IMG/VR virus record: IMGVR_UViG_3300005826_000294
Coordinates: 186,001-250,000 of that record
Strand: one strand, 5' to 3'
Length of the DNA stretch: 64,000 bases
The translations under genes and the position numbers were made by a program. The notes beneath the pieces are model-generated. The model worked only from the letters and a program-made list of their open reading frames with translations. It had not been told where the DNA came from and searched no databases. Below are positions 1 through 64,000 of this stretch, piece by piece; within the stretch, counting starts at the first letter, position 1, and each line of letters starts with the position of its first letter.

Positions 1-590
1 TTTTTTGGATTAAAAGCCGCTTTAATATGATATACATTATTAAAATCAAAAGCGGATAAAGGAAAAATATGATCTATATTATAATTCTCAATATCCTTAG
101 GAAAAGGTTTTAAATATTCAATAATAGCATAATAATCTATTCCATACTCATCCGATTTTGTTTTTCCATTAGAATATGTTTTAAAAGCATAATATAACCT
201 TTGTCTTAGTTTTAATATAATAGAAAATATAGGATCATCTTTCCTTTTTTTCTTATTATAACAATTCCTACACATCTTTTTAGAACATATATTTCTATAT
301 TTGCCACAAATATAACAATATCCTTTATTATTATAACAATTTTTACATATCTGGGTTTTTCTTATATGTATCTCTTTTTCATTACCACAAATAGAACATA
401 TCTTTTTCTTATATGTATATGTTCTTTTATAACAAACATCACATAATTTACTTGTATGAAGTTCCTTTATTTTTCCACATTCTATACATTCTTTTTTTTT
501 TCTCTTATATTGTTTATTATAACATTTTTTACATAACATAGGGGATTTTTTTACAATCTTTTGGCCCCCGCAAACGGAACATTTTTTCAT
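1..590 (-). CDS. HNH-type endonuclease with N-terminal CxxC repeats (3' end runs off the window; missing from ORF track)
   Basis: ATG at 590 after AAAGGTG; hand translation MKKCSVCGGQ...CKKCY...CIECG...CDVCY... open to base 1, ending NIDHIFPLSAFDFNN..IKAAFNPK, matching IDHIKPISKFDFND..IKLAFAPEN of 20274..20918. Confidence 0.8.
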   Translation of the reverse strand, partial: MKKCSVCGGQKIVKKSPMLCKKCYNKQYKRKKKECIECGKIKELHTSKLCDVCYKRTYTYKKKICSICGNEKEIHIRKTQICKNCYNNKGYCYICGKYRNICSKKMCRNCYNKKKRKDDPIFSIILKLRQRLYYAFKTYSNGKTKSDEYGIDYYAIIEYLKPFPKDIENYNIDHIFPLSAFDFNNVYHIKAAFNPK

Positions 591-658
591 GAAAGCACCT
601 TTCAGGTTAGAGTCGTCGCGACGAAAATTGTCGACAAAAAAATGAATAAAAATTCTAA

Positions 659-1591
659 CTATTCAAAATTATTCAAATTTTTTATTATTGTGTCTCTAAT
701 GTTCGTATCTCTATAAGATATTATAATATAATTGAACTTATTATCATTATAATACTTTATTTTTTCATTATTATCATATGGGTATTTTCTGCTATTTTTC
801 ATTCCATCTACTTCAATCCAAATCCCATCTGTATAAAAATCACAAGTCCAAGACCTATTATTACAAACTCGCTTTTCATATTCGTAATTTTTTATTAATC
901 CTTTATTCTTTAAATCAAATAAAATATCTCCCGTTTTCTTTTCTATGGAAGATAAATATTTATTGCCATCATTACCCTTATGAATATGTCTTCCATAGAA
1001 AATATCTTTGGTTTTATAATTTTTATCAATTTTCTTCATAATATCTTCCCATAAAATATTATCAAATTTCTTTTTTATAGTATTACAACTATAAGGAAAC
1101 TTACCATTTTCTTTTGCCTTCCTTATACTCCAATACTCTAAACATCTAATATTATTATTTTCTCTATACCATTTTTTTAGAGCATTTATAATATCCTGTT
1201 TATCTATATTTTTGGCATTTATGACAGGAATTTCAGCCTCTAACAGTAGTTTAGTCCAAGACCCAAATATTTTTTTAATTGTTAAAGAAGTATATCTAAT
1301 ATTAGAATATGTAAAATATTCTTCCTGAGATGGAGTTTTACCTATTTTATTATATACATTTATTAAATCATCAATAATATTTTTTTTAGATTTATTTCTC
1401 ACCTGATTTGGCTTCATACCAGATGATAAAAGAGCAATCTCTAATGATCCAAATGCTCTTTTATAAGCATTAATACTATACTTACTACCATTCTTTAAAC
1501 TTAAATCTTCTTTCTTTGGTGTCCTTCCTAAACTATATTTTAAACTAATTAAATTATTAATTAAATCATCATCACTTATTTTATTAGACAC
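659..1591 (-). CDS. Free-standing putative homing endonuclease: homing-endonuclease-associated repeats plus C-terminal PD-(D/E)xK-like domain
   Basis: Repeats LGRTP...Y..AFGS..AL and IGKTPS...FGSW.K.L; C-terminal CDFY..GIWIEVDG; GTG start with GGAG RBS. Confidence 0.65.
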   Translation of the reverse strand: MSNKISDDDLINNLISLKYSLGRTPKKEDLSLKNGSKYSINAYKRAFGSLEIALLSSGMKPNQVRNKSKKNIIDDLINVYNKIGKTPSQEEYFTYSNIRYTSLTIKKIFGSWTKLLLEAEIPVINAKNIDKQDIINALKKWYRENNNIRCLEYWSIRKAKENGKFPYSCNTIKKKFDNILWEDIMKKIDKNYKTKDIFYGRHIHKGNDGNKYLSSIEKKTGDILFDLKNKGLIKNYEYEKRVCNNRSWTCDFYTDGIWIEVDGMKNSRKYPYDNNEKIKYYNDNKFNYIIISYRDTNIRDTIIKNLNNFE

Positions 1592-1604
1592 TTTTTCTCC
1601 AAAT

Positions 1605-1633
1605 AAAAAAGACCCGATTTCTCGGGTCTTTTT
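1605..1633 (-). terminator. Rho-independent terminator after the major capsid gene
   Basis: GACCCGA-GAAA-TCGGGTC stem-loop followed by T6 on minus strand. Confidence 0.85.
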
Positions 1634-1655
1634 AAATATTACTTATTTGGTTTTA

Positions 1656-2189
1656 TTAGCCTACGGCTACAGACTTACGACCAACAGCAACACCTCTTGG
1701 GTTAACAACACCAATTCCTATGATTTCCGATACAACCCATCCAAGCTTTAACTGTTTAGGTTCATCGGCTGGTAGTACCTCGATGTCCTGACGGACAGGC
1801 ATTACACCTACGAACTCTGGATCGGCAGCACCAAAAATAGTTCCAGGTGGAACAATCTTGGAAACGATGATATCCGCACCCCAGATATGAGCATATAGCC
1901 CGGTCTGAAGAACTTCTCTCATTGTTACTGGATCTACCTCACCACCAGTAGCGCCCTGACCACCACCAGTAGCCCAATTTAGAATATCATTAAACTCAAT
2001 AATATTCATGAGGAACTTTGTAGTTACAAGGTCCCAACGATCAATCTGAACCTTGATCTCGGAGAGATCGCGTTTCAGAAGACCAGCATCGGCAACATCC
2101 TGAGCAGTGTTTTCACCACCGAAGGTTGCGTCAGCAGAAAAGTCAAGAGCTGCGAAAATATTAGCATCTTCCTGTGCCTGAATCTCTTG
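1656..2189 (-). CDS. Major capsid protein exon 4 (177 aa + stop)
   Basis: Begins CAA GAG ATT directly after intron-terminal G at 2190. Confidence 0.85.
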   Translation of the reverse strand, partial: QEIQAQEDANIFAALDFSADATFGGENTAQDVADAGLLKRDLSEIKVQIDRWDLVTTKFLMNIIEFNDILNWATGGGQGATGGEVDPVTMREVLQTGLYAHIWGADIIVSKIVPPGTIFGAADPEFVGVMPVRQDIEVLPADEPKQLKLGWVVSEIIGIGVVNPRGVAVGRKSVAVG

Positions 2190-5100
2190 CAAATTGTTAA
2201 TAATTCTAAAGAATTATCCTAATTTCTTAGGTCTACATCTCTCAATGTAGTTCAGACTATATCATCATCCTTTTTCAAGGAGCTTGGCGTTTAGTCGTTG
2301 AGGAGCGAAAGTTTATAACCCATTGAAGGTATAATATAAGGTTTAATTAATTTAGAAAGTTTTATACTATTTTCTTTATTAAAAGTTAAGTAATAGTATT
2401 TCTTTTCCCTATTATTATATTTATAAACATTACAAATTATGTCAAATTTATCAAATATTTTAGTTAAAACTTCATTTTCTTCTTTTGTAAAACTTTCTGT
2501 ACAAAGTTTCATATTATATTTTCTTGTATTACCATCATCCATAAACCATATAGCAATTGAATAAGGTGTTATAAGATTAATTAGTTCTTCTTTGATTATT
2601 TTTTTGTCTTTATAAAATAAATTGTGGAAAAACTCAAAATCTTTATGTCCAATGGTAGTAATACTATATAATGTTGAATTTCTTGTTTTTTGTATTGTTT
2701 TATGAATATCTGTTGTGATAAAATTAGATAATAAATCTTTTTTATATTTAAGATAATCTAATTGTTTTTCACCATGACATACAGCAAATCTTTTTAACTT
2801 TCCTTTGCTAATATGCCCATCACCTAATAAAGATCCTATAACAAATTCTTTTTGTTTTTGTGTTAATGGAACTTGTCGCAAATGATAATATTTTCTTTCA
2901 ACACTGCGAATAGGTTTAATTTTATATTCCTTGAACCATCGGTTTATTGTTCTTTCTCCAACATTATATTGTTTTCCTAATAACTTTATACTTTTTATAG
3001 TTGTTATATATAAATCTAACAACTCTTCTTTTGATGGTTTTGACATAATTTCCTTTCCTGCTGATTGTCTGTTTCATTTTAACAATTTTAACTTTATTAT
3101 CTTTCTAAATTAGCTTCTGTGCTTAATTTATTTAATTAACAAAGTATGTTAAACCTTCAGATGTTCCAGCATACAGCCAAGTTTAAAGCCCGCCGTAGAG
3201 ATTAACGGGCTTTTTGCTGAGCTCTGTCGATAACATTAAACCGACGTCTTCTTACCTCAGCAATTCTTACAGTTGGGTTTGAAACAACTTCAAACTCAGG
3301 AACGGTGACTCTGTCACCGAAGACACGCGATTCAGGAGCAGAACCATTGCTGGAAACAACAACGGCCGCTACATCAATATCACGATCATAGACTGGGAGA
3401 GCACCTTGTGGTACAATATGTTACTCGTCAAAGACGGACCAAATATTTCTATTTGGTTCTTTATGTTTCCATAAAGTTCAGACTATATCATCACCTTATA
3501 AAGGGCTTAGCATTTAGTCGTTGAGGAACGGCAATTTATATTTCATTGAATCAATAATATATTCACTTATCAACTCACATAATTTAATGGAATTATTTTT
3601 ATTAAACGATAAGTAATAGTATTTTTTACCGCGTTTATTATATTCACAAACTTTACATCGTATTTTAAAATTTGTAAAAATTATATATTGAAGAATTTCA
3701 TTTTCTTTTTTAGTAAATCCCTCTGTACATATTTTCATACAATATGGTTTTGCACTTCCATCATCCATATACCATACTGCCAAAGCAAAGGGAGTAATAT
3801 AATGTATTAAATCATTTCTTATGATTTTTTTTCCATTATCATAAAACAATTTATAAAAAAAATTAAAATCTTGGTGTCCTATAGAAGAACAATGTATTAT
3901 AGTAGAGTTTCGAGAAGATTGTATTTGCTTATAAATATTATTTGATAAATTTCCAATAATATCTTTTTTCCAGAGCAGATAATCAAGTTGTTTAATACTA
4001 TGACCCATTCTTAATCTTTTAAACTTTCCTGATTTTGTTAATGAGCCATCACCGAGTAAAGTTCCTACAATGAACTCTCTTTGTTTTTTTGTTAAGGGAA
4101 TTTTTCTTAGAATATAATATTTTCTTTCTACGTTTGATATTTTTGAAATATTATATTCTTCTAACCAATTATTAACAACTTTTTTCCCTACTCCATAAAA
4201 ACTTCCTATTTGATTAATTGTTAATAATTCTTCGGTATATAGTTTTAAAAGTTCTTTTTTTTCAGGAATATATTTTTTTATATTTCCATCTTTTAAAATC
4301 TTACTAACTTTTTTTCTACTAATCCCAAGAATATTACCAATTTCTCGCATTGTTTTTCTTTCACTACAATACATAATTTTTATTTTTTCAAATAATTCCA
4401 TTTTTGCCTTTCCTGCTGATTGTCTGTTTCATTTTAACAATTTTAACTTTATTATCTTTCTAAATTAGCTTCTGTGCTTAATTTATTTAATTAACAAAGT
4501 ATGTTAAACCTTCAGAGTTTCCAGCATATAGCTAAGTTTTCATTTCTAAATCACTTTAGAAAGCCGCTACTCTTAACGGATCTACAACAAGAACTCTTCT
4601 TCCTACACCCTGATAATCAAGGTTTCTTCGAATTGGGTTTGCCCATTTATGTTACAGTTTTCTAATGAAAACGGCTAAAACATTTCTGTTTAGCTCCACA
4701 TTTTTCAACATGGATCGGACTATATCATCATCCAAAAAGGATGTTTGGCATATAGTCTCTGAGGATTTTGAGGTTATTCTTTTAAATTCAATTTGTATTT
4801 CATTGAATCAATAACATAATCATCTATTATATTCTTTAAAAGCCAAGAATTTCTTTTATTAAAGTTTATATAATAATATTTTTTATCATTCCTATTATAT
4901 GCTCCTATTTTAACATTTATATTAAAACAAATTTTTAAAGCATCTTTTAAAATGATATGATCTTTATAAGTAAAGTTTAAACTACATATTCTTAATCCAT
5001 AACCTTTTTCTTCACATGATTTACGATTTAAACTTCCATCATCCATAAACCATATAGCCATAGTAATTGGATTTAAAAAAAGAGCGATATTTTTAGGAAT

Positions 5101-6111
5101 AATTTTTACATTATTATCATAAAACATATCTGCATAAAATTTAAACTCTGAATGTGCTATCGATGTAGCTTTTAATTGATTATGGGTTTTTCCTAGAATA
5201 TTTGTTTCAGTTTCATAATATTTTGTAATAAAAGGTTTTAAGTTATTAAATTTCCATAAAAAATATTCTTTTTGTTTTTTTGAATGACTTAGATAGTATT
5301 TATACATATTATTTGTGTTTTTTCTTTGTTTATATATACATCCATCTCCAAGTAGAGTTCCAATTATTATGTTTTTATGATTTTCCGAAAAAGGTATTTT
5401 CCTAACTTTATCGAATTTTTTACTTGAATAGTTGCTTTTACGACCATATCTTTTTAAGATTTTACTTATTGTGTGTCTATCTACTCCAAAAATTTCTGCT
5501 ATTTTATAAACTTTTTCTCCATTATCACATAGTTTAATAATTTCATTAATTTGATGTTCAGAGAATTTTGTAAAAATAGATGTTTTAAATTTACCATAAT
5601 TTGATATACAAAATATTACTTCATCATAAGTTATGTTAAATTTTTCAGCAACTTGATGTGGAGTAAGACCTTTTGTAAAAGCATCCACTACTATTTTTTT
5701 ATCAACTTTCATAATAACCTCAATCTTTCCTGCTGATTGTCCGCGTTTTAAGCATTTTTACTTAAATTGTTTAGATGAACAGACGCTGTGTCTTGCCCGT
5801 ATGATATTTAAGTAGCTTAAACTTTCGGATGTCCCAGCATATAGCCAAATTATTCGATTGGGATTTCTCCCAAAAGCCACCGCTTAGTTAATGGCCTGAC
5901 CCAGGGCAATCTTACCTTCTTGCGTCATCATAGCTCGCTTAATGAGCTCATCTCTCTGCTGATCAGTATAACTGGGGCGCTGAGCTAAACCAGTATTAGC
6001 TGGCTGAAGCTCTTCTAGCACGCTAGCATACTTCACAATCTGTGAAAGAGCATCGCGGACATTACTACCATTAAGCTGTCCTTGCTGCCCATGAGTACTA
6101 AATAAAGACAT
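1656..6111 (-). CDS. Major capsid protein, spliced: join(6111..5891, 4643..4576, 3413..3205, 2189..1656) = 1032 nt, 343 aa
   Basis: Removing three introns at U|...G| boundaries gives one open frame: ...GKIALGQAM-ANPIRRNLDYQGVGRRVLVVDPL-PQGALPVYDRDID...AQQKAR-QEIQAQED...; exons visibly GC-richer; strong AAGGAGG RBS; follows protease/scaffold and decoration genes and is followed by a terminator. Confidence 0.85.
2190..3204 (-). mobile_element. Group I intron 3 of MCP (1015 nt)
   Basis: Exon ends AAAGCCCGU, P1 pairs with GCGGGCUUU (U-G at splice site); ATGCTGGAA, CAATCAGCAGG, TCAACGACTA and GATATAGTC core motifs; P3 CTTGGC/GCCAAG; terminal G. Confidence 0.92.
2291..3046 (-). CDS. Intron-encoded double-motif LAGLIDADG homing endonuclease
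   Basis: FVIGSLLGDG and IAIWFMDDG motifs; N-terminal HTH-like segment. Confidence 0.9.
   Translation of the reverse strand: MSKPSKEELLDLYITTIKSIKLLGKQYNVGERTINRWFKEYKIKPIRSVERKYYHLRQVPLTQKQKEFVIGSLLGDGHISKGKLKRFAVCHGEKQLDYLKYKKDLLSNFITTDIHKTIQKTRNSTLYSITTIGHKDFEFFHNLFYKDKKIIKEELINLITPYSIAIWFMDDGNTRKYNMKLCTESFTKEENEVLTKIFDKFDIICNVYKYNNREKKYYYLTFNKENSIKLSKLIKPYIIPSMGYKLSLLND
3205..3413 (-). CDS. Major capsid protein exon 3 (209 nt)
   Basis: (T)TA CCA CAA GGT ... GCC CGT in frame with exons 2 and 4. Confidence 0.85.
3414..4575 (-). mobile_element. Group I intron 2 of MCP (1162 nt)
   Basis: Exon ends CCGU, P1 pairs with GCGG; ATGCTGGAA, CAATCAGCAGG, TCAACGACTA, GATATAGTC motifs; terminal G at 3414. 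Confidence 0.92.
3514..4401 (-). CDS. Intron-encoded double-motif LAGLIDADG homing endonuclease
   Basis: FIVGTLLGDG and LAVWYMDDG; two N-terminal HTH-like segments. Confidence 0.9.
   Translation of the reverse strand: MELFEKIKIMYCSERKTMREIGNILGISRKKVSKILKDGNIKKYIPEKKELLKLYTEELLTINQIGSFYGVGKKVVNNWLEEYNISKISNVERKYYILRKIPLTKKQREFIVGTLLGDGSLTKSGKFKRLRMGHSIKQLDYLLWKKDIIGNLSNNIYKQIQSSRNSTIIHCSSIGHQDFNFFYKLFYDNGKKIIRNDLIHYITPFALAVWYMDDGSAKPYCMKICTEGFTKKENEILQYIIFTNFKIRCKVCEYNKRGKKYYYLSFNKNNSIKLCELISEYIIDSMKYKLPFLND
4576..4643 (-). CDS. Major capsid protein exon 2 (68 nt)
   Basis: G + 22 codons (ANPIRRNLDYQGVGRRVLVVDP) + T. Confidence 0.85.
4644..5890 (-). mobile_element. Group I intron 1 of MCP (1247 nt)
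   Basis: Exon ends GGCCAU, P1 pairs with GUGGCU; ATGCTGGGA, CAATCAGCAGG, TCAGAGACTA, GATATAGTCC motifs; terminal G at 4644. Confidence 0.92.
4774..5712 (-). CDS. Intron-encoded double-motif LAGLIDADG homing endonuclease
   Basis: IIIGTLLGDG and MAIWFMDDG; HTH-like N-terminus. Confidence 0.9.
   Translation of the reverse strand: MKVDKKIVVDAFTKGLTPHQVAEKFNITYDEVIFCISNYGKFKTSIFTKFSEHQINEIIKLCDNGEKVYKIAEIFGVDRHTISKILKRYGRKSNYSSKKFDKVRKIPFSENHKNIIIGTLLGDGCIYKQRKNTNNMYKYYLSHSKKQKEYFLWKFNNLKPFITKYYETETNILGKTHNQLKATSIAHSEFKFYADMFYDNNVKIIPKNIALFLNPITMAIWFMDDGSLNRKSCEEKGYGLRICSLNFTYKDHIILKDALKICFNINVKIGAYNRNDKKYYYINFNKRNSWLLKNIIDDYVIDSMKYKLNLKE
5891..6111 (-). CDS. Major capsid protein exon 1 (221 nt)
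   Basis: ATG with AAGGAGG RBS; ends GCC AT| so that the codon is completed to ATG by exon 2. Confidence 0.85.
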
Positions 6112-6143
6112 TTTATCTTTGTCCTCCTTGTTAATTTACTTCC

Positions 6144-6174
6144 AAAAAAGTCCCTCCCCAAAATGGAGAGGGAC
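6144..6174 (-). terminator. Terminator-like hairpin between decoration gene and MCP
   Basis: GTCCCTCTCCA-TTT-TGGGGAGGGAC followed by T6. Confidence 0.7.
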
Positions 6175-6191
6175 GAAAAACATAACTTTAA

Positions 6192-6860
6192 TTAACCTTC
6201 TACATTATACGAAAAAACTGCTCTCACTGCCGCCTCAGTTGCACCAACTAGCGAAGGTGGTGTAGTAACCAAGAATGGCGAAGTCTCGAACTCAAGAAAA
6301 CGGCCAACAAGCTCGGTGGTACTGCCACTTGCAGAACGAGCAGATGTTGGAGTTAATAGGCCAGCAGCAGTAGCATATAGAGCTGCACCTGGATCACAAC
6401 TAGCATTAGCCATTACAAGACCTAGAGTTGCATGAGTATCTACAGCGTCCATAGAAACAGCATAAAGACCTGGCTTATCCCAACAAGTCATCTTCCCACT
6501 TGCGGCTGCGGTGTGAGGACCAAGATTGGTCCCAGTTGTTGAAAGGCCAACAGGGGTCCCAATTACCTGACCAAATAGAGTTCCATATCCAGTTGTACCA
6601 TCATCAAGTAACCATAGTGGGCGAAGACCAGTTGAAATAGTAGTAGTTACAACAGTACGCTTCACATCAGTAAGATTGGTATAACCATCAAGAACATCAA
6701 AAGCTGCCTTTTCAGTTGTACTGTTTGTACGTGCCGCAGCAGTAACAGTACCAATTTCTCCACCCTTAACGGATGAAAGTTCAGTATCCAGCATATCAAA
6801 CTGTCCTAGGGGCTGGACTCCTGACTGATAAATATAAAGAGCCATTTTAATTTCCTCCAT
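6192..6860 (-). CDS. Putative capsid decoration/cement protein (likely start 6845, MALYIY)
   Basis: Immediately upstream of MCP, small, G/T/A-rich; GGAGG RBS before ATG 6845; paralog of 13957..14649. Confidence 0.55.
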   Translation of the reverse strand: MEEIKMALYIYQSGVQPLGQFDMLDTELSSVKGGEIGTVTAAARTNSTTEKAAFDVLDGYTNLTDVKRTVVTTTISTGLRPLWLLDDGTTGYGTLFGQVIGTPVGLSTTGTNLGPHTAAASGKMTCWDKPGLYAVSMDAVDTHATLGLVMANASCDPGAALYATAAGLLTPTSARSASGSTTELVGRFLEFETSPFLVTTPPSLVGATEAAVRAVFSYNVEG

Positions 6861-6961
6861 GAAATATTGTCTTTGATCTTATCCTCTTATGAGGGTTTTC
6901 AAATCTATATTTTATTATTAGTAGATTATATCATAAATTTTAATTAGTTAGATAGGTTGTC

Positions 6962-8197
6962 TTAACTAGACATATTTCTTTCAATAATATCAATTACTTC
7001 TCTTAATGTTTCTGGGCTACTTGTAAGTTTTCCATCCTGAATGATGTTTGACTCTATAGGTTTTTTAATTTTTCCCATCCTATGTAATTGTTGAAGAGCC
7101 TTATTTAAATCAATTTCTAATGCTTCTAAATCTGTATAATTCTTTCCTAAAAATGTAAAAGAATTTAGTTTAGATTCTATATCTAGTCTGTTTAAAACAT
7201 TCTGTTCAATTCTTTTTGCGTTAAAAACATACTTTTTTGCTTCTTTAAATGATTCTTCCAAATCTTCAAATTTTTCATCAATTAATTTATAATCTTCAAA
7301 TCCAAAAAAATCTTTTGTTTCTCCCCACATTTTTGAGAAAAAACCAGAACGCTGTTGAATGTCTTCACGAATAGACATAATAAGAAGCTTAATACGATTA
7401 AAAACAGGATCTAATTCTGAAATTGTTTGAGCATATTTGTCTGAACCTTCCTTGGTACTTAAGTCCATTTGATTTAATTTCGGTAAAAACGAAGCAATTA
7501 ATTTTGCTGCAGCATTTGCAGATTTAGAACGATTACTTTTATCTATTAATGCTTCATATAAATCTACCATATCTGTTTTTAAATTTTCTTGTTTGCTTGT
7601 AAGGTTTTTCCCAAACATTTTAACTCCAGCAAAACCTCCAGATAATAATATAAGATTTTTCCCAAACATTTTAGCTCCAGATAATAATAAAGGAAGTAAA
7701 AACCAACCAGATTGTTTGTGTAGATGGCCCTTAGAAAAAGGGTAAGATATTTTCTTAATTGCTTCATCAACTCTACTTGCTTCTTTTATTTTTCCTTCAT
7801 CTTCTAAAGAATTAGCAAGTTTAACAAGTTCTGATATGATATTCGCATGAACACCAATAAGAGTACCATGTGGCATTTTAGTAGCAATTTCAATATCTTT
7901 TTCTTGTTGTTCTTTAATATTTTCTACCAAACTTCCATTGCCCATACTATGTACGGGAGTACTTTCTTTGGCCATCCACGCCTGCTCTGGGTGAGCTTTT
8001 TCTACAATATCTTTTGGTTCAGTTTTTAATCCATATTCTTCTGTGGGTTCATTACGAGTATATCCCTTTACGGGAGTTTCTTTTGTAGGATTGCCCACGC
8101 CTTCTTCATGTTTTAAATCAGAGTTTATAAGGCCCGACTTTTCTGCAACTTTAAGAAACTCTGACATAACTTCACTGCCATTCCATTCTCTACTCAT
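6962..8197 (-). CDS. Putative virion protein with helical-hairpin tag and a hydrophobic segment
   Basis: LVKLANSLEDEGKIKEASRVD; GWFLLPLLLSG; shares HPE..MPH-type motifs with the next large gene. Confidence 0.6.
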   Translation of the reverse strand: MSREWNGSEVMSEFLKVAEKSGLINSDLKHEEGVGNPTKETPVKGYTRNEPTEEYGLKTEPKDIVEKAHPEQAWMAKESTPVHSMGNGSLVENIKEQQEKDIEIATKMPHGTLIGVHANIISELVKLANSLEDEGKIKEASRVDEAIKKISYPFSKGHLHKQSGWFLLPLLLSGAKMFGKNLILLSGGFAGVKMFGKNLTSKQENLKTDMVDLYEALIDKSNRSKSANAAAKLIASFLPKLNQMDLSTKEGSDKYAQTISELDPVFNRIKLLIMSIREDIQQRSGFFSKMWGETKDFFGFEDYKLIDEKFEDLEESFKEAKKYVFNAKRIEQNVLNRLDIESKLNSFTFLGKNYTDLEALEIDLNKALQQLHRMGKIKKPIESNIIQDGKLTSSPETLREVIDIIERNMSS

Positions 8198-9297
8198 ATG
8201 CGTGCCTCTCCTTGTAAAAGTTTTCTTAATCTTTCTTCATCATTTGGTTTAACATTTGATTTAATATTTGGTTTCGGCATCTTTGATAAAGGTTTTTTAG
8301 GTTCAATTTTATCAATTTTAATTCCATCAACCTTTACACTTTTTAATAGAAATTTAGCTACTTGCTGAACATTTGGAGCAACAAATGACTCAAGATTATT
8401 TACAACTTCAATTGGTGCCCAGTTTAATTTTGCTATATATTTTTCTAATAATGACCAACCTGGAGCATTCTCTAAGGAAATAGGAAGTTTATCTGGATTT
8501 GCTAACCGTTGAGATCGCATAAACCCAACAGAAAAATTGGCAATTGTAGCATTTAAAAATGATATTAATGTATCTTTTACATTTTTATTAACATTATTGT
8601 AATGCTTCATATTCGGACCAATTGTAGGTTTAACAGGTTTATCTTCTTTATGCTCTGTACGATGTGTTTTCCATCCCATAAATCCTGCAACTCCAGCTCC
8701 AATCCCTAATGCTCCCATACCTTTAAGAAATATCCATATTAATTTCATAAGTAATCCAGATATTATTGTTCCTTTAGTAGAACTTTTCCAAAAACTCATA
8801 AATTTTGATATATTAGGCTTAGCAATCTTTATAATAGAATTCCCATATAAAGATACATAAAATGCTGAACGAATATCATTATCATTAAGATTTCCCTTTA
8901 TTTTCTTAATATCCGTAATTGTAGAAGAAAATACAGATTTAGTCCAAAATGATAGTTTTGATGGTAAATCCTGAAATGTTTTTAATATTGTATCAGTAAC
9001 AGATTGGGCTGCTCCCTCAGAATTAGATTGAGATAAATTCATTTCATCAATACTTGTAGATCCATTTCTTTTAAAATAATCATCAATAAGTTTACCGATA
9101 TATCCCGGACCAAATCCCATAAGTTCTGAGGCAGTAACCAACATACCTATAATCCAACCAAATTTAAAAGCATAACCAGTTCCTAATGTACTAAAAATAG
9201 TTTCAAATGGTCTATTTTTAAAATCAAATTGATCTTTGACTTGTTCTAATATTGAAGAAACATTAGCTTGTTTTATAATAAGGTCATCATATTTCAT
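8194..9297 (-). CDS. Putative virion/ejection protein with hydrophobic Gly-rich segments
   Basis: FGWIIGMLV and LIWIFLKGMGALGIGAGVAGFMG segments; 4-nt overlaps with neighbours. Confidence 0.5.
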   Translation of the reverse strand: MKYDDLIIKQANVSSILEQVKDQFDFKNRPFETIFSTLGTGYAFKFGWIIGMLVTASELMGFGPGYIGKLIDDYFKRNGSTSIDEMNLSQSNSEGAAQSVTDTILKTFQDLPSKLSFWTKSVFSSTITDIKKIKGNLNDNDIRSAFYVSLYGNSIIKIAKPNISKFMSFWKSSTKGTIISGLLMKLIWIFLKGMGALGIGAGVAGFMGWKTHRTEHKEDKPVKPTIGPNMKHYNNVNKNVKDTLISFLNATIANFSVGFMRSQRLANPDKLPISLENAPGWSLLEKYIAKLNWAPIEVVNNLESFVAPNVQQVAKFLLKSVKVDGIKIDKIEPKKPLSKMPKPNIKSNVKPNDEERLRKLLQGEARI

Positions 9298-12200
9298 TCT
9301 ATAATTCCTAATTGTTGTCCCATAGATAAAAGTGCTCTATTAAACATAGAAAGAAATTCCTCAAGATCTTTTAAGGTTCCAGGATCTTTACGCCTAAGGT
9401 TTCCAGAAACTTTATTAAGACCAGCTAAAATCTCAGCTACTCTTCTCCTAAGACGATTAAAATAAATTTTTCCTGCTTCTTCATATGTATTCGGAAGTTT
9501 TCTTGGACCACCTTTTTGACTTAATTGAGAATAAGCAAATGTCTTAAAATTATCGACAGTACTAAACCAAGTTCCACTCGGTAAATAGTTTATAGCCTGT
9601 TTTATATCATCAAGATTATCTAAAGTTTTTGGATAAAATAACCCTTTAATCCCAATATTTTTTGAGCCTGCTTGAAAATCAGTTCTTTTTTGATATGGCT
9701 CCTCTGTAACATTTGTTTCCCTACCTGAAATATTTTTTTCCATGCCTGGAACATTAGACTTTTGCCAAGGATAAGAAAAATGTTTCTCTTCAGTAAATGG
9801 ATCTAATAGTTCATTTTTCTGTCCAGATGGAGATTTTTTTTCCTGTAATAAATATTTTTGAAATTGATTGGTCAAATAATCAATTTGTTTTCTCCATTTT
9901 TGAACATATTCTGGAGCTTTCTTCACTATATTATATTCCTTATCATATGTATAGTCTAAAAGTTCCTTTAAATATTGTAAAGCACTACTGGGAGGAAAAG
10001 GTCTAGATCCTAATTTACCTTGCATATAATTTACAAATACTCTTGGATTTAATAAAGCTTCTAATGGAACATTAATTCCAGATTCAAGAGGAATAAAAGA
10101 AGTTCCTTCATTTTTTTTTCTTGAAGATATATAATTTATAATTTTAGAAGCATAAGATATTGAATTAGGTCTATCTCCATGTCTTTGACCTTTTGGATTA
10201 ACAATAGGTTTCATATGTTTTACTACAACAACAGGTGCTCCAGACAAAAAATTATTCCAAGCAATAGCAGTTTTTGGCCCCCAATATCCATCTATTGTTC
10301 CAGGATCAAAACCAGCACCTTTAAGGGCTTCTTGTAACTTTATAACATTTTCATCATTTTCTGGTTTTATATATTTTTTCTTCTGTTTTGAAACAGGAGT
10401 TGTTGTATTTTCTTTTGTAGTTTCTAAACTAAAACTAGGAGCACCATTACCAGCATTTTTAATAGAAGATGATTTAGTTATACTCTTTAATTTATTAAAA
10501 TAATCAGTTAATTCCTTAATGCTTTCATCATTAAGTTCAACATGATATGATTTATTAGGAGTACTTGTTACATTATATTTTCGTTCGTCTAACCATTTTG
10601 CTAATTTATCAACTATTTCATTTCCTTTTATTCTATCTCCTTTACCTAATTTTTCTGATATGATTTGATGATTTTTAGTAATAAAATTACCAAAATTATT
10701 TAAAATTTCTACATATTTGTTAATTCTATTTTTTTTAAATTTAATTCTTTCTTGTTTAAGTCTCTCTATAACATTCGTTGGTTTTTTAGATTCAGTTTCT
10801 GGTTTTATTAATTCTAACTTACCATTAAGTAATTTAATATATACTAATAATGATACATGATTGTCCTGATCAGATGAACCTAAAGCCTCATACATATTTA
10901 TTCCAATAGTTTTTGTTATTATATAAACAATGGCTTTTTTTAATAAAGCAACATAATTAGGTTTATTTAATGCAGTTTTAAAAAAACTTAAAGCAGTAGA
11001 ATAAATATGTTTAAGTTTTTGTCCCTCAGTATTATTTTCAAACAAATCTCTATCAATTACCTCTTTAAGTTTATTAATTATATCATTAGTTTTATTATAT
11101 ATATGTTGTGGTATAACATTTGGACTTGCCATTTTAATAGAATCGTATTCTACGGTCTTAGTCGAGACTTTCAAATCTTTGGAGTTAGCCGTCTCGGGAA
11201 CTATACTCCTATTTCCGAAAGGGAGCAACTCCGCGATTGTTTTATCAACAATCTGAGCTGCCTTTACATTTCCCTCATTCTCTAACTTATTGGCTGTAGC
11301 AATTAATTTTCCAATTACTTCAGCGACTTTACCTGTAGGAGCCTTTGTTGCTTTATCAACAACTTTCTTGTGCTCTTCTACAATAGTTTCAACCTTTCCA
11401 CCTTCATCAGAGGCAGGAGCCAATGTTGGACCACCACCAGGATGTGCCTGATTAATTAAATCATCACCAGTTTCTCCAGTAATATCATATAATTTTCCCG
11501 CAGCCTCGGAATATAATTTTGTTTGCCTATCAACAGCAATAGCGGCCTTTTCATTTCCTAACTTATCTAAATCATTAGCAAGAGAAATAAGCTCATTTAC
11601 AACAGAAGCAGTAACATCATCGGCTTTTGCCCAATCGGGAATTTTAAGATCCATAGAAGGCTCTCTGGTTTCTTTTTGTTCTCTAATTTGTTTAAGAGCA
11701 TTCATATATTGACTTCTATCTTTAATAGGACCACGAAGACCTTCACGTCTTAATTGTCTCATAACTGCTAAATGTTCACCTTCAGTTACTCCCTCAGGAA
11801 TACCTTTTACTTTATACTTGGTTTTCCAGTTTGGAGAAACAACAATATCACCAGGTTGTTGGCCAGGAATTTTATTTAAGGTACGATTTATTGTATCTTC
11901 AGTCATTTTATTAACATCAACATTTATAGGTTGATCAAGTTTAGGCATAGATTCAGCCCAATCAGCATAAGGATCCTTTGCATCATTGCTCATCATTTCA
12001 ACATTTCTTTTTCCTTCTGGATGCGTTTTCCATAAATCCATATTAGGACCTTTATCTTTCATCTCTGGTTCCTTTGTTAAAATTTTTTCTAAAGTTTTCA
12101 AACCATCTTCCCAAAGAGAAGCACTTCCCTCTGGAGCATGAATTTTACTTCTAACATCACTAATTTGTGGAATAAATTTTGAATAAGAATTTACAAAGTT

Positions 12201-12458
12201 ATCATCCATTAATACATTTCGTATAGCATCTAATGCGTTTTTTGAATTTGTTCCAAAAATTCCATCAACTTCTATAGGAACAAGAAGATCCAAAACAGGA
12301 TTAAATGATTTTAGATATTCTCCAACACGATTAATTAATTTTTGAATACTTTCAGCAAGAGTTCCTTTAAACATGGCTTCCTTTAGGGTCCACCCCTTTT
12401 CTTTGGCTATTTTATAAAATTCATCCATCCAAGATCCACCAAGATTAATATTTCGCAT
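9294..12458 (-). CDS. Large virion protein with two peptidoglycan-binding-like motifs and two helical-hairpin tags
   Basis: VDGIFGTNSKNAL and VIKLQEALKGAGFDPGTIDGYWGPKT (PG_binding_1-like). Confidence 0.65.
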   Translation of the reverse strand: MRNINLGGSWMDEFYKIAKEKGWTLKEAMFKGTLAESIQKLINRVGEYLKSFNPVLDLLVPIEVDGIFGTNSKNALDAIRNVLMDDNFVNSYSKFIPQISDVRSKIHAPEGSASLWEDGLKTLEKILTKEPEMKDKGPNMDLWKTHPEGKRNVEMMSNDAKDPYADWAESMPKLDQPINVDVNKMTEDTINRTLNKIPGQQPGDIVVSPNWKTKYKVKGIPEGVTEGEHLAVMRQLRREGLRGPIKDRSQYMNALKQIREQKETREPSMDLKIPDWAKADDVTASVVNELISLANDLDKLGNEKAAIAVDRQTKLYSEAAGKLYDITGETGDDLINQAHPGGGPTLAPASDEGGKVETIVEEHKKVVDKATKAPTGKVAEVIGKLIATANKLENEGNVKAAQIVDKTIAELLPFGNRSIVPETANSKDLKVSTKTVEYDSIKMASPNVIPQHIYNKTNDIINKLKEVIDRDLFENNTEGQKLKHIYSTALSFFKTALNKPNYVALLKKAIVYIITKTIGINMYEALGSSDQDNHVSLLVYIKLLNGKLELIKPETESKKPTNVIERLKQERIKFKKNRINKYVEILNNFGNFITKNHQIISEKLGKGDRIKGNEIVDKLAKWLDERKYNVTSTPNKSYHVELNDESIKELTDYFNKLKSITKSSSIKNAGNGAPSFSLETTKENTTTPVSKQKKKYIKPENDENVIKLQEALKGAGFDPGTIDGYWGPKTAIAWNNFLSGAPVVVVKHMKPIVNPKGQRHGDRPNSISYASKIINYISSRKKNEGTSFIPLESGINVPLEALLNPRVFVNYMQGKLGSRPFPPSSALQYLKELLDYTYDKEYNIVKKAPEYVQKWRKQIDYLTNQFQKYLLQEKKSPSGQKNELLDPFTEEKHFSYPWQKSNVPGMEKNISGRETNVTEEPYQKRTDFQAGSKNIGIKGLFYPKTLDNLDDIKQAINYLPSGTWFSTVDNFKTFAYSQLSQKGGPRKLPNTYEEAGKIYFNRLRRRVAEILAGLNKVSGNLRRKDPGTLKDLEEFLSMFNRALLSMGQQLGIIE

Positions 12459-12818
12459 TTATTTTACCTCCAGCAATAAAGCTTTAAGTTCCTGTATTGT
12501 TCTCTCTACCCTATATGCGGCTTTAATATTAGATAAATCTGCTAATTGTTCAGCTATTTTTTCTAAACCATAAATAAGTCTATTATTATTAGCAACTATC
12601 ATTTCTTTTTCAAAAGAATTATCAAGCAATTCATCGGCCGCATCGACAAGTTTCTTTTCATCACTCCAATCCTCCTCTTCCCACTTATTTTCATCTGTGG
12701 TAATAGGTTGATATGCCTCTGCTGAAGGATTTAAAACGTCATCAGCAAATTTTTCAAGTTCTTGCATAACTTCGCTCTTTTCCCATATAGCTCGATCTTC
12801 TCTTGAAAAAGTCATCAT
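12459..12818 (-). CDS. Small acidic protein with helical-hairpin tag
   Basis: LEKIAEQLADLSNIKAAYRVERTI. Confidence 0.6.
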   Translation of the reverse strand: MMTFSREDRAIWEKSEVMQELEKFADDVLNPSAEAYQPITTDENKWEEEDWSDEKKLVDAADELLDNSFEKEMIVANNNRLIYGLEKIAEQLADLSNIKAAYRVERTIQELKALLLEVK

Positions 12819-13966
12819 GCCTCCAGTAAATTCTCAAATTTATCTATATATTTATATTCAATTCCAAATGTTTTCTTATGACATTTTATACATAAACATA
12901 TTCCATTATTTATATCATATTTCTCATCTTTATTACAATCTCTAAAAGGCTTTATATGATGTGCTTGTAGCTTAATTCCTGTATTGTCAATAAATCCGCA
13001 CTCTTTACAACAAAACCTATCTCTTTTTAATATCTTTGTTCTCCAAATACCTTTTTTATCTAATGCTTCAGGTAAAGAAAACTTAATATTAAAACATCTC
13101 TTAAAAGTATTTTCATCTTTTTTTAACTTTAAACATTTAGATTTATTAACTATTTGTTTTCTAGTTTTATTAGGAAATAATATTTCTAATTCATCTATAG
13201 TATTGGAACTATAATTATGTTTTAATAATGATATTTCTTTATTACTCCAAAGCAAACTTTGTTTCTTTAATCCAAGTTTTTTAGCCATTCTTCTTATTTG
13301 CCTTCTACTTCTATCAGGCAAATTTTTCATTAAAAAAATATAATGTTTATTACTATAATTATTCTTTAAAAAAATAATTTCTTTATTAGTCCAATTATTC
13401 CTTTTATTTCCAAATAATTTGTTTCTTTTGGTTTTTATAGCACAAACACTTCTATTTAACTTTTTAGAAATCTCTTTATCGGTGTATCCTTTTTTCAACA
13501 AATTCTGCAATAAGTTAATTTCATTTTCTTTCCAATTTCCCTTAGAAAATTTATAAATTTTTATTCTTTCTTTTATTGTTTTCTTTGTTCTTCCAAGATA
13601 CTTAGATATTTCATCAATAGAAATGTTTTTGTTATAAAGATGTTTTAATAATAATATTTCTCTATTTTCCCATTTTTTTAATTTCTTTAATCCTAATTGC
13701 TTTGCCTTAATTCTAATAGATGTAATACTACGATTTAAAATTGAAGATATTTCATTTCCAGTCATAGATAAATAATTTTTAACAAGAAAATCAATTTCTT
13801 CTTTATTCCATCTAGAGGATTTTGCTCTATTAGATAAATCATTATTTATTATTAGATTTAGTTCTTTAGCAATATTATAAAGTTTATATATTGAAATATT
13901 TAAATTATTTGATAATTCTTTTCTAGACATACTATTCCAATTAGACTTTATATAATCTATAACCAT
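12815..13966 (-). CDS. Free-standing HNH endonuclease with N-terminal Myb/SANT-like Trp repeats
   Basis: Repeats W(N/T/S)xxEIxxL; C-terminal CKECG...LQAHHIKPF...NGICLCIKCH. Confidence 0.8.
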   Translation of the reverse strand: MVIDYIKSNWNSMSRKELSNNLNISIYKLYNIAKELNLIINNDLSNRAKSSRWNKEEIDFLVKNYLSMTGNEISSILNRSITSIRIKAKQLGLKKLKKWENREILLLKHLYNKNISIDEISKYLGRTKKTIKERIKIYKFSKGNWKENEINLLQNLLKKGYTDKEISKKLNRSVCAIKTKRNKLFGNKRNNWTNKEIIFLKNNYSNKHYIFLMKNLPDRSRRQIRRMAKKLGLKKQSLLWSNKEISLLKHNYSSNTIDELEILFPNKTRKQIVNKSKCLKLKKDENTFKRCFNIKFSLPEALDKKGIWRTKILKRDRFCCKECGFIDNTGIKLQAHHIKPFRDCNKDEKYDINNGICLCIKCHKKTFGIEYKYIDKFENLLEA

Positions 13967-14649
13967 AAAAACTCAATAGAACCATCTAAAGCACTAGGAG
14001 GTCCTACTACCATAGCAATTCCTGGATGGTTTTCCGTTAGTTGTCTAGTAGTAAGTTTCCCTTCTTCATTAACAAAAAGTGTAGCATTTAACGGGTACCT
14101 CTGTAAGGGATCAAACTGATCTGTAGAAAAAATACCTCTTTGAAACCATATCGTAACTCTATTGCTACCTATAGTCGTATCATCACCTGGTAAATTAGGA
14201 ACTTGATAAACATAATTAATAATAGTTTTTACACTATCATATTGTCCATCACTATTTTCATCCCAGTTTAATTTGCTTCCAGCAGGAAGAGTAACAATTC
14301 CATTTATTGGATTAAGAATTAAACCTTCATAATCAGCAATAAAACTTGAAGGCATAAGCCCAGCATTATTTAGTTCTTGTTTAGCATCTTCACCAGTATA
14401 AAAATTATAACCATCTGTCTGAATATCTACACCACGAATAATAACTATTTCATTATAAATTGTTTGTGTAAATGAATGGGTACGAATATCATCAATTATT
14501 CCAATTGGAGCTTTCCCGTCTGAAAGTCCAACAACAATATCTTGTCCTATTAATTTCATCTGACCTATCTGACCAGGTTGAAACGTAGATGAAATATCAA
14601 CGGGATAGGAAATTGGAAGGCCATTACCAGACTGGATAATCTTAAGCAT
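13957..14649 (-). CDS. Putative capsid decoration/cement protein paralog
   Basis: Shares QSG, GxIG, G(L/I)(Y/F)..D and L(Y/F)....G.LT with 6192..6845. Confidence 0.5.
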   Translation of the reverse strand: MLKIIQSGNGLPISYPVDISSTFQPGQIGQMKLIGQDIVVGLSDGKAPIGIIDDIRTHSFTQTIYNEIVIIRGVDIQTDGYNFYTGEDAKQELNNAGLMPSSFIADYEGLILNPINGIVTLPAGSKLNWDENSDGQYDSVKTIINYVYQVPNLPGDDTTIGSNRVTIWFQRGIFSTDQFDPLQRYPLNATLFVNEEGKLTTRQLTENHPGIAMVVGPPSALDGSIEFLWL

Positions 14650-14658
14650 TTTTACTCC

Positions 14659-14862
14659 TTATTTATTAGGGCTTTTTGTCTTACCATAACGCTTATAAAT
14701 CTGAACACGTTTTTTATCACTTAATTCATTATCCCAAATATCCCCAACAATCTTATTAACTCTTTTCATAGAATAATCTGGGTTTTTCTTTTTTACTTCT
14801 TCTTTCATCTCATCAAACCATCCCTTTGGAGCTTTATGCTCAGCACCTACAGGACTTTTCTC
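14659..14862 (-). CDS. 67-codon -1-frame continuation of 14847..15557 (frameshift extension or homopolymer error)
   Basis: Open frame EKSPVGAEHKAPKGWFDEMKEEVKKKNPDYSMKRVNKIVGDIWDNELSDKKRVQIYKRYGKTKSPNK*; its TAA overlaps the GGAG RBS of the next gene. Confidence 0.65.
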   Translation of the reverse strand, partial: EKSPVGAEHKAPKGWFDEMKEEVKKKNPDYSMKRVNKIVGDIWDNELSDKKRVQIYKRYGKTKSPNK

Positions 14863-15557
14863 TTTTTTTTTTGAGCTAATTTTGTTAAAGCTTCATCAAT
14901 TAAATTAGCAATATCATTAAAACCTTTTCCATCAAGGATATCAGCTACTTTAACTAAATGATTCATAGCAAAATCGGCAGCAACCATAGACTTTGCATCC
15001 CATGCCATCTCTACGGGCTCTTCATCTTCATCCTTCTTTAATTGACCACAAAGAGCACAAGAATCATCAGCAGGAACTACGGTTCCAGGCATCCCGTGAC
15101 CTTTTAGTTCATTAAACTTAGAATTGGCAGCTTCTTCAGCAGATTCGGCCTGGGCATCAGACATTCCAGGTTTATATGTATTTAATAATTCCATTACTTG
15201 ATTAGCATCTTCAGCTCTCGACAATAAATCCATAAATTGAGAATATGGAGTCTGATCTGAAGCATCATTAGTCATAGGAATAGTAGTCCCTGGACCACCC
15301 TTTGCAGATTCTCTTATTCTTACAGCTTCTTCAATAGTTCCGGGAAAAGAATTTTCCTCAGCTTCTAATTTTGCTTGATATTTATTCCAAAACTCATCAG
15401 CTTTTCTTGGATTTGTTTCAATAACTCTTTTAAACTCAACTAATACAGGACCACCTGCTTTTTTATCAAAAGCCTGTTTTACAAAATCTGCTCCAAGAGC
15501 ATTAGCCATGGCTTCAGCAATTTCGTTTGCGTTTTCAATCTTAAGACTGGTAGACAT
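14847..15557 (-). CDS. Virion-associated protein with helical-hairpin tag; ends just after an A10 run
   Basis: LVKVADILDGKGFNDIANLIDE; CAA AAA AAA AAG near the stop. Confidence 0.65.
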   Translation of the reverse strand: MSTSLKIENANEIAEAMANALGADFVKQAFDKKAGGPVLVEFKRVIETNPRKADEFWNKYQAKLEAEENSFPGTIEEAVRIRESAKGGPGTTIPMTNDASDQTPYSQFMDLLSRAEDANQVMELLNTYKPGMSDAQAESAEEAANSKFNELKGHGMPGTVVPADDSCALCGQLKKDEDEEPVEMAWDAKSMVAADFAMNHLVKVADILDGKGFNDIANLIDEALTKLAQKKKRKVL

Positions 15558-15574
15558 TTATGCCTCCTATTTGT

Positions 15575-15964
15575 TTATTTGCAATCTTTACAATCTGTTA
15601 ATGTAGCAAATTTTTGAAGAGTTTTATCTAAAATATTGGCAACTTCTACAAAACCTTTTTGATCAAGATCATCGGCAATTTTTGCTATACATTGTATGGC
15701 GAATTCAATTCCAGCTGTTTTATCATCAGCTTGAGAACCACATTTTGATTTAACTACATAATCATAAATTTTCTTTTTCTGGAAATCTTCGACAGGAACC
15801 CTAGCAGCAGAAGGATCATGATTTTTTAATGTTTCACAATCTAATGTATCTAAAAAATTTTTATACTCATCTAAAGAAATATATGTAATTTTAGCAGTCT
15901 TTTCAAGACTTTTTTCCATATCATAAAGAAGTCCATCATAATTTTTAGAATATGTATTAACCAT
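15575..15964 (-). CDS. Small protein with helical-hairpin tag
   Basis: IAKIADDLDQKGFVEVANILDK. Confidence 0.6.
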   Translation of the reverse strand: MVNTYSKNYDGLLYDMEKSLEKTAKITYISLDEYKNFLDTLDCETLKNHDPSAARVPVEDFQKKKIYDYVVKSKCGSQADDKTAGIEFAIQCIAKIADDLDQKGFVEVANILDKTLQKFATLTDCKDCK

Positions 15965-16148
15965 CAGTTTTATCCGCCTTTTTTCTACTATTAATTATCA
16001 TAGTTTTTCTTTTGGGTCGCCCAGGAGACCATATTTTATCATAATAGTCAAAATATCCTTCAATCTCTTCTGGTAATAACCCAAAATCTTTCAAAGATAT
16101 TGCATCTAACGCTCTTTCTTTTTTTGTAAATCTCATATCAGTCCTCAT
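15957..16148 (-). CDS. Hypothetical small protein
   Basis: Fills gap in operon, AAGGA upstream, overlaps next gene. Confidence 0.45.
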   Translation of the reverse strand: MRTDMRFTKKERALDAISLKDFGLLPEEIEGYFDYYDKIWSPGRPKRKTMIINSRKKADKTDG

Positions 16149-16164
16149 TTTTTTATAAGGAAAT

Positions 16165-16194
16165 AACCTTGGGAGTTTTTACACTCCCAAGGTT
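16165..16194 (-). terminator. 12-bp hairpin after protease/scaffold gene (weak U-tract)
   Basis: AACCTTGGGAGT-GTAAAA-ACTCCCAAGGTT. Confidence 0.5.
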
Positions 16195-16201
16195 TTAGAT
16201 A

Positions 16202-19200
16202 TTAATCAAATAACTTATTAAGTTGCCCAGTTAAATCAACTGAATCACTTGATACTTCACTAAAATCTTCATTAATTCCAACATTTAATGCTGGAGAGGC
16301 AGTTTTAGTAGAAGTTGGTTTAGATACGCGAGCTAAGGCTCTCTTAAAAGATTCAAAACTCTTATCATCAAAATTCATAATCTCATCAACCTGAGCATGT
16401 AATGCAGAAACATCACTAGCAATAAGTTCTTTTTCCTGCATACTTAGAGCAATATCATAAGCTCTACGCATTCTAATCTTTTCTTCATCTAAACTTGCTT
16501 GAACCTTCTTTTTAGTAAACTCTTTAGTAAGTTCTCCACCAAATTCAGAACTCTTCTTATCTCCCTCTCCAAAATAACCTTTCCAATATTTTGCAGCCTC
16601 AGGATCAACAGCAAGTGCCTTTAGTTTTTCAACATTATCAAGTTCATTCATATTAAGTTTTCCAGACTTTAATAAATTACCGAGATGATTCATTGCTTCT
16701 CTTACTTTTGGAAGATTTTGAACCTGCTTTAAAATTTCTTCATGCATCTCTACAATTCCCTCAACAACAGCTTCATTACTATTTATATCAAGCTGTCCAA
16801 GTTGCTGACTTCTACCAATAGGCATATCAGTATCAACGGTTGTCTGAGAATCTAATGAAAGTTGATATTTTGCACCAACCTCAGATGCTACTTTTTCACG
16901 CCATGAACGACGAGCAGAAGCAGACTTACTACACATCTCTTCTTCTTCTTCATCATCAGCCTGAAAATCATCAGCCTGAAAATCATCAAGCATTTGGGCT
17001 AATTCCGCATCTAAAGCATCCATGTCCATATCTTCTGCTTTTTCTTGAAAGATCTCTTCTTCATCAACTTCAAGATTTCCAAGACCATGTTCTTCTTCTT
17101 CCTTTTCCTTAGCAACAAACTTTTCAATTCCACCAAATGGAGAGAAAATCTCATCTAATATTTTTTTAACTTCATCTTTTTTTACTTCATCAATACCAAG
17201 ATCCTCTTCTCCCATAGCTTCTTTAGCAAGTTTACGACGATTATCAGCACGAGCTTTTAAAAGATCTTCTACTAGTAATTCAGCTTTACTCTTCTTGCTC
17301 TTCTTTTCTTCTTTTACTTCTTCCTCATCTTTTTTACTCTTCTTCTTTGGAGGAAATGTTTTCTCTTCCTTATCACTCTTCTTGCTCTTCTTTTCCTCAT
17401 CCTTCTCACTCTTCTTGCTCTTCTTTTCCTCGTCCTTCTCGTCCTTCTCACTCTTCTTGCTCTTCTTTTCCTCGTCCTTTTCACTCTTCTTCTCTTCTTT
17501 ATCACTCTTCTTGGCTTTCTTTGCTTTTACAATTAAAGAAGCCTGACTACGAAGTTCTACACTTGTATCAATAGCTTCAGAGGTTAAACGAAGTAGTTCG
17601 GAAGTAATAGGATCATTAGCACTCTGGCCACTCTTTACACGACCCTCAAGAGACTCGGCAAGCATAGCAAGTTCATCTGCACTTTCATCAAGACCAGAAT
17701 AAAGATCCTTAACATCTTCTTCATCTTCATCATATTCTTCATCATCTGCTTCAGAAATACCAGAAGTATCAAGATCAGCATCCTCACTCTTCTTACCAGA
17801 AAGTTCTTCACAAGCTTTCTCTAGATCACCAAGAGCTTTCTCAACTTCCTCAAGATGCTCGCTGGCGGCACTTAAAGCTGCCTTTACTGGATCTTCATCC
17901 TTATCACTAGGCATTTCTTTTTCATCTTTTGGCTCTGGTAGAGGCATTGGTGCTTCTGCTCCAGGCATAGGTGCTTCTGCTCCAGGCATAGGTGGCATCT
18001 CAGGAGGTGGTTGTGCTTCTTTTGTTAAAGTAATACCTTTAAGATAATATGCTACTTTACCAATTCCATCCTCACGGATTGCACGAAGAACCTCACGACC
18101 CCACTTTTTACTGGCCAAAACTTCCCAATTCTCATTTAATTCATCCTCATAAATCTCTGCTCCAGTAGCCTCAAGAATCTTTTCTGGACCAGCATAAATC
18201 TCCCAACGAGAATTTGGCTTATCAATTATAGTTTTATCTTCATTTTTATAAGCAACAACAAATTTGGCACGAAGCTGAGCACGAAGTAGCTTTTGTTTAA
18301 GAGCTTCTTCATTTCCATAACTTTCATAGCCAGGATGCATACCATCACTTCCAGATTCCATTCCCTGACCTTCCATTTGCTTATCACCCTTAGTTTTCAA
18401 CTGATCATTAGTAGGATCAACTGAATAGGTTTGAGGCTCATTTACACCGCCTCCACCTTGCCAATATGCTTCTTTCTTTGTGGTTTTTCCAACCATCTTT
18501 ACAAGATCTCTCGCATGTTGAATAACAGCATCATCTACAGCCTGCCAAGTTCCATCATTACTTAATGAGATAACAGTACCATCAGGAAGTTTTGCTACAG
18601 TTTTAGCTCCAACTTGTTTTGACTCAAGTTTTTCAGCTTCTTCAGCATTCTTCATAAGAGAATGTCTTGCATTCTTACGTTCATCCAATTCTGCTCTTGA
18701 AAGCATTTTCTTTAGATTTTCCTCTGACTGACCGAAACTATCATACCCAGGGTGGAGGCCCTCGCTTCCAGGCTCCATTCCCTGACCTTCCATTTGTTTG
18801 TCGCCCTTTGTTTTCAGCTGATCATTAGTAGGATCAACTGGATAGGGAGTAGTGGCAGGATCATTTACTCCACCGCCGCCCAAATGATAGGCGCTCTTAA
18901 ACATAGCACGTCGGGCTGCAGCCCTTTCACGAAGCTCTTTTCCAGACATTGATTGCTCCTCCTTGTTTGTTGTAGCTTTCTGGGCACCTGTCGCCATATC
19001 CCGAAGTGCAGTCTCCATAGCGCCCAGTTTTTTATTAATATTTGTAATAGTATTTTCCAAACTCACATTAGCAAGTCTGTTTCCTTCCATAGACCACTCG
19101 GGTGGTCCCGTATCATTTCCCTGTCCTGTATAACCTTTGCCAGTATCTCCCATTTCTGTTGTGCTTTGAGTAGCACTGGCTGGCTCTACTTCAACAGGTT

Positions 19201-20263
19201 TTTCATCAGTTAATAATTTATCTAAAGCTTTAAGTAAATTGTTTCTCGCATCTTCAGATAAATCTGGATTTTGTAATAAAGTATTAACTCTTATTGCTTC
19301 ATCAAGATTTGTGCTATTAAATGAAGCGACTCTATTTATAGCACTATCAAAAGATCTTTTAAGATCTATAAATTCATTTTCTAACCGCTCAAGTTCACCA
19401 GGAGTGACACATCCGGCAGCTCTAAGCATTTGAATTCTATCATTCTTTTCTTCCGAATATTTATTTAAACTCGCAATAACATTTCTTAATTTCGCTTGAG
19501 GATCTGCTCCTGTCACTACCAAACTTAATTCAATAGGAGAGAGATCAATATTTATTTCTCCATAAGTAGTCCTATTACGAACATGATCACAATAATCAGA
19601 TTCTACTTTTGCTATATTACCACATTCATAACATATTGACTTACCAACTGCAGTACCCATAGAAACATTATTAGCATATCCAGAAGAAACTTTTCGTGCT
19701 AAATCAGGATAATTAATTTTATCTAAAGCACAAAGTCCAATTACTCTTTTATATTTATCATCATAATAAGTATCTACAATAATTCCTCTAATTCCATCAA
19801 CAGAAGAACTTTGATGATCTTTACATAAAGGACGACCAATCCATTTACGATATGCTTTTTTTAATTCTGCTTCTGGGAAAATATCCCCATTGTTATTTTT
19901 ATATGGTCTTAAATTTGGATCCGAACATTTCCATTTCCAAGAACCAGTTTTTTTATCTATGATCCATTCAGCTTGAACAGGATTTCCTGAAGCATCCTTT
20001 TTTATTTTACCATCAGAATCAACAAGAGAAGCTTCTGAACTATGAAGCATAATACAACTAAAATAAATAAAATCTTTAGCTCTTGGAGCTACTTTTTTGA
20101 GATTATTAGCAAATTTCTTAAATCTAATTTTAACTTCATTATCAAGATCCGAGATTTCTGGATTAAAAAGGCGATTTTTTAAATTATTTTTTTTATCCAA
20201 AAAACTACTAGAATAAACCTCTTGAAGTGTAAAATTAGATTCAGCAAATTTAATTATTGACAT
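16202..20263 (-). CDS. Prohead (maturation) protease fused to long scaffold-like region
   Basis: GDIF..EL...W...PL..DH, GIIVD, NVSMG, IELSLV..GADP.A motifs of HK97/herpes assemblin-like serine proteases; then low-complexity acidic, Pro-rich and Lys-rich coiled regions. Confidence 0.8.
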   Translation of the reverse strand: MSIIKFAESNFTLQEVYSSSFLDKKNNLKNRLFNPEISDLDNEVKIRFKKFANNLKKVAPRAKDFIYFSCIMLHSSEASLVDSDGKIKKDASGNPVQAEWIIDKKTGSWKWKCSDPNLRPYKNNNGDIFPEAELKKAYRKWIGRPLCKDHQSSSVDGIRGIIVDTYYDDKYKRVIGLCALDKINYPDLARKVSSGYANNVSMGTAVGKSICYECGNIAKVESDYCDHVRNRTTYGEINIDLSPIELSLVVTGADPQAKLRNVIASLNKYSEEKNDRIQMLRAAGCVTPGELERLENEFIDLKRSFDSAINRVASFNSTNLDEAIRVNTLLQNPDLSEDARNNLLKALDKLLTDEKPVEVEPASATQSTTEMGDTGKGYTGQGNDTGPPEWSMEGNRLANVSLENTITNINKKLGAMETALRDMATGAQKATTNKEEQSMSGKELRERAAARRAMFKSAYHLGGGGVNDPATTPYPVDPTNDQLKTKGDKQMEGQGMEPGSEGLHPGYDSFGQSEENLKKMLSRAELDERKNARHSLMKNAEEAEKLESKQVGAKTVAKLPDGTVISLSNDGTWQAVDDAVIQHARDLVKMVGKTTKKEAYWQGGGGVNEPQTYSVDPTNDQLKTKGDKQMEGQGMESGSDGMHPGYESYGNEEALKQKLLRAQLRAKFVVAYKNEDKTIIDKPNSRWEIYAGPEKILEATGAEIYEDELNENWEVLASKKWGREVLRAIREDGIGKVAYYLKGITLTKEAQPPPEMPPMPGAEAPMPGAEAPMPLPEPKDEKEMPSDKDEDPVKAALSAASEHLEEVEKALGDLEKACEELSGKKSEDADLDTSGISEADDEEYDEDEEDVKDLYSGLDESADELAMLAESLEGRVKSGQSANDPITSELLRLTSEAIDTSVELRSQASLIVKAKKAKKSDKEEKKSEKDEEKKSKKSEKDEKDEEKKSKKSEKDEEKKSKKSDKEEKTFPPKKKSKKDEEEVKEEKKSKKSKAELLVEDLLKARADNRRKLAKEAMGEEDLGIDEVKKDEVKKILDEIFSPFGGIEKFVAKEKEEEEHGLGNLEVDEEEIFQEKAEDMDMDALDAELAQMLDDFQADDFQADDEEEEEMCSKSASARRSWREKVASEVGAKYQLSLDSQTTVDTDMPIGRSQQLGQLDINSNEAVVEGIVEMHEEILKQVQNLPKVREAMNHLGNLLKSGKLNMNELDNVEKLKALAVDPEAAKYWKGYFGEGDKKSSEFGGELTKEFTKKKVQASLDEEKIRMRRAYDIALSMQEKELIASDVSALHAQVDEIMNFDDKSFESFKRALARVSKPTSTKTASPALNVGINEDFSEVSSDSVDLTGQLNKLFD
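17330..17520. repeat. Coding tandem repeats (KKSKKSEKDEE-type) in scaffold
   Basis: Repeated tcactcttcttgctcttcttttcctc units. Confidence 0.8.
18330..18895. repeat. Two ~55-aa internal repeats in scaffold
   Basis: AY..GGGGVN.P...Y.VDPTNDQLKTKGDKQMEGQGME.GS.G.HPGY.S.G twice. Confidence 0.85.
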
Positions 20264-20273
20264 TTAAAATCTC

Positions 20274-20918
20274 CTACTTATTAGACTTCTTCAAATTTTC
20301 TTCTTTTGTGAGCCATTGATGATTTTCAGGTGCAAAAGCAAGTTTAATTTGCTCTGGATCATTAAAATCAAATTTGCTTATCGGTTTAATATGATCAATA
20401 TGATAATCACATAAATTTCCTGGGCAGTTTCCTAAATAAGCAATAATTTCTTTATAATTTATTTCATACTCATCAGTTTTACGAATTTTGCCTGTTTTTA
20501 AATAACTCTTAAAAGCATCTCGAACTCGCCATCTTAATCTTCTAATAATAGAAAATTCTTCATCTTTATTTGATCTCCAAGAACTATAACAATCTTTACA
20601 AACAACTTCTTTTTTTATATGAACGGATTTAAGTTTATTACAAACGGAACATATTTTCTTTTTTGTTTTATAGCATTTTTTACATAATCCATTAGAGTTT
20701 ATTAGAGACATTATATTACAACTTTTACATATTTTCTTTTGTCTATAATAAGAATTATAACATGATCTACAAACTGGATTATCTTTTCTATAAACAATAG
20801 ATTTTAATTCTCCACATTTATAACAAACATCTTTTGGTCTTTTATATCCTTTACATTTTTGACATATAGAACCACTATATGTTATATTTCCACACGAACA
20901 AAATCTTTTATATTTCAA
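20274..20918 (-). CDS. Free-standing HNH-type endonuclease with CxxC repeats
   Basis: Six CxxC pairs then IDHIKPIS...ENHQWL...EN..KSNK. Confidence 0.75.
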   Translation of the reverse strand: MKYKRFCSCGNITYSGSICQKCKGYKRPKDVCYKCGELKSIVYRKDNPVCRSCYNSYYRQKKICKSCNIMSLINSNGLCKKCYKTKKKICSVCNKLKSVHIKKEVVCKDCYSSWRSNKDEEFSIIRRLRWRVRDAFKSYLKTGKIRKTDEYEINYKEIIAYLGNCPGNLCDYHIDHIKPISKFDFNDPEQIKLAFAPENHQWLTKEENLKKSNK

Positions 20919-21750
20919 TAGTTTTTAGAAATCCTTCTATTTCCAACATAGATATTTTATTAACATTTGAAAAATCATTTATCTTTATTTTATTAACAAT
21001 ATGTAATTTCTTATCTTTTGACAAATTTTTTATTCCATCCCATATAGGAAATATTTTATTTGTTTTAGAAGAATTACATGATCTACAAGCCGGAATAAGA
21101 TTATCAAAACAATGCTTTCCACCTTTGCTAATAGGAATTATATGATCTAATGTATAATTATTATTTAATATCAAATCACAATAAAAACATTTAAAATCAT
21201 ATAAAAACATTATTTCAAACCATTCATCTTTCGTAATTCTATCATTTATTTTATTTTGTCTTTTAATTCTGGCGTTTGTTATTATATGAGGATTTTGTTT
21301 ATTATACTTTTTAATATAATCTTTATTTTCTTCTCGCCAGTTTTTTTGATATTCTTTTAAATGGTTTCTATTTTCTTCTGCCCATTGTTTATGATATGCT
21401 TTTAAATATTCTTTATTTTCATTTTTCCATTTATTATAATTTTGTTTTATTTTGTCTTTATTTTCTTCCGCCCAGAGTTTCTTTTTCAATTTAATATGAT
21501 GTTTATTTTCATCACGCCATTTTTTCTTCTGGGTTTTAATTTTATCAATATTATCTATTCTATATTGTTTTCTTTTTTCTATATTTTCCTTAGATGTTTG
21601 TTTTAGACAGTTTTTACAATAACTTGAAAATCTGCCTTTATTTTCATAAAACTCATTAGAGTTTTTTACATCATTACATTTAGGACACTTTTTCTTCTTT
21701 TTCTTTAACATCTTCTTCAATTTTTTCTTCCTTTTCTTCTTTATCATCAA
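20908..21750 (-). CDS. Free-standing HNH endonuclease (likely start 21711)
   Basis: CPKC Zn finger, W.EEN helical repeats, CFYC...TLDHIIPISKGG...NLIPACRSCNSSK. Confidence 0.85.
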   Translation of the reverse strand: MMIKKKRKKKLKKMLKKKKKKCPKCNDVKNSNEFYENKGRFSSYCKNCLKQTSKENIEKRKQYRIDNIDKIKTQKKKWRDENKHHIKLKKKLWAEENKDKIKQNYNKWKNENKEYLKAYHKQWAEENRNHLKEYQKNWREENKDYIKKYNKQNPHIITNARIKRQNKINDRITKDEWFEIMFLYDFKCFYCDLILNNNYTLDHIIPISKGGKHCFDNLIPACRSCNSSKTNKIFPIWDGIKNLSKDKKLHIVNKIKINDFSNVNKISMLEIEGFLKTIEI

Positions 21751-21814
21751 CTTTTTTCCATTTATTATCTATATAAATGGAGTCAATACGACCTTGGGAA
21801 TGTTTAATAATCAT
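21680..21814 (-). CDS. Unannotated 44-aa acidic protein
   Basis: GGAG RBS then ATG; MIIKHSQGRIDSIYIDNKWKKVDDKEEKEEKIEEDVKEKEEKVS*. Confidence 0.65.
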   Translation of the reverse strand: MIIKHSQGRIDSIYIDNKWKKVDDKEEKEEKIEEDVKEKEEKVS

Positions 21815-21816
21815 TT

Positions 21817-22440
21817 TTATGCTCCTAGCATTTCAATAAGGCGAGCACGACGCTTAATACAACTTACCAGTTCGCTCAATTTTTTATGACCCAAAATGTT
21901 TTTTTCAAAATGGACCCTCATTTGATATTCGATAATATTTTCAATACTTTGAATAATTTTCTCTGCTTTTTTAGCTGTAAGTTTAATATCTTTAACTTGA
22001 TCTTTTGAATTAAAATCTTCAAATGTTTCTAGGAACTCTTCCATAAATTCAGCCAATTGTTGCATCGCATCTTGAAGAGCAATTTTAATTTGTCTTGTAG
22101 TAGTATCTTTTTCTAATGGATTAAGAAGACTTATAACTCCAGGGGAAATTGTTTCAAGATTTTCATCTTTTTTTCCTGCAAACATTATAATAAGATGAGT
22201 ATATTTATCTTTTGTCTCTTTTTGAAATTTGCGTAATAAATGCCTTATCTCAAAAAGAGCGGTTGGATCTATATTATCAGCTTTTTCAAGAACGTTCAAA
22301 AGACGTTCATCATGCTGACGAGCAGACCATAACTCTTTTAGAAATTTATCAAACCCTTTAATAGCATTCTTAGCCGCCTCTCGCTCTTCATCAGAAATTT
22401 CGGATGTGCGTTTAGAAAGGTTTGCAGTTTTTTTAACCAT
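21817..22440 (-). CDS. Hypothetical helical protein
   Basis: GGAG RBS; starts MVKKTANLSKRTS. Confidence 0.65.
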   Translation of the reverse strand: MVKKTANLSKRTSEISDEEREAAKNAIKGFDKFLKELWSARQHDERLLNVLEKADNIDPTALFEIRHLLRKFQKETKDKYTHLIIMFAGKKDENLETISPGVISLLNPLEKDTTTRQIKIALQDAMQQLAEFMEEFLETFEDFNSKDQVKDIKLTAKKAEKIIQSIENIIEYQMRVHFEKNILGHKKLSELVSCIKRRARLIEMLGA

Positions 22441-22486
22441 TTTTCTCCTATTAAAAAAAGATTTTGCGTCGTAAAGTATGGGATTT

Positions 22487-22495
22487 TATTAATAG
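22487..22495 (-). promoter_or_regulatory. Candidate late-promoter motif CTA(T/C)(T/C)AATA
   Basis: Also at 6917..6925, 29454..29462 and 57986..57994, each in an intergenic gap upstream of a structural-region gene. Confidence 0.3.
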
Positions 22496-22520
22496 ATTTA
22501 GGATATTTTGTATGATTTTG

Positions 22521-22751
22521 CTAGAAAGGATCGCCTGTATCAAAAAAGAATGGACTAACAGTCATACCGCCTATTGGTTCCTCTGGCTTTGTATCTCCAC
22601 GTAATCCAACAATATTTACAACGGAACTTACATCGCATTCCTCATTTTCTTCATCTTCGAGTTCAGATAGAATTTGATACACATCCATTGCTGAATGTAT
22701 AAATCCATGACTAATTAACTCATTAAAAAGATTGGAAATTATCTTTTTCAT
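22521..22751 (-). CDS. Hypothetical small protein
   Basis: ATGA overlap with upstream gene; degenerate hairpin tag. Confidence 0.55.
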   Translation of the reverse strand: MKKIISNLFNELISHGFIHSAMDVYQILSELEDEENEECDVSSVVNIVGLRGDTKPEEPIGGMTVSPFFFDTGDPF

Positions 22752-25700
22752 CCAACACCTCCAAATGGTGGAGTCATACTCATAATTGGATTAACATTTC
22801 TAGCAGTATCTAACCATGTTTCATATCTAGGAAAAATATCTTGGAATCCTCTTAATGGTTGATCAGTAGGAGTTGGAACAAAAGCATCTTGTTCTATAAT
22901 TTCAGGGTTTTTATATGGACAATTTTCTATTTCTTCAATTATTTTACGAATTTGTTTTGTATCTACTGGTGTTGGATCTTTTCCCATTTCACTAAACCAT
23001 TCAATTAAATTAACAAAAAAATCCTTAAAACCATATGCCTTTGCTTCTAAATAAGCATCTTTATTGCTCCATCCACCTTCTGTTCTAAAACGGGCTATAA
23101 CCCCTCCTGTTCTATCTGCTCCAAACCAACAATGAATATAAGTAGGTTTTTCTAATAATAATTCAGATATTCTATCTCCAAGTATCTTTCTTCCATAATC
23201 CTCTGATGATCCAGTTTCTATTGGAGCAGGAATATGATCCATGCCTATTTCTCCACACATTCTTCCAATTTCAGGATTATTATGTAAAGAAATAACACGC
23301 TCTACCCCCATATCTTTAAGGGTCTGTAATTGTTCTAAATTATCAATCATTCCACCACGGTATAATTTTTTAGGAACCACAATTCCAAAATTTCTTGGAA
23401 GTTTGTCAAATTTTCCTAATTTTGATAATGTTTTTCTATCTAATTTTCCGGTAGGTTTTAATCCATTAATAACCTGTAAGCAAGCAAGATTGAGAACTTC
23501 ATCCTCAGATATACATTTTGAATTTAACATTCCAATTAATTTAATAGCTTTTGTATCATTTATAGCTTTTTTATTAAACTTTATCGCATCTTTAATTTCT
23601 AAAATAACGGGATGAATTACAGGATCCATAAAAAGATCTATTCCTTTTTTTACTATATCATATTTTTTATTTAAAGCACAATATGTTGTAAATTCTAAAT
23701 CTGGTTCCGTCATTGATTCAGCAGGAAAATATTTATTTCTAATTTCATCTAATTTAAGACTAGCATCAATAGCCATATTTGGGAAAAGACCAGTCATATG
23801 TCTTTTAGTTTCTGCTTCTGTTTCAGATTCTCCTTTAAATCTATGACTAGGATTAATAATTTGTTCTGGATTTTTTTCTGGACCAATATGAACTCCCTCA
23901 TGAATTAAAGTTTCTACTAATGCTTTTTCTGTAGCTTGTTCTAATTGTTGAGCATTTGGTTGAGTAGATCCAAACATTCTCTTTACTTGTTCATTAATAC
24001 GATTTTTAAATATATGAACTTCTCTAGGATCTTTTCCAGGACCCATTTCTACATGCCCGAGTTGTCCAGGGCCTCCTTCAGGATGAACAATTATCTTTAT
24101 AATATTATTTTTTATATGAGGTGGAAGTTTAGCCAAAGCTTTTGCTACAGCAGTATCATATGGTTCTATAAGTATTTGAGCCCCTGGTGTTTTTACTTCT
24201 AAATCTTGAGCATCTTTGATAAAATACTTATTTATCCATTCAGCTCTTTCTTCAGGATCCATTTCTTCCATAATATCAATCTCATACAAAGTCATTTCAG
24301 ATCTTTTACGCTTTGGTTTGTTCTTTTTTTCTTTTTCTATTTGTTTTGCTAAATTGTCCCAATATTCTTCAAAGCCTTTCATCTCTTCATCATTGAAACC
24401 CTCAAATACTTCATCATGATCTTCATTAGCTCGTTTTGATAATTTAAAATTTGCTTGTTTTTTACCAAGATCAATCTCAGCAATTTTATCACCGCCAGCA
24501 AAAAATACTACATTTTTTGCCTTCCATTTTGGTAATTTTTCTAATGAAGGTAGTTCGACATTATAATCATCAATATAACCAATAGTTATATGAGGAACCC
24601 ATCCATGTTCCGATGGTAAATCAATAATATTACTAATAGCATCTTGAAGATCATTCTGTAAAGCATTTAATCCAACAGAATTAGGAATAAAAAATATTGG
24701 AACTCCATCATCTCCCTTAGAAAACATTCCTGTTCCCGCTATATACATAGATAATGGTTTATGATGAGAACATACTTTTTCAACAGATTTTATTATTGCT
24801 TTTCTTGTTATATTATCAATATCTTTTGCTTTTCCAAGATAAATAAGAGTTATATGTAATCCATCAGAACTTACACCTTCACCAATAAATTTATTTAACT
24901 TTTTAGGAACCATAATAGCAATCATAGCACCAGTATGTTTTTCTTTTGCTATTTTCAATAACTCTTCTTCATTATATCTATTTTTCCAAAATGAAAGTTT
25001 ATGCTCATCTTCTTCGTTTCCCCATAACAGAAGTTCTTCTTTAAGAGATGCTACTTTTCCAGATGATAAATATGTTTCTATTGTATTAGGAAGAATGTAT
25101 TGATTTTTTAGAGTACTTGGTTGGTGCCCTAGGTCTTTTGAAACATTTTCCAAAGCATTATTAAGTTCTTCCTTTAATTTTTTCTCCTTTTCTTTTTCTT
25201 CTTTTGGAAGAGTTCCTTTTCTTTGCTTTTTTAATTCTTTTTTTAACAAACTATTTGCCTCAGCACCACGAATATCTTTTGCAGTAATCTTAAATTTTTT
25301 CAAATACTTATTAACCATTTTTGGTGTAATTGTAAAAACTTTATCACCCTTTTTTTTATCTTTTATTAACTCTTTTAAAGCACTAACAGTTTCTTTATTA
25401 TTAACAATTTTTTCCTGATCTACACCAGATTTGCCGACATACTTAATTTTCGCTTTTCCACCAGAAAAAGTTATATGCTTAACTAACCAAGTTGTCACAC
25501 CATAATGTTTTCTTTCATCAGCAGAAAATTCATTACCAATTCTTTCTTTTGTATCATAAATTAAAGAAACAGCAATAGCAATCTGCTTGATTTCATCATC
25601 ATCAGATTTTAAATCTTCTTTAATCTTTTTAAGCAAATCAGAAACATTTTCTTCTAACTGTTTTATTTTCTTTTCTTTTTTCTTCCAACGCCTTTTTACC

Positions 25701-25801
25701 CACTTTTCATCATAAATATATGTAATGTTTCCACTTTCTTCTTCTCTTTTTTCAACATAATTTTTTGCTCGTTTTGAAAGATAAAACATATTAATCTCCA
25801 A
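22748..25801 (-). CDS. Multi-domain enzyme: topoisomerase IB core + 2H phosphoesterase + HExxH + PG-binding + Cys-dependent (Tyr/dual-specificity) phosphatase (likely start 25789)
   Basis: RIGN, YVGK, AKDIR, LGH, QY (TopIB catalytic set); HITL and HITI; LIHEGVH; GLKPTGKLDRKT; HCWFGADRTG. Confidence 0.85.
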   Translation of the reverse strand: MEINMFYLSKRAKNYVEKREEESGNITYIYDEKWVKRRWKKKEKKIKQLEENVSDLLKKIKEDLKSDDDEIKQIAIAVSLIYDTKERIGNEFSADERKHYGVTTWLVKHITFSGGKAKIKYVGKSGVDQEKIVNNKETVSALKELIKDKKKGDKVFTITPKMVNKYLKKFKITAKDIRGAEANSLLKKELKKQRKGTLPKEEKEKEKKLKEELNNALENVSKDLGHQPSTLKNQYILPNTIETYLSSGKVASLKEELLLWGNEEDEHKLSFWKNRYNEEELLKIAKEKHTGAMIAIMVPKKLNKFIGEGVSSDGLHITLIYLGKAKDIDNITRKAIIKSVEKVCSHHKPLSMYIAGTGMFSKGDDGVPIFFIPNSVGLNALQNDLQDAISNIIDLPSEHGWVPHITIGYIDDYNVELPSLEKLPKWKAKNVVFFAGGDKIAEIDLGKKQANFKLSKRANEDHDEVFEGFNDEEMKGFEEYWDNLAKQIEKEKKNKPKRKRSEMTLYEIDIMEEMDPEERAEWINKYFIKDAQDLEVKTPGAQILIEPYDTAVAKALAKLPPHIKNNIIKIIVHPEGGPGQLGHVEMGPGKDPREVHIFKNRINEQVKRMFGSTQPNAQQLEQATEKALVETLIHEGVHIGPEKNPEQIINPSHRFKGESETEAETKRHMTGLFPNMAIDASLKLDEIRNKYFPAESMTEPDLEFTTYCALNKKYDIVKKGIDLFMDPVIHPVILEIKDAIKFNKKAINDTKAIKLIGMLNSKCISEDEVLNLACLQVINGLKPTGKLDRKTLSKLGKFDKLPRNFGIVVPKKLYRGGMIDNLEQLQTLKDMGVERVISLHNNPEIGRMCGEIGMDHIPAPIETGSSEDYGRKILGDRISELLLEKPTYIHCWFGADRTGGVIARFRTEGGWSNKDAYLEAKAYGFKDFFVNLIEWFSEMGKDPTPVDTKQIRKIIEEIENCPYKNPEIIEQDAFVPTPTDQPLRGFQDIFPRYETWLDTARNVNPIMSMTPPFGGVG

Positions 25802-27233
25802 TAGAAACTAACAACTCAAAAATATTTTCTTTCTTATTATTTATAAAAATATCATAAGCACATTTTAAAATAATATCTTTATTAAGATTAATGAATTTAT
25901 ATTCATATTCTTTATTTAAACCTTCCCATTTATATATAATATTATAACCATTAATAGAACAATTATTTAATTTCTTAATAGTCTTATATAATAATTTAAA
26001 AAAACTACTTTTAGTTTTTTTATTAATTTTATTTGGATTAAAAAATACTGGATTGCCGTGATAAAAATCACCTAAAAATTCATAAATAGTATTTGTTGAT
26101 TTAACAAATCCATCAGCATAATAATTTATATTACTAATTTTTATATGCTTTTCTCTATTTTCTATGTTTAATTTATCTAACCAAACTTTACAACCTTTTG
26201 AAATTCTTTTAGCACATTTAGGACATCCATTTTTATTATTTCTATGATGAACATCAGAAATCCATTCATGACCTTTTTCACAAATCCACCACACTTTTTT
26301 CGTACTATTTAAAAACACATCATAAGGAGTTAAATCTCCATTTTTTTCATAATTCCATTCTTTTGATAATTCTGGATTTAGAGTTGCTAAACAATTATCT
26401 TTACAGAGTTTTCTATTACTACAATAGGGACATGAACCTTTATTTTTATAAATAATAGAACATTCCCATTCATGACCTTTTTCACAAATCCACCAGACTT
26501 TTTTTCCAGAACATATTCCAAACATTTTTGGTGTTAAGCTTTTATTTTTTTCGTAATTCCATTCTTTTGCTAATTCTGGATTTAAAGTTGCTAAACAATT
26601 GTCTTTACATACTTTTTTATTAGAACAAAAAGGACAATTCACTCCCAAATTTCTACTACTTATAAGAGCATTCCATTCATGTCCTTTTTTACATTTCCAC
26701 CAAACTTTTTTTCCAGAACATATCCCAACCATTTTTGGTGTTAAGTTTTTATTTTTTTCATAATTCCATTCTTTTGCTAATTCTGGATTTAAGGTTTCTA
26801 AACAATTATCTTTACAAATTTTCATATTAGAACAATATGGACAATCATTATAATTTCTATTATTTGGACTTTGTTTCCACTCATGACCTTTTTTACATAT
26901 CCACCAAACTTTTTTTGGAGAGTGTAAAAATACATCATAAGGAGTTAAATTTCTATTTTTTTCATAATTCCATTCTTTTACTAATCTTGGATTTTTAGTT
27001 GCTAAACAATTATCTTTATAAACCTTTCTATTACTACAATAAGGACATCCACAATTATTTGTTCTTGATTTTATTATTGCTTTCCATTTATGTCCTTTTT
27101 TACAAATCCAATATGCTTTTTTATGAGAGTGTGGAGTATAATTTTCAGGATTAAATTTATTCTTTTCATAATCCCATTCTTTACACAATTTTGGATTTAT
27201 TACTAATAGATTATATTCTTTACTTAATTTCAT
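25791..27233 (-). CDS. Free-standing putative endonuclease: five treble-clef zinc (DUF4379-like) repeats + Vsr/EDxHD-like nuclease
   Basis: KEWNYEKN...KKVWW.C.KGHEW...CP.C repeats; ADGF....NTIYEFLGDFYHG. Confidence 0.75.
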   Translation of the reverse strand: MKLSKEYNLLVINPKLCKEWDYEKNKFNPENYTPHSHKKAYWICKKGHKWKAIIKSRTNNCGCPYCSNRKVYKDNCLATKNPRLVKEWNYEKNRNLTPYDVFLHSPKKVWWICKKGHEWKQSPNNRNYNDCPYCSNMKICKDNCLETLNPELAKEWNYEKNKNLTPKMVGICSGKKVWWKCKKGHEWNALISSRNLGVNCPFCSNKKVCKDNCLATLNPELAKEWNYEKNKSLTPKMFGICSGKKVWWICEKGHEWECSIIYKNKGSCPYCSNRKLCKDNCLATLNPELSKEWNYEKNGDLTPYDVFLNSTKKVWWICEKGHEWISDVHHRNNKNGCPKCAKRISKGCKVWLDKLNIENREKHIKISNINYYADGFVKSTNTIYEFLGDFYHGNPVFFNPNKINKKTKSSFFKLLYKTIKKLNNCSINGYNIIYKWEGLNKEYEYKFINLNKDIILKCAYDIFINNKKENIFELLVSIGD

Positions 27234-27256
27234 TACTTCCCTTTATTTTACTATTT

Positions 27257-27649
27257 TTATTTAGGTTTTTTCATTTCTTCTGGAATAGATACTATTTGTT
27301 GTTGAGTTGTAGTAAGAAGTTTTGATAATTCTACAATAACCTGACTAGTAAATGCTGGATTAAGTCCTGATAATAGATTTTTTGTAATTGAAATTGCTTG
27401 TCCTATTGAAGCTGAAGGGGGAATTTTTTTAAGTCCCAATACTCCTGGATGTATTCGAATGATTTTTCCACGTAATTTTCCCATAAATCTACTTCTTTGT
27501 TTTTCAGGAACACGATAAAATATAAACTTAATAATTTTAAACAAAGAGTCAGCGGTAAGTTTTGTAGGATCTTGAGCTTGTTTTATATGTCTTTTAGATA
27601 ATTTAATCATTTTTTTTCTCAAAATGGTCCCACCAATTATTAGCATCAA
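27257..27649 (-). CDS. Hypothetical protein (likely start 27610, MIKLSKRHIKQA)
   Basis: ORF track; K-x-A/LSKR motif at start. Confidence 0.6.
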   Translation of the reverse strand: MMLIIGGTILRKKMIKLSKRHIKQAQDPTKLTADSLFKIIKFIFYRVPEKQRSRFMGKLRGKIIRIHPGVLGLKKIPPSASIGQAISITKNLLSGLNPAFTSQVIVELSKLLTTTQQQIVSIPEEMKKPK

Positions 27650-28277
27650 TGGGCAAACGATTATATTTTTTTGGAGTTGGTAATATAAATCCTGTTTTTA
27701 AAAGAGTTTCAAGTTCTTTCATTTTAGAATATTCAAAATCTGAACTATGAAGCATTCCAGAATTATATTTATTTCTTAACAGTTTAGCAATATTATAAGC
27801 TCTTAGTGCCGAAATTCCTGTTTTTAATTCCGATTCATTTACTTCAATTAACTTATCAATATCAATGTTCCTAAAAGAAAGAATATCTGGTAATAAAGCA
27901 TCCAAACGCTCTGATAAATTACTTTCTCCTTTTTTTTGAAGCAATGTTATAATTTTTCCCAATCTAATAGCATTTTCATCTTGGGAACAATTTCTAACTA
28001 CAGAAGAAATACAATTTGTGACTGCATCTGCTATATGAATTATTCCTTTACTACGAAGATCACTAGATACCTTATGCATCTCTGCAACAATATTTTCAAC
28101 GGCATGTTTAAAATATTGTATTCTTTTTTCTTCCTCATGGATTCTTTCCTTTGATGGTTTTTTTCCTCCAAACCATCTAAGAACTCTATGAGGCTTTGAT
28201 TTACTAATAAGAGCCCATTCAGTTTTTTTCGTATTTTTATTATATCTTTGAACCAACATAGAAAATTTTTCAAGCAT
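27603..28277 (-). CDS. Hypothetical protein with degenerate helical-hairpin tag
   Basis: MHKVSSDLRSKGIIHIADAV after FKHA. Confidence 0.6.
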   Translation of the reverse strand: MLEKFSMLVQRYNKNTKKTEWALISKSKPHRVLRWFGGKKPSKERIHEEEKRIQYFKHAVENIVAEMHKVSSDLRSKGIIHIADAVTNCISSVVRNCSQDENAIRLGKIITLLQKKGESNLSERLDALLPDILSFRNIDIDKLIEVNESELKTGISALRAYNIAKLLRNKYNSGMLHSSDFEYSKMKELETLLKTGFILPTPKKYNRLPIDANNWWDHFEKKND

Positions 28278-29133
28278 TTAAAGCTCCAAGATTAAAATCA
28301 ATTATAATATTTATCCAATTATTCCAGATATTTATTTCCATATTATTTTTACCAATATTACAAGTTTTACAACAAGAAACACAATTATTTATAATATAAC
28401 CAATATTATTATCTACTCTATCTAAACCTATGATACCTTCTGTAATAGTTCCACAATAATTACATGGTATTTCAAAAAATAATTTAAATTCATCAAAGGA
28501 TAAAGAAAACCTCTTTTTCCTTCTTTTAGCACTCCGACAATAATTTTTATACTGCGATAAAATAGAAAATTTATGTTTCACTTCCCTATTAATTATACGA
28601 GTATTGTTATATTTATTATATATAATTATTTGATATAAATATTTATACCATTCATTTAATGACATGGTTTGTTTTGTTTTATTACATATTTTACAACAAG
28701 AAACACAATTATCTATAAAGTATCCGTAATTATTATCTATTCTATCAATTCCTTTAGATTTAGATCCACAATAATTACAAGGTTTTTGATATAAATCATT
28801 AAATTCATTATGAGATAAAGAAAACTCTAAAGATTTTCTTTTAGCACTTGATTTATATATACTATATCTTCGGTTTTTATTGTCTTTTTGTTTTAGATAA
28901 TATTCTTTACTATATTTTTTTCTATTAGAATTTATATATTGTTTATTCTTATTGTAATATAACATATTTGATTTTAAAATATTATCTTTATGTTTTATAT
29001 AAGTTTCATGTCTTTTTTCACTTAATCTAGTTTTACATAAATTACATTGGGAACATAAACCATCAGGATTATATTTATCTTCCCAAAAATTATTATATTC
29101 CTTATATTCTAAACAATTACTACATTTCTTCAT
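28270..29133 (-). CDS. Free-standing endonuclease with two tandem HNH/His-Cys-like domains
   Basis: C.YCG...G(I/L)DR.DNN.GY...NCVSCC..CN..K twice; N-terminal CxxC finger. Confidence 0.75.
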   Translation of the reverse strand: MKKCSNCLEYKEYNNFWEDKYNPDGLCSQCNLCKTRLSEKRHETYIKHKDNILKSNMLYYNKNKQYINSNRKKYSKEYYLKQKDNKNRRYSIYKSSAKRKSLEFSLSHNEFNDLYQKPCNYCGSKSKGIDRIDNNYGYFIDNCVSCCKICNKTKQTMSLNEWYKYLYQIIIYNKYNNTRIINREVKHKFSILSQYKNYCRSAKRRKKRFSLSFDEFKLFFEIPCNYCGTITEGIIGLDRVDNNIGYIINNCVSCCKTCNIGKNNMEINIWNNWINIIIDFNLGALNA

Positions 29134-29420
29134 TTTCTATAACCAGTAGCTCTTCTTGTTAGTGATGTTCTAACAGATTTTTGATAATCTAATCCAGGCT
29201 CCCAGAAACATACAATATTATCACAATTTATATAAATTATTCCATTTTCTGGTACTTCTAAACTAATTACATTATTATTAACATCTAATACAACACCATA
29301 TAAAAATTCTTTATTAGCACTCCAAGCTTGATTGTATGTTATTGTCTCTGATATTTCTCCACAAGAAATATATAATTCTTTATCAATAAATCTGTTTTTT
29401 ATGAATTCAGCAACACCCAT
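29130..29420 (-). CDS. Hypothetical small beta-rich (Sm/LSm-like?) protein
   Basis: GGAG RBS; YGVVLDV...GIIYINCDNI pattern. Confidence 0.5.
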   Translation of the reverse strand: MGVAEFIKNRFIDKELYISCGEISETITYNQAWSANKEFLYGVVLDVNNNVISLEVPENGIIYINCDNIVCFWEPGLDYQKSVRTSLTRRATGYRK

Positions 29421-29463
29421 AATTTATCTCCATTATTTATTTTGATAATACTTTATTAATAGT

Positions 29464-32400
29464 CTATTCCAGATCTTTTCTGCGTTCTTTATCTATTCTA
29501 GAAGCATCCATTTGTTTTTTATTTAAAATAATTGCTTTAATATTTTTTTTATTTTGAAAAACAGCCTTAGATAATCTATGATAACCATCAATTAATTTAC
29601 CTTTATATAATAATATTGGATAATTAAGAGAGACTTCTTTAATTCTTTTGAACTCTTCTTTATATTTCTTTGGATTATCTAATACAATTTTAGGAGTTAT
29701 ATTTTTACCCCAAGCATTATGATCCATATTCCATTCTAATGAATTAACAGACACATCTTCAGGTTTAATATTTTCAGTCAGTTCAATTAACATATCAACA
29801 GACCATTCTCCACTATCACTAGTATATGTTTGACCTGCTCTTTTAGATAATTTAAAATCAGCATTAGATTCTTTATATTCCATAATCATCCATTTATTTC
29901 CATCTGTTTTAAATAAATTATAAGTTCCTTTTTCTTTTTTACCATTTAATTTAAATACTATTTTGTTTTTAGTTGAACTTATCTCTTCATATGTGCCAGA
30001 ATCATGAATTTTTACATCACCTGATCCATAATTTCCTTTTTCTATTTTCCCTTCAAATTTATTATATGAAATAGGATGATTTTCAGTTTTCACAGCGAGC
30101 AATCTTTCTTTTCCATTTGGCAATTTATGTTTAGGAACAGCCCAAGAAGACATAGATCCTTCATCATTTTCCAAACGCAAATCATAATGATTTCCAGCCT
30201 TTAAAGCCTTATGATTTTGAATTACAAAACGATGTTTGTTTTTTTCTTCAAGTTTTCCTTCAGGTTCAGGTGTTTCATCAAAATTTCTTTTTTTCTTATA
30301 TTTTGATAGTGAATCAGCTCTTTTACTTAATTTAAAAGAAGACTTTTTCTTTAATTCTTCAAATCCTCTAACTAAATCTTCCATATATATTAACATTTCT
30401 TCTGGATCATCACCATAATTTTGAATATCCTCAAAGAACTCTCTAAGAAGTGCCTCGGACTCTGGATCTATATCTTTCTGATTCATAAGAGCACCGACCT
30501 TAGAAAAAATTTGATGATGCGTATCACTCTTATTTCTAATATTTCTAATATTAACAACAGGTTCTGGATTATATTTCCCAGGCATAATAAGAGCTTGAAC
30601 TAAAGCATATTCTCCAATTCCAAAAGAAGTATCATCATTATTAAGAGCAACATGATAAAAATCACTATACATAATCTCACCAGAAAGATTTTCATTAGGA
30701 TTTCTTTTAGCATATTCAACAAGTTTATTATTTAATGGAACAGGAGCAGTCCCATTTACCCAATTTGGATTGGTAATAAACTTCATATATCCAGGTGGTA
30801 TTTTCCAAAGACCAATAAATTTAAGAACTTTTGGTCTTATAGACGTATGAGATCTTAATGGTTGTTTTTTAGGATTACTTCTAGGAAGAGAAAAATCACT
30901 TCCACTTGGTGGTTTATAACTTCTATATGGATTATAAGAAGTAGATTCATGATGAGCTGGAACTAAATTACATTTAAAACCAAATGAAAGATCATCCTCA
31001 GAAATTTGATCTCCAATCTTAGTAATAAAGAAAGTTCCTGGACCATTTCCATAAATCCCATCTATTTTTTGATCAGATAAAATATCTTCCATATGATAAT
31101 ATTCAAACCAATCATCACGAGATTCCATCATCTTAGAAACCCAAGAATGAAGAGCTGGAATATAAACATTATCTACTTTATCTTTTGTTGTAATTTTTTC
31201 TGTAATATTCTTTTGTTCTATATTTCCATCTTTATCTGCTATAAAACCACTATTTATATTTATATCACCTAACCATGATATAAACATACCTGGATCTAAA
31301 TGAGATGTTTCTCCTAATGTCTCATACATAGAAAGAACACGTTGTTTTGATCCATTAATTTTTGATTTTTCTATTTTTTTAACAATTTCAGTAATTGGTT
31401 TCCCAAAATTTCTTTGAATATCAATTTGTTTAGAAAACCAATCATTATAGGAATTAATAGCAATTTTATGCTGATCATTAAATATTTTTGCCCCTAAGAC
31501 AGATAAATACATCATTGTTTTTTGTGTTAAGTTCTGTCTCATATTCGCTTCTTGATCAGCTTCAATTCCTCCTAATCCTTCTTCTTCTTCTACACCAAAT
31601 TCTTCTTTTCCTACTTGGTCCCACTTCATATGTTGCCAAGGTTCCCAAAAATATCCACCTTTTCTATTTAATCCTTTTCCTCTAGCACTTCTTAATGTAA
31701 ATTTTACATAATCATGCGGACAAATAAAAGGAACATCTAATAATTCATCAGGAGGAATTCGTTGAGGTAAAATGTTAGGTAAAGATTCATCTTCAGCACT
31801 CTGAGATGAACCTACAACAATACCAAATCTTTTTTGTAAAACTACTATTGCTTTCGCACCAGCTTCTGTTTTCCAAAATTCATGATTACGATCTAAAGCG
31901 GTCATTGGAACTCTATTTCCTGGGCATCCTGAATTCGGACACCAAGTGTGCCAATATGGAACTGGTTCAGACTGAACTTGTAAACTATATTGTTTTTTTT
32001 CTAAATTATTAAGATCAAGTTTTGAATGCCTAATATCAGTACTAAGAGATATAATAGATTGTTCATATTTTCTCTTTTTATCTTCAAGTTCTGGAGTTTG
32101 ATTTTCTCCTAATTGTTCTATAACTTCATTTAATTTTTCTTGTAATTTAAAAACATCATTCTGTTTTCTAGACACATAATTTTCAAGTTTGGTAATTTTA
32201 TCTTTATTTTCTTCATATACTCTTTTACAATCTTCACAATACCAACGTTTTACAGGACCTTTTTCTTTAGAAGGGACCATAGCATTATAAAAAACATCCT
32301 TACTTTGTCTTTTTTGTTTTCTTGATTTACAATAAGCACAAACAGGAATTCTTACTTCTTTATATCCCTTATCTTGTGCTATAATTTTAGATATTCTTCG

Positions 32401-35400
32401 TGATAATGATTTATATATATATCCACCAAGTGGAACACTCCCGCGAGGAGGATCAACTCTATATCCAAATGAAAAATAAGTATTTGCGAGGTCTGTGATT
32501 GCTTCATTAATTAAAGAGATATATGCTTTTGAACTTGGAAGATCTGTTATAGGAATACCTTTTATCAATAAATCAATATCTCCTTGATCAAACATGCCGA
32601 AAGGCATACTACCGACATCTCCTTTTCTACCAAGTTTTAATTGAGAACTATTATTATCAAACCATTTCTTTCCAACACCCATAATAATTGCTGGAAGAAC
32701 CCATTTTTGTGCTATTTCAGGATTTTTTTTTAATTCTTCCCAAGCATACGGATCTTGGAAAAGTTTTGTTAAAGAAGGTCCATCTTTCATATTATCTGGA
32801 GAAAATAAATCTTTGGCATTAGCAGACATAACTGGACGCTTAATTTCCTCAGAATTAAACCATCTACTTAATACTACTCCATCTTTATCTCTAGGAGGTT
32901 CTAACTTTTCTCCAAAAATGGGAATTTTTTCTTTTGTATCTTCTTCTTCGTCTTCTTCCTCTTCTTTATATTCAGAAAGAGCTTCTCCCCATAAATCTTC
33001 CTTTTCTTCATCTCCAAGGAGATCAGAAAAATCAACATCTTTTTTTTCTTCAACTTCTTCAATTTCTTCTGGTTTTACAACTTGTTTAAATCCAAAATAT
33101 TCAGGTCTCTTTTTTTTTAAAACTTCTTCCTGTTTTTTTTCAACTTCTTCCTGTTTTTTTTCAACTTCTTCCTGTTTTTTTTCAGGAACACTTTCTATAA
33201 ATTTATCAAGTTTTTCCTGCTCAGTTTCAATCTCTTCTGGTTCTTCCTCTTGAAACTCAGGATTTTGTTCTAAAAATTTCTTAACTTCTTCATCATCCTG
33301 ACTCTCAGCTATTTTCCATAATTGTTCAAGATTAATTGGACTTTTTTTTACAGATGTTTTTAATAAATTGTTTGAAATTATATGTATTAAATTTTCTGTT
33401 TGATCTTTAATAGATGTAAATATATTTCCAGATTTTTCTACTGGCAATCCTGTCCAAATTCCATTTGCCCTTTTAACTTTACCCACAACGTCTGGATTTC
33501 CTGTAATTTTTAATCCAGAAATTATATTTGATTCTGCACCTAATAAAACAGCATTATTAATCATACCTATTGGTTTGTTTTGTTTAACAAAACTTTTTAA
33601 TAAATCTTTGACTTCTTTGTTTTTAGAAAAATTACAAACATCTTCCCCGCCACATACAATAAGGGCATCATATTGTTTAGTATTAATATCTTTTATTTTT
33701 TTCGAATTTATTAATGTTCCTTCAACACCCTCAACAACATTAAAAGTAGATATAATATGTGATTTAAACCCATATTTATTTATAAATATATTTTGTGTAA
33801 TTAAGTATTCTTTTTCAGAACACCCTGTTGGAGGAACCAAAATTGCTATTTGAGCAAATTTAGCATTAAGCATTTCGATAAATTCTGGATCAGGTTCATC
33901 AAAACCCATCCATCTTCTTTTCTCCATATGCTTTTCTAATTGACGTTCTTTTTCATTTGACTTCCAGGCATCGGCTTTCCATTCGGAAGATGGCCAATCA
34001 ATTTGTTCAAACTGAAAATTTTTTATTTCATTTTCTTGAAGTATATTATTAAATCCTTTTTTTACAACATTAGGCAAATCTTGTAGATTTTTTTCACCAT
34101 AAAATTGTATATCTGCTGGTTCATCACCTTTATATATAAATATTCTTCCCCGCCATCCTTCATTAGTTATTTGTTTTATATTATTATGTTGTGCTAATTC
34201 AATATGACCAAAATATTGTTTCTCACGCTTTCCATTGTTTATATTAAGATGATATGTAAATTTATTATTAATTTCATCCCATAACCATATATATTCTTTA
34301 TTTATTTTAGACGCTTTTAAATAAGCTTTCTTTGAAATAAAATCATCTGCCGCATTATATGCTCCTTGCTGACTATATGGTTCTTGACCTTGAGATGGAG
34401 CAACTTGTATAATATTTCCCTCTGGAAATGGAATATCTCCATAATCATATTTATTTTCATGTAAAGGTGCATTATTATAATTGTTTTCTGCTGTGTCTTG
34501 TTCTCCACCTAAAATTTTTTTAATGTTCCCATTGTTTTCTCCAAATGACTCAGGAACACGAATACTACCTTTATTATGTAGAGTGCTCACATCAGATCTC
34601 ATTCCACTTCCTTTAACAACACCAGTAGTCACATCTTCCCATTTTTCATTTAAATTTGTTAAAAGATCTTTTAATTCTTCACGCAATTTATCTATGGATA
34701 TTTCACTCTTCAATTTAAACTCTACATGAATACCAGATCCTCCACTTTGAAAAATTGTAGGAGTAGTCCCATATTTCTCTTTTAATTTTGAAGATAATTC
34801 TCTAGCATATTTTTTAGCTTTTTCTAATGGATAATTACCATGAATATCTAAATCCACGAAACCAAGATCTGTTTTGTTTCCAAATACCTGGTGAAAAGAC
34901 AAAAGACGCCGTTTAACCCAATAAAAATAATTATTAGGGTTTTCATCATTATTAGGATTATCATTAGTTATTACTATTTCTTTATCATTATGATTTCTTT
35001 TTAATATGGTTTTATTTTTCCCAACTCCAAGATAAATTAATACAGGCTTCCCTTTAATACGAGACATTATTTTCTTTCTTACTTCTGGTTTTTCATAATG
35101 TTTCCTAATTTCTCCACGAGTTAGTTTTTTGTCTTTATCAATTAAAACTTCCGACATTTTTTCTTTATCATCATCGGCAGAACTTATATTAATTGGTTCA
35201 AATTCAATAATGACAAATCTTTTATCTGGACCAAAACGATCTTCTAAAGATTTAGCCATTCTTTCACCATATGCTTTATTTATTCTTGTGATACTCATAA
35301 CTCTTTTAGTAATTATCTTAATATCAGCAATATTAGCTCCAGAATAACTTTTACATTTAACTTTATCATCAGGATTTACATTAACATCTCCTGGCCTAAT

Positions 35401-38019
35401 CGTATATGTTCTTTTTCCACTTTTAATATCTTCAGCATATTGATCAGGAAAATATATTGTTCCATTTTCAGTATATTGAGCACATTTTACAAGAATATTC
35501 CTTAATTTAGCTTCGGAAGCAAGATTTTTATATTTATTTATAATTGTATTTGTAATTGCTTTAACAACCTCTTCTTCTGTAAAATCTTTTTCATATCTAG
35601 TTTTAAAATCTTCAATAATTTCATTCAAATGTTCTTTATACCATTCGAATTCTTTTAACATTTGAGGTAAATATTTAGCATTAAATCCTTTTAATGGATC
35701 TGCTTGGGTTGGTTCTTCTTCTGGAAAACTTTCAGCATTAATTAAAAACGCATATCGCTTATCCTGAAATCCTGCTAATCCACCTTCAATGATATTTGTA
35801 GGCAATCCAGTCATTTTTTGAATAACTCCATTTGCCCTTTGTAAATAATGAACATGTGCTGGACCAAAAGGTTTTCTACTACTCAAAAATCTTCTAACTC
35901 TATATGGACCACTACCATTAGCAATAGCCATAAGTTGATACATATTATAGGCACCAGGAACATTTGGATTGTATTCATATTTAATAACATCACTAACAAG
36001 CATTCTCATTTTGTTCATAAAATCTGATTTTGAAACCCAATCAGACAAGTTCTTTAAAGAACTATTATTTCTAACACTTTTACTAGAAAAAGATCTATAA
36101 AATTTAGCTGATGTATCTGGATGTTCCATAGAAGTTATTAGTTGAGCTAAAGCACTTTTAGCTACACTTGGTGTAATATAGGTATCAGCAACATTTTGAA
36201 GTCTTAATAAATTATTAGGAGTCGGTTTAAACCCATATTTATTCTCAAGTAAATCAATATCAAATTCTTTTCCAATATATCTATTACCAATTTTTTTTAC
36301 AATCCCAGGGACATTACCTCTTGGGTTCATTTTAATTGAAGTGCCCTCTCTTCTTTTTACAACTTTATTGGGATTTTGTTTTATAAACTCTTCCACAGAA
36401 TTTTTATCGACAGGGACATTTTTCCATATATTTTCTTTGCGTATATTACGCATATTTTTCTTCCACTCATTTGAAAGTTCCTCTAACTTTTTAGGATCTA
36501 TGCCAGTTGCCTGTTCAAGTTTTGGATTTTTAGAAAGCCATTTCATAAAATATGGACCATGAACTTGAGTCAAACCAAATGAATTTCCTGAATCTCCACG
36601 AATCCAACTTTTATTATTACTTTCAAGTTTAGACATAATTTTAAATCCAAGTTCTGGATCAAAATTTAAACTTGCAGGCACCTTTGGTTCTCTAACATGA
36701 ATTGGATTAACTTTTACTTGTGATTTTAATTCTATAAGCAATTTATCAGGAGTTAAAGCTTCCGCTCTTTTTGAAAGTTTAAAAGAATTCATAGCTTTAA
36801 CCACCTTAAAATTATCAATATTTTTAGAATGAAATTCATTCATCGTAGCATCTTGGGGTTTTTTATCATCACGAAATCTTACAAACTTTTGATGCCTTAA
36901 TCCTCCAGGAACTCTTTCCTGAAATCCAATTTCAATTACAAATTTTCCTTTTTTTAATTTATCTTTTATAATTTTCTCATTTTCTTCAGAAAAATTTCCT
37001 ATATCACTAATATGATATAATTTTCCTTCATAATATTGTCCAAATAATGCTTTTAAATTACCTTTATCTGTAGTTTCACAATCATAAACTACATAATCAT
37101 CACTATCAGATTTACCAACTCCACCCTTATATTTAAACATAATTCCAGATGGTTTTGGTTCATTTTCACCCTTTTCTTTATATTCATATGGTTGATCTTT
37201 TAATTTTAATACAATTCCTTCTCCACCAGATTTAACAGCATTATTCATTACATTTTCCCATTTAGAAAATGGATATTGTTTTGTTATTAATATAGTATCA
37301 GTAGGTTTTATAATATTTTGTAATATTTTTCTTCTTTCTGAAAAAGGTTTTTTAGTTATATTATTACCTTTATACCATAAAATATCATAAAGATGTAATT
37401 TAATTTTTCCAGGTAATTCTTTCATTTTTTCTATTGCTTTATCAGAATTACTACCAGCAATTGATGTAACTTTTCCAATATCTTGTTTATTATTATTCCA
37501 ATAAACTAATTCACCTTCTACTAATGTTCCATCTGGAAGAGATTTAAGACCCCCTATTAATTCTGGAAAATTATCTGTTTTTTCATCACCACGGCGACTA
37601 TATAATTTAACTTCTCCATTTGATTTTATAGCTTGAGCTTTCCATCCATCAAGTTTATCTTCTATAATTATATTGTCTTTATTATAATCTTTTAATAATT
37701 CATCTGGATCATTAATTTGCGATAAACGCATAAGTGCCTTTGGAGATACTGAATCTGATGCTTCATTTATAGAGATATTTTCTAATTCTTTAAGACGATT
37801 TTCCATTTTTTCTATTTTTTCAGTTATAAGTGATGAAAGAACTTCATTGCCTTCAGCTTTTTCCAATCTCTCTTTTGTTTTAGGCAATTCATTTTTTAAT
37901 AAATCTTTCTCACATTTTTCGCACATTCCATGCGTTTTAGTATCTTCACTGAAATCGTCTCTTTCTTCTGAAAATTGAAATTCCTTGCACCATGAACAAT
38001 AATGATCTATTTTTACCAT
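29464..38019 (-). CDS. 2851-aa polyprotein-like multi-enzyme: Zn finger, ATP-dependent DNA ligase, lytic transglycosylase-like, ASCH, LigD-type primase-polymerase, DJ-1/PfpI, sigma70-region-2-like + Zn ribbons, LigD 3'-phosphoesterase, ParB/Srx-like
   Basis: EDKLDG, EGELV, EGIVLK, RHQKFVRFRDDK; LES...GDSGNSFGLTQ; IKSGKRTYTIR; VDLD and SGGSGIH; YDALIVCGG; Y.KKRNF..TPEP, FVIQ.H.A...HYDLRLE, SWAVPK, G.YGSG; IDGYHRL. Confidence 0.85.
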   Translation of the reverse strand: MVKIDHYCSWCKEFQFSEERDDFSEDTKTHGMCEKCEKDLLKNELPKTKERLEKAEGNEVLSSLITEKIEKMENRLKELENISINEASDSVSPKALMRLSQINDPDELLKDYNKDNIIIEDKLDGWKAQAIKSNGEVKLYSRRGDEKTDNFPELIGGLKSLPDGTLVEGELVYWNNNKQDIGKVTSIAGSNSDKAIEKMKELPGKIKLHLYDILWYKGNNITKKPFSERRKILQNIIKPTDTILITKQYPFSKWENVMNNAVKSGGEGIVLKLKDQPYEYKEKGENEPKPSGIMFKYKGGVGKSDSDDYVVYDCETTDKGNLKALFGQYYEGKLYHISDIGNFSEENEKIIKDKLKKGKFVIEIGFQERVPGGLRHQKFVRFRDDKKPQDATMNEFHSKNIDNFKVVKAMNSFKLSKRAEALTPDKLLIELKSQVKVNPIHVREPKVPASLNFDPELGFKIMSKLESNNKSWIRGDSGNSFGLTQVHGPYFMKWLSKNPKLEQATGIDPKKLEELSNEWKKNMRNIRKENIWKNVPVDKNSVEEFIKQNPNKVVKRREGTSIKMNPRGNVPGIVKKIGNRYIGKEFDIDLLENKYGFKPTPNNLLRLQNVADTYITPSVAKSALAQLITSMEHPDTSAKFYRSFSSKSVRNNSSLKNLSDWVSKSDFMNKMRMLVSDVIKYEYNPNVPGAYNMYQLMAIANGSGPYRVRRFLSSRKPFGPAHVHYLQRANGVIQKMTGLPTNIIEGGLAGFQDKRYAFLINAESFPEEEPTQADPLKGFNAKYLPQMLKEFEWYKEHLNEIIEDFKTRYEKDFTEEEVVKAITNTIINKYKNLASEAKLRNILVKCAQYTENGTIYFPDQYAEDIKSGKRTYTIRPGDVNVNPDDKVKCKSYSGANIADIKIITKRVMSITRINKAYGERMAKSLEDRFGPDKRFVIIEFEPINISSADDDKEKMSEVLIDKDKKLTRGEIRKHYEKPEVRKKIMSRIKGKPVLIYLGVGKNKTILKRNHNDKEIVITNDNPNNDENPNNYFYWVKRRLLSFHQVFGNKTDLGFVDLDIHGNYPLEKAKKYARELSSKLKEKYGTTPTIFQSGGSGIHVEFKLKSEISIDKLREELKDLLTNLNEKWEDVTTGVVKGSGMRSDVSTLHNKGSIRVPESFGENNGNIKKILGGEQDTAENNYNNAPLHENKYDYGDIPFPEGNIIQVAPSQGQEPYSQQGAYNAADDFISKKAYLKASKINKEYIWLWDEINNKFTYHLNINNGKREKQYFGHIELAQHNNIKQITNEGWRGRIFIYKGDEPADIQFYGEKNLQDLPNVVKKGFNNILQENEIKNFQFEQIDWPSSEWKADAWKSNEKERQLEKHMEKRRWMGFDEPDPEFIEMLNAKFAQIAILVPPTGCSEKEYLITQNIFINKYGFKSHIISTFNVVEGVEGTLINSKKIKDINTKQYDALIVCGGEDVCNFSKNKEVKDLLKSFVKQNKPIGMINNAVLLGAESNIISGLKITGNPDVVGKVKRANGIWTGLPVEKSGNIFTSIKDQTENLIHIISNNLLKTSVKKSPINLEQLWKIAESQDDEEVKKFLEQNPEFQEEEPEEIETEQEKLDKFIESVPEKKQEEVEKKQEEVEKKQEEVLKKKRPEYFGFKQVVKPEEIEEVEEKKDVDFSDLLGDEEKEDLWGEALSEYKEEEEDEEEDTKEKIPIFGEKLEPPRDKDGVVLSRWFNSEEIKRPVMSANAKDLFSPDNMKDGPSLTKLFQDPYAWEELKKNPEIAQKWVLPAIIMGVGKKWFDNNSSQLKLGRKGDVGSMPFGMFDQGDIDLLIKGIPITDLPSSKAYISLINEAITDLANTYFSFGYRVDPPRGSVPLGGYIYKSLSRRISKIIAQDKGYKEVRIPVCAYCKSRKQKRQSKDVFYNAMVPSKEKGPVKRWYCEDCKRVYEENKDKITKLENYVSRKQNDVFKLQEKLNEVIEQLGENQTPELEDKKRKYEQSIISLSTDIRHSKLDLNNLEKKQYSLQVQSEPVPYWHTWCPNSGCPGNRVPMTALDRNHEFWKTEAGAKAIVVLQKRFGIVVGSSQSAEDESLPNILPQRIPPDELLDVPFICPHDYVKFTLRSARGKGLNRKGGYFWEPWQHMKWDQVGKEEFGVEEEEGLGGIEADQEANMRQNLTQKTMMYLSVLGAKIFNDQHKIAINSYNDWFSKQIDIQRNFGKPITEIVKKIEKSKINGSKQRVLSMYETLGETSHLDPGMFISWLGDININSGFIADKDGNIEQKNITEKITTKDKVDNVYIPALHSWVSKMMESRDDWFEYYHMEDILSDQKIDGIYGNGPGTFFITKIGDQISEDDLSFGFKCNLVPAHHESTSYNPYRSYKPPSGSDFSLPRSNPKKQPLRSHTSIRPKVLKFIGLWKIPPGYMKFITNPNWVNGTAPVPLNNKLVEYAKRNPNENLSGEIMYSDFYHVALNNDDTSFGIGEYALVQALIMPGKYNPEPVVNIRNIRNKSDTHHQIFSKVGALMNQKDIDPESEALLREFFEDIQNYGDDPEEMLIYMEDLVRGFEELKKKSSFKLSKRADSLSKYKKKRNFDETPEPEGKLEEKNKHRFVIQNHKALKAGNHYDLRLENDEGSMSSWAVPKHKLPNGKERLLAVKTENHPISYNKFEGKIEKGNYGSGDVKIHDSGTYEEISSTKNKIVFKLNGKKEKGTYNLFKTDGNKWMIMEYKESNADFKLSKRAGQTYTSDSGEWSVDMLIELTENIKPEDVSVNSLEWNMDHNAWGKNITPKIVLDNPKKYKEEFKRIKEVSLNYPILLYKGKLIDGYHRLSKAVFQNKKNIKAIILNKKQMDASRIDKERRKDLE

Positions 38020-38054
38020 CTCTCCCTCGCAGAAAGTTATATAATTATTTTAAT

Positions 38055-39581
38055 TTATTCACCTGTCTTCTCTGCTTCATTCCATGTTTTTTTCCAATGT
38101 TCAATAGTTTTATTTCTCAGGTCAGAGTTTAATGGAAGCCAAATTTTGGAAGAGCCAGCATTGTGTCCTGGAAAAGGATTGTTTGTATTTCTTGGAAATC
38201 CATGAGGAATTGCTTGATTAAGAAACTTAATAAGTTCTGGATCTTTAATAATATTAGCTCTTTTCTTTGCTATATTCTTTTTAGCAGATGTTTCATACAT
38301 TAATACAAAACGAGACCACATATTTCCATCTTTATCTTCTCTACTAAGTGCTGGTCCTAACTCGACCCAAACACGATTTCTTGTAGATTTAGGTTGAATA
38401 AACTCTGGAGTTTTTTCTTGTCCTTCTTCAGTTTCCTCAGGAGTTTTTTCTTGTCCTTCTTCAGTTTCCTCAGGAGTTTTTTCTTGTCCTTTTTCAGTTT
38501 CCTCAGGAGTTTCAGTTTCCTCAGGAGTTTCAGTTTCCTCAGGAGTTTCAGTTTCCTCAGGAGTTTTAGTTTCCTCAGGAGTTTTAGTTTTAGTTTCCTC
38601 AGGAGTTTTAGTTTCTTTAGGGACTTTAGTTTCAAGTCCTTCTTCTTTTGGTAATTCTGGAGATTGAAATTCTTCTTTACTTTTATCTTTTTCTACTGGA
38701 GTTTGTACTGGAGGAGAGCCAACATCAGATCCTCTAGTTTTTGGAGATAAATATACATAATTTTTATCACCACTCATTTCCCAAATATCATCTCCCATTA
38801 TTTCTTTAAGTTTTCCTTTCATTGGTGGGTTTTGATTATCATAGGCACTCCAATATTTTACACCATTAGCGCCATCCGTAGATAAATGTTTTCCTAAAAG
38901 ATAATCAAAATATTTTTTATTAAATCTTAATGAACCTTTTGACGGACTAAATGCTACACTTCTTGCTAATTCATTCCATCCTTCAGAAGCTCCAGGGGTT
39001 TGCCTATCCCAAAATCCAGCCTCAGGTGCTTTTGGAACTTCAGGTGTATTTTCAATATCGGGGAGTTTTTCGAGTTGAGATTTTTCAGATTTCGGAGAAA
39101 CCTCTTCTTTATTTTTTTCACTCTCTCCTGTTAAACCAAGATACTGAACAAGTTTTCCATATGCTATATCAAAATCTCCCATAATTTCTTTTGAATCAGA
39201 TAAATTCATAGCATAAATTCCACCTCTCCATCCTTCAAGATCATGATATTTTAAATCTTTTTTAAGATTTATATATTGTTTATTTATTTCATCTATTCTT
39301 TCATCAAGACGCTCTTGAGCTTCCTGAGCTTTAGAATAAAGTTCTCTATATACTTTAAAAAATACTCTTTTTCCAAATCCAACAAGTTTTTTAAGCAAAT
39401 TACGAAAAAGGCCAGCCTGTTTAATTAAATCTCCATCGGCTTCTGACATTTTACGAATATATTCATCCATCATATTAGCATTATGATATTCACCAAGTCT
39501 ATCAAAAATATTAGCAAACATCGCCGCTTCTTTTATATTAAGAATTCCTATCTCATTCCTAGTCATTTTCGCTATGGTCAT
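38055..39581 (-). CDS. Virion-associated protein with helical-hairpin tag and TPEET repeats
   Basis: AMFANIFDRLGEYHNANMMD; LIKQA; repeats. Confidence 0.65.
   Translation of the reverse strand: MTIAKMTRNEIGILNIKEAAMFANIFDRLGEYHNANMMDEYIRKMSEADGDLIKQAGLFRNLLKKLVGFGKRVFFKVYRELYSKAQEAQERLDERIDEINKQYINLKKDLKYHDLEGWRGGIYAMNLSDSKEIMGDFDIAYGKLVQYLGLTGESEKNKEEVSPKSEKSQLEKLPDIENTPEVPKAPEAGFWDRQTPGASEGWNELARSVAFSPSKGSLRFNKKYFDYLLGKHLSTDGANGVKYWSAYDNQNPPMKGKLKEIMGDDIWEMSGDKNYVYLSPKTRGSDVGSPPVQTPVEKDKSKEEFQSPELPKEEGLETKVPKETKTPEETKTKTPEETKTPEETETPEETETPEETETPEETEKGQEKTPEETEEGQEKTPEETEEGQEKTPEFIQPKSTRNRVWVELGPALSREDKDGNMWSRFVLMYETSAKKNIAKKRANIIKDPELIKFLNQAIPHGFPRNTNNPFPGHNAGSSKIWLPLNSDLRNKTIEHWKKTWNEAEKTGE
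38407..38620. repeat. Coding tandem repeats: 33-nt x3 and 18-nt x5 (TPEETE / TPEETEEGQEK)
   Basis: ggagttttttcttgtccttcttcagtttcctca and ggagtttcagtttcctca units. Confidence 0.9.
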
Positions 39582-39831
39582 TATCTTTGTGCCTCCGATC
39601 TAATTTATAACTGGCTCGTTTTTCGTTTATAATTATATCGTTATAAATACCTCTTAATAATTGAACCATTGATCTATCTGATTTTAATTTATCTTCCCAA
39701 ATATATAATGATTTTTTAACTTCATTAATTAATTCTTTGGCTTTTTGAATTTCTCCATTTTTAAGTAATCTTTTTATATTAGTATGATATAATTGGCAGT
39801 TTTTGCGAAACTCAATATATGAACGATCCAT
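39559..39831 (-). CDS. Hypothetical protein
   Basis: In operon between portal and 508-aa gene. Confidence 0.5.
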   Translation of the reverse strand: MDRSYIEFRKNCQLYHTNIKRLLKNGEIQKAKELINEVKKSLYIWEDKLKSDRSMVQLLRGIYNDIIINEKRASYKLDRRHKDNDHSEND

Positions 39832-39833
39832 TA

Positions 39834-42800
39834 TTATACTCCTGCTCCAGGTCCAAGAGGTGGTGGAGTCATTCCGCCACCTTCAGCACCACCACCGCCT
39901 ACCATTTCACCAGGTGGTGGTGCTAGTTCAGGAAGACCACCAGGAGCCACTCCACCCATTCCTCCCGTTCCTCCCATTCCTAAATCTCCACCAGCTTCAG
40001 GAGGTGTCATTTGACTCCTTTCTTTACTATCAATTGGTTCCATAATAGGCTTCTCAGGATCAAGAGATCTTAATTCTGTTAAACTCATTCCAGATAAAGA
40101 GTTTTCTTCTCTCATTTTTATTGCCTTATCAATTGCTTCTCTTCTCATTTTTATTTTTTCATCTTCATAAGATATTCCCAAACTCTTATAAAGAGATTGA
40201 ACAGAAGCCTGCCCAGCACTAACCATTCCTGTTATATTACTAATATAATCCTGTAAATCATATAAATTCATTTGGTTCCATTCAATTTCTGGAACAATTA
40301 AATGTTTTTCTTTATTCCTGTATTCATAGAAACCTTGAATTTCACTAATGGGAGCAAATATCTTATTTATAAGCCATCTAGCAATCATATTACGAAAATT
40401 AAAATATCTTTGTCTTAAAACTTCTAATCCAATTGATGCTGAAGAGTATACAGCACTTTCAGTATCTATAACTGCAGGGGGAACCATTAATCCTGTATAA
40501 ATATTTTTAGTAATAAATTCAAGATCACTAGCAATATCTAATACTTGACCAGAAAATCCTACCCTCTCTACAGTTACACCAGCATGAGTTATAATTTTAG
40601 CATCTTTATCATATTGCGCTTCTTCAAACATTTGTCTATAAAACTCTAAATCTTCTTGAGTTGCCCTATATTCTCCTTCAGTATTTCCACCAACTTTAAT
40701 TAGTGTAACAGGATTAATCATACCATCTGCTTGAGCAAATTTGCTATTTCCCTGGATAGTCATTAATCCATTATTTCTAGTGATAAAAAGACCATTTGAA
40801 ACTTCAAAACAAAATACCCTTCCATTATAAGGAATTTTTTCAATTGAAGCTCCATTGTAATTATTATTTCCATAAATTACTGGTTCTTTTCCATAATTTG
40901 AATCAGACCAAGTAATTAAATAAAATTCTTTACCATATCCATTTTTATCTACTATTAAATGAGGAGCATATCCACACTTAAATACTATCTCTTGAATATC
41001 ATCAGCAAGCCTCTTTGAAATAGTATTATAACGATATGCTGTTGATCCATTTTTATATTTACTTTCAATCTCAGAACCATCCCCTTTAACCAAAGCATTT
41101 AATAATATTTTTAACAATCTTGGAGACAATTGCTTCGTCCAAAAAGGAACATGTTTATTTCCAGAACCATATCCTATTTCATTCATAAAATGTTCAGCAA
41201 TTATTTTTCTAGAAATAGACCAAGTTGTAATATCATTGTTAGATGAATATCCTTGTTTATTTGCCGAAACATATTCTCCACAATGTAAATTAAGCATATC
41301 TGCTATTTTTATTATAGATTTTTTAATATACTTATAATCCTTAGAGTTGTTATTTTGGCATATACTAATTTTATAATTTTGAGTTTTATTATTATAATGA
41401 ATACAACCTTCAGAAATCATATATCCAAGAAATTCTAAATAGTCTTCTATAGGAATTTTTTGATCAAATAAATTAATATTAGATATTTCTTTTCCCACAT
41501 ATTTATCAATAGAGGCTTTTGATTTATAAAAACATCCTTTTTTAACATCCTCAGCTCTTACAAACTGAAAATCATTATATCCATTATAATGTGTCTTTTT
41601 CTTCGCTAACCACATTCTATGATTTGGAGTAACCATAATATCTATTTTTTTTCCATAGAAATGATATAATTCTCCATTAAATTCATAATCCGTACGATTA
41701 ATATATTTTTGAAACTCTAATTCTCCAGTTTCTTGATTCATTGTTGCTATTTCATCGTTTTTAGAAATATCATCATAAAACTTAAAACCATCTTTTGTCA
41801 ATACCTCAGTAGATACCGGGAAACATTCTCTTAACTTATCATAAAGCATTAGGTCTTTAAAAACGCTAACAATAATACTTGTTCCTCTTACATCATATGG
41901 ACTTGATAATATTTTTAAATGGGAAATGTTAAAATTATCTAATGGAATATCTTGTCCTGCTCTAATATGATATAAAATTTTCTCTGGGATTTGTTTTCTA
42001 AGTTGAGAATCAGCAGGATTATTGCTAAACACTAATCGTTGAAGAACAGCATCAGGTTTTAATGTAATAATAGGATCACCAGAGAGAACCGTCTTTTTAA
42101 CATGAACATAATCAGGATTTTGTATTACAATTTTTGACCATTTTCCTGTATTTTCATTAAGTTCGGCAAATGGAAAACAATTATGTACTGCCACTCCATT
42201 TGCCACATATGAATGATCATCTTCAACTTCAATATCATACATAAAGTTTTCATTAAATTTATTAGTTATATCTTCAACTTTCTTTATACTTAACATTTGC
42301 CAATTTTTATAAAGACTAGAATTAGGAGAACACCATTTTGTCTCTCTTAATAAATCATTCTTATTAGTTTTTAAATATGTTTTAAATTTATATGATTCAT
42401 TCGCAACTATCTTAATTCTATATTTATCAGATATATTATCTTTAGCATTAATTTTTGAACAAGTTGGATGAATACCTAATCTTCTTAACATAAGTGTAAA
42501 CTGATTAGCAAGATTTTTGGAAGAAGTAGAAATAATAATATGACCATTGCTTTGATCAATACAACCATCACCATCTATAAAACCAGCTAATAAATGTTTT
42601 TGTAATTCAATAGGCAAAGACATTATTGTCTCGCTTAATTGTTTTTCTTTACTATATTCTCCACAATGCTCCATAAAAAACTCTGCTATTTTATGACCAT
42701 TGCGTTTTTTACTTCTTAATAAATGATCACATTTATTAGAGTTTCTACTCACATATGTTGTTCCAGAAAATCCAAAACATTTTTTTAATAAAGGAGAAAG

Positions 42801-44042
42801 ATTATCATCTATAAATTTTTTATCATAACTTGTAAATTTTATTCCATCATAATCTTTTTTAGATTTACAATAACACCCCTCAGCAAGCCAAAATCCCATA
42901 ATATAACATAATTCTGAATTAAAATTATCTTCTTCATCAGAATTAAATGGAGAATATACTATATCATTAATTTTAATATTATTTGTTTCAATAAATTCTG
43001 GACTAATATCTCTATTATGTATTTTTCTACAATTACTACATTGTTTTCTTCTTGGAAGAATTCTAATTTTTTTATTATTACATGAAGGAGTATCACATTT
43101 AATATTATCTAAACTAGTATGTAAAATTGGATGTTTTCCACTTATAATTAATGATTCAGGAAGACCAACAACAGAAATTTTATAAACTTTTAAATGTTCT
43201 TCTTTAACAACATTTGTAGGTTTGATAAATTTATTAATTACTTTCTTTTTATTTCCTAAATGGGTTAGAACAATATCACCTATTTCTATTTCAGCTATAG
43301 GCTTTACAGATCCATCCGCCATAGTAATTAAAGAAGATCCTTTTATTTTTTCACCTAACTTCCAATATTCTAAAGAAATATCCGAAAGAGCACTGACTAA
43401 GTCCATTTCTTCAATCATAGTTTCAAAAAAATCTAAAACTCTCTTATCTTGACATTTTAAATTCAATTTACTAATTGGATATGTTGAATGAAGAGTAATG
43501 GCATTTCTAACTATAGGATGAAGTTGAAAAAAGTTTCTGCACCAAGCATTAATTGTTAATTTATCTCTAGGCAAATTAAGATTTGCCATAGTAAATAAAG
43601 GACTATATACTTCTGGAGCCAAACGTTCATATGAAGACCCTGCTGAGGTCCCAACACCAACAGAACCAACTCCCGAAGATCCTAATGTGGATTGTTTAAT
43701 TAAAGTACTTGCTTTTAAAACTTCTTTTTCTATATGAGAGGCACTATGAACAATAGCACCAACAGCATTAGAGGTTTCTCGTGAAGAATAACTCCTACCA
43801 TCGGATCCTGGAAGCCAAGCACTCCTTTTTAATCCTTCATCATCCAAAGAAGCATTATGAATATTTTGAGGCATCTTGTTTAATCTACTACTTTCATAAC
43901 TTAACCCTTCCTTAATTAAACCTCTCTCAATATCACTTTCAATACTTGCTTTACGATATTCGGTCAGTCCAGATGCTCTCTTTGGATTTATTCTTAATTG
44001 CTCTTCTGAAGTTTTTGGTCTAGAACCTCTTTTAACTATCAT
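39834..44042 (-). CDS. Portal protein with two inteins (652 aa after splicing)
   Basis: Directly downstream of terminase; exteins HPIVRNAITLH, EYWKLGE|CFPFAEL, IQNPDYV, RGTSII..VFKDL, LRE|SKFAQADG..NP. Confidence 0.8.
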   Translation of the reverse strand: MIVKRGSRPKTSEEQLRINPKRASGLTEYRKASIESDIERGLIKEGLSYESSRLNKMPQNIHNASLDDEGLKRSAWLPGSDGRSYSSRETSNAVGAIVHSASHIEKEVLKASTLIKQSTLGSSGVGSVGVGTSAGSSYERLAPEVYSPLFTMANLNLPRDKLTINAWCRNFFQLHPIVRNAITLHSTYPISKLNLKCQDKRVLDFFETMIEEMDLVSALSDISLEYWKLGEKIKGSSLITMADGSVKPIAEIEIGDIVLTHLGNKKKVINKFIKPTNVVKEEHLKVYKISVVGLPESLIISGKHPILHTSLDNIKCDTPSCNNKKIRILPRRKQCSNCRKIHNRDISPEFIETNNIKINDIVYSPFNSDEEDNFNSELCYIMGFWLAEGCYCKSKKDYDGIKFTSYDKKFIDDNLSPLLKKCFGFSGTTYVSRNSNKCDHLLRSKKRNGHKIAEFFMEHCGEYSKEKQLSETIMSLPIELQKHLLAGFIDGDGCIDQSNGHIIISTSSKNLANQFTLMLRRLGIHPTCSKINAKDNISDKYRIKIVANESYKFKTYLKTNKNDLLRETKWCSPNSSLYKNWQMLSIKKVEDITNKFNENFMYDIEVEDDHSYVANGVAVHNCFPFAELNENTGKWSKIVIQNPDYVHVKKTVLSGDPIITLKPDAVLQRLVFSNNPADSQLRKQIPEKILYHIRAGQDIPLDNFNISHLKILSSPYDVRGTSIIVSVFKDLMLYDKLRECFPVSTEVLTKDGFKFYDDISKNDEIATMNQETGELEFQKYINRTDYEFNGELYHFYGKKIDIMVTPNHRMWLAKKKTHYNGYNDFQFVRAEDVKKGCFYKSKASIDKYVGKEISNINLFDQKIPIEDYLEFLGYMISEGCIHYNNKTQNYKISICQNNNSKDYKYIKKSIIKIADMLNLHCGEYVSANKQGYSSNNDITTWSISRKIIAEHFMNEIGYGSGNKHVPFWTKQLSPRLLKILLNALVKGDGSEIESKYKNGSTAYRYNTISKRLADDIQEIVFKCGYAPHLIVDKNGYGKEFYLITWSDSNYGKEPVIYGNNNYNGASIEKIPYNGRVFCFEVSNGLFITRNNGLMTIQGNSKFAQADGMINPVTLIKVGGNTEGEYRATQEDLEFYRQMFEEAQYDKDAKIITHAGVTVERVGFSGQVLDIASDLEFITKNIYTGLMVPPAVIDTESAVYSSASIGLEVLRQRYFNFRNMIARWLINKIFAPISEIQGFYEYRNKEKHLIVPEIEWNQMNLYDLQDYISNITGMVSAGQASVQSLYKSLGISYEDEKIKMRREAIDKAIKMREENSLSGMSLTELRSLDPEKPIMEPIDSKERSQMTPPEAGGDLGMGGTGGMGGVAPGGLPELAPPPGEMVGGGGAEGGGMTPPPLGPGAGV
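40746..41825 (-). mobile_element. Intein 2 of portal (360 aa) with LAGLIDADG
   Basis: CFPVSTEVLTKDG ... TPNH ... LGYMISEG ... LVKGDG ... VFCFEV ... QGN|S. Confidence 0.9.
42180..43349 (-). mobile_element. Intein 1 of portal (390 aa) with LAGLIDADG; first residue Lys
   Basis: KIKGSSLITMADG ... SGKH ... GFWLAEG ... AGFIDGDG ... MYDIEV.DDHSYVANGVAVHN|C. Confidence 0.85.
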
Positions 44043-44053
44043 ACTATACTCCT

Positions 44054-45892
44054 TTAAAAATTCTTAGGTATATAAGCCAATACTGGTTTTGGAAATACTG
44101 AATTACTAGGTGTTTCTACATTAACTTTAAATCCTCTTGTTTTATCAAACTTATATGCTAAATATGCATACATTAAAGCCATAAGTCCATCATTCTGTAT
44201 TTTTCCTTTAATATATGTTTGATGAGGTTGCCCATGTCTCATAACAACTTTGCTCTCCATAGAACAACAATGAGCAACTAACCAAGAAATAGATTCATAA
44301 CTCGCCCAAGGAAAACGAAATCTACCTTTCCTTAATAATTCAAACATTTCTCCAATTATTTTATCTTTATCAATAACAACTTCTAATAAATCTCTATCAT
44401 ATTTTTGTCCGCCAGAAACCATACCAGAACTTCTAACAGATTTATATCTATCACCATAAATCCTTTTTAGCTCAATTGTAATATCATCGGCAAAACCAAT
44501 ATCGCCCATAGCACTTCTTACACCATATAAACGAAACATATTATCTACAAAAGACATTTTGCCTTGAATATCAAGTACTTTTAATTTTTTAGCAAATTCA
44601 ATTACAAATCTTTCATCATGTTCAACAGATAATATAACTCCACATGAAAATGATTGACCACGTTTAATTCCATCTATATCTGGTTTTCCTCCCCAGTCAC
44701 ATCCTAAATATACAACTTTTGACTCTCTATCTATATATTTAGACATAAATCTAGTAACATCTCTACTTGTTTGATATATTTCTTCTCTGGAAATCGGCAT
44801 TCCAGCTCCAGAATGAAACTCTCCTAAAACTTCATTATTATAAATCATTTCAGAATTTCTTGGATTATTTTCAGGTTTTTCTTTTAATATTATTTCTTTA
44901 GTAAAATTTGGAATAAGTAGTTGATTAAAATGAAATCCAACATAATCACAATCTTCTCTTCCAGGAGTTACTATCCATTTTCCTCGTTCAACAGCATGAA
45001 CTTTCTCTTGTTCACAGTTACAACTTGGACATTTCACAATATTCTCATATAACCATATATCTTTTTCCCACTTATCTGATCCAGGTGTATATAAAAGAAA
45101 ATATTTTCCGCAATCTTGACAACCTAAATAATAACGCCTCTGATCAGATGATTCCCAAAGTCTATGAAAAAATGTGCCTTTTTGTCTTGGAGTCCCAAAA
45201 TATACCTGAGTTCCACCAGGTTGAGGACCATATTGAGCATGAGTTAAACACTTAATAGTCTTGGCAATCGCAACTTCAGACATGTCTTGAACCTCATCAA
45301 AAAAACATACATCAAAAGTACGACCCAGAACTCTTGTCCCTTCATTTCCAATAGATTCACACCATAAAACATTTCCATGTTTAAATTGCTTATAATATAA
45401 ACTATCTGTTGAATCACGAAGACTATTCTTTTGAGCCTGTATATATGGTTTAAGTTTTCCAGGATGACGTGTATCATTGAAATCTTGTATTGGAGAAGAC
45501 TCCATAATCATTTTTTCTAATTTATCTTTAGAAAAGCCATGCATCATGTCTAAATGTGGAAAAGCATGTGTAACCCTTACAGGAGGAGTTCCACTAACAC
45601 CAAACATTCCACTCGCTACCATATATAATTCTAAAGCTGAAGCCATTACTGTTGCACCAACCTGCCTACCTTTTACAATAACAATAGGTTTTCCTTTTGA
45701 AGACATTGCTACTGTAACAATATGACGATATATATCAGCAATAAATTTCCAACCATTATTTGTTAATCTAAATGGTTTTCCATCTAAAGTTAAAAATGAC
45801 TCCGCAAAAGAAACGGGATCTACTTTTAAAAATTCCCGTTTTAAAGATATGAAACTATTTTCTGGAGTCCAATCTGAAAGATCACTCGCCAT
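44054..45892 (-). CDS. terL: Terminase large subunit (gpA-like); start at 45892 (TAATG overlap)
   Basis: KGRQVGAT Walker A, CFFDEVQD Walker B, FGTP, CQDC/CPSC Zn finger, YLGCDWGG and QNDGLMA nuclease motifs. Confidence 0.9.
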   Translation of the reverse strand: MASDLSDWTPENSFISLKREFLKVDPVSFAESFLTLDGKPFRLTNNGWKFIADIYRHIVTVAMSSKGKPIVIVKGRQVGATVMASALELYMVASGMFGVSGTPPVRVTHAFPHLDMMHGFSKDKLEKMIMESSPIQDFNDTRHPGKLKPYIQAQKNSLRDSTDSLYYKQFKHGNVLWCESIGNEGTRVLGRTFDVCFFDEVQDMSEVAIAKTIKCLTHAQYGPQPGGTQVYFGTPRQKGTFFHRLWESSDQRRYYLGCQDCGKYFLLYTPGSDKWEKDIWLYENIVKCPSCNCEQEKVHAVERGKWIVTPGREDCDYVGFHFNQLLIPNFTKEIILKEKPENNPRNSEMIYNNEVLGEFHSGAGMPISREEIYQTSRDVTRFMSKYIDRESKVVYLGCDWGGKPDIDGIKRGQSFSCGVILSVEHDERFVIEFAKKLKVLDIQGKMSFVDNMFRLYGVRSAMGDIGFADDITIELKRIYGDRYKSVRSSGMVSGGQKYDRDLLEVVIDKDKIIGEMFELLRKGRFRFPWASYESISWLVAHCCSMESKVVMRHGQPHQTYIKGKIQNDGLMALMYAYLAYKFDKTRGFKVNVETPSNSVFPKPVLAYIPKNF

Positions 45893-46767
45893 TATTTTCC
45901 CCATTTATATACAACTTTAAATCCAGCGTCTTCAAAAATTTTAAGCTTTTTTATAGTATTGTCATATAATTCTCCAAAAGTTTTTCCAATTATAGGATGT
46001 TTATCATTTCTATTGTATTTATCTGGATGTCCATGCCAAAAGTATCCAAAATATTCATAAATAATATTGTTTGTTTTATCAAACCCATCAACAAAAAATT
46101 TTTTATTGTTAATATTAATATAAACTTCTGTTTGAATAATTCCAATACTTTCAATCCATTTTTTACCTGATTTTGATATTCTTTTAGAACATAAAGAACA
46201 TCCTCTTCCACGAACTCTATCTTTTATTTTCGCTATCCATTTATGATTATTTTTACATTTCCAATGGACTACTTTATGACTTCCAGGTCTTACAGAATCA
46301 GGTTTAAAATTTTTTTCATCCCATTCTTTTGATAAAGTAGGATATAAATCTTTTAAAGAATTCCCATATCCTACTTTTCTACCATTACAATAAGGACAAT
46401 TACTATTTTTTCTATGTTTTACAGATTTTTCCCAAGAATGCCCAAATTTACATTTCCACCATACTTTTTTATAACTTCCTGAACTAATACATTCAGGATC
46501 AATAATATTTTTATCATAATCCCACTCTTTTAATAAATTACTATAAATTATTGAATCTTCTTTGGAAATTTTTACTCTAGTACAGTATGGACAACCATGG
46601 CCTTTGATTCTACTATAAACAATTGCTTCCCATTTATGATTGTTTTTACAAATCCATTTAATTCTTGATCTACTAACTAAAGATGTTATATCATAATTAT
46701 TACTTAAATCATATTCTTTTAATAGTTCAGGATATTCATTTAAGTTTATCATTAATTCTTTGAACAT
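45892..46767 (-). CDS. Free-standing putative endonuclease: three DUF4379-like repeats + Vsr/EDxHD-like nuclease
   Basis: KEWD...W.C...H.W...CP.C; VDGFD....IYEYFGYFWHG. Confidence 0.75.
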   Translation of the reverse strand: MFKELMINLNEYPELLKEYDLSNNYDITSLVSRSRIKWICKNNHKWEAIVYSRIKGHGCPYCTRVKISKEDSIIYSNLLKEWDYDKNIIDPECISSGSYKKVWWKCKFGHSWEKSVKHRKNSNCPYCNGRKVGYGNSLKDLYPTLSKEWDEKNFKPDSVRPGSHKVVHWKCKNNHKWIAKIKDRVRGRGCSLCSKRISKSGKKWIESIGIIQTEVYININNKKFFVDGFDKTNNIIYEYFGYFWHGHPDKYNRNDKHPIIGKTFGELYDNTIKKLKIFEDAGFKVVYKWGK

Positions 46768-48020
46768 TCATCAAATACTTTACTATTTCCATCATCATCT
46801 TCAGTAACAATAATAGTTATATATTCTCCTGCATGATTATCATATTCTTCACCAAGATCTTCTTTATTTGATTTTAAACAATATTTAATATAAGATTCTA
46901 AATCTTTATTTTTTACATCTAATTCATCATTAAATTCTTTACGAAGCCTATCCTGAATTGCTGGAAGAGAAGCAAATCCTCCACTAGTTCTACAAGCATT
47001 TTGAATAAATTCATCCAATCCTTCATATTTTTTAAATTTTTCTGGAAGTTTTTTTACTTCTTTATCTTTCGCCATTTGTAAAGATTTAATTTGCTCATTA
47101 ATAATATCAGCCTCTTTTAACATTCCTTCATTTATCAATGATTTAGAAAAAGCAACAAGTCTAACAATTTTTTGAGCGTTTTTCTCTGCTTTTTCAGCAT
47201 CTTCTTTTGTTTTATGAATTGTCCCTGGTGGATGATTTGGAGGACTATAAATGGTATAAAGTTTTAAGGGTTCTGTGTCTGAAGCATTAATAACATTGTG
47301 TTCTGTTCCAGATGGAATAATCAATGCTCCTCCAGCTTTAATACGTTTCTTTTTACCATTTAAAACAAATATAGCTTCTCCAGCCTCAATACGAAAGAAC
47401 TGATCAACAAATTTATGAACCTCAATTCCAAGATCTTCATTTGCTTTCACACTCATTAAAACTAATTGAGAATGTTCCCCAGTAAATAAAACTTTACGAA
47501 AATATTTATTTTTTAAAGTTTGCTCTTCTAATGGCCCAGAATATCCATTAATTTTTTTAGCAATCCTTCTAATATTAGCAGACGCTTTTTTTGTTTCTTT
47601 TTCTATTTCTTTTTCACTATCTTCTAACTTATCATAATATTTTCCACCATTTCCATTTTTGAAATCTTTTGATTCCTCTAAATGATCTTTTGCTATTTCT
47701 TTTGAAAGATCTTTATCAGTGGTATGTTCCATTTCTACTTTAATACCTTTTCCTAATTGATCTTTATCATATCTACTATCAGGTTGGTTATCAGCATTTC
47801 CACCAGGTATTTGATCTTTTGCCGTTTTTTCAATATTATCAAGACCAACTCGTTTTCTTAATTCTTCAACACGAGCTTCAACAGCCTCTCCATCATTTCT
47901 TAATTTAAACATTTCACGAATATCATCAAAAGGATTTCCCTCTTTTTGTAATTCATTGTCAGCAAAAGACTTTAACCAATTAGGTAAAGCACTTGGTTTA
48001 GCATATTCTCTATCAGACAT
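46752..48020 (-). CDS. Virion protein with DUF5661-like domain, cupin domain and helical-hairpin tag
   Basis: GIKVEMEHT..KEIAKDHL..YY; FRKVLFTG..SQLVLM...EVH..DQFF...G.EHNVIN...LKLYTIYSPP.H. Confidence 0.8.
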   Translation of the reverse strand: MSDREYAKPSALPNWLKSFADNELQKEGNPFDDIREMFKLRNDGEAVEARVEELRKRVGLDNIEKTAKDQIPGGNADNQPDSRYDKDQLGKGIKVEMEHTTDKDLSKEIAKDHLEESKDFKNGNGGKYYDKLEDSEKEIEKETKKASANIRRIAKKINGYSGPLEEQTLKNKYFRKVLFTGEHSQLVLMSVKANEDLGIEVHKFVDQFFRIEAGEAIFVLNGKKKRIKAGGALIIPSGTEHNVINASDTEPLKLYTIYSPPNHPPGTIHKTKEDAEKAEKNAQKIVRLVAFSKSLINEGMLKEADIINEQIKSLQMAKDKEVKKLPEKFKKYEGLDEFIQNACRTSGGFASLPAIQDRLRKEFNDELDVKNKDLESYIKYCLKSNKEDLGEEYDNHAGEYITIIVTEDDDGNSKVFDECSKN

Positions 48021-48032
48021 AATTATCTCCTA

Positions 48033-48824
48033 TTAGGCATAATAATTAGAAGCCCACTCTCCAAATTCGTCTTTACGAGATGGATCTTCATTATCACCAA
48101 GTCTTAATCTATCTTTAAACTCTGGATACCCCATATCAGCTAAAATCTGTAGAATTTCAAGCTCTTCTCGATCATCCATCTTATATTTATCTTTTGCTTC
48201 AACCCAAAGTTCATCAATATTCCTTCCACCTGATACTTTACCATTAATAAGAGCACCAGCAATAGCTCTTTGAAATGGAGTAATAACCATTTGAAAACCA
48301 TTGAAATGTGGAGCTGTTGCTTCTTTCATCATTGTCTCATCAAAATCTTCATCTGCTCGGCGTCTTTGACGCCTTTGATTACGCCTTGTTTGCTTCATAG
48401 CATGTAATCCATCAATAGCATCTTGAAGAGCATCCATATTATATTCAACTTGCTGACGCTTTTTATCAATTTCATCACTATCTAAAGACCCCATAAAATC
48501 GCTTCTTAATGCCTCGGAACAATAATTATTTAACTTCTTCCATCTTGCCGCGGCATTTTCCATTTTTGATAAATTTCCACTAGCATGTTGAACAGTTGGG
48601 ATTTGAGCCATTTGCTCATCTAAAAATTGAACAAAATGTTCAACCTTTTTAGATTGTAACCAATTTTTTGGTTCTTCTTTTTCTTTTGGAGCCTCTTGTA
48701 AATCTTGCTCTCCAGAAATACTTGAATAATCCATTGTATATTCTGGATCTTCAGCAACACTAATAAGTTCTTTCTCTAATTTTTCATCTTCAGCTACAGT
48801 AAAAAGCCCTTCTTCTTTAGCCAT
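48033..48824 (-). CDS. Conserved-looking hypothetical head-cluster protein
   Basis: GGAG RBS; MMKEA motif before C-terminal domain. Confidence 0.6.
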   Translation of the reverse strand: MAKEEGLFTVAEDEKLEKELISVAEDPEYTMDYSSISGEQDLQEAPKEKEEPKNWLQSKKVEHFVQFLDEQMAQIPTVQHASGNLSKMENAAARWKKLNNYCSEALRSDFMGSLDSDEIDKKRQQVEYNMDALQDAIDGLHAMKQTRRNQRRQRRRADEDFDETMMKEATAPHFNGFQMVITPFQRAIAGALINGKVSGGRNIDELWVEAKDKYKMDDREELEILQILADMGYPEFKDRLRLGDNEDPSRKDEFGEWASNYYA

Positions 48825-49045
48825 TATTCTAAACCTCCATTGAAAGGTCTTGTCTTTAGATCTTTAATAATTTCATCTAATAAACTTAATGTGGAACTTT
48901 GTAATTCTACTAATTTTTTTATTTCATTACTAAGAGAATTGTTTAAAAAATAAATATTAAAATCATTTTTAATATTATGATATGATGCTGTCTTTATTAT
49001 TATATCTTCAATATTTTCTAATTTCTTTGCTGTATTAGACATCAC
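48824..49045 (-). CDS. Hypothetical small protein
   Basis: IIKTA motif; fits operon. Confidence 0.5.
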   Translation of the reverse strand: MMSNTAKKLENIEDIIIKTASYHNIKNDFNIYFLNNSLSNEIKKLVELQSSTLSLLDEIIKDLKTRPFNGGLE

Positions 49046-49054
49046 ACTCTCCCA

Positions 49055-49558
49055 CTAATTATTTCCCTTCATCACCTTTGACCATAGAGTAATAAGATCT
49101 CCTAACCTCTCTGTAACCAACTTCTGGGAATTAATTAACTCAGATATTTTTTCAACTGAAATAGACTGACCTGCATTAAGTTTCCCTAATTCATCTTTTA
49201 GATCATCTGTCATTAAATCAATATTATGATGTATTGATCTTACAGTAAGCATCATTTCTCCTGGAACATACCATTTTGGAACGTGATTATTATCATATAC
49301 AGAATGTAACTCATCTAAACGTTTAACCAACTTTTCAATAACCGATAATGAATTTATTTGAGATTGTGTTAAAACACCAAAACGACCACAAGACATACAT
49401 TGCTTATGTATATCATCTAACTTTTTTGCCTGTCCGTTAACTAACTCAGCTTTATCCGTCGTTTTTCCATACTTTTTAATAAAGAACTCCACTGTTTTAA
49501 TTAATGCCCAGGCCATTGCTATAAACAGTCCTGTTAAAGCTGCTCCACCTAGTTCCAT
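49055..49558 (-). CDS. Single-TM membrane protein (possible holin-like)
   Basis: N-terminal hydrophobic helix AALTGLFIAMAWALI. Confidence 0.4.
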   Translation of the reverse strand: MELGGAALTGLFIAMAWALIKTVEFFIKKYGKTTDKAELVNGQAKKLDDIHKQCMSCGRFGVLTQSQINSLSVIEKLVKRLDELHSVYDNNHVPKWYVPGEMMLTVRSIHHNIDLMTDDLKDELGKLNAGQSISVEKISELINSQKLVTERLGDLITLWSKVMKGNN

Positions 49559-49581
49559 AGTTTTCCCCCTATTGTGGGATT

Positions 49582-50073
49582 TTAATACTTAACTATTTTT
49601 TCTAAAACTTTTATAGAAGTTTCTTTTATTAATTCATATACTTTATATCCAACTAAAGAAAATAAACCTAGAAAAAGATTTCTACTAGCATCATTATCAC
49701 TATAAAATCCTAAAGGAAAAGCATATAATCCAGAAAGCCCTAATCCAGAAAAACTTTGAGGATAAAGAGGACTTCCAGAAAAAGTTGGGGATTTCATTCC
49801 AGCACCAGTATCACCAAAATCACAATTCACTACTTTTTGATCATCCATAATGTCTGAAGCATATAAGCATCTATTATCTGTTTTATAATAAATATATACT
49901 CTTTTATTAGCTTTTTCAACAGCTCCTCTTTTATCCTTAGATATAGATTCTAATGGACACATATGAGTAATAGAATCTCCAGCATGATGACAGGCCTCAA
50001 TAATAGGCAAACCAAAAGGACATTTCCCATCACCCTTATCTATATCTGATCTGATCCAAGAAAATTTTTTCAT
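49582..50073 (-). CDS. Cys-rich hypothetical protein (start 50073 by ATGA overlap)
   Basis: CPFGLPI..AC..AG...C. Confidence 0.55.
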   Translation of the reverse strand: MKKFSWIRSDIDKGDGKCPFGLPIIEACHHAGDSITHMCPLESISKDKRGAVEKANKRVYIYYKTDNRCLYASDIMDDQKVVNCDFGDTGAGMKSPTFSGSPLYPQSFSGLGLSGLYAFPLGFYSDNDASRNLFLGLFSLVGYKVYELIKETSIKVLEKIVKY

Positions 50074-50780
50074 TTCTTTTCCTTTAACGATTTCCAATAT
50101 TTTATAAAATCTATTACTGCTTTACTAGAAGCATCTGAATCATTAGCATTCTGAGATTTTATAAATTGTAAAATAGATTTAAAAGAATCATCACAAGACC
50201 ATATATGTTTTTCTAAATTAGCAGTTTTAGGAAATTTTACAGGTTTAGATGGAAATTCCTTATAATCTATTCTATTTTTTATATCTATATCACTTGGAGA
50301 ATTTTGAATAGATCTTCTCCATTTAATCCAATCTGGTATTCCGCCTGGAAATCTTTCCATAAACTCTCTCATATTCCCTAAAAATGGAGAATATTTATGA
50401 ATATCATAATTTATATTAGGTTCCCATATCGGAGGCCCAGGCCCCCAATGAGCCTGCTTTTTTATACATTTATGAAAATCACTCCATTTAGTATTATGAT
50501 CTTTTTTAATTTTTCTTCTCCATTCAATCCAATCTTTAATACCACCAGGAAACTTCTTCATAAATTCTGATACACTGCCAAAATAAGGAGAATTTTCCCA
50601 TTCAGCATAATCCATATTCTTTCGCCATGGATTAGGAGTTTTTCCATCATTATCTGGAACATAATGAGAATGCTTTATAATAAAAGAATTATAATATACA
50701 CAAAGACGATTTAATCCTTCTATATCATTAACTTTATCTAATTGCTCAGCAAGTTTAAGAAATCTTAATAATCTTCTCAT
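50070..50780 (-). CDS. Hypothetical protein with two ~45-aa repeats
   Basis: SP..G...EFM..FPGGI.DWI.WRR twice. Confidence 0.65.
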   Translation of the reverse strand: MRRLLRFLKLAEQLDKVNDIEGLNRLCVYYNSFIIKHSHYVPDNDGKTPNPWRKNMDYAEWENSPYFGSVSEFMKKFPGGIKDWIEWRRKIKKDHNTKWSDFHKCIKKQAHWGPGPPIWEPNINYDIHKYSPFLGNMREFMERFPGGIPDWIKWRRSIQNSPSDIDIKNRIDYKEFPSKPVKFPKTANLEKHIWSCDDSFKSILQFIKSQNANDSDASSKAVIDFIKYWKSLKEKK

Positions 50781-50789
50781 TGTAATCTC

Positions 50790-51557
50790 CTATCCATCAA
50801 GTAGATTTTGAACCATGCGGTTTTTTGCTAATTCAAGAGTCATCATCCTACTTAAAGGAATAATTGGAAGTAATTTGTATTTTATTAATAAATTCAAAGC
50901 TTTTTTAGAATCCATATCAAGCATTTGATTTATTTGTTTTTTTACATGATTTGTTGATAAATTTGAAATGCTTCCTCTAAACTTTATTAGAGCATCTTCT
51001 AAATCTGGTTTTGGAGTTAAATCAAATTTTAAAATCATCTTTAAAGCTCTTAATATTCTTCTTGGGTCATAACCAATCGTGAACTCAGGATCTACTGGAG
51101 TTCTTAAAACTTTATTTTTTATATCTTTAAAAGCTTTCCCTGTAATATCATATGGTTCTTGTTTAAGATCCATAGGTTGTAATAATGTATTTATAGTAAA
51201 ATCTCTACTATATATTTCTTTTTCTAAATCAGATGGGTCTTTAATATTCATTTTTTTTAAAACATCTTCTATATTCGGCAAATTAAAATTATTTGAAAAA
51301 TCTAATCTAATATTTTTAAAATCTATAGAAGAATGTCCATCATCATATGATCTAAAAGAAGCATCATTCCAAACTCTACTTGCCGACATTGCTAAAGCAA
51401 ATGAACCTTTATCACCTGTTGTAATATCAATATCTTTAATACTATTAATAACATTAAAAGCTTTATCTCTGGGCAAACCTCCAACAATATATGGTTTAGA
51501 AATATCATAATCTTTTGATATTTTATCTAATGTTTGAAGCAACTCAGATAATTTCAT
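50790..51557 (-). CDS. CCA-adding enzyme / poly(A) polymerase-family nucleotidyltransferase
   Basis: YIVGGLPRD, DIDI, RDFTINTL, DPRRILRA. Confidence 0.85.
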   Translation of the reverse strand: MKLSELLQTLDKISKDYDISKPYIVGGLPRDKAFNVINSIKDIDITTGDKGSFALAMSASRVWNDASFRSYDDGHSSIDFKNIRLDFSNNFNLPNIEDVLKKMNIKDPSDLEKEIYSRDFTINTLLQPMDLKQEPYDITGKAFKDIKNKVLRTPVDPEFTIGYDPRRILRALKMILKFDLTPKPDLEDALIKFRGSISNLSTNHVKKQINQMLDMDSKKALNLLIKYKLLPIIPLSRMMTLELAKNRMVQNLLDG

Positions 51558-53158
51558 TATCCCTCCGGAGTTTTTGGAACTTCTGGTGTTGGGGTTTCAG
51601 GTGTAGGAGTTTCTGGAGTTTTAGAAATTCGAGGAAATATTGGTGCTTCTTCTTCAGTTACTTCAAAAGCAGTTTCCTCTGGCCCTTTACCTTCAAGTTC
51701 TCCCATTTCTATATTTGGAGGATTAGTTTTACTTTCTTCTTCATCCTCCTTTAATCCACCTTTTAATTTGTTAATAACCTTCTCAATTCTCGAACCAACA
51801 TAAATATTTAATTCCAAAGCTTTAGCCTGTGCTTCTCCCAATTCTGGAAAATGAGATGCTATATTCAATGCATCAAGCATCATATCTGCTTTTGATAATC
51901 CACGAATAAATTCTCTTTCACGAAATTTTTGTGATAATGGATTTAAAATATCTAATACATCTTGTACTGTTGCTGAAGAAAATGGATTTTCTTGTGAAAC
52001 TTTTTCTGGTTCAGGATTTGGTAATGGTTCTTCTGGAGGTAAAGGTTCTTCAACACCAGCTGGAGGAGCACCTAGTTCTTCTGAAGATGGGCCAATTTCA
52101 GGCATCTCAGCCATTTCAGTATTAGGCATTTCATTTGTATCTGTAGATGGAGGCATCATTTCTGATGATACATCCCCTTTCGGAACATCCTCAGATACAG
52201 GTTTATCATAATCTTCAAACTCTCTACCAGTAAGCGCTTTTTCAATTTCCGAGGTTATATCTCCTGGAGGTGCAGCGATTTTTCTTAACTCATTAGCACC
52301 TTCAATAAATCCATTATATTCCCATATAGATGCTGTTCGTATAATAACATCCTGCATCGAAGCAGTTGTTCTCATCATTGTTATTTCTCGTTTTAAATCC
52401 GATAATCCTTGATGAAGTCTATTATATACTTGATCAGGCCAAACATGAACAAAATTATAAAGCAATCTCTCTGCCGAATTTAATCTACTTAATAAAGTTT
52501 TTTTATAATCATCCAAAGTTTTCTCTTTTTTAATAATTGGAGGATCTGGTTGTTCAATTTCTTCCTGATTATCATTTAGAAGTTGTTGAAGATCTAAATA
52601 AGAAGCATTCTTAATATTATATTTTTCATAATCACCTTTTTCATAATATCGTGCCCATGCTTCAAAATCATTTTTTTCCATAGGACTCCATTCCTCCGTT
52701 ATTCGTTCAACAGCATTTTTACGATTTTCTCCACTTTTAGTTGCTATATATATCTGGGCAAGTGCTTGAACCCACTTTGAAATATCTCTTTTTGGTTTTA
52801 AGTTACTTTCCCCAACCCCTGATATATTTGGATAAGCGACCTTTTTCCTGTTCAATTCTCTCAAAGATTTAAGAACGGCCGCACGAATTTTAGTTAAATC
52901 AATATCATCTAAACCTTTTAAATAATTAAAAGATTTTACTATAACTGGTTTTTTATCTTTAATGTTATACCCAAATTCCTTACATATATCATCACAAAAA
53001 TGATCAAGATAAAATGCAAGATTTCGTTCTTGATCATTACTAACATTAAGATCAGATAAAAATTGAGTATCATTATCAAGTAAATCTTTTAATTCTTGAG
53101 TAAAACCATTATCGGATAAGTCCTGTATTAAATCATCTACATAATTAATCTCACTCAT
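51557..53158 (-). CDS. Acidic head-cluster protein (likely start 53158, MSEINY)
   Basis: Upstream part of track ORF overlaps previous gene; Pro/Glu-rich linker; degenerate hairpin tag. Confidence 0.6.
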   Translation of the reverse strand: MSEINYVDDLIQDLSDNGFTQELKDLLDNDTQFLSDLNVSNDQERNLAFYLDHFCDDICKEFGYNIKDKKPVIVKSFNYLKGLDDIDLTKIRAAVLKSLRELNRKKVAYPNISGVGESNLKPKRDISKWVQALAQIYIATKSGENRKNAVERITEEWSPMEKNDFEAWARYYEKGDYEKYNIKNASYLDLQQLLNDNQEEIEQPDPPIIKKEKTLDDYKKTLLSRLNSAERLLYNFVHVWPDQVYNRLHQGLSDLKREITMMRTTASMQDVIIRTASIWEYNGFIEGANELRKIAAPPGDITSEIEKALTGREFEDYDKPVSEDVPKGDVSSEMMPPSTDTNEMPNTEMAEMPEIGPSSEELGAPPAGVEEPLPPEEPLPNPEPEKVSQENPFSSATVQDVLDILNPLSQKFREREFIRGLSKADMMLDALNIASHFPELGEAQAKALELNIYVGSRIEKVINKLKGGLKEDEEESKTNPPNIEMGELEGKGPEETAFEVTEEEAPIFPRISKTPETPTPETPTPEVPKTPEG

Positions 53159-53912
53159 CTTCTGCCTCAACATCTTGTATTTTTTCTGCCAATGCCTGAG
53201 TATTGTTATGCATCTCAGATATACTCTCATGATTTTTCTTTCTATATGATAATTCAGCAATTTTATTACTTAATCTATGCATGAATCTAGTTGCTGTTTC
53301 ATGGTCCATTTCTTCTTCTATAGTTTCCCTTACAGCACTACGTATTGCGGCCATTTGATCTTCAATTATGGTAATATTAACATTTGTTTCTATTGTTTTA
53401 TCAGCAATCTTATCAACATATTTTGCCCATTGTTGTATTGTTGTTGTCCATCCAGCAAAATATTTATGTAAATTTGCTTCTTCATTTACAGAAAGTGTTC
53501 CCTCTGCTGCTCTGTCAAATAGATCTTCAACTCTCATTTTCACTGTTACTAAAAGTTCTTGTAATTCTTGGCGAATATCTACATGAAGATTTGCCGCCTT
53601 TTCAACAGCTTGACGAAAAGCAGGAATTCTACGTAATTTGCTTTCTTCTTTCTTTTTATCTTTAATTTCTTTTTTCTCTCTTGTTGCTTGCTTTACAGAA
53701 TCTAAAACATCTCCTTCTAAATTTAAATGCTGTTTTCTAAATTTTTGTAAAGTTGTTGGAGTAACATGTAATTTTTTATCTTTGGGATGTAGATTTTTAA
53801 GTTCTTTAGCTACAGCTCTAACCCCATGCCCATTTGTAAGCATGCGAACAATAAGATTTTTATTTGGATGACCTAAAATTTTAGAAAAAGATGACATAAT
53901 TCTCCATTTCAT
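53151..53912 (-). CDS. HTH protein, possible terminase small subunit (likely start 53897)
   Basis: N-terminal HTH-like GHGVRAVAKEL, helical body, TNVNITI tail; position upstream of terL cluster. Confidence 0.35.
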   Translation of the reverse strand: MKWRIMSSFSKILGHPNKNLIVRMLTNGHGVRAVAKELKNLHPKDKKLHVTPTTLQKFRKQHLNLEGDVLDSVKQATREKKEIKDKKKEESKLRRIPAFRQAVEKAANLHVDIRQELQELLVTVKMRVEDLFDRAAEGTLSVNEEANLHKYFAGWTTTIQQWAKYVDKIADKTIETNVNITIIEDQMAAIRSAVRETIEEEMDHETATRFMHRLSNKIAELSYRKKNHESISEMHNNTQALAEKIQDVEAEDE

Positions 53913-53964
53913 AAAAAACGCCCAATAGTGGCTCGTCTAGAATAAATACGAGTTCTATCGGGCG
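53913..53964 (-). terminator. Two-stem hairpin followed by T6
   Basis: CGCCCGATAG..CTCGT-11nt-ACGAG..CTATTGGGCG TTTTTT. Confidence 0.55.
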
Positions 53965-53972
53965 AGAATGAC

Positions 53973-54848
53973 TTAATTAATTCTATTTAATATACTTTGA
54001 CGACTATCATAAACTCTCATAGGAATACCACCATAATTACTAGTTGTTGGTGTTTGTGCCGATATACTCCCGCCAGGAACTCTCTGTCCTTGATAATTTT
54101 TATAACCTATTTCATAATTATAAACTTTTCCATCTATTGGACATTGATATATTCTTTCAGAAACTCTTGTAGCTTGTGTTCCATTATGATCTGGACAATA
54201 TCTTGTAGATAAATGCCCTTCATTAGGAGGTTGAATCGGATTACTATTTAATTCTTCTTCTGCTATAATATCTAATTCATTAGCTAAAAGATGAGCCCCT
54301 AATGTATCTGAAAATTCAGCTAATTTTATAATATCCATAATACGTTCTGACTTTTTTTGCTGAATTTGCTCCATTCTATTTGTTCTTTCAATAAGTCCAA
54401 ATACTAATTTTCTTAAATCCATTAATTCTGCGTTTAATCCCTCAAGAGTTAATTCAGAAGCATTCTTTAGAAAATTATCAATCTTATTTGCAAGACCTTT
54501 ATAACCTTGTTTATCTAAAGCATCAGCTAATTTAATAAGATCATTAGTTAAAATTTGAGCTTTTGCCCGTGTTGGATAAGATTGTAATTGAGCAATAAAT
54601 TTTGGTCCTATTTGCTTATTAAACTTATTTACAAAATTTCCAAAATAAGTATTATAATTAATAAGATCTTCAAATAAGTTATATATTTGTGATTTTATCG
54701 CAAAATACTCATCTTTAGTTATTCTTCCATTTACCATACTAGAATATAAACCAGATAATTTACGTGTATATTGTTGATAAGAATAAGCAGCCTGAGATAA
54801 TGTATTAAATACATTTTCCATTTCATTAACTAATTGAGTATTAACCAT
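53973..54848 (-). CDS. Protein with two helical-hairpin tags and C-terminal Zn ribbon
   Basis: LIKLADALDKQGYKGLANKID; IIKLAEFSDTLGAHLLANELD; CPDH...CPID. Confidence 0.65.
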   Translation of the reverse strand: MVNTQLVNEMENVFNTLSQAAYSYQQYTRKLSGLYSSMVNGRITKDEYFAIKSQIYNLFEDLINYNTYFGNFVNKFNKQIGPKFIAQLQSYPTRAKAQILTNDLIKLADALDKQGYKGLANKIDNFLKNASELTLEGLNAELMDLRKLVFGLIERTNRMEQIQQKKSERIMDIIKLAEFSDTLGAHLLANELDIIAEEELNSNPIQPPNEGHLSTRYCPDHNGTQATRVSERIYQCPIDGKVYNYEIGYKNYQGQRVPGGSISAQTPTTSNYGGIPMRVYDSRQSILNRIN

Positions 54849-54850
54849 AA

Positions 54851-56524
54851 TTAATCACCTACTAATACTTTTGCTGTACTAAAAAATGCTTCGATATGTT
54901 TCTTAGCATCTTGAGCAGCATACGTTGATCGCTTATGCCAAATACCATTATCATCTCTAATTAATTCATGAGCAGGCAAACCAAGTTTTTTATGAATTGG
55001 ATACATTGAATTTGGAGTTTTAACAAACTGATCACTATCTTCATATGCCTGAACCATTATATCTTTAGCAGATCCCAATTTAGATAAAAATCCATGATAA
55101 TCTGCTACAACAGAACGATATGTATTTTCATCATATTGTTGAGAAATAATCTCTAAAACTTCATCACAAGTATCAAAATCCCCTTTGGCAGCTGATTTAC
55201 TCATAATATCTCTAAGATTACCTAAATTCATAGAATATAATTGATTGTCTAATCTTATTGCTCCATCTGTTTTTCCGGCCTCTTTCATCGCGAGTGCCTG
55301 AAGATTTGGTGCAGTAAAATCAGCAATATAATCATTTTTAGCAAATACAGAAGGAAGTAATGGGGAATTTCCATTCATTTCAATTGGAACTTCAATTTTT
55401 AATTTTCCTTGTGGAGTATTAAGAATTGCTTCACAAATAAAACCATCATTAGTAGAAGAAGAAATTCTAACCTGAGAATTCTTAAAACCCATTGAACCAA
55501 GTTCAGAAATAATCATACGCTTTGCCATTCTAACAGATGCTTGTGGATAACCAACAGATGCTTCTAATACACTTTCTTCAATATCTGTTGCTAAAGTTTT
55601 TAATTCTGATGGGACTGGAGTTTTTGGAATTTCGACATCTTTAAGAATATTATAATCTTTTAATTCAGCAAAAGATCCTGGAGCAGATAATCCTTCACTA
55701 CCATTTGATTGTGGAAGACTATTAAATAGTTGAGCAAATTCTTCTTTTGCTGTTAACTTTGGAGCAGCCCCAAGTGCGTGATCTAATGTGTTAAGAATAT
55801 TAGAAACTTCTGGAAGATGTCCCCTATTATTAGAAGCGGAATTTAAATATTCAGATAATTTAGCAGTAGTTAATTGTTCAAAAGTATTTGACCCAACAAA
55901 AACACTTGGAAGTTTGTCTCCATTTGATTCCGCAGGAATATAAACTGGAATAGAACCACGATTAGTATCTAAATTGGTAGCAAAAACTAAAAATCTTGAA
56001 TTTCCTCCTGCTAAACGAACACGAGGATTTGTGAAACCCATTGACCTTAATTCTAATTCTACTTTTTCTTTTGCTTTAGAAGCATTCTGTGGATCATATC
56101 TATTAGATGCTTGACTAAAAAGATTATCAAACCCATCTTTGACTTTATTATCAACATCATACTCTAGAAAACCTTCTACTGGATCTCTCATTGATTCAAT
56201 ATAATTATTATTTTCAGAGTTTTTAATGTTTTTATCAGAAATTAACAGATCTCCTAAAACTTCTCTAAATCGTGTATTTGTATTTAATCCTACAAGTTGT
56301 TGATATATTTCTTCTAATTGCCCTTGAGTTATTAACCCTTGTGGATCTTTAGAACATAATTTTTCGACAACACTTGCTACAGATTTAATTACAATGTCGC
56401 CAGGATTTTCATCCGCCGCTTGACGTAGTCTTTGACTTAAATCACCAATATGAAATCCCTTTCCATGCTCAAGTTTGGCCAGCAAGTATTCTGCTTGATT
56501 TTTCAGAGCATTAAAATTAGCCAT
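54851..56524 (-). CDS. Putative structural protein with internal domain duplication (start 56524)
   Basis: EL.SMGF.N..VR.....G...(V/I).IP.E.NG...LPSVF twice; GGAGG RBS. Confidence 0.65.
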   Translation of the reverse strand: MANFNALKNQAEYLLAKLEHGKGFHIGDLSQRLRQAADENPGDIVIKSVASVVEKLCSKDPQGLITQGQLEEIYQQLVGLNTNTRFREVLGDLLISDKNIKNSENNNYIESMRDPVEGFLEYDVDNKVKDGFDNLFSQASNRYDPQNASKAKEKVELELRSMGFTNPRVRLAGGNSRFLVFATNLDTNRGSIPVYIPAESNGDKLPSVFVGSNTFEQLTTAKLSEYLNSASNNRGHLPEVSNILNTLDHALGAAPKLTAKEEFAQLFNSLPQSNGSEGLSAPGSFAELKDYNILKDVEIPKTPVPSELKTLATDIEESVLEASVGYPQASVRMAKRMIISELGSMGFKNSQVRISSSTNDGFICEAILNTPQGKLKIEVPIEMNGNSPLLPSVFAKNDYIADFTAPNLQALAMKEAGKTDGAIRLDNQLYSMNLGNLRDIMSKSAAKGDFDTCDEVLEIISQQYDENTYRSVVADYHGFLSKLGSAKDIMVQAYEDSDQFVKTPNSMYPIHKKLGLPAHELIRDDNGIWHKRSTYAAQDAKKHIEAFFSTAKVLVGD

Positions 56525-57938
56525 TTGTTTTTGCCTCCAAATAATTTTCAAGCGCCTGCTGATCTACTGGCGCCAATGTTTTTATATCTTTAAGAATTCT
56601 TTTCAATTCTTCAGGACTTACCAATTTAGTACCTAATTCTTCTATGTCTGAATCTGTTAATTCTATTTCTTCTGGAGCCCATTGACCTTCATCAGAATTA
56701 ACATCAGTAAAATCAAATTTATCTTCATTATCTTGCTCTGCGTATTTATTTTCAATATCAAAAATAAGTTTTTCAAGTTCATCACCACTATCCATCTCTG
56801 GATATTTTTCATTCTGTAAATCAGAAATCAATGTTTCAACTTTTTCAATTTCATCTAAATCTAATGGATATTCACTTATTAAATTTTCTGCTTTATCTAT
56901 TAAATATTCTCTATCTGCTTCAACACCTTCCGATGATTGAGAACCAGGACCATAGGTTTCCATTCCGGAATCCCAAAAAGCCTTATCTTCTTCATCTAAT
57001 TCAGCACGAACCATAAGTTTCATTTCTAAAGCTGCTAAAGCATCATTTTCATAAGGCCATGCTTCTTCTAACTCTTTAAATAGTTTAGAAATTTCTTTTT
57101 TTGGAAGATCCCCAATTGTTTCAACATTATTTTTCTCAAGATATTTTGAACGAATTTCATCAAAAACTTTATTATATTTTACACCATTATTATTTGAATC
57201 ATATTCATCTCCAAACATATCTTTTACATCATTTATACCACATTTTCCACAATGAGCTTCTTTATTCAGGTGAAGATTAAAAAATGCCAAACTCCATTCT
57301 TTATCATTATTAGCAAGATTACCAAATGGAACGGCTGGTTCTTTTTTTAAATCAACTGCTTCCTGCTCATCTTCAGTCTCTTCAATTTCAGAATCATTTT
57401 TATCAACAATTTCTTTGATCTCTTCAATAATTGGATCAGTAATATCTTTAGCTGTAATCCAATTTTTTATATCTTCTAATAAACCAGATTGCTTTATAGC
57501 AACAAATTTTTCACTAGGAAGTTCAGATAATAGTTTTAAAGCAAATTTTCCATCTGAAGATAATTTTTTATACACAACTCCTTGAAGAGATTTTCCATCA
57601 TATGGAGTTTCAGCTCCAAAATCTTTACTAGCAAGACGTATTAGCGGAACATTATTAAAAGAAATTGTAAGATTAGCATACTTTTTATCAGCCATTACTG
57701 ACCAATTAGATGCCTCTACTTTATCTTCATCTAAAGAATATGTGCGAACTAAAAATTCATTCCCATCATCATCCGCTTGTAATTGCCATAAATCATCTGA
57801 TTCATCTCCATCTATACGAAACATATCAAATGCGACTTTAACAAGTCTATGCTCATTTCCCTTTAAAGGAATTCGATTCGAATCAAGCATTTTTGCTATT
57901 TTTGTAAAGTCCACGTGGTACTTTTCCATTAATTTCAC
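56517..57938 (-). CDS. Acidic hypothetical protein, first gene of the structural region (likely start 57929)
   Basis: GGAGG RBS before ATG 57929. Confidence 0.65.
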   Translation of the reverse strand: MKLMEKYHVDFTKIAKMLDSNRIPLKGNEHRLVKVAFDMFRIDGDESDDLWQLQADDDGNEFLVRTYSLDEDKVEASNWSVMADKKYANLTISFNNVPLIRLASKDFGAETPYDGKSLQGVVYKKLSSDGKFALKLLSELPSEKFVAIKQSGLLEDIKNWITAKDITDPIIEEIKEIVDKNDSEIEETEDEQEAVDLKKEPAVPFGNLANNDKEWSLAFFNLHLNKEAHCGKCGINDVKDMFGDEYDSNNNGVKYNKVFDEIRSKYLEKNNVETIGDLPKKEISKLFKELEEAWPYENDALAALEMKLMVRAELDEEDKAFWDSGMETYGPGSQSSEGVEADREYLIDKAENLISEYPLDLDEIEKVETLISDLQNEKYPEMDSGDELEKLIFDIENKYAEQDNEDKFDFTDVNSDEGQWAPEEIELTDSDIEELGTKLVSPEELKRILKDIKTLAPVDQQALENYLEAKTNG

Positions 57939-58276
57939 CCTCCAACTATGTGTATAAAAAATAGTTTCTCTCTGTAATATCTGTGTATTGATAGAAACTT
58001 ACAAGTGAAATGTGGACAAGTTATAACGAAATATAATCTAAGTTTAACAAAATAGCATTATATTTTAATCAATATATAACATTTTTAATATATAATTATT
58101 ATAAGTTCTTAAAATTATTGTAAAAAAATAAATATATACTATTAATAAATAAATCTAAAAACCTCCAACAACCTAATTATATTGATGAAAAATATTTTTC
58201 CTAATTATAGAAATTTGACGCATTGAGTCGTCCTAAAATCTAGACGCACTACTCCTTCGATTTTTATAATACAAAT

Positions 58277-58305
58277 AAAAAAAGGGCCGGAGAAATCTCC
58301 GGCCC
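58277..58305 (-). terminator. Rho-independent terminator closing the right-arm operon
   Basis: GGGCCGGAG-ATTT-CTCCGGCCC followed by T7. Confidence 0.9.
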
Positions 58306-58313
58306 AAAAAAAA

Positions 58314-58622
58314 CTAAAACTTAATTCCTTCTTCTTTTATATAAAAATCTATTGCTTCTGTCAACTCTTCCATAGGATTATGAGAAATAAAATAATAATA
58401 AAATTCCATTGAATCAATAGACTCTTTTGTTAAAGAAATTGTAATGCTAAGAAAATCAGGATCCCTAGACTTAATACTTATCCACATTTCTTTATTACCT
58501 TTCCAACAAGCAAAATAATGATTTTTCTTATTTATGATTTCCAATGGAAGTTTTGTAGTAAAATTTTTAACAACATTATTAGTTAATGATTTTAGCAAAT
58601 GTCTATGATTTAATAGTTTCAT
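58314..58622 (-). CDS. Hypothetical protein
   Basis: Operon position. Confidence 0.5.
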   Translation of the reverse strand: MKLLNHRHLLKSLTNNVVKNFTTKLPLEIINKKNHYFACWKGNKEMWISIKSRDPDFLSITISLTKESIDSMEFYYYFISHNPMEELTEAIDFYIKEEGIKF

Positions 58623-59130
58623 TTTTTATTATAAACTCCTCTAGTATATTAGAAGCCTCTTCTATAGTTAAATTCTCAGTATTAATAATCAAATCTGGAG
58701 CTGAAGGTTCCTCAAAAGGATCTGAAATTCCTGTAAAATTAGAAATATGATTAATATGATCTTCAGGAAGTAATGCTCTATAATAAAGACCCTTCGGGTC
58801 TCTGTTTTTCAATACGGATAAAGGACATTGAATATAAACTAACTTTGTACAATCATATGAATTTAATTCGTTTCTTATATCATCATAAGGATTAATAGCA
58901 GACATTATACTAATTATACCATTTCTAGCTAATATTCTTCCAACAAAACCTAAACGACGAACATTTGTATTTCTATCTTTTTTTGAAAATCCTAAATCAT
59001 TACATAAGTTTAAACGATATTCATCTCCATCGATAATCTCAACTTTAAATTTTGTTCTTAATTTTTGAGAAACAAAATTAGCAATAGTACTTTTTCCAGC
59101 CCCACTCATACCAGTTAATTGATAAAACAT
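58603..59130 (-). CDS. cysC: Adenylyl-sulfate (APS) kinase
   Basis: TGMSGAGKST, DGD..R..L...LGFS..DR..N.RR, DPKGLY, FTGISDPFEEP. Confidence 0.92.
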   Translation of the reverse strand: MFYQLTGMSGAGKSTIANFVSQKLRTKFKVEIIDGDEYRLNLCNDLGFSKKDRNTNVRRLGFVGRILARNGIISIMSAINPYDDIRNELNSYDCTKLVYIQCPLSVLKNRDPKGLYYRALLPEDHINHISNFTGISDPFEEPSAPDLIINTENLTIEEASNILEEFIIKNETIKS

Positions 59131-59396
59131 TATATTTTTCTAGTATCAACATATACACCTTCTATAGATGAATATGCCCATCTTTCTCCATTATTTAATT
59201 TAACAACTGATATTAGTTTTTCATCATAACCATATATATCAGGATTCCATAAATGTAAGATTGTAGCATTTTCCTTTATTTCTAAAGTATAATCGTTTGA
59301 TTTTCCTGGGTGTAAAAGAGTTCCATGGAAAAATATTAAATGAGGACAATCAATCATATCCGAAGGAACAATACAACTATAATAAGATTTCTTCAT
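59130..59396 (-). CDS. Hypothetical protein
   Basis: Stop/start overlaps with both neighbours. Confidence 0.5.
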   Translation of the reverse strand: MKKSYYSCIVPSDMIDCPHLIFFHGTLLHPGKSNDYTLEIKENATILHLWNPDIYGYDEKLISVVKLNNGERWAYSSIEGVYVDTRKI

Positions 59397-60679
59397 TACC
59401 CATCTCCATATGTATATATAATAAAATATCCACTATTAATTATTGCTTCTCTTCTCTTTAAAGTTCTTTCATATAATTTTTTATACTTTATCCCACTTAT
59501 AGGATGCTTTTTATTTAAATCCATATCATCTTTACCATGCCAAAAAAAATGGTCATATTCATAAACAATTTTTTTCTTCTTATCTAGAGCATCAACTCTG
59601 ACCATTTTTCCATTTTTTAATCTTATTGATTTTTCCCTATATTCTTTTGGAACTCCAAGCATATCTAACCATTCTTGACTTGCTTTAGAAACCGTATGAT
59701 TACATTTAACACATCCTCTTCCAATTAAATGATCATGAGGGGCTTGAGAAAATTCCCCATGTTTCTCACATATTATAATAACTTCAATTCTATTATTCTT
59801 ATATTCTACTTTTGAATAATCATATTTATTACCATGAATTTTCCTAGATTTTTTAATAAATTCTTTTGTGTTAGATTTCTTGGTTCCCTTACATTCAAAA
59901 CATTCATGTCCATTAAAATGATTCTTTGCGTTTTGTTCAAATTCTCCATGAATAGGACATATTATAATAACCTTTAATTCACCATTAATATATTTTACTT
60001 TCGAATAATCATATTTATCACCATGTGCTTCTCGTGATCTTCTAATAAATTCATCTTTTCCTATTCTTTTTTTACGATTTCTGGATGTTTTTCCACATTT
60101 AGGACAACCACTACCATTTAAATGACTTTTAAAATTTTGAGAAAACTCTCCATGATTCCTACATATAATAGTTATTTTAGATTTATTACAATCTGTTTTA
60201 GAATAATCATATCTATTTTTATGAACCTTTCTTGCTTCTTTTATAAACATATCATTATCTATTTTTATCTTACCATGTTTTCTAGAATATATATTAAGTT
60301 TTCTCATACACATAGGGCAACCATGATTCCCAAGATGATTTTCCGCTTTTTGAGAAAATTCTCCATGTTCTCTACATATAATAGTTATTTTTGTTTTATT
60401 ATTCTTATATTCTATTTTTGAATAATCATATTTATTACCATGGATTTTTATAGCATCTTGTATAAACTCTTTATTTGTTTTTCTTTTATTACCAAAACAC
60501 TTAAAACATCCATGACCATATAAATGACTTTTAGGATTCTGAAAAAACTCTCCATGTTCACTACATATGATGATTATTTTTGTTTTATTATTTTTATATT
60601 TTGTTTTTGAATAATCATATCTATTACCATGAACTTGTTTTGCTTGAAATATAAATTCATCTATAGTTTTTCTAACCAT
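59396..60679 (-). CDS. Free-standing putative endonuclease: five HG.KYDYS/C..HG.F Zn repeats (DUF723-like) + Vsr/EDxHD-like nuclease
   Basis: HGNKYDYSK..Y....IIIC..HGEF.Q....H..G.GC..C x5; VDALD...IVYEYD..FWHG. Confidence 0.75.
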   Translation of the reverse strand: MVRKTIDEFIFQAKQVHGNRYDYSKTKYKNNKTKIIIICSEHGEFFQNPKSHLYGHGCFKCFGNKRKTNKEFIQDAIKIHGNKYDYSKIEYKNNKTKITIICREHGEFSQKAENHLGNHGCPMCMRKLNIYSRKHGKIKIDNDMFIKEARKVHKNRYDYSKTDCNKSKITIICRNHGEFSQNFKSHLNGSGCPKCGKTSRNRKKRIGKDEFIRRSREAHGDKYDYSKVKYINGELKVIIICPIHGEFEQNAKNHFNGHECFECKGTKKSNTKEFIKKSRKIHGNKYDYSKVEYKNNRIEVIIICEKHGEFSQAPHDHLIGRGCVKCNHTVSKASQEWLDMLGVPKEYREKSIRLKNGKMVRVDALDKKKKIVYEYDHFFWHGKDDMDLNKKHPISGIKYKKLYERTLKRREAIINSGYFIIYTYGDG

Positions 60680-61127
60680 CTTCTTCGCCAGATAATTTAT
60701 TTCTCAAAAGATCCATTTTTTGTAATATCTCTAAAACATTTTCATCCTTAAAACATATTTTCTTCATTTTTTTTAATAACCCACCATATCTCTTTTTTTT
60801 ATTGTTATAGTCAATATTTCCGCGAAAAAGTTTATGAACCGTAGTTTGATGAATACCCAATTCTTTTCCTATCTCAATCTGAGTTTTTCCTTCTAAATAT
60901 AAAGTAGCAACTTCACATTGTCTTTTAGTTAATTGAGTATTTATTATTCTAACAACCTCAACCATAAGTTGTCTTTGTAATTCATAGAATTCCTCAGAAT
61001 ACTTAGATAAATTTAGTTGAGATCCAAGTCCATTGGCAGCAGAAACATCATTTAAAACATTTGGATCTACTGCTATTTCAACTATTTTATATTGATATGA
61101 GTCTGATTTATTTTTTTTACGAGCCAT
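60672..61127 (-). CDS. Sigma70 region 4 / LuxR-like HTH protein
   Basis: LTKRQCEVATLYLEGKTQIEIGKELGIHQTTVHK. Confidence 0.75.
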   Translation of the reverse strand: MARKKNKSDSYQYKIVEIAVDPNVLNDVSAANGLGSQLNLSKYSEEFYELQRQLMVEVVRIINTQLTKRQCEVATLYLEGKTQIEIGKELGIHQTTVHKLFRGNIDYNNKKKRYGGLLKKMKKICFKDENVLEILQKMDLLRNKLSGEEDG

Positions 61128-61128
61128 A

Positions 61129-61881
61129 TTACCTCGAATTTAAGGTTTTAGATATGTGGGTTTTTAAAATAGATACAAAATCTTTTATTGTATATTTAGA
61201 TAAAAATTCATCTACATCTTTCGAATCTGTATTTTTTAAAGGATTTGCAGCAATAATTTTAACATTTTCATATTGTTTTTTCAATGCGATTTGATTTGCT
61301 CTAAATTGAGCATCTTCTTCATTATCAAATAATAATACTATTCTATTTGTATATCTTGCTAATAATGCTATATGTCTTATAGATAAATATTTTCCACAGA
61401 CTGCTACTACATTATCTAAACCTTTTTGGTGTGGAGTAATAACATCAAAATATCCTTCAACCACAAACACTATATTTTTTTTCAAAATACTTCGTTTTGC
61501 GTAATTCAATCCAAAAAGGTGTTTGCTTTTTGAATATTTTGAATTCATATATTTTAATATTCTATTTTTATTTCTTTCTTTCTCTGATAACCGAGTTCTT
61601 CCAGCAATAGCAATATAATTATTATATACATCTTTAATTGGAAAAATTAAATCTTGGTTTTTAAATTTACTATAAGAAGCATTTTGTATAATATCTGCTT
61701 CTCTTAGATCTTTAGGATTTAAAGTAAATAAATCTCTTAAATCTTGAGGGAAAATTCCTATTTCAAACTTTGTAATAGATTCATCTGTCAAACCTCTATT
61801 TTTAAGATATGTAATAACTTCTTGGTCTTTCAGTAGCCTTTTATGACAGAACTTAGCTACTTTACTATATACATTACTCAC
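61129..61881 (-). CDS. dnaG: DNA primase catalytic core (Toprim_N + TOPRIM), no zinc-binding domain
   Basis: YL..RGL, IFPI.D.....IAGR, KY.NS, LFGL, VVEGYFDV, FDNE, KDVDE. Confidence 0.85.
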   Translation of the reverse strand: MSNVYSKVAKFCHKRLLKDQEVITYLKNRGLTDESITKFEIGIFPQDLRDLFTLNPKDLREADIIQNASYSKFKNQDLIFPIKDVYNNYIAIAGRTRLSEKERNKNRILKYMNSKYSKSKHLFGLNYAKRSILKKNIVFVVEGYFDVITPHQKGLDNVVAVCGKYLSIRHIALLARYTNRIVLLFDNEEDAQFRANQIALKKQYENVKIIAANPLKNTDSKDVDEFLSKYTIKDFVSILKTHISKTLNSR

Positions 61882-62212
61882 TCTTTTCCTTTTCCTGTCT
61901 TTCTAGATGTAATGCCAATCCATGAAGAAATGCTGGTGCTACTGGAACATGAGAACCACACTTTTCACAATAAGCCTTATTATCTTTTATAAATAATGAT
62001 CTATGAGTATTACATGTATTACAATGGGCCTGAAAAGGTTTTTTCTCAACATTTCTAAGGACTTGTCCTATACTATTAAGTGCTTTTTTTGTAAATTGTG
62101 TAATATTTAGGATAGGATTCCCACAATTATCACAAATAACTTCTCCTGATATTCTATTTAATTTTGCTTCAGTTTGCTGTAAACAACCTTTTGTGGTACA
62201 AGAAATAAGCAT
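61874..62212 (-). CDS. Double zinc-ribbon protein
   Basis: CTTKGC, CDNC, CNTC, CEKC. Confidence 0.6.
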   Translation of the reverse strand: MLISCTTKGCLQQTEAKLNRISGEVICDNCGNPILNITQFTKKALNSIGQVLRNVEKKPFQAHCNTCNTHRSLFIKDNKAYCEKCGSHVPVAPAFLHGLALHLERQEKEKSE

Positions 62213-62224
62213 TTTAAAAACCTC

Positions 62225-63325
62225 CTAGTTTTCATCAATATCTGCTTCATCAATAATAACTTCTTCTACTCCTCGACTTTTAGCTTCTTTTATTTTTTCT
62301 AACAATTCTTTTTGTGGAATTTTATTATTTAATACTGCTTCATAATAATTTTCTTTTCCAGAAATTTTTTCTTCATTATAAATATATGATCTATTATTTG
62401 GTCTCTCAACAACTCCATATTTAGTTGCTAAATTCGCTATTTCAACATGTTGATTCGCTATTCCTTCTACATATTTAATATCAAATTCACATATTCTTTT
62501 AGGAGGACCAATTCTATTTTTATCTATTCTTGCTCTTAAAGAATGACCTATTTGCTCTCCATTATCATTAAATATCTTACTATCTTTACTTTCAGACATA
62601 AGGAAATGAACCATAATCGAACAAAAATGCTTCCAAGCTGATCCACCAGGTGTAGAAGTAGGGTCTCCATACATTTTACCAGGATCAGTTCTAACTTGAT
62701 TAATAGCAATAAACATTACACATGTTTGGCTAAGTAATGGTGTTAATTTTCTAAGTTCTGGTGGTAAAAATCTTGCTATTAAAGCCATATTACTTTTACC
62801 CGATTCGCTAGATATTTCTAATGGAGGTGCTATTGCTGCAACACTATCAAGAACAATAACTCCTAATCCTGAGGTATCAGAACCTCCTGCTTCTTTAACA
62901 AGATCTAATAAACCCTTCTTTGATTTTGCTTTTTTTGGATCTTTATTAGGAACACCACATAGTTTTTCAAATATTTCTGCTCCATTATTAGATCTCAATA
63001 TCTTAATTCTACTTAAATCTAAACCAAGTGTTTTTGCCCAATCAAGATTAAAACCACATTCAGCATCAATAAAATATGCCCAATTATGAGAAGCTAAATT
63101 TTGCCAATGTTTAATTGCCATTAGACTCATAAATGTTTTTCCGCTACTTTCTCTTCCAGCATATTGAATAATTCTTCCTCTTGGATTCCCCCAAGGACCA
63201 ATAGCATCATCTAAAGCATAACTTCCAGTTGATAATGTCTCAACTTCTTTTACACCATCAAGACCATCATCTCCATATAATTTCTCCATTTGGTCCCATA
63301 TTTGTACCATACTTGGTTTAGTCAT
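62225..63325 (-). CDS. recA: RecA/UvsX recombinase
   Basis: LSTGS..LD..IG, GRESSGKT, VIVLDSVAA, FIAINQVR, TPGG.A. Confidence 0.92.
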   Translation of the reverse strand: MTKPSMVQIWDQMEKLYGDDGLDGVKEVETLSTGSYALDDAIGPWGNPRGRIIQYAGRESSGKTFMSLMAIKHWQNLASHNWAYFIDAECGFNLDWAKTLGLDLSRIKILRSNNGAEIFEKLCGVPNKDPKKAKSKKGLLDLVKEAGGSDTSGLGVIVLDSVAAIAPPLEISSESGKSNMALIARFLPPELRKLTPLLSQTCVMFIAINQVRTDPGKMYGDPTSTPGGSAWKHFCSIMVHFLMSESKDSKIFNDNGEQIGHSLRARIDKNRIGPPKRICEFDIKYVEGIANQHVEIANLATKYGVVERPNNRSYIYNEEKISGKENYYEAVLNNKIPQKELLEKIKEAKSRGVEEVIIDEADIDEN

Positions 63326-64000
63326 TCTTTTCCTCCAGATTCTGTATCTTTTGTAATAAACCCTTTTGCTCTTCTGTAAGACTTGTTGGTAGTTTTACTT
63401 TTACCTGTAATAAATGATCTCCATATCTTTCACTTAATCTCATTCCAGCTTCTTTAATTCTTAATATAGTTTCTGGCTGACAACTTGCTGGAATTTTTAC
63501 TTTTTTAACTCCTCCTAATGTATTAACAGAAATACTTCCACCCAATAATGCTGTAAATAAATCTATTTCTTTTTGACTAATAATATTTAAAGAATTTTGG
63601 ATTGTTTTATATTCTTTATGAGGAGCATATAATATTTGAATTTGTAAATTATTAGATGGCTTCAGTTTCGCACCATTCAGTATTCCTGGTGGAATGTTAA
63701 TGGTAATCTCTTCATTTGACTCTTTTTTTCCTTTACCATTACATTCTTTACATCTATTACCTATTTGTTTTCCTAAACCCTTACAACTATTACAGGAAGA
63801 AATCATAGATATAGCTCCCTGAGAAACTCGTCGTTGCCCAGTTCCACCACAAGTAGAACAATTTTTATCACTAAGATTGTATCCTAATCCTTTACAAGAA
63901 TTACAATTTTCGGTCTCTCCAACATTAATTTTTTTCGTACATCCATTATATGCTTCTTCAAGAGTAATAGACATTCTTCCTTTTTTTACTCTGTTTGCAT
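63318..64000 (-). CDS. dnaJ: DnaJ (Zn-finger + C-terminal domains); frame open to the window edge, J-domain probably outside
   Basis: ITLEEAY.G, four CxxCxGxG repeats, IPPG, ALLGG.I.V.TL, GDH. Confidence 0.85.
   Translation of the reverse strand, partial: ANRVKKGRMSITLEEAYNGCTKKINVGETENCNSCKGLGYNLSDKNCSTCGGTGQRRVSQGAISMISSCNSCKGLGKQIGNRCKECNGKGKKESNEEITINIPPGILNGAKLKPSNNLQIQILYAPHKEYKTIQNSLNIISQKEIDLFTALLGGSISVNTLGGVKKVKIPASCQPETILRIKEAGMRLSERYGDHLLQVKVKLPTSLTEEQKGLLQKIQNLEEKND

What the first reader, a model, noticed from the sequence alone, without database searches (positions are those of the whole stretch)
1656..6111. Major capsid gene split by three group I introns, invisible to ORF calling
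Seen: four exons (221, 68, 209, 534 nt) rejoin into a 343-aa ORF; each intron has a U-G pair at the 5' splice site, P3/P7 core motifs and terminal G. About 3.4 kb of intron interrupts the most highly expressed phage gene, so capsid output depends on three sequential self-splicing events. Established: phage group I introns are mostly in DNA-metabolism genes, with few multi-intron structural genes known.
Basis: seen in the sequence. Interest (0 to 1): 0.72.

Follow-up and report, generated by a model that had tools for sequence, protein, structure and literature searches.

The report
Capsid gene split by three introns
The major capsid gene of an uncultured giant phage from an estuary is broken into four pieces by three mobile self-splicing (group I) introns, and public RNA data show all three removed exactly, so it is a real, well-supported example of a known kind of element.

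Summary
On the minus strand, four exons (6111-5891, 4643-4576, 3413-3205, 2189-1656; 221/68/209/534 nt) join into a 1032-nt ORF of 343 aa. It aligns without a gap over residues 1-343 to uninterrupted ORFs in 51 related IMG/VR contigs (up to 93% identity). A 93%-identical intron-less homologue matches the solved phage G major capsid protein (PDB 6WKK, E 2e-94).

The three intervening sequences (1247, 1162, 1015 nt) are group I introns:
- Each has a U·G pair at the 5' splice site, in a P1 helix whose guide sequence changes with the exon.
- Each ends in G and carries the canonical P/Q/R/S core with the P3-P7 pseudoknot.
- Covariation is strong: 25 of 42 pairs are compensatory, and 0 of 500 shuffles reach this.
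- Each holds an intact double-motif LAGLIDADG homing endonuclease gene in the P6 loop.

Estuary metatranscriptome contigs carry all three exact exon-exon joints. One 1846-nt contig is fully spliced with zero mismatches.

Rfam misses the introns at its gathering threshold because of the ORF insertions. Single capsid-gene introns and three-intron phage genes are already known, so this is a new member of a known kind. Self-splicing in vitro, splicing order and endonuclease activity remain inferred.

The parts
5891..6111 (-). MCP exon 1 (221 nt; ATG at 6111; Shine-Dalgarno AAGGAGG at 6123-6129)
   Evidence: Homologues align from residue 1.
4644..5890 (-). Group I intron 1 (1247 nt). P1 is GGCCAU/GUGGCU with U.G at the splice site; P2 has a GAAA loop; P6 (UUGAGGUUA/UAACCUCAA) brackets the ORF; the intron ends in G.
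   Evidence: RNA joint 4643|5891 is seen in runs X1, X3 and X4. An RF00028 sub-threshold hit of 35.4 bits lies at 4696-4822.
4774..5712 (-). HE1: 312-aa LAGLIDADG_2 homing endonuclease with N-terminal HTH domains, in the P6 loop of intron 1
   Evidence: Pfam PF03161 E 7e-38, HTH_23 and HTH_7. Motifs LLGDG and FMDDG are read.
4576..4643 (-). MCP exon 2 (68 nt; encodes (M)ANPIRRNLDYQGVGRRVLVVDP(L))
   Evidence: 83% identical to phage G gp27 residues 31-53.
3414..4575 (-). Group I intron 2 (1162 nt). P1 is CCGU/GCGG; P2 has a GUGA loop; P10 is GUA/UAC; the intron ends in G.
   Evidence: RNA joint 3411|4574 (2-nt ambiguity, equal to 3413|4576) is seen in X1 and X4. Introns sit at the same site in L011, L032 and L065.
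3514..4401 (-). HE2: 295-aa LAGLIDADG_2 homing endonuclease; its stop codon lies inside the R element (5' strand of P7)
   Evidence: Pfam PF03161 E 2e-38.
3205..3413 (-). MCP exon 3 (209 nt)
   Evidence: 59% identical to phage G gp27 residues 53-122.
2190..3204 (-). Group I intron 3 (1015 nt). P1 is a 9-bp helix AAAGCCCGU/GCGGGCUUU; there is no P2; P10 is AAUCUCU/AGAGAUU; the intron ends in G.
   Evidence: RNA joint 2189|3205 is seen in X1, and a 13-nt loose end in X4 equals the start of exon 4. An RF00028 hit of 39 bits lies at 2233-2393. An intron sits at the same site in L032.
2291..3046 (-). HE3: 251-aa LAGLIDADG_2 homing endonuclease; its stop codon lies inside the R element
   Evidence: Pfam PF03161 E 1e-35; 55% identical to HE2.
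1656..2189 (-). MCP exon 4 (534 nt including the stop at 1656-1658)
   Evidence: 47% identical to phage G gp27.
1601..1628 (-). Hairpin GACCCGA-GAAA-UCGGGUC followed by a U run, just after the MCP stop: likely intrinsic terminator
   Evidence: Read. It is the reason for the weak sRNA-like Rfam hits. The scan did not list it.
6192..6860 (-). Upstream 222-aa ORF of unknown function, at the position of phage G decoration gene gp26 but with no detectable similarity to it. The spliced X1 contig extends a further 615 nt beyond base 6300, enough to span this ORF; that stretch was not itself laid on the window.
3044..3184 (-). 5' core (P3-P6) of intron 3, 95% identical to 4399-4539 of intron 2
   Evidence: the P4-P6 domain is 97% identical.

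Best explanation
The major capsid (HK97-type, phage G gp27-like) gene of an uncultured, AT-rich giant phage is interrupted by three related group I introns. The record is 301.7 kb, estimated 75% complete, and has 30% GC. The gene is transcribed as one precursor. Each intron folds into the group I core: P1 with a U.G pair at the 5' splice site, P3-P9, and the P3-P7 pseudoknot. Each intron is excised and the flanking exons are ligated, giving a 1032-nt mRNA for a 343-aa capsid protein. Each intron carries, in its P6 loop, a gene for a monomeric double-motif LAGLIDADG homing endonuclease. These enzymes presumably cut intron-less capsid alleles of co-infecting relatives, so the intron is copied in by repair (homing). 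Shown here: the anatomy, the covariation, colinearity with intron-less alleles, presence/absence polymorphism at the same sites in relatives, and exact exon joining in RNA. Inferred: autocatalysis with a guanosine cofactor, the order and efficiency of the three splicings, and endonuclease activity and target.
For: Colinearity and capsid identity:
- Phage G gp27 hits the four exons colinearly.
- The spliced protein aligns over residues 1-343 to uninterrupted ORFs in 51 relatives, and with zero gaps to 1032-nt ORFs in L020, L012, L034 and L033.
- The intron-less homologue L020 matches PHROG 2522 'major head protein' at E 3e-76 and PDB 6WKK phage G Gp27 at E 2e-94.

Intron anatomy:
- P1 always has U.G at the splice site, and its guide sequence tracks the exon at seven different insertion contexts.
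- Each intron ends in G.
- The Q element is exact in all three introns, as is the S element.
- RNAalifold recovers P3 (pairing across the ORF), P4, P5, P5a, P5b and P9.
- Across 42 pairs in 11 introns, 92.6% of cells are paired and 25 pairs show compensatory change. None of 500 shuffles reaches this, and slid controls give 33-46%.

Link to the curated family:
- RF00028 hits the 3' halves of introns 3 and 1 at E 2e-9 and 3e-8.
- ORF-less introns in L137 and L141 share the same core blocks and score 86.8 and 79.8 bits against a gathering score of 50.

Endonucleases and mobility:
- Pfam LAGLIDADG_2 matches the three ORFs at E 1e-35 to 2e-38.
- Relatives carry introns at the same sites or lack them.

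RNA evidence:
- Joints 2189|3205, 3411|4574 and 4643|5891 stand in metatranscriptome contigs.
- One 1846-nt contig is fully spliced with 0 mismatches at depth 20.8, against 2-5 for intron pieces.
Against: - Rfam at its gathering threshold finds no group I intron in the window, and the own-genome hits stay below the 50-bit cut-off.
- The RNA evidence is from assembled contigs of RNA libraries, not raw stranded reads. An intron-less strain with identical exons, or DNA carry-over, cannot be formally excluded.
- No DNA run could be listed for comparison.
- Self-splicing was not tested.
- The intron subgroup was not determined.
Confidence: 0.94

Rival explanations
1. The joined RNA contigs come from a co-occurring intron-less strain with identical exons, not from splicing. 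In this genome the insertions would then be unspliced and the capsid gene dead, or the insertions would be tolerated only in a defective genome.
For: Contigs carry no strand or molecule information, and DNA can be present in RNA libraries (caveats printed). Intron presence/absence polymorphism exists in the clade.
Against: The nearest intron-less relatives found are only about 79% identical in DNA, whereas the spliced contig has 0 mismatches over its laid length. Intron pieces of this genome occur in the same runs at 4- to 10-fold lower depth than the exons. The introns have intact, covarying ribozyme cores and intact endonuclease ORFs. The joints fall exactly at U|...G| group I boundaries.
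Confidence: 0.04
2. The insertions are free-standing homing endonuclease cassettes that split the capsid gene into separately translated fragments that reassemble, or they have made it a pseudogene.
For: Split genes with intervening free-standing endonucleases exist in T4-like phages (own knowledge). A run of free-standing endonuclease-like genes lies just downstream of the capsid gene.
Against: Exon 2 is only 68 nt, and neither exon 2 nor exon 3 is open from an ATG or begins on a codon boundary. Group I core elements flank each endonuclease gene. RNA contigs join the exons exactly.
Confidence: 0.01
3. The intervening sequences are inteins or group II introns.
For: LAGLIDADG endonucleases also occur in inteins and in a few group II introns (PMC13190283).
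Against: Stop codons follow each 5' junction at once, and the four exons lie in different frames, so there is no in-frame intein. The sequences are removed at RNA level. The boundaries are U|UAA...G, not GUGYG...AY. No group II family was matched. The P/Q/R/S group I core is present.
Confidence: 0.005

Closest known systems
Capsid-gene group I intron of mycobacteriophage LittleE (Cluster J); the lactococcal phage Tuc2009 capsid intron is cited in the same paper (PMC3706429)
   Same: [quoted passage not shown] There is a U before and a G at the end of the intron. It carries a LAGLIDADG-like endonuclease ORF, it is spliced during late expression, and intron-less relatives exist.
   Different: LittleE has one 819-bp intron with the endonuclease ORF on the opposite strand. 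Here there are three introns in one capsid gene, each with a same-strand LAGLIDADG_2 gene in the P6 loop, in a phage G-like giant phage.
Staphylococcus phage Twort orf142 (three group I introns in one gene; Landthaler and Shub 1999, cited in PMC11878797 and PMC6669764), and Bastillevirinae DNA polymerase and terminase genes with two or three introns (PMC11878797)
   Same: Several related group I introns lie within a single phage protein-coding gene. There is a potential for interplay between tandem introns, such as exon skipping.
   Different: The host genes differ: Bastillevirinae introns sit in polymerase, terminase and nucleotide-metabolism genes. The endonucleases there are mostly HNH, with only one LAGLIDADG_2 case reported. 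No exon-skipping joint was seen here.
Jug (jumbo gut) phages: thousands of group I introns, terL split into 2-3 pieces, splicing shown by metatranscriptome reads (PMC12880540)
   Same: Huge phages whose essential genes are fragmented by group I introns and endonucleases. Splicing is validated by RNA reads that map across the junctions.
   Different: The Jug introns average about 206 nt and are mostly ORF-less. The genes reported as split are terL, nrdD and DNA polymerase, not the capsid gene. They belong to a different phage clade and habitat.
Bacillus phage G (Donellivirus) major capsid protein gp27, PDB 6WKK
   Same: Closest cultured homologue of the spliced protein: 53% identity over residues 49-334. 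Its gene order, with a decoration gene upstream, is comparable. Phage G has at least one gene, endolysin gp23, annotated as a two-piece join.
   Different: The phage G capsid gene is uninterrupted and lacks the roughly 47-residue N-terminal extension.

Membership tests
Group I intron (Rfam RF00028 and the Michel-Westhof definition) | The 5' splice site follows a U that forms a U.G wobble inside P1 with an internal guide sequence | tested here: met
   All three introns, and eight relatives' introns, have it. The guide sequence changes with the exon context: GGCCAU/GUGGCU, CCGU/GCGG, AAAGCCCGU/GCGGGCUUU.
Group I intron (Rfam RF00028 and the Michel-Westhof definition) | The last intron nucleotide is G (omega-G) | tested here: met
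   The introns end ...AAAUG...AUAUUG and ...AAUUUG. The boundaries are fixed by gap-free alignment to intron-less alleles and by the RNA joints.
Group I intron (Rfam RF00028 and the Michel-Westhof definition) | Conserved catalytic core: P3-P8 with P4/P6 and P3/P7 stacks, the P3-P7 pseudoknot and the P/Q/R/S elements | tested here: met
   The elements found are P UAUGCUGG, Q AAUCAGCAGG, R UCA(G/A)(A/C)GACUA and S GAUGAUAUAGUC. P3 pairs across the ORF and crosses P7.
Group I intron (Rfam RF00028 and the Michel-Westhof definition) | Helices supported by compensatory change | tested here: met
   25 of 42 pairs show changes on both sides and 92.6% of cells are paired. None of 500 shuffles reaches this; slid controls give 33-46% (own script on 11 introns).
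Group I intron (Rfam RF00028 and the Michel-Westhof definition) | Scores at or above the Rfam gathering score (50 bits) | tested here: inconclusive
   There is no hit at gathering or at E up to 10 in the window. The own-genome search gives 39 and 35.4 bits (E 2e-9 and 3e-8) on the 3' halves of introns 3 and 1. The 0.75-0.94 kb ORF in P6 splits the model. ORF-less homologues with the same core score 86.8 and 79.8 bits.
Group I intron (Rfam RF00028 and the Michel-Westhof definition) | Precise excision with exon ligation at RNA level | tested here: met
   Three exact joints stand in metatranscriptome contigs of three runs, and one contig is fully spliced with 0 mismatches.
Group I intron (Rfam RF00028 and the Michel-Westhof definition) | Protein-independent, guanosine-initiated self-splicing | not testable with these tools
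   This needs an in vitro splicing assay.
LAGLIDADG homing endonuclease (Pfam PF03161 LAGLIDADG_2) | Matches the family profile above its curated cut-off and carries two LAGLIDADG motifs with conserved acidic residues | tested here: met
   Scores are 130.7, 132.8 and 123.3 bits against a cut-off of 25. The motifs LLGDG and (F/Y)MDDG are present in all three ORFs.
LAGLIDADG homing endonuclease (Pfam PF03161 LAGLIDADG_2) | Cleaves the intron-less allele at or near the insertion site | not testable with these tools
   There is only indirect support: presence/absence polymorphism at identical sites in relatives.
HK97-fold major capsid protein (phage G gp27 type) | Full-length homology to an experimentally established capsid protein | tested here: met
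   The four exons hit gp27 colinearly. The 93%-identical intron-less homologue matches PDB 6WKK at E 2e-94 and PHROG 2522 at E 3e-76. gp27 was detected in phage G virions and is described among HK97-style capsids (PMC12484599). The fold itself was not predicted here.
Intein | An in-frame insertion without stops, removed from the protein | tested here: not met
   In-frame stops follow each 5' junction, and the exons are in different frames. The insertions are removed in RNA.
Group II intron | GUGYG...AY boundaries, domain V, usually a reverse-transcriptase ORF | tested here: not met
   The boundaries are U|UAA...G|. No group II family was matched. The ORFs are LAGLIDADG only.

The most novel reading that the evidence does not exclude
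The capsid gene of this phage G-like clade may be an arena in which one family of LAGLIDADG-bearing group I introns has spread to at least six sites by retargeting its guide sequence. Co-resident introns would exchange modules: introns 2 and 3 share a 97%-identical P4-P6 domain but only 55%-identical endonucleases, and L011 and L065 share 97%-identical 3' tails but only 42%-identical endonucleases. The endonucleases would act as weapons that cut the capsid gene of intron-less co-infecting relatives, an interference competition like that shown for the PhiPA3 intron endonuclease (PMC11620839).
Probability: 0.3. Interest if true: 0.6.

Novelty: new member of a known kind. Interest (0 to 1): 0.45.

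Why it matters
This is a clean, RNA-supported case of the most heavily expressed gene of a giant phage needing three RNA splicing events. Standard gene callers and Rfam at its default threshold miss it entirely, so capsid genes in metagenomic giant-phage genomes can be reported as absent or fragmented for this reason. The clade-wide polymorphism gives a natural data set for three questions: how group I introns retarget, how ribozyme and endonuclease modules recombine, and whether intron endonucleases mediate competition between related phages. That polymorphism spans at least six insertion sites, with intron-less and one-, two- and three-intron alleles. The mechanism itself is textbook.

Tried and rejected
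- Rfam cmscan of the whole window at gathering score, and of 1400-6400 at E up to 10, gave no group I hit. It gave only weak sRNA-like matches caused by the terminator hairpin after the capsid gene.
- Megablast of the region against GenBank phages found nothing.
- Pfam on the isolated exon 1 and exon 4 peptides found nothing.
- Pfam on the full-length homologue gave only a sub-threshold Phage_capsid_4 hit.
- The upstream ORF 6192-6860 shows no similarity to phage G decoration protein gp26 and no Pfam or PHROG hit, so its role is unassigned.
- A search for DNA sequencing runs holding the stretch listed none, so the DNA form could not be checked independently of the assembly.
- Intein, group II intron and split-gene readings were considered and rejected (see rivals).
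- The intron subgroup was not assigned. P8 follows P3' directly, with no P7.1/P7.2, which by my own knowledge argues against the IA2 type usual in T4, SPO1 and Twort. No subgroup models were available.
- Structure prediction was not run, because a solved homologue (6WKK) was found by sequence.
- The test of whether insertion sites sit in conserved DNA was mixed: introns 1 and 3 lie at the 95th and 91st percentiles, intron 2 at the 52nd.
Full report
**1. What is there**

The feature lies on the minus strand. Plain ORF listing shows five ORFs:
- a 75-aa ORF at 5884-6111;
- three ORFs of 312, 295 and 251 aa at 4774-5712, 3514-4401 and 2291-3046;
- a 178-aa ORF at 1656-2192.

GC content is 39-46% over the capsid pieces and 21-25% between them. 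My own count gives 46% for the exons, 25-26% for the introns and 30% for the genome. The three middle ORFs match Pfam LAGLIDADG_2 at E 1e-35 to 2e-38. HE1 and HE2 also have N-terminal helix-turn-helix domains.

**2. Exons and capsid identity**

tblastn of the last fragment against GenBank phages gives Bacillus phage G gp27, the major head protein, as best hit at 47% identity. The phage G gene is uninterrupted.

Phage G gp27 hits four colinear pieces of the window:
- gp27 residues 5-30 at about 5967-5890;
- residues 31-53 at 4642-4574;
- residues 53-122 at 3414-3205;
- residues 111-277 at 2210-1686.

Reading the junction sequences fixes the exons at 6111-5891, 4643-4576, 3413-3205 and 2189-1656. 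Joined they give 1032 nt and a 343-aa protein with no internal stop.

**3. Colinearity with intron-less alleles**

A scan of IMG/VR found 419 relatives, of which 80 were fetched.
- The spliced protein aligns over residues 1-343 to a single uninterrupted ORF in 51 of them. Most of the rest are near full-length or cut by contig ends. Identity reaches 93%.
- At DNA level the spliced CDS aligns with zero gaps to the 1032-nt ORFs of L020, L012, L034 and L033, at about 79% identity. The codons continue across each junction.
- The intron-less L020 protein matches PHROG 2522 'major head protein' at E 3e-76, and the solved phage G capsid protein Gp27 (PDB 6WKK) at E 2e-94.
- gp27 is a virion protein of an HK97-style capsid (PMC12484599).

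The window's protein has about 47 extra N-terminal residues relative to phage G. The relatives share this extension.

**4. The intervening sequences are group I introns**

- *Boundaries.* Each intron follows an exon U and ends in G.
- *P1.* The exon end pairs with an internal guide sequence and forms U.G at the splice site. The pairs are GGCCAU/GUGGCU for intron 1, CCGU/GCGG for intron 2, and a 9-bp AAAGCCCGU/GCGGGCUUU for intron 3. The same rule holds for eight introns in relatives at these and other sites, with the guide changing to match each exon.
- *Core elements.* All carry P (UAUGCUGG), Q (AAUCAGCAGG, exact in all three), R (UCAGAGACUA or UCAACGACUA) and S (GAUGAUAUAGUC, exact in all three).
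- *P3.* It pairs across the endonuclease ORF and covaries: UUUGGC/GCCAAA, CUUAGC/GCUAAG, CUUGGC/GCCAAG. It crosses P7 (GACUA/UAGUC), which gives the group I pseudoknot.
- *Peripheral helices.* P2 (absent in intron 3), P5-P5a-P5b, P8 and three 3' hairpins, mostly with GAAA loops, recur with different sequences.
- *Consensus fold.* RNAalifold on 11 cores with the ORFs removed recovers P3, P4, P5, P5a, P5b and P9.
- *Covariation.* Over 42 pairs, 92.6% of cells are standard pairs and 25 pairs have changes on both sides. None of 500 column shuffles reaches this, and sliding the partners drops pairing to 33-46%.

**5. Link to the curated family**

Rfam finds nothing in the window at gathering score, or at E up to 10. 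This is understandable, because 0.75-0.94 kb of ORF sits in the P6 loop.

A search of the whole genome with RF00028 alone does hit the 3' halves of introns 3 and 1. The scores are 39 and 35.4 bits (E 2e-9 and 3e-8), below the 50-bit cut-off.

The 17-nt Q block occurs in at least 119 IMG/VR contigs. Two short, ORF-less elements among 20 loci tested score 86.8 and 79.8 bits as Intron_gpI. They share the same P, Q, R and S blocks with the three capsid introns, with a short P6 hairpin where the capsid introns hold their ORFs.

**6. RNA evidence**

Nine estuary metatranscriptome runs hold parts of the stretch. Four were laid on 1500-6300.
- The only joints reported are 2189|3205 (skips 1015 nt), 3411|4574 (skips 1162 nt; a 2-nt ambiguity makes it equal to 3413|4576) and 4643|5891 (skips 1247 nt). 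These are exactly the predicted splice junctions.
- One 1846-nt contig in run X1, at depth 20.8, covers 1646-2189, 3205-3411, 4574-4643 and 5891-6300 with no mismatch or gap. It continues about 615 nt further upstream.
- Runs X3 and X4 hold independent contigs with one and two of the joints. A 13-nt loose end in X4 equals the first bases of exon 4.
- Intron-internal pieces are present at depth 2-5.
- No exon-skipping joint was listed.

Caveats: these are assembler contigs from RNA libraries without strand information, and no DNA run could be listed for comparison. The nearest intron-less relatives are only about 79% identical in DNA, so they cannot be the source of a zero-mismatch contig.

**7. 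Mechanism and what remains inferred**

The precursor runs from upstream of the capsid gene to a hairpin followed by a U run just after the capsid stop (1601-1628). Upstream, the spliced contig reaches the edge of the laid stretch at 6300 and has enough further length to span ORF 6192-6860.

Unspliced RNA would terminate translation within 0-6 codons of each 5' junction, because each intron begins with UAA or has an early in-frame stop.

Each endonuclease gene starts 5-10 nt after a purine-rich stretch that is also part of the Q/P6 region. In introns 2 and 3 the gene ends with its stop codon inside the R element. Ribozyme folding and endonuclease translation therefore probably compete, which is an inference.

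Not shown: self-splicing without protein, the splicing order, splicing efficiency, and the activity and targets of the endonucleases.

**8. Wider picture in relatives**

Among the 80 loci, six others carry capsid-gene introns:
- L011, L032 and L065 at the intron-2 site;
- L032 at the intron-3 site;
- L074 at the intron-1 site, plus a second intron 16 nt downstream;
- L035, L073 and L065 at further sites.

This gives at least six insertion sites in the first half of the gene. The window's allele, with three introns, is the most interrupted seen.

Introns 2 and 3 of the window share a 141-nt 5' core at 95% identity. Their P4-P6 domains are 97% identical, against 65-81% for every other pair, yet their endonucleases are only 55% identical. 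L011 and L065 have 97%-identical 3' tails but 42%-identical endonucleases. This suggests gene conversion or module exchange between introns.

**9. Comparison with what is known**

- Single capsid-gene group I introns are described for mycobacteriophage LittleE, with a LAGLIDADG-like ORF and RT-PCR proof, and are cited for lactococcal phage Tuc2009 (PMC3706429).
- Three introns in one phage gene are known from Twort orf142, and from Bastillevirinae polymerase and terminase genes (PMC11878797).
- Huge gut phages have many group I introns validated with metatranscriptomes (PMC12880540).
- A recent multi-omic paper on phage G does not mention introns, although the GenBank record joins its endolysin gene from two pieces.
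- I found no description of a capsid gene with three endonuclease-bearing introns. That is only an absence in the library searched.

The finding is therefore real and well supported, but it is a new member of a known kind.

Noticed in passing
window 3044-3184 vs 4399-4539 (minus strand): Introns 2 and 3 share a 141-nt 5' core at 95% identity, and their P4-P6 domains are 97% identical. Their endonucleases are only 55% identical, and introns at the same sites in relatives differ (65-81%). This suggests gene conversion between co-resident introns.
   Followed up: partly
L011:6755-7791, L065:3765-5077: Two site-2 introns in relatives have 97%-identical 3' ribozyme tails but endonucleases only 42% identical. 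This points to endonuclease gene swapping within a conserved ribozyme.
   Followed up: partly
L074:1097-3495; L035:1786-3092; L073:6581-7752; L065:5295-6328: Relatives carry capsid-gene introns at further sites (about nt 237, 241 and 508 of the CDS). L074 has two introns separated by a 16-nt exon. The clade has at least six insertion sites.
   Followed up: partly
window 3-590 and 659-1591 (minus strand); own genome C1:183890-185923: A run of free-standing endonuclease-like genes lies directly downstream of the capsid gene: a PF18780 'homing endonuclease associated repeat' ORF, a zinc-ribbon/HNH-like ORF, a fourth LAGLIDADG_2 ORF just outside the window, and another ORF whose N-terminus resembles that of the PF18780 ORF.
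   Followed up: partly
window 4514-4539: RNA contigs at 55-153x depth in runs X3 and X4 match only this 26-nt P3-P4 core block, with 2 mismatches. Other, much more abundant group I introns with the same core are expressed in the same estuary samples.
   Followed up: no
window 6150-6174 (minus strand): A strong stem-loop with a U run lies between the upstream 222-aa ORF and the capsid start. The spliced RNA contig reads through it, so it is at most a partial terminator.
   Followed up: no
window 6192-6860 (minus strand): A GC-rich (about 46%) 222-aa ORF has no Pfam or PHROG match. It sits where phage G has its capsid decoration gene gp26, but shows no detectable similarity to it.
   Followed up: partly
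L141:778-1106: An ORF-less group I intron (RF00028, 79.8 bits) with the same core blocks lies next to, or within, a tRNA gene on a viral contig.
   Followed up: no
L135:1-558: A ROOL RNA (RF03087, 309 bits) lies on an IMG/VR contig fetched through the intron Q motif.
   Followed up: no
L001:1-877 (phage G endolysin gp23): The closest cultured relative, phage G, has its endolysin CDS annotated as a two-piece join. This implies an intervening sequence there, although the recent phage G multi-omics paper does not mention introns.
   Followed up: no
own genome C1:95604-98499: A fifth LAGLIDADG_2 ORF (C1:95604-96527) lies beside a stretch with long open frames on both strands, which looks unusually GC-rich for this genome.
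   Followed up: no

What the first reader, a model, noticed from the sequence alone, without database searches (positions are those of the whole stretch)
7755..54550. A ~25-aa helical-hairpin tag shared by at least 10 unrelated head-cluster proteins
Seen: consensus L(V/I)K(L/I)A(D/N)xL(D/E)xxGxxxxAxx(I/V/L)D in 6962..8197 (~7755-7835), twice in 9294..12458 (~11230-11320, ~11515-11600), 12459..12818, 14847..15557, 15575..15964, 27603..28277, 38055..39581, 46752..48020, 51557..53158 and twice in 53973..54848; partial in 50070..50780 and 22521..22751. The host proteins otherwise share nothing, and the motif is absent from recA, dnaG, cysC, dnaJ and the endonucleases. It contains a K-x-A core. Established: T4 internal proteins use a short capsid-targeting sequence. 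Inference: a modular packaging/docking tag that recruits cargo to the scaffold or inner capsid wall, or oligomerises an inner body.
Basis: partly seen in the sequence, partly recalled or inferred. Interest (0 to 1): 0.8.

Follow-up and report, generated by a model that had tools for sequence, protein, structure and literature searches.

The report
Shared helical-hairpin module on phage head proteins
A conserved 32-residue helix-turn-helix module, in no domain database searched, sits on many otherwise unrelated proteins of the head-assembly gene block of a clade of uncultured huge phages, and most likely docks proteins into the assembling capsid, though no experiment shows this yet.

Summary
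A profile built only from copies in related phages finds 7 strong copies (18.7-49.6 bits) in 6 window proteins, where 20 shuffled proteomes reach at most 4.5 bits. Weaker copies in 46752..48020, 12459..12818, 27603..28277 and a second one in 53973..54848 are supported by orthologues. The copy claimed in 51557..53260 is degenerate and not significant. Those claimed in 50070..50780 and 22521..22751 are not supported.

The unit is about 32 aa: h-I-x-x-L-[IV]-x-L-A-[ND]-x-L-D-x-x-G-x-x-x-x-A-[DN]-x-[VI]-D-x-h-[IL]. AlphaFold2 models it as a helix-turn-helix hairpin, and two tandem copies look TPR-like.

An exhaustive search of 1.84 billion proteins gives 1467 clusters. All ten hits looked up are metagenomic. 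Hits fall on about 50 distinct backbones, with 1-3 copies each, and 66 of 293 copies start at residue 2-5.

The window is part of a 301.7-kb phage contig whose nearest cultured relative by capsid protein is Bacillus phage G, whose head block lacks the motif. In 24 motif-positive relatives, 54 motif genes lie upstream of the capsid gene and 1 downstream, on the tail side.

The capsid-docking function is inferred from position and carrier type (confidence about 0.45).

The parts
7733..7846 (-). Hairpin copy in 6962..8197 (aa118-155). This 411-aa protein is followed by a hydrophobic, membrane-like segment and lies two genes upstream of the capsid gene.
   Evidence: 33.4 bits with the window-free profile. 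Orthologues carry the motif in 20 related loci.
11496..11609 (-). First hairpin copy in 9294..12458 (aa284-321). This is a 1054-aa protein with a PG_binding_1 domain.
   Evidence: 27.0 bits. PG_binding_1 at aa702-731. 31 orthologous clusters each carry two copies.
11211..11324 (-). Second hairpin copy in 9294..12458 (aa379-416).
   Evidence: 23.3 bits.
12471..12584 (-). Diverged hairpin copy in 12459..12818 (aa79-116), with S in place of the turn G.
   Evidence: 6.6 bits with the first seed profile. Orthologues in L027, L037 and L050 score 12-31 bits.
14862..14975 (-). C-terminal hairpin copy in 14847..15557 (aa195-232).
   Evidence: 19.7 bits. Orthologues carry it.
15593..15706 (-). C-terminal hairpin copy in 15575..15964 (aa87-124).
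   Evidence: 18.7 bits.
39432..39545 (-). N-terminal hairpin copy in 38055..39581 (aa13-50). This largely disordered 508-aa protein lies just downstream of the portal gene, after a 90-aa ORF.
   Evidence: 49.6 bits. The copy is conserved at the N-terminus of every orthologue examined.
47064..47177 (-). Weak hairpin copy in the cupin-domain protein 46752..48020 (aa282-319). This is the last non-endonuclease gene before the terminase gene; the HNH endonuclease ORF 45892..46767 lies between them.
   Evidence: 8.0 bits against a shuffle maximum of 4.5. Orthologues score 22-49 bits. Cupin_2 domain.
54444..54557 (-). First hairpin copy in 53973..54848 (aa98-135).
   Evidence: 29.1 bits. AlphaFold2 gives helix 93-113, a turn, then helix 117-130.
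54246..54347 (-). Second, weaker hairpin copy in 53973..54848 (aa168-201).
   Evidence: 5.8 bits. It aligns with the invariant or nearly invariant D/G/A/D columns of 48 family members. AlphaFold2 gives helix 168-182, a turn, then helix 186-201.
27879..28097 (-). Two degenerate hairpin remnants in 27603..28277 (about aa61-91 and aa101-133).
   Evidence: Not significant alone (0.2 bits; 6.2 bits with the sister-clade profile). The protein is homologous (E 1.6e-14) to P0021, which has two strong copies. The second remnant was read directly from the sequence.
52268..52363 (-). Hairpin-like stretch in 51557..53260 (about aa300-331), a possible degenerate relative.
   Evidence: Conserved among orthologues, but D+9 is R. 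Scores below zero in the window. The orthologue in L021/L023 scores 11-14 bits.
12387..12440 (-). A second, distinct shared motif at the N-terminus of 9294..12458 (aa7-24): S-h-M-x-E-F-x-K-I-A-x-E-K-G-W.
   Evidence: Conserved in 28 orthologues.
8111..8182 (-). The same N-terminal motif in 6962..8197 (aa6-29).
   Evidence: 11.2 bits with a profile built from 9294-family orthologues only, against a shuffle maximum of 5.1.
16202..20263 (-). Prohead protease fused to a long charged, scaffold-like tail (1353 aa). Candidate docking partner.
   Evidence: phrog_18299 head maturation protease. Homologue of phage G gp19, E 1.5e-32, with a C-terminal match to gp21. K/E-rich tract and internal repeats read from the sequence. 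Motif genes cluster around its orthologues in L111-L113.
39834..44042 (-). Portal protein with intein-like insertions (context).
   Evidence: phrog_16240 portal protein. Intein_splicing, Hint and LAGLIDADG_3 domains.
44054..45904 (-). Large terminase subunit (context).
   Evidence: tblastn to annotated terminases. GpA_ATPase in an orthologue.
1665..6126 (-). Major capsid protein gene in four pieces. It marks the downstream boundary of the motif-bearing block.
   Evidence: The intact orthologue L042:9488-10525 matches phrog_2522 major head protein, E 6e-76. The pieces were mapped by tblastn.

Best explanation
The motif is a portable helix-turn-helix module of about 32 residues with TPR-like geometry.

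Origin (shown and inferred). It probably arose in the 9294-type protein. In the sampled 9.5 kb upstream of the capsid gene, a sister subclade carries it only in that protein, in a variant form. In the window's subclade it has spread to many unrelated proteins encoded between the replication genes and the major capsid gene.

Likely function (inferred). I think it is a docking 'sticker'. Its hydrophobic face, with a conserved polar rim (N/D-6, D-3, D/N+6, D+9), would bind one common partner in the assembling procapsid core. The best candidate partner is the protease-scaffold fusion protein 16202..20263. Other hairpins are an alternative partner. Binding would incorporate or hold together the carrier proteins inside the head:
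- membrane-like and peptidoglycan-binding putative ejection proteins (6962, 9294);
- small adaptor proteins made almost only of hairpins;
- enzymes such as a cupin protein and, in a relative, a superoxide-dismutase/phosphoesterase fusion.
Proteins with two or three copies separated by disordered linkers would act as cross-linkers.

Status of each step. Shown: the motif is real, conserved, modular and predicted as a hairpin, and it is restricted to one clade and to the head block. Inferred: the binding partner, the packaging role and any later cleavage.
For: Reality and independence:
- A profile with no window sequence in it gives 18.7-49.6 bits, against a shuffle maximum of 4.5.

Discrete module:
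- Information content is confined to positions -15 to +16 around the turn G. L-11, A-7, L-4, D-3, G0, A+5 and D+9 are each conserved in more than 90% of 293 copies, and the flanks carry no signal.
- Flanks are richer in disorder-promoting residues (0.62) than the motif itself (0.49).
- 66 of 293 copies begin within the first 5 residues.

Structure:
- AlphaFold2 gives helix-turn-helix for both copies in 53973..54848 (mean pLDDT 79).
- It gives four helices for a 74-aa protein made of two tandem copies. That model's best PDB and Swiss-Prot structural matches are mostly TPR proteins, at TM about 0.5.

Modularity:
- 1467 clusters at E<=1e-3.
- Among the top 150, with motifs masked, 54 components in all: 48 made of database hits (two of them the 53973 and 9294 families) and 6 window-only singletons.
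- Carriers include cupin, PG-binding, zinc-ribbon and SOD/CPD domains.

Restriction to the head block:
- On the window's own contig, about 101 kb was examined. Hits occur only between window 6.9 and 54.8 kb.
- In 24 motif-positive relatives, 54 motif ORFs lie in the 192 kb upstream of the capsid gene and 1 in the 189 kb downstream.
- There are none in five relatives' 20-kb loci covering the replication-side region around and upstream of DnaJ/RecA.
- Seven motif ORFs surround the protease-scaffold gene in L111, and one lies directly next to it in L112/L113.

Long-term retention:
- The motif is kept in orthologues whose remaining sequence has diverged to 27-38% identity.

Support by analogy only:
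- In phage G, the endolysin-like gp22 and the small membrane protein gp25, which occupy syntenic positions, were detected in virion proteomics.
- T4 and SPN3US use N-terminal propeptides to target internal head proteins.
Against: - There is no proteomic, structural or genetic evidence that any motif-bearing protein is in a virion.
- The nearest cultured relative's head block has no copy.
- The two largest candidate cargo proteins in the block, 29464..38019 and 22748..25801, have no convincing copy (at most 6 bits). The tag is therefore not a universal ticket.
- In the sister subclade, the other proteins encoded in the sampled 9.5 kb upstream of the capsid gene show no copy, yet that phage presumably still builds its head.
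- No conserved protease cleavage motif flanks the hairpin.
- Being encoded near head genes is weak evidence for the carriers upstream of the terminase (53973, 46752). Their block also holds a tRNA nucleotidyltransferase.
- Only about a third of one genome was scanned.
Confidence: 0.45

Rival explanations
1. The hairpin is a general oligomerisation element. Hairpins pair into four-helix bundles and hold together a complex of ejection or internal proteins. That complex could sit in the virion, or form in the host envelope after ejection. The hairpin would have no role in targeting proteins into the capsid.
For: - TPR-like geometry and tandem copies.
- Many proteins carry two copies: 131 of 148 among the top hits, although that ranking favours multi-copy proteins.
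- Carriers include peptidoglycan-binding and membrane-like proteins typical of ejection machinery.
Against: - Six of the nine window carriers have a single copy, so they need an intermolecular partner in any case.
- Enzymes such as the cupin protein and the SOD/CPD fusion also carry it.
- The extreme N-terminal placement in 23% of copies looks more like an address than a structural core.
- This rival overlaps with the best explanation and cannot be separated from it by computation alone.
Confidence: 0.25
2. The hairpin is a recognition element for a processing or folding factor, either the prohead protease or the phage-encoded DnaJ-type chaperone. It would mark substrates for cleavage or folding rather than for docking.
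For: - The block encodes a prohead protease, and DnaJ lies just upstream.
- Related giant phages process many head proteins.
Against: - No conserved cleavage-like residue lies at a fixed distance from the hairpin.
- Copies occur at N-terminal, C-terminal and internal positions.
- Nothing links the motif to DnaJ.
Confidence: 0.1
3. The hairpin acts after infection. It would be a host-directed binding module, carried by ejected or early proteins, that engages one host factor.
For: - Conserved surface-type acidic residues suggest a specific ligand.
- Some carriers are enzymes that could act in the host.
Against: - The strict confinement to the late or head gene block, and the clustering around the protease-scaffold gene, are not expected for host-takeover factors.
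- There is no similarity to any known host-binding domain.
Confidence: 0.1
4. The resemblance is chance or compositional similarity among amphipathic helices in an AT-rich genome.
Against: - Independent-profile scores of 18.7-49.6 bits against 4.5 bits for shuffles.
- 75 database proteins at E<=1e-10 in an exhaustive search of 1.84 billion proteins.
- Invariant polar residues at fixed spacing.
- Retention of the motif in orthologues.
Confidence: 0.01

Closest known systems
T4 capsid-targeting sequence (CTS) of the internal proteins IPI-III and Alt
   Same: A short sequence shared by otherwise unrelated internal head proteins, thought to bind the scaffolding core so that the proteins are enclosed in the prohead (as summarised in PMC5694885). 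About a quarter of the copies here are at the extreme N-terminus.
   Different: The CTS is a 10-20 aa N-terminal peptide removed by gp21. The unit here is a folded hairpin of about 32 aa, mostly internal or C-terminal, often present 2-3 times, with no conserved cleavage site and no sequence similarity.
Long N-terminal propeptides of phiKZ/SPN3US ejection and inner-body proteins
   Same: Giant phages with many internal head proteins. The propeptides are thought to target proteins into the prohead. SPN3US gp47 has a propeptide followed by a transmembrane segment, an arrangement like that of 6962..8197, where tag and hairpin are followed by a hydrophobic segment.
   Different: Those propeptides are family-specific, about 100 aa long and cleaved at A/S/G-x-E. 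No common portable module has been described there. This phage is related to phage G, not to phiKZ.
Encapsulin cargo-loading peptides
   Same: A modular tag that directs diverse enzymes into an HK97-fold shell.
   Different: Encapsulin tags are short, extended C-terminal peptides that bind a pocket on the shell protein (my own knowledge, not tested here). The unit here is a helical hairpin in any position, with an unknown partner.
Tetratricopeptide repeat (TPR)
   Same: A helix-turn-helix of about 34 aa, with small or hydrophobic residues at matching spacing (L-A..L...G....A). The tandem-copy model's best structural matches are mostly TPR proteins.
   Different: No Pfam TPR model matches, even at E<=1-10. 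Copies are solitary or dispersed rather than forming arrays of three or more. The invariant Asp at -3 and +9 are not TPR features.
C-terminal helix-loop-helix coat-binding domain of the P22 scaffolding protein
   Same: A small helical hairpin that mediates docking to capsid protein during procapsid assembly (my own knowledge).
   Different: The P22 hairpin is basic, unique to the scaffolding protein and not shared among cargo proteins. The copies here are neutral to acidic (net charge -3 to +1). No homology was detected.

Membership tests
TPR (Pfam TPR families) | Sequence match to a TPR profile at or near the curated threshold | tested here: not met
   Ten motif-containing segments at E<=10 and ten motif-rich proteins at E<=1 gave no TPR family. 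The only related hit was YscG, a TPR-like chaperone, at E 0.023 and below its cut-off.
TPR (Pfam TPR families) | Antiparallel two-helix repeat that stacks into a TPR-like superhelix | tested here: inconclusive
   AlphaFold2 gives helix-turn-helix units. The two-copy model's top PDB matches are TPR domains at TM about 0.45-0.55 but E>1. A profile search of PDB sequences found only weak hits to designed repeat and TPR proteins (E>=0.11).
TPR (Pfam TPR families) | Tandem arrays of three or more repeats | tested here: not met
   Copies are single or separated by long linkers. At most three per protein, and only a few small proteins have two adjacent copies.
T4-type capsid-targeting sequence | N-terminal peptide of 10-20 residues | tested here: not met
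   The unit is about 32 aa. In the window only 1 of 9 carriers has it at the N-terminus. Across the database, 66 of 293 copies are N-terminal.
T4-type capsid-targeting sequence | Followed by a prohead-protease cleavage site and removed on maturation | tested here: inconclusive
   No conserved residue pattern follows the hairpin. Actual cleavage cannot be seen from sequence.
T4-type capsid-targeting sequence | Necessary and sufficient to package a protein into proheads | not testable with these tools
   Needs an assembly system or virion proteomics.
Encapsulin cargo-loading peptide | Short, extended C-terminal peptide that binds the HK97-fold shell protein | tested here: not met
   The unit is a helical hairpin. 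Only 20 of 293 copies are C-terminal. Binding could not be tested.
phiKZ-type internal head protein (Pfam phiKZ_IP) | Sequence match to the family | tested here: not met
   No Pfam hit for any carrier. The only trace is a rank-50 language-model neighbour at score 0.43 for 38055..39581, which is not evidence.

The most novel reading that the evidence does not exclude
A clade of uncultured huge phages has evolved a universal, position-independent, folded 'address module'. It would load dozens of different proteins, enzymes included, into the capsid by binding a single receptor on the protease-scaffold core. Bivalent hairpin-linker-hairpin proteins would cross-link this core into an internal body. 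In function this would be a phage counterpart of dockerin-cohesin or of encapsulin cargo loading, and a ready-made tag for packaging foreign proteins into large capsids.
Probability: 0.3. Interest if true: 0.85.

Novelty: new variant of a known kind. Interest (0 to 1): 0.66.

Why it matters
How giant phages choose and load their many internal and ejected proteins is an open question. For phiKZ-like phages only long, family-specific propeptides are known, and for phage G-like megaphages nothing is known.

A single compact module shared by about 50 protein backbones would make the question testable. One tag, a few invariant residues to mutate, and one likely partner give a direct experiment.

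If it works as proposed, it would also be a compact handle for packaging chosen proteins into large capsids. Even if the packaging role is wrong, this is a well-defined new domain family of 1467 clusters, absent from Pfam, PHROGs and the PDB, and it marks the head module of an abundant uncultured phage clade.

Tried and rejected
- Pfam scans of ten motif segments (E<=10) and of all carriers found no family for the motif.
- PHROGs gave nothing for the small carriers.
- A profile search of PDB sequences gave only insignificant designed-repeat and TPR hits.
- Foldseek of the 53973..54848 model against PDB and BFVD gave nothing significant except one uncharacterised uncultured-phage homologue.
- tblastn of a motif-rich protein against 50,697 phage records gave no real hit.
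- The phage G head block (first 50 kb) was scanned with the profile. The best score was 4.5 bits for a partial match.
- BLAST of window proteins against phage G links only the capsid protein, protease, portal and a scaffold C-terminus, so the phage G proteomics cannot be transferred by homology.
The distribution was mapped instead by anchoring on the terminase, the capsid gene and flanking genes.
- I looked for a concerted change of the tag in the sister subclade. The variant hairpin (R at -3, E at +9) occurs only in the 9294-type protein there, so that test of a shared receptor gave no answer.
- Language-model atlas searches for 53973..54848 and 38055..39581 were uninformative.
- Rfam found no group I or II intron model in the interrupted capsid gene.
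- A search of species-representative genomes for the capsid protein found only metagenome bins of mixed taxonomy, so no host can be inferred.


Full report
**Setting.**
All genes in the window run on the minus strand, and G+C is about 30%. The window is bases 186,004-250,003 of a 301,683-bp viral contig, IMGVR_UViG_3300005826_000294.
- 44054..45904 is the large terminase.
- 39834..44042 is a portal protein with intein-like insertions.
- 16202..20263 starts with a prohead protease homologous to Bacillus phage G gp19 (E 1.5e-32). It continues into about 1000 aa of charged, repetitive sequence, and its C-terminus matches phage G gp21. I read this as a protease-scaffold fusion.
- 1656..2192, a 178-aa ORF, is the C-terminal part of the major capsid protein. 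The intact 346-aa orthologue matches phrog_2522 'major head protein' at E 6e-76.
- The nearest cultured relative by capsid protein is phage G, at 52% identity. Tail genes follow the capsid gene in relatives.
The finding therefore lies in the head-morphogenesis block of an uncultured, phage G-related huge phage.

**Is the motif real?**
A strict pattern found four copies, and iterating a profile found more. To avoid circularity I built a profile from 27 copies taken only from related phages and searched the window with it.
- It gave seven hits of 18.7-49.6 bits in six proteins: 38055, 6962, 53973, 9294 (two copies), 14847 and 15575.
- Three further hits scored 5.8-8.0 bits.
- Twenty shuffled proteomes gave at most 4.5 bits.
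- In six frames, every hit of 5 bits or more lies in a minus-strand gene frame.

Orthology supports several weak copies:
- 46752..48020, whose orthologues score 22-49 bits.
- The second copy in 53973..54848, which falls in invariant or nearly invariant D/G/A/D columns of a family alignment.
- 12459..12818, whose orthologues score 12-31 bits.
- 27603..28277, a homologue of a protein with two strong copies.

The copy claimed in 51557..53260 is a conserved but degenerate hairpin-like stretch. The partial copies claimed in 50070..50780 and 22521..22751 are not supported. Window copies share 26% amino-acid and 46% nucleotide identity on average, so they are old.

**Anatomy.**
I anchored 293 database copies on the turn glycine.
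- Information is confined to positions -15 to +16. The pattern is h-I-x-x-L-[IV]-x-L-A-[ND]-x-L-D-x-x-G-x-x-[KE]-[EA]-A-[DN]-x-[VI]-D-x-h-[IL]-x-x-h-A.
- L-11, A-7, L-4, D-3, G0, A+5 and D+9 are each present in more than 90% of copies.
- The flanks carry no signal and are enriched in disorder-promoting residues.

AlphaFold2, run with a 48-sequence alignment, models both copies in 53973..54848 as helix-turn-helix (mean pLDDT 79). A 74-aa protein made of two adjacent copies is modelled as four helices. Its best structural matches are mostly TPR proteins, at TM about 0.5 but without significant E-values. No Pfam TPR model, or any other Pfam model, matches the motif. PHROGs and PDB sequence searches found nothing either. 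I therefore call it TPR-like in shape and not a demonstrable member of the TPR family.

**Distribution among proteins.**
An exhaustive profile search of 1.84 billion representative proteins gave 1467 clusters at E<=1e-3 and 75 at E<=1e-10.
- All ten hits looked up are metagenomic and carry no informative name. Curated phage genomes gave no real hit.
- I masked the motifs and clustered the top 150. Sixty components' members belong to the 53973 family, which shares an 80-aa C-terminal domain with conserved Cys/His/Cys/Asp. Thirty-two belong to the 9294 family. The rest form about 50 separate groups.
- Carriers include zinc ribbons, a cupin, a peptidoglycan-binding domain and, in a relative, a superoxide-dismutase/phosphoesterase fusion.
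- Some small proteins are little more than two hairpins, or two hairpins joined by a long acidic linker.
- Sixty-six of 293 copies start within the first five residues, and 20 end at the C-terminus.

**Distribution along genomes.**
- Gene order around the terminase is conserved in 20 relatives. The 53973-, 46752- and 38055-type genes keep their hairpins even where the rest of the protein is only 27-38% identical.
- On the window's own contig I examined about 101 kb. All hits lie between window 6.9 and 54.8 kb. There are none in the 20 kb beyond DnaJ or in the 18 kb beyond the capsid gene.
- Eighty loci were anchored on the capsid gene. In the 24 motif-positive ones, 54 motif ORFs lie in the 192 kb upstream and 1 in the 189 kb downstream. 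The nominal binomial P is 3e-15, but the loci are related, so this number is only illustrative.
- Five relatives' 20-kb loci spanning the replication-side region (their DnaJ/RecA genes and about 18 kb upstream) have none.
- For database hits with no window homologue, the context again points to the head block. Seven motif ORFs surround the protease-scaffold gene in L111, and one lies directly beside it in L112 and L113.
- A sister subclade, with about 80% capsid-protein identity, lacks canonical copies. It keeps one variant hairpin (R at -3, E at +9) near the N-terminus of its 9294-type protein only, within the sampled 9.5 kb upstream of the capsid gene. That variant profile cross-hits the window copies at 12-15 bits. 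The module is therefore probably ancestral to that protein and spread to other genes in the window's subclade.
- Phage G has no copy in its head block.

**What it most likely does.**
The following is shown. The motif is a discrete, conserved, position-independent hairpin. It has invariant acidic or polar residues beside its hydrophobic stripe. It sits on unrelated backbones, often at a terminus and between disordered linkers. It is encoded only in the head-assembly block. Six of the nine window carriers have one copy, so the partner must be another molecule.

Several carriers look like ejection or internal virion proteins:
- 9294 has a peptidoglycan-binding domain.
- 6962 and its neighbour 8194 have membrane-like hydrophobic segments.
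- They occupy the position where phage G encodes the virion-associated gp22 and gp25.

From this I infer a docking 'sticker' that binds a common partner in the procapsid core. The partner could be the protease-scaffold fusion, which has a long K/E-rich tract, or other hairpins. Binding would incorporate or cross-link internal proteins.

The points against it:
- No virion data exist for any motif-bearing phage.
- The giant multi-enzyme proteins in the block lack the tag.
- The sister subclade manages without it in the sampled region.
- No cleavage signature is present.

I put the packaging or docking role at about 0.45. A plain oligomerisation role gets 0.25, and the other readings are lower. 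Chance is excluded.

**Comparison with known systems.**
In function it resembles the T4 capsid-targeting sequence and the long propeptides of phiKZ/SPN3US head proteins, encapsulin cargo peptides, and the helix-loop-helix coat-binding domain of the P22 scaffolding protein. It meets the defining features of none of these. It is folded, about 32 aa long, position-independent, often multi-copy, neutral to acidic, and has no detectable homology to any of them. It is a new domain family that may fill a known functional niche in a new way.

Noticed in passing
window 1665-6126 (minus strand): The major capsid protein gene is in four pieces: aa1-79 at 6126..5890, about aa80-101 within 4747..4559, aa102-171 at 3414..3205, and aa172-346 at 2189..1665. 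Each of the three gaps holds a LAGLIDADG endonuclease ORF (4774..5712, 3514..4401, 2291..3046). Relatives have an uninterrupted gene of about 346 aa. Rfam finds no group I or II intron model, so the type of intervening sequence is unknown.
   Followed up: partly
window 8111-8182 and 12387-12440; marginal at 12738-12782: A second short motif, S-h-M-x-E-F-x-K-I-A-x-E-K-G-W, lies at the extreme N-terminus of 9294..12458 and 6962..8197 (11.2 bits against a shuffle maximum of 5.1) and marginally of 12459..12818 (5.9 bits). It is also conserved in the sister subclade. By position and length it is closer to a T4-type targeting peptide than the hairpin is.
   Followed up: partly
window 29464-38019 and 22748-25801: Two giant multi-enzyme proteins sit between the portal and protease genes. 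One is 2851 aa, with an ATP-dependent DNA ligase domain, a LigD 3'-phosphoesterase domain, a DJ-1/PfpI domain and a weak prim-pol match. The other is 1017 aa, with a type IB topoisomerase domain, a 2H phosphoesterase domain and a weak tyrosine-phosphatase match. Given their location they may be packaged repair enzymes, but they have no convincing hairpin.
   Followed up: no
window 16202-20263: The prohead protease is fused to about 1000 aa of charged, low-complexity sequence. This includes two near-identical segments of about 48 aa (around aa462-511 and aa603-650) and a K/E-rich tract (around aa914-990). In phage G the matching parts are separate genes, gp19 and gp21.
   Followed up: partly
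window 39834-44042: The portal gene (1402 aa, against 650-670 aa in some relatives) carries intein-like insertions: an intein splicing domain with a LAGLIDADG endonuclease, and a separate Hint module. The window also holds many free-standing HNH and LAGLIDADG endonuclease genes.
   Followed up: no
window 53973-54220 (C-terminal 80 aa of 53973..54848): A conserved domain of about 80 aa, with nearly invariant C218, H221, C236 and D239 and short beta-strands, defines a large family (58 of the top 150 motif hits). In a few members it lies N-terminal to the hairpins. No structural or family match was found.
   Followed up: partly
window 6192-6860 and 13957-14649: Two beta-rich proteins look like distant paralogues, since their orthologues in L101 align at E 0.03. 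6192..6860 occupies the position of the phage G decoration protein gp26, directly before the capsid gene.
   Followed up: no
window 50790-51557: A tRNA nucleotidyltransferase (CCA-adding type, PolyA_pol family) is conserved inside the block between the 53973-type gene and the terminase in all relatives examined.
   Followed up: no
L055-L105 (sister subclade), for example L059:2510-4087: In a related subclade the 9294-type protein has one variant hairpin, with Arg at -3 and Glu at +9 in place of the two invariant Asp. No other protein in the sampled 9.5 kb upstream of the capsid gene carries it.
   Followed up: yes

Follow-up and report, generated by a model that had tools for sequence, protein, structure and literature searches.

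A conserved recoding site at a poly-A run probably joins an HMG-box-like domain to a head-module protein of a huge phage

In the head-assembly region of the genome of a huge estuarine phage, a minus-strand gene runs through ten consecutive A's and stops four codons later, and behind the run the -1 frame stays open for a further 67 codons. This layout raises the question of whether a single longer gene has been broken by an error, whether two genes lie side by side, or whether one gene is expressed in two forms by a change of frame. The sequence analyzed, referred to throughout as the window, is a stretch of 64,000 nucleotides corresponding to bases 186001-250000 of a 301,683-bp record, which is estimated by CheckV to be 75% complete and is classed as a provirus in IMG/VR. 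The record has a G+C content of 29.9% and its genes are nearly all on the minus strand. An alternative genetic code was considered for the record and rejected, since table 11 gives a coding fraction of 94% and all three stops are in use (TAA 165 times, TGA 69 and TAG 43).

The gene at 14847..15557 (minus strand) encodes P0001, a protein of 236 aa with a conserved N-terminus and a C-terminal helix-turn-helix followed by KKK. Its 3' end reads CAA AAA AAA AAG AGA AAA GTC CTG TAG. The proposed slip site is the A10 run at 14863..14872 (minus strand), and with the G at 14862 its last six A's form the heptamer A_AAA_AAG (14862..14868, minus strand), in phase with codons 230-232. The 0-frame stop TAG (14847..14849, minus strand) lies four codons past the slip site. 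The extension in the -1 frame, hereafter called the tail, occupies 14662..14862 on the same strand; its 67 codons encode a basic sequence (pI 9.7) that is accessible only if the frame changes within the A run. Its translation P0002 (14659-14871, minus strand), which consists of 67 residues after three Lys codons, lies in a -1 frame with 77 open codons in total. If roughly 0.08 of codons are stops, as the local base composition suggests, so long an opening would by our estimate occur by chance with P of about 0.002. The stop of the extension, TAA at 14659..14661 (minus strand), overlaps the ribosome-binding site AAGGAG (14655..14660) of the next gene downstream, which starts with the ATG at 14647..14649. 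The products predicted from this arrangement are a short form of 236 aa and a long form of 232+67 = 299 aa.

Two further features of the site matter for its interpretation. An internal ATG at 14806..14808 (minus strand), which encodes a conserved Met within the first helix of the tail, is used by gene callers as the start of a 49-aa ORF at 14659..14808. A stem-loop is predicted 3' of the slip site at 14815..14860 (minus strand), and it is weak (-13.7 kcal/mol, z = -1.8) and not conserved. An earlier note on this DNA had proposed a frame slip at the run, and the layout on which it was based (the ORF end four codons after the A10 run, the -1 frame open for 67 codons and the TAA over the next ribosome-binding site) was re-derived exactly in our analysis. 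The two product sizes that it gave are borne out by the ORF coordinates, and the weak GAGC/GCTC hairpin that it described is present within the slightly larger fold given above.

The genome strongly avoids long A runs, yet the A10 at 14863..14872 has been retained at the end of a gene. AAA accounts for 83% of the Lys codons in this Lys-rich, AT-rich genome, and expected run counts were obtained for the coding strand of the 301,683-bp record by shuffling synonymous codons within genes. Against expectations of 55.6 runs of A9 or longer, 25.0 +/- 3.3 of A10 or longer and 9.4 of A11 or longer, the record contains 13, 2 and 0, respectively. The second A10 (window 492..501) is in frame within a Cys-rich endonuclease-like ORF. 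Since the 12 coding-strand A9+ runs of the record other than the slip site are in intact ORFs, far from any stop, the assembly appears to be without general homopolymer damage.

This last observation bears on the simplest alternative, in which the true gene has 11 A's and encodes a plain 299-aa fusion, one A having been lost in sequencing or assembly. Homopolymers are error-prone and relatives with in-frame fusions do exist (P0006 and L027; our loci are numbered with the prefix L). However, the same break is found at the same place in 11 other non-redundant loci from different samples, and RNA-derived contigs from an independent library agree with the window wherever they overlap it, one of them covering the A10 and ending at its edge. 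These contigs, from two estuary metatranscriptomes, are 100% identical in patches to window 13500..17000 with no indel, although contigs cannot show minor run-length variants. The one that reaches the run is 157 nt long; 156 of its letters are placed on 14863..15018, so that it ends on the far side of the run, and one letter is unplaced. Its end could be a graph branch from run-length heterogeneity or simply a low-coverage end, and no conclusion is drawn from it. A run of 11 A's had been named in the earlier note as a result that would overturn its proposal. With 11 further loci at saturated divergence, two of which recur in second contigs, we consider such an error very improbable.

Relatives of the locus were gathered from several sources. 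A word-based protein search gave eight homologues of the part encoded ahead of the run (the N-part), one of them P0006 with its in-frame tail, and their contigs provided junction sequences; further contigs were reached via the downstream 230-aa protein, further loci via a profile of the tail, and the last via contigs of small ORFs that were found to be truncated tail calls. Two chimeric-looking contigs (L026 and L035) were excluded, and the resulting count is 12 non-redundant loci, the window included. A tblastn search with both parts against 50,697 phage records gave no match, a pattern scan of IMG/VR with the N-part gave no relative, and the tail profile found nothing in a set of one genome per prokaryotic species and provided no host or prophage clue.

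At all 12 loci the tail is out of frame directly behind a run of A6 to A18, in the -1 frame at nine and in the +1 frame at three, a ratio that represents no significant skew. The run is A10 at four of the -1 loci (the window, L009, L014 and L016), and at the others it is A8 (L013), A18 (L067), A9 (L069) or A6 (L068 and L072). The three +1 loci have runs of A11 (L015), A10 (L070) and A9 (L071). In all, about eight of the 12 runs fall within A9-A18 and about four within A6-A8. Duplicate contigs of different length agree on the run length in both cases available (L015 with L028, and L014 with L029). The earlier note had suggested comparing homologues for a fused gene or a conserved slippery site, and both are found: the slip-site layout is kept in 11 further loci, and fusions are also present. 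Preservation of the out-of-frame layout across a dozen distantly related loci points to a purposeful slip and away from an error of sequencing.

The out-of-frame tail also carries the marks of a translated sequence. Directly after the run, the linker YKTWKGK..PPKGA.HKAPKGW is conserved in the tail frame, and at 10 of the 12 loci this frame contains no ATG, GTG or TTG ahead of the conserved PPKxW motif. Among six out-of-frame tail copies compared, dN is 0.17-0.40 and synonymous sites are saturated. Since dN is low while synonymous sites are saturated, the tail must have been translated for as long as these copies have been diverging, in spite of its frame, and on this sequence evidence it is under purifying selection.

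The same data speak to the possibility that the locus holds two separate genes, with a 49-aa tail protein that starts at the internal ATG (14806..14808) or is made through re-initiation. An ORF of this kind is annotated by gene callers in 23 clusters of a 5.8-billion-protein set, and in one relative, L033, the tail is a separate ORF with a GTG start that overlaps the upstream stop. A 49-aa product would, however, be without the invariant Trp and the nearly invariant Pro-Lys of helix 1, both of which are encoded upstream of the ATG; the scarcity of upstream starts noted above leaves no codon from which they could be included at 10 of the 12 loci, and the nearest Shine-Dalgarno-like string is about 12 nt from the ATG. 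Independent initiation, the other outcome that the earlier note had set against its own proposal, is for these reasons extremely unlikely. The 23 clusters (43-116 aa, all but three 43-51 aa) are truncated calls that start at the conserved internal Met. Ten of them were examined, including the window's own, and all 10 proved to have the out-of-frame layout, which indicates that the clusters are gene-caller artefacts of that layout. L033 itself was tried as a further -1 case and rejected, as it has a stop in the tail frame right after an A7, the GTG start, and a tail that is broken again further on.

In other relatives the tail is fused in frame to the protein ahead of it (P0006/L003, L025, L027 and L056), and it also forms in-frame fusions in several small proteins. 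In three of the four fused loci (L003, L025 and L056) the A run is broken to five A's or fewer. The fourth, L027, keeps runs of A10 and A9 with the tail in frame, so that long runs also occur where no frame change is needed. Two loci, L004 and L010, have neither the tail nor a long A run.

Such diversity of frame could also arise by phase variation of the DNA itself, with the A10 acting as a hypermutable contingency locus and a mixture of A11 (fused) and A10 (short) genomes supplying both proteins. Homopolymers as long as A10 mutate fast by replication slippage, the relatives occupy all three frame states with runs from A6 to A18, and L027 is in frame with its A10 and A9. Several observations do not fit. 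At only six A's, the runs of L068 and L072 would rarely slip in replication, and the out-of-frame tail is still selected; runs of A8 or longer are out of frame in 10 loci and in frame in one, which is unexpected under free flipping; and run lengths are identical in second contigs. We regard phase variation as an improbable source of the two proteins. Taken together, these comparisons leave no room, as a general account of the layout, for an isolated assembly error, for a pseudogene in decay or for independent initiation. The frame slip proposed in the earlier note is supported by the layout in 12 loci, the missing tail starts and the purifying selection, and with good confidence we interpret the A run as a conserved recoding site that gives a short and a domain-extended product.

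The domain that the frame change would add was examined next to known folds. It spans 14674..14835 (minus strand), corresponding to residues 13-66 of P0002, and is predicted to form three helices. The tail matches the Pfam HMG-box family PF00505 with 28.0 bits (cut-off 25.4, E = 2.9e-6), and 18 of the 30 aligned members of the tail family match it as well (E <=0.01). A profile of the family searched against the PDB returned HMG boxes only (best E = 0.003). An AlphaFold2 (AF2) model of the tail (mean pLDDT 79.7) places helices at residues 16-29, 35-49 and 52-61 and has the L-shaped three-helix fold of an HMG box. The best rows of a Foldseek search with this model are HMG boxes with weak E-values, and in an exhaustive alignment to 48,161 PDB representatives HMG boxes fill the top 16 rows, with Z of 4.3-5.5 and rmsd of 2.4-2.9 Å over 52-55 residues, the modest Z being due to the small size of the domain.

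By sequence and model, then, the tail is HMG-box-like. It shares with the HMG boxes of eukaryotic HMGB1, SOX, SSRP1 and Abf2 the aromatic residue in helix 1, the G..W..LS..(E/K)K pattern in helix 2, the three helices, the basic character and a Pfam score above the cut-off; unlike them, it is shorter and its helix 3 is truncated. The one feature that speaks for putative DNA binding or bending is its basic charge (pI 9.7). The HMG-box fold is regarded as typical of eukaryotes, and in our searches of the literature we came across no account of one from a phage. The phage module is mobile: it is attached C- or N-terminally to phage proteins unrelated to each other, among them larger proteins that have it at the N-terminus and a ferritin-like protein (L069), and it is found in small stand-alone proteins.

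The N-part to which this domain would be joined belongs to the head-assembly module. Gene order is terminase, portal, two protease-like genes, small proteins, the gene at 14847..15557 and the 230-aa gene, and it is the same in relatives. In the window the large terminase is at 44054..45904, the portal at 39834..44042 and one prohead-protease-like protein at 22748..25801. The other, a 1353-aa protein at 16202..20263 (minus strand), begins with a domain resembling prohead proteases, continues into a long charged tail and marks the head-assembly module. The 230-aa gene immediately downstream of the site (13957..14649, minus strand) is 50-85% identical in relatives and serves as a synteny anchor; its protein gives a weak lead to decoration proteins of the lambda gpD type.

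The N-part is acidic (pI 4.7 for P0001, with a range of 4.5-4.7), and its AF2 model is all-helical (pLDDT 75, pTM 0.37) with the helix-turn-helix at residues 188-235. It has no match in Pfam, PHROGs or the ESM Atlas, and Foldseek with the AF2 model returned generic helical proteins only, with no meaningful neighbor; none of the four linked it by sequence or fold to any characterized scaffold or internal protein of phage heads. The head-module position near a prohead protease and the helical, acidic nature of the protein agree with such a role, and from gene position and composition only we infer a scaffold-like or internal head protein. One known comparison is P22 gp8, a phage scaffolding protein with a C-terminal helix-turn-helix that forms its coat-binding domain. 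The N-part resembles it in being acidic, elongated and all-helical, in its place by a prohead protease, and in its C-terminal helix-turn-helix followed by basic residues, and differs in having no sequence or fold match to it. At least four other proteins of the same phage share the helix-turn-helix motif, one of them a 129-aa paralogue, encoded just upstream (15575..15964, minus strand), that has it at its C-terminus. Its presence in at least five proteins of the phage fits a docking motif common to them better than it fits one scaffold.

In the mechanism that we propose, standard decoding of 14847..15557 would yield the acidic, helical 236-aa head-module protein, and a minority of expression events would change frame on the A10 to give the 299-aa trans-frame protein, whose last 55 or so residues would fold as a basic HMG-box-like domain of DNA-binding type. 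The short form would act as a scaffold-like or internal head protein, and the long form would put a few DNA-bending modules on this head protein, either inside the capsid or on DNA that has been ejected.

The sequence alone does not decide between polymerase and ribosome as the source of the proposed frame change. We lean slightly to slippage of RNA polymerase that inserts one A, and we assign to it the larger share, somewhat short of an even chance. Bacterial runs of nine A's or T's yield mRNAs with extra bases (PMC5009743). Most of the phage runs are much longer than a heptamer requires, and the three +1 lineages, which all have A9+ runs, favor slippage because two extra A's or one missing A reach the +1 frame and a simple -1 shift cannot. 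The lack of a common stimulatory structure was also counted for polymerase slippage: none was found among six downstream regions, whose folds are weak and dissimilar (z -1.4 to -2.1), and an Rfam search gave no frameshift element, only chance matches. A hairpin with the strands CUNRGU/ACYUGG is present in L014 and L015 and absent from the window. No phage RNA polymerase was found in the 75%-complete record with PF00562 and PF00940, a weak answer since the PF00940 control gave no signal.

The other main candidate, a conceivable though somewhat doubtful one, is ribosomal -1 slippage of tandem tRNA-Lys(UUU) on A_AAA_AAG (14862..14868), which would give the same 299 aa with the extra A's being merely Lys codons. 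The heptamer is in phase at the window site, and the relatives with A6 or A8 followed by G (L068, L072 and L013) have exactly this heptamer in phase with a stop immediately after it, each of them a -1 case. In L013 the site is followed, 7 nt downstream, by a hairpin of 8 bp. Four of the nine tRNAs of the phage are tRNA-Lys(UUU), and it has no gene for tRNA-Lys(CUU). In E. coli no other heptamer is as prone to shifting as A_AAA_AAG (PMC5009743). Three relatives (L015, L070 and L071) would, however, need a +1 or -2 change, the runs are mostly A9-A18 and exceed the heptamer, and neither a conserved downstream structure nor an upstream Shine-Dalgarno sequence was found. Ribosomal frameshifting without stimulators usually has a low efficiency. 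The remainder of the probability is split between DNA-level variation and artefact, and ribosome sliding on poly-A is a further possible route (PMC4363877).

The site can be set beside several characterized recoding systems. It has the same in-phase A_AAA_AAG as E. coli dnaX (gamma/tau) and the orfA-orfB genes of IS elements, together with a common N-terminus of the two products and a close 0-frame stop. At dnaX the heptamer is accompanied by an upstream Shine-Dalgarno sequence and a strong downstream stem-loop, neither of which is conserved at the phage site; the shifted product of dnaX is the shorter one, whereas the phage shift adds a whole domain; and the phage run is A10 compared with A6+G in dnaX and the IS elements. 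Transcriptional slippage sites include Thermus thermophilus dnaX (A9), IS elements, Shigella spa13/mxiE and Citrobacter rodentium tssM (PMC5009743, PMC4256274). Like these, the phage gene has a coding homopolymer of A9 or longer, needs no RNA structure and would give two length variants from one gene, and the ability of slippage sites to reach both non-zero frames fits the -1 and +1 relatives. Unlike them, the phage case is known from DNA layout, and the runs of some relatives (A6) are too short.

Recoded C-terminal extensions are known for phage structural proteins, as in the T7 capsid proteins 10A/10B and the capsid and tail proteins of a Listeria phage. The lambda tail chaperone G/GT is another such extension (PMC5009743). 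Common to these and the present case are a morphogenesis gene, a shift near the 3' end, and a major short and a minor long form made in a fixed ratio. The phage protein described here is neither a capsid protein nor a tail chaperone, its slip motif is different, the added part is of a nucleic-acid-binding type, and the phages are huge (>300 kb). The type of recoding system is already known; what sets this case above the routine is its payload, an HMG-box-like domain, and the natural range of layouts from -1 and +1 to fused.

The locus represents a family-wide case of recoding in uncultured huge phages, which gene callers systematically mis-annotate as a short protein and an orphan 49-aa ORF. 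The family includes sites with only the heptamer, sites with long A tracts, both shifted layouts (-1 and +1) and fusions, and it offers a natural series for separating ribosomal from polymerase slippage. For the biology of the phage, one speculative and on present evidence rather unlikely reading is that poly-A slippage serves as a dosing device in huge phages, by which a scaffold-like or internal protein of the head would receive a low, fixed number of DNA-bending modules of the eukaryotic HMG-box type. If this reading is true, the long form would be a histone-like organizer packaged or ejected with a very long genome, and lineages, which vary from fully fused through -1 to +1, would differ in a dose set by how long their A tract is and by its frame. 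If the HMG-like domain is packaged, it would bear on how genomes of 300-400 kb are organized in capsids.

Over the whole 301,683-bp record (G000:C1), A runs on the coding strand fall far short of the numbers given by shuffling synonymous codons: 79 runs of eight or more A were counted against 144 expected, 13 against 56 for nine or more, and only 2 against 25 for ten or more. This depletion fits selection against slippery tracts. The sole A10 run in the record other than the one preceding the HMG-like tail lies at window 492-501 (minus strand), where it is read in frame (…RKKKE…) within a Cys-rich endonuclease-like ORF and has no alternative open frame.

Nine tRNA genes are clustered on the minus strand at G000:C1:4636-13695, outside the window, and four of these, of two sequence types, are tRNA-Lys(UUU). 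The cluster also holds a tRNA-like gene at G000:C1 12512-12587 with an eight-base anticodon loop, which was called by ARAGORN with the four-base anticodon gaaa; this may be a tRNA that decodes quadruplets, or a false prediction.

In the relative L033 (1764-2709), the tail is a separate ORF whose GTG start overlaps the upstream stop (GTGA), and a second frame break falls inside the domain; this tail is either decaying or mis-sequenced. Two short metagenome contigs look like chimeric assemblies: the end of the HMG-like tail runs into a stretch resembling ribosomal protein L11 in L035 (3-305) and into an unrelated ORF in L026 (2-632), neither of which is related to the tail. Homologues of the 236-aa protein that precedes the tail also carry K/D/E-rich tails in several cases (P0003, P0009, P0010, L033 and L070), which replace or precede the HMG-like tail. 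They are similar to a long repetitive stretch rich in Lys, Glu, Asp and Ser at window 17295-17546, in the 1353-aa protease-like protein (ORF 16202-20263).

Homing-endonuclease genes of the HNH and LAGLIDADG types are numerous throughout the head/packaging module (window 3514-4401, 4774-5712, 12815-13966, 20274-21750, 25791-27233, 28270-29133, 45892-46767 and 59396-60679). The one at 12815-13966, a 383-aa HNH gene, separates the conserved 230-aa head-module gene from the conserved gene that follows; in relatives it is missing from the matching position. The 1402-aa portal ORF (window 39834-44042, minus strand) has portal-like segments at residues 133-231 and 1110-1331; the matches between them are endonuclease-like or of other kinds, and this split arrangement suggests insertion of an intein or a mobile element.

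Using an HMM search and tblastn, a helix-turn-helix motif of approximately 35 residues (L.K.AD.LD..G....A..ID) was found to be common to at least five proteins of the phage. Its carriers are encoded at window 6962-8197, 9294-12458, 12459-12818, 15575-15964 and 53973-54848, with a further one, outside these window ORFs, at G000:C1:283329-283550. In relatives, a motif of this kind always immediately precedes the point where the HMG-like tail is attached. The helix-turn-helix motif may serve these proteins as a shared signal for docking or targeting.
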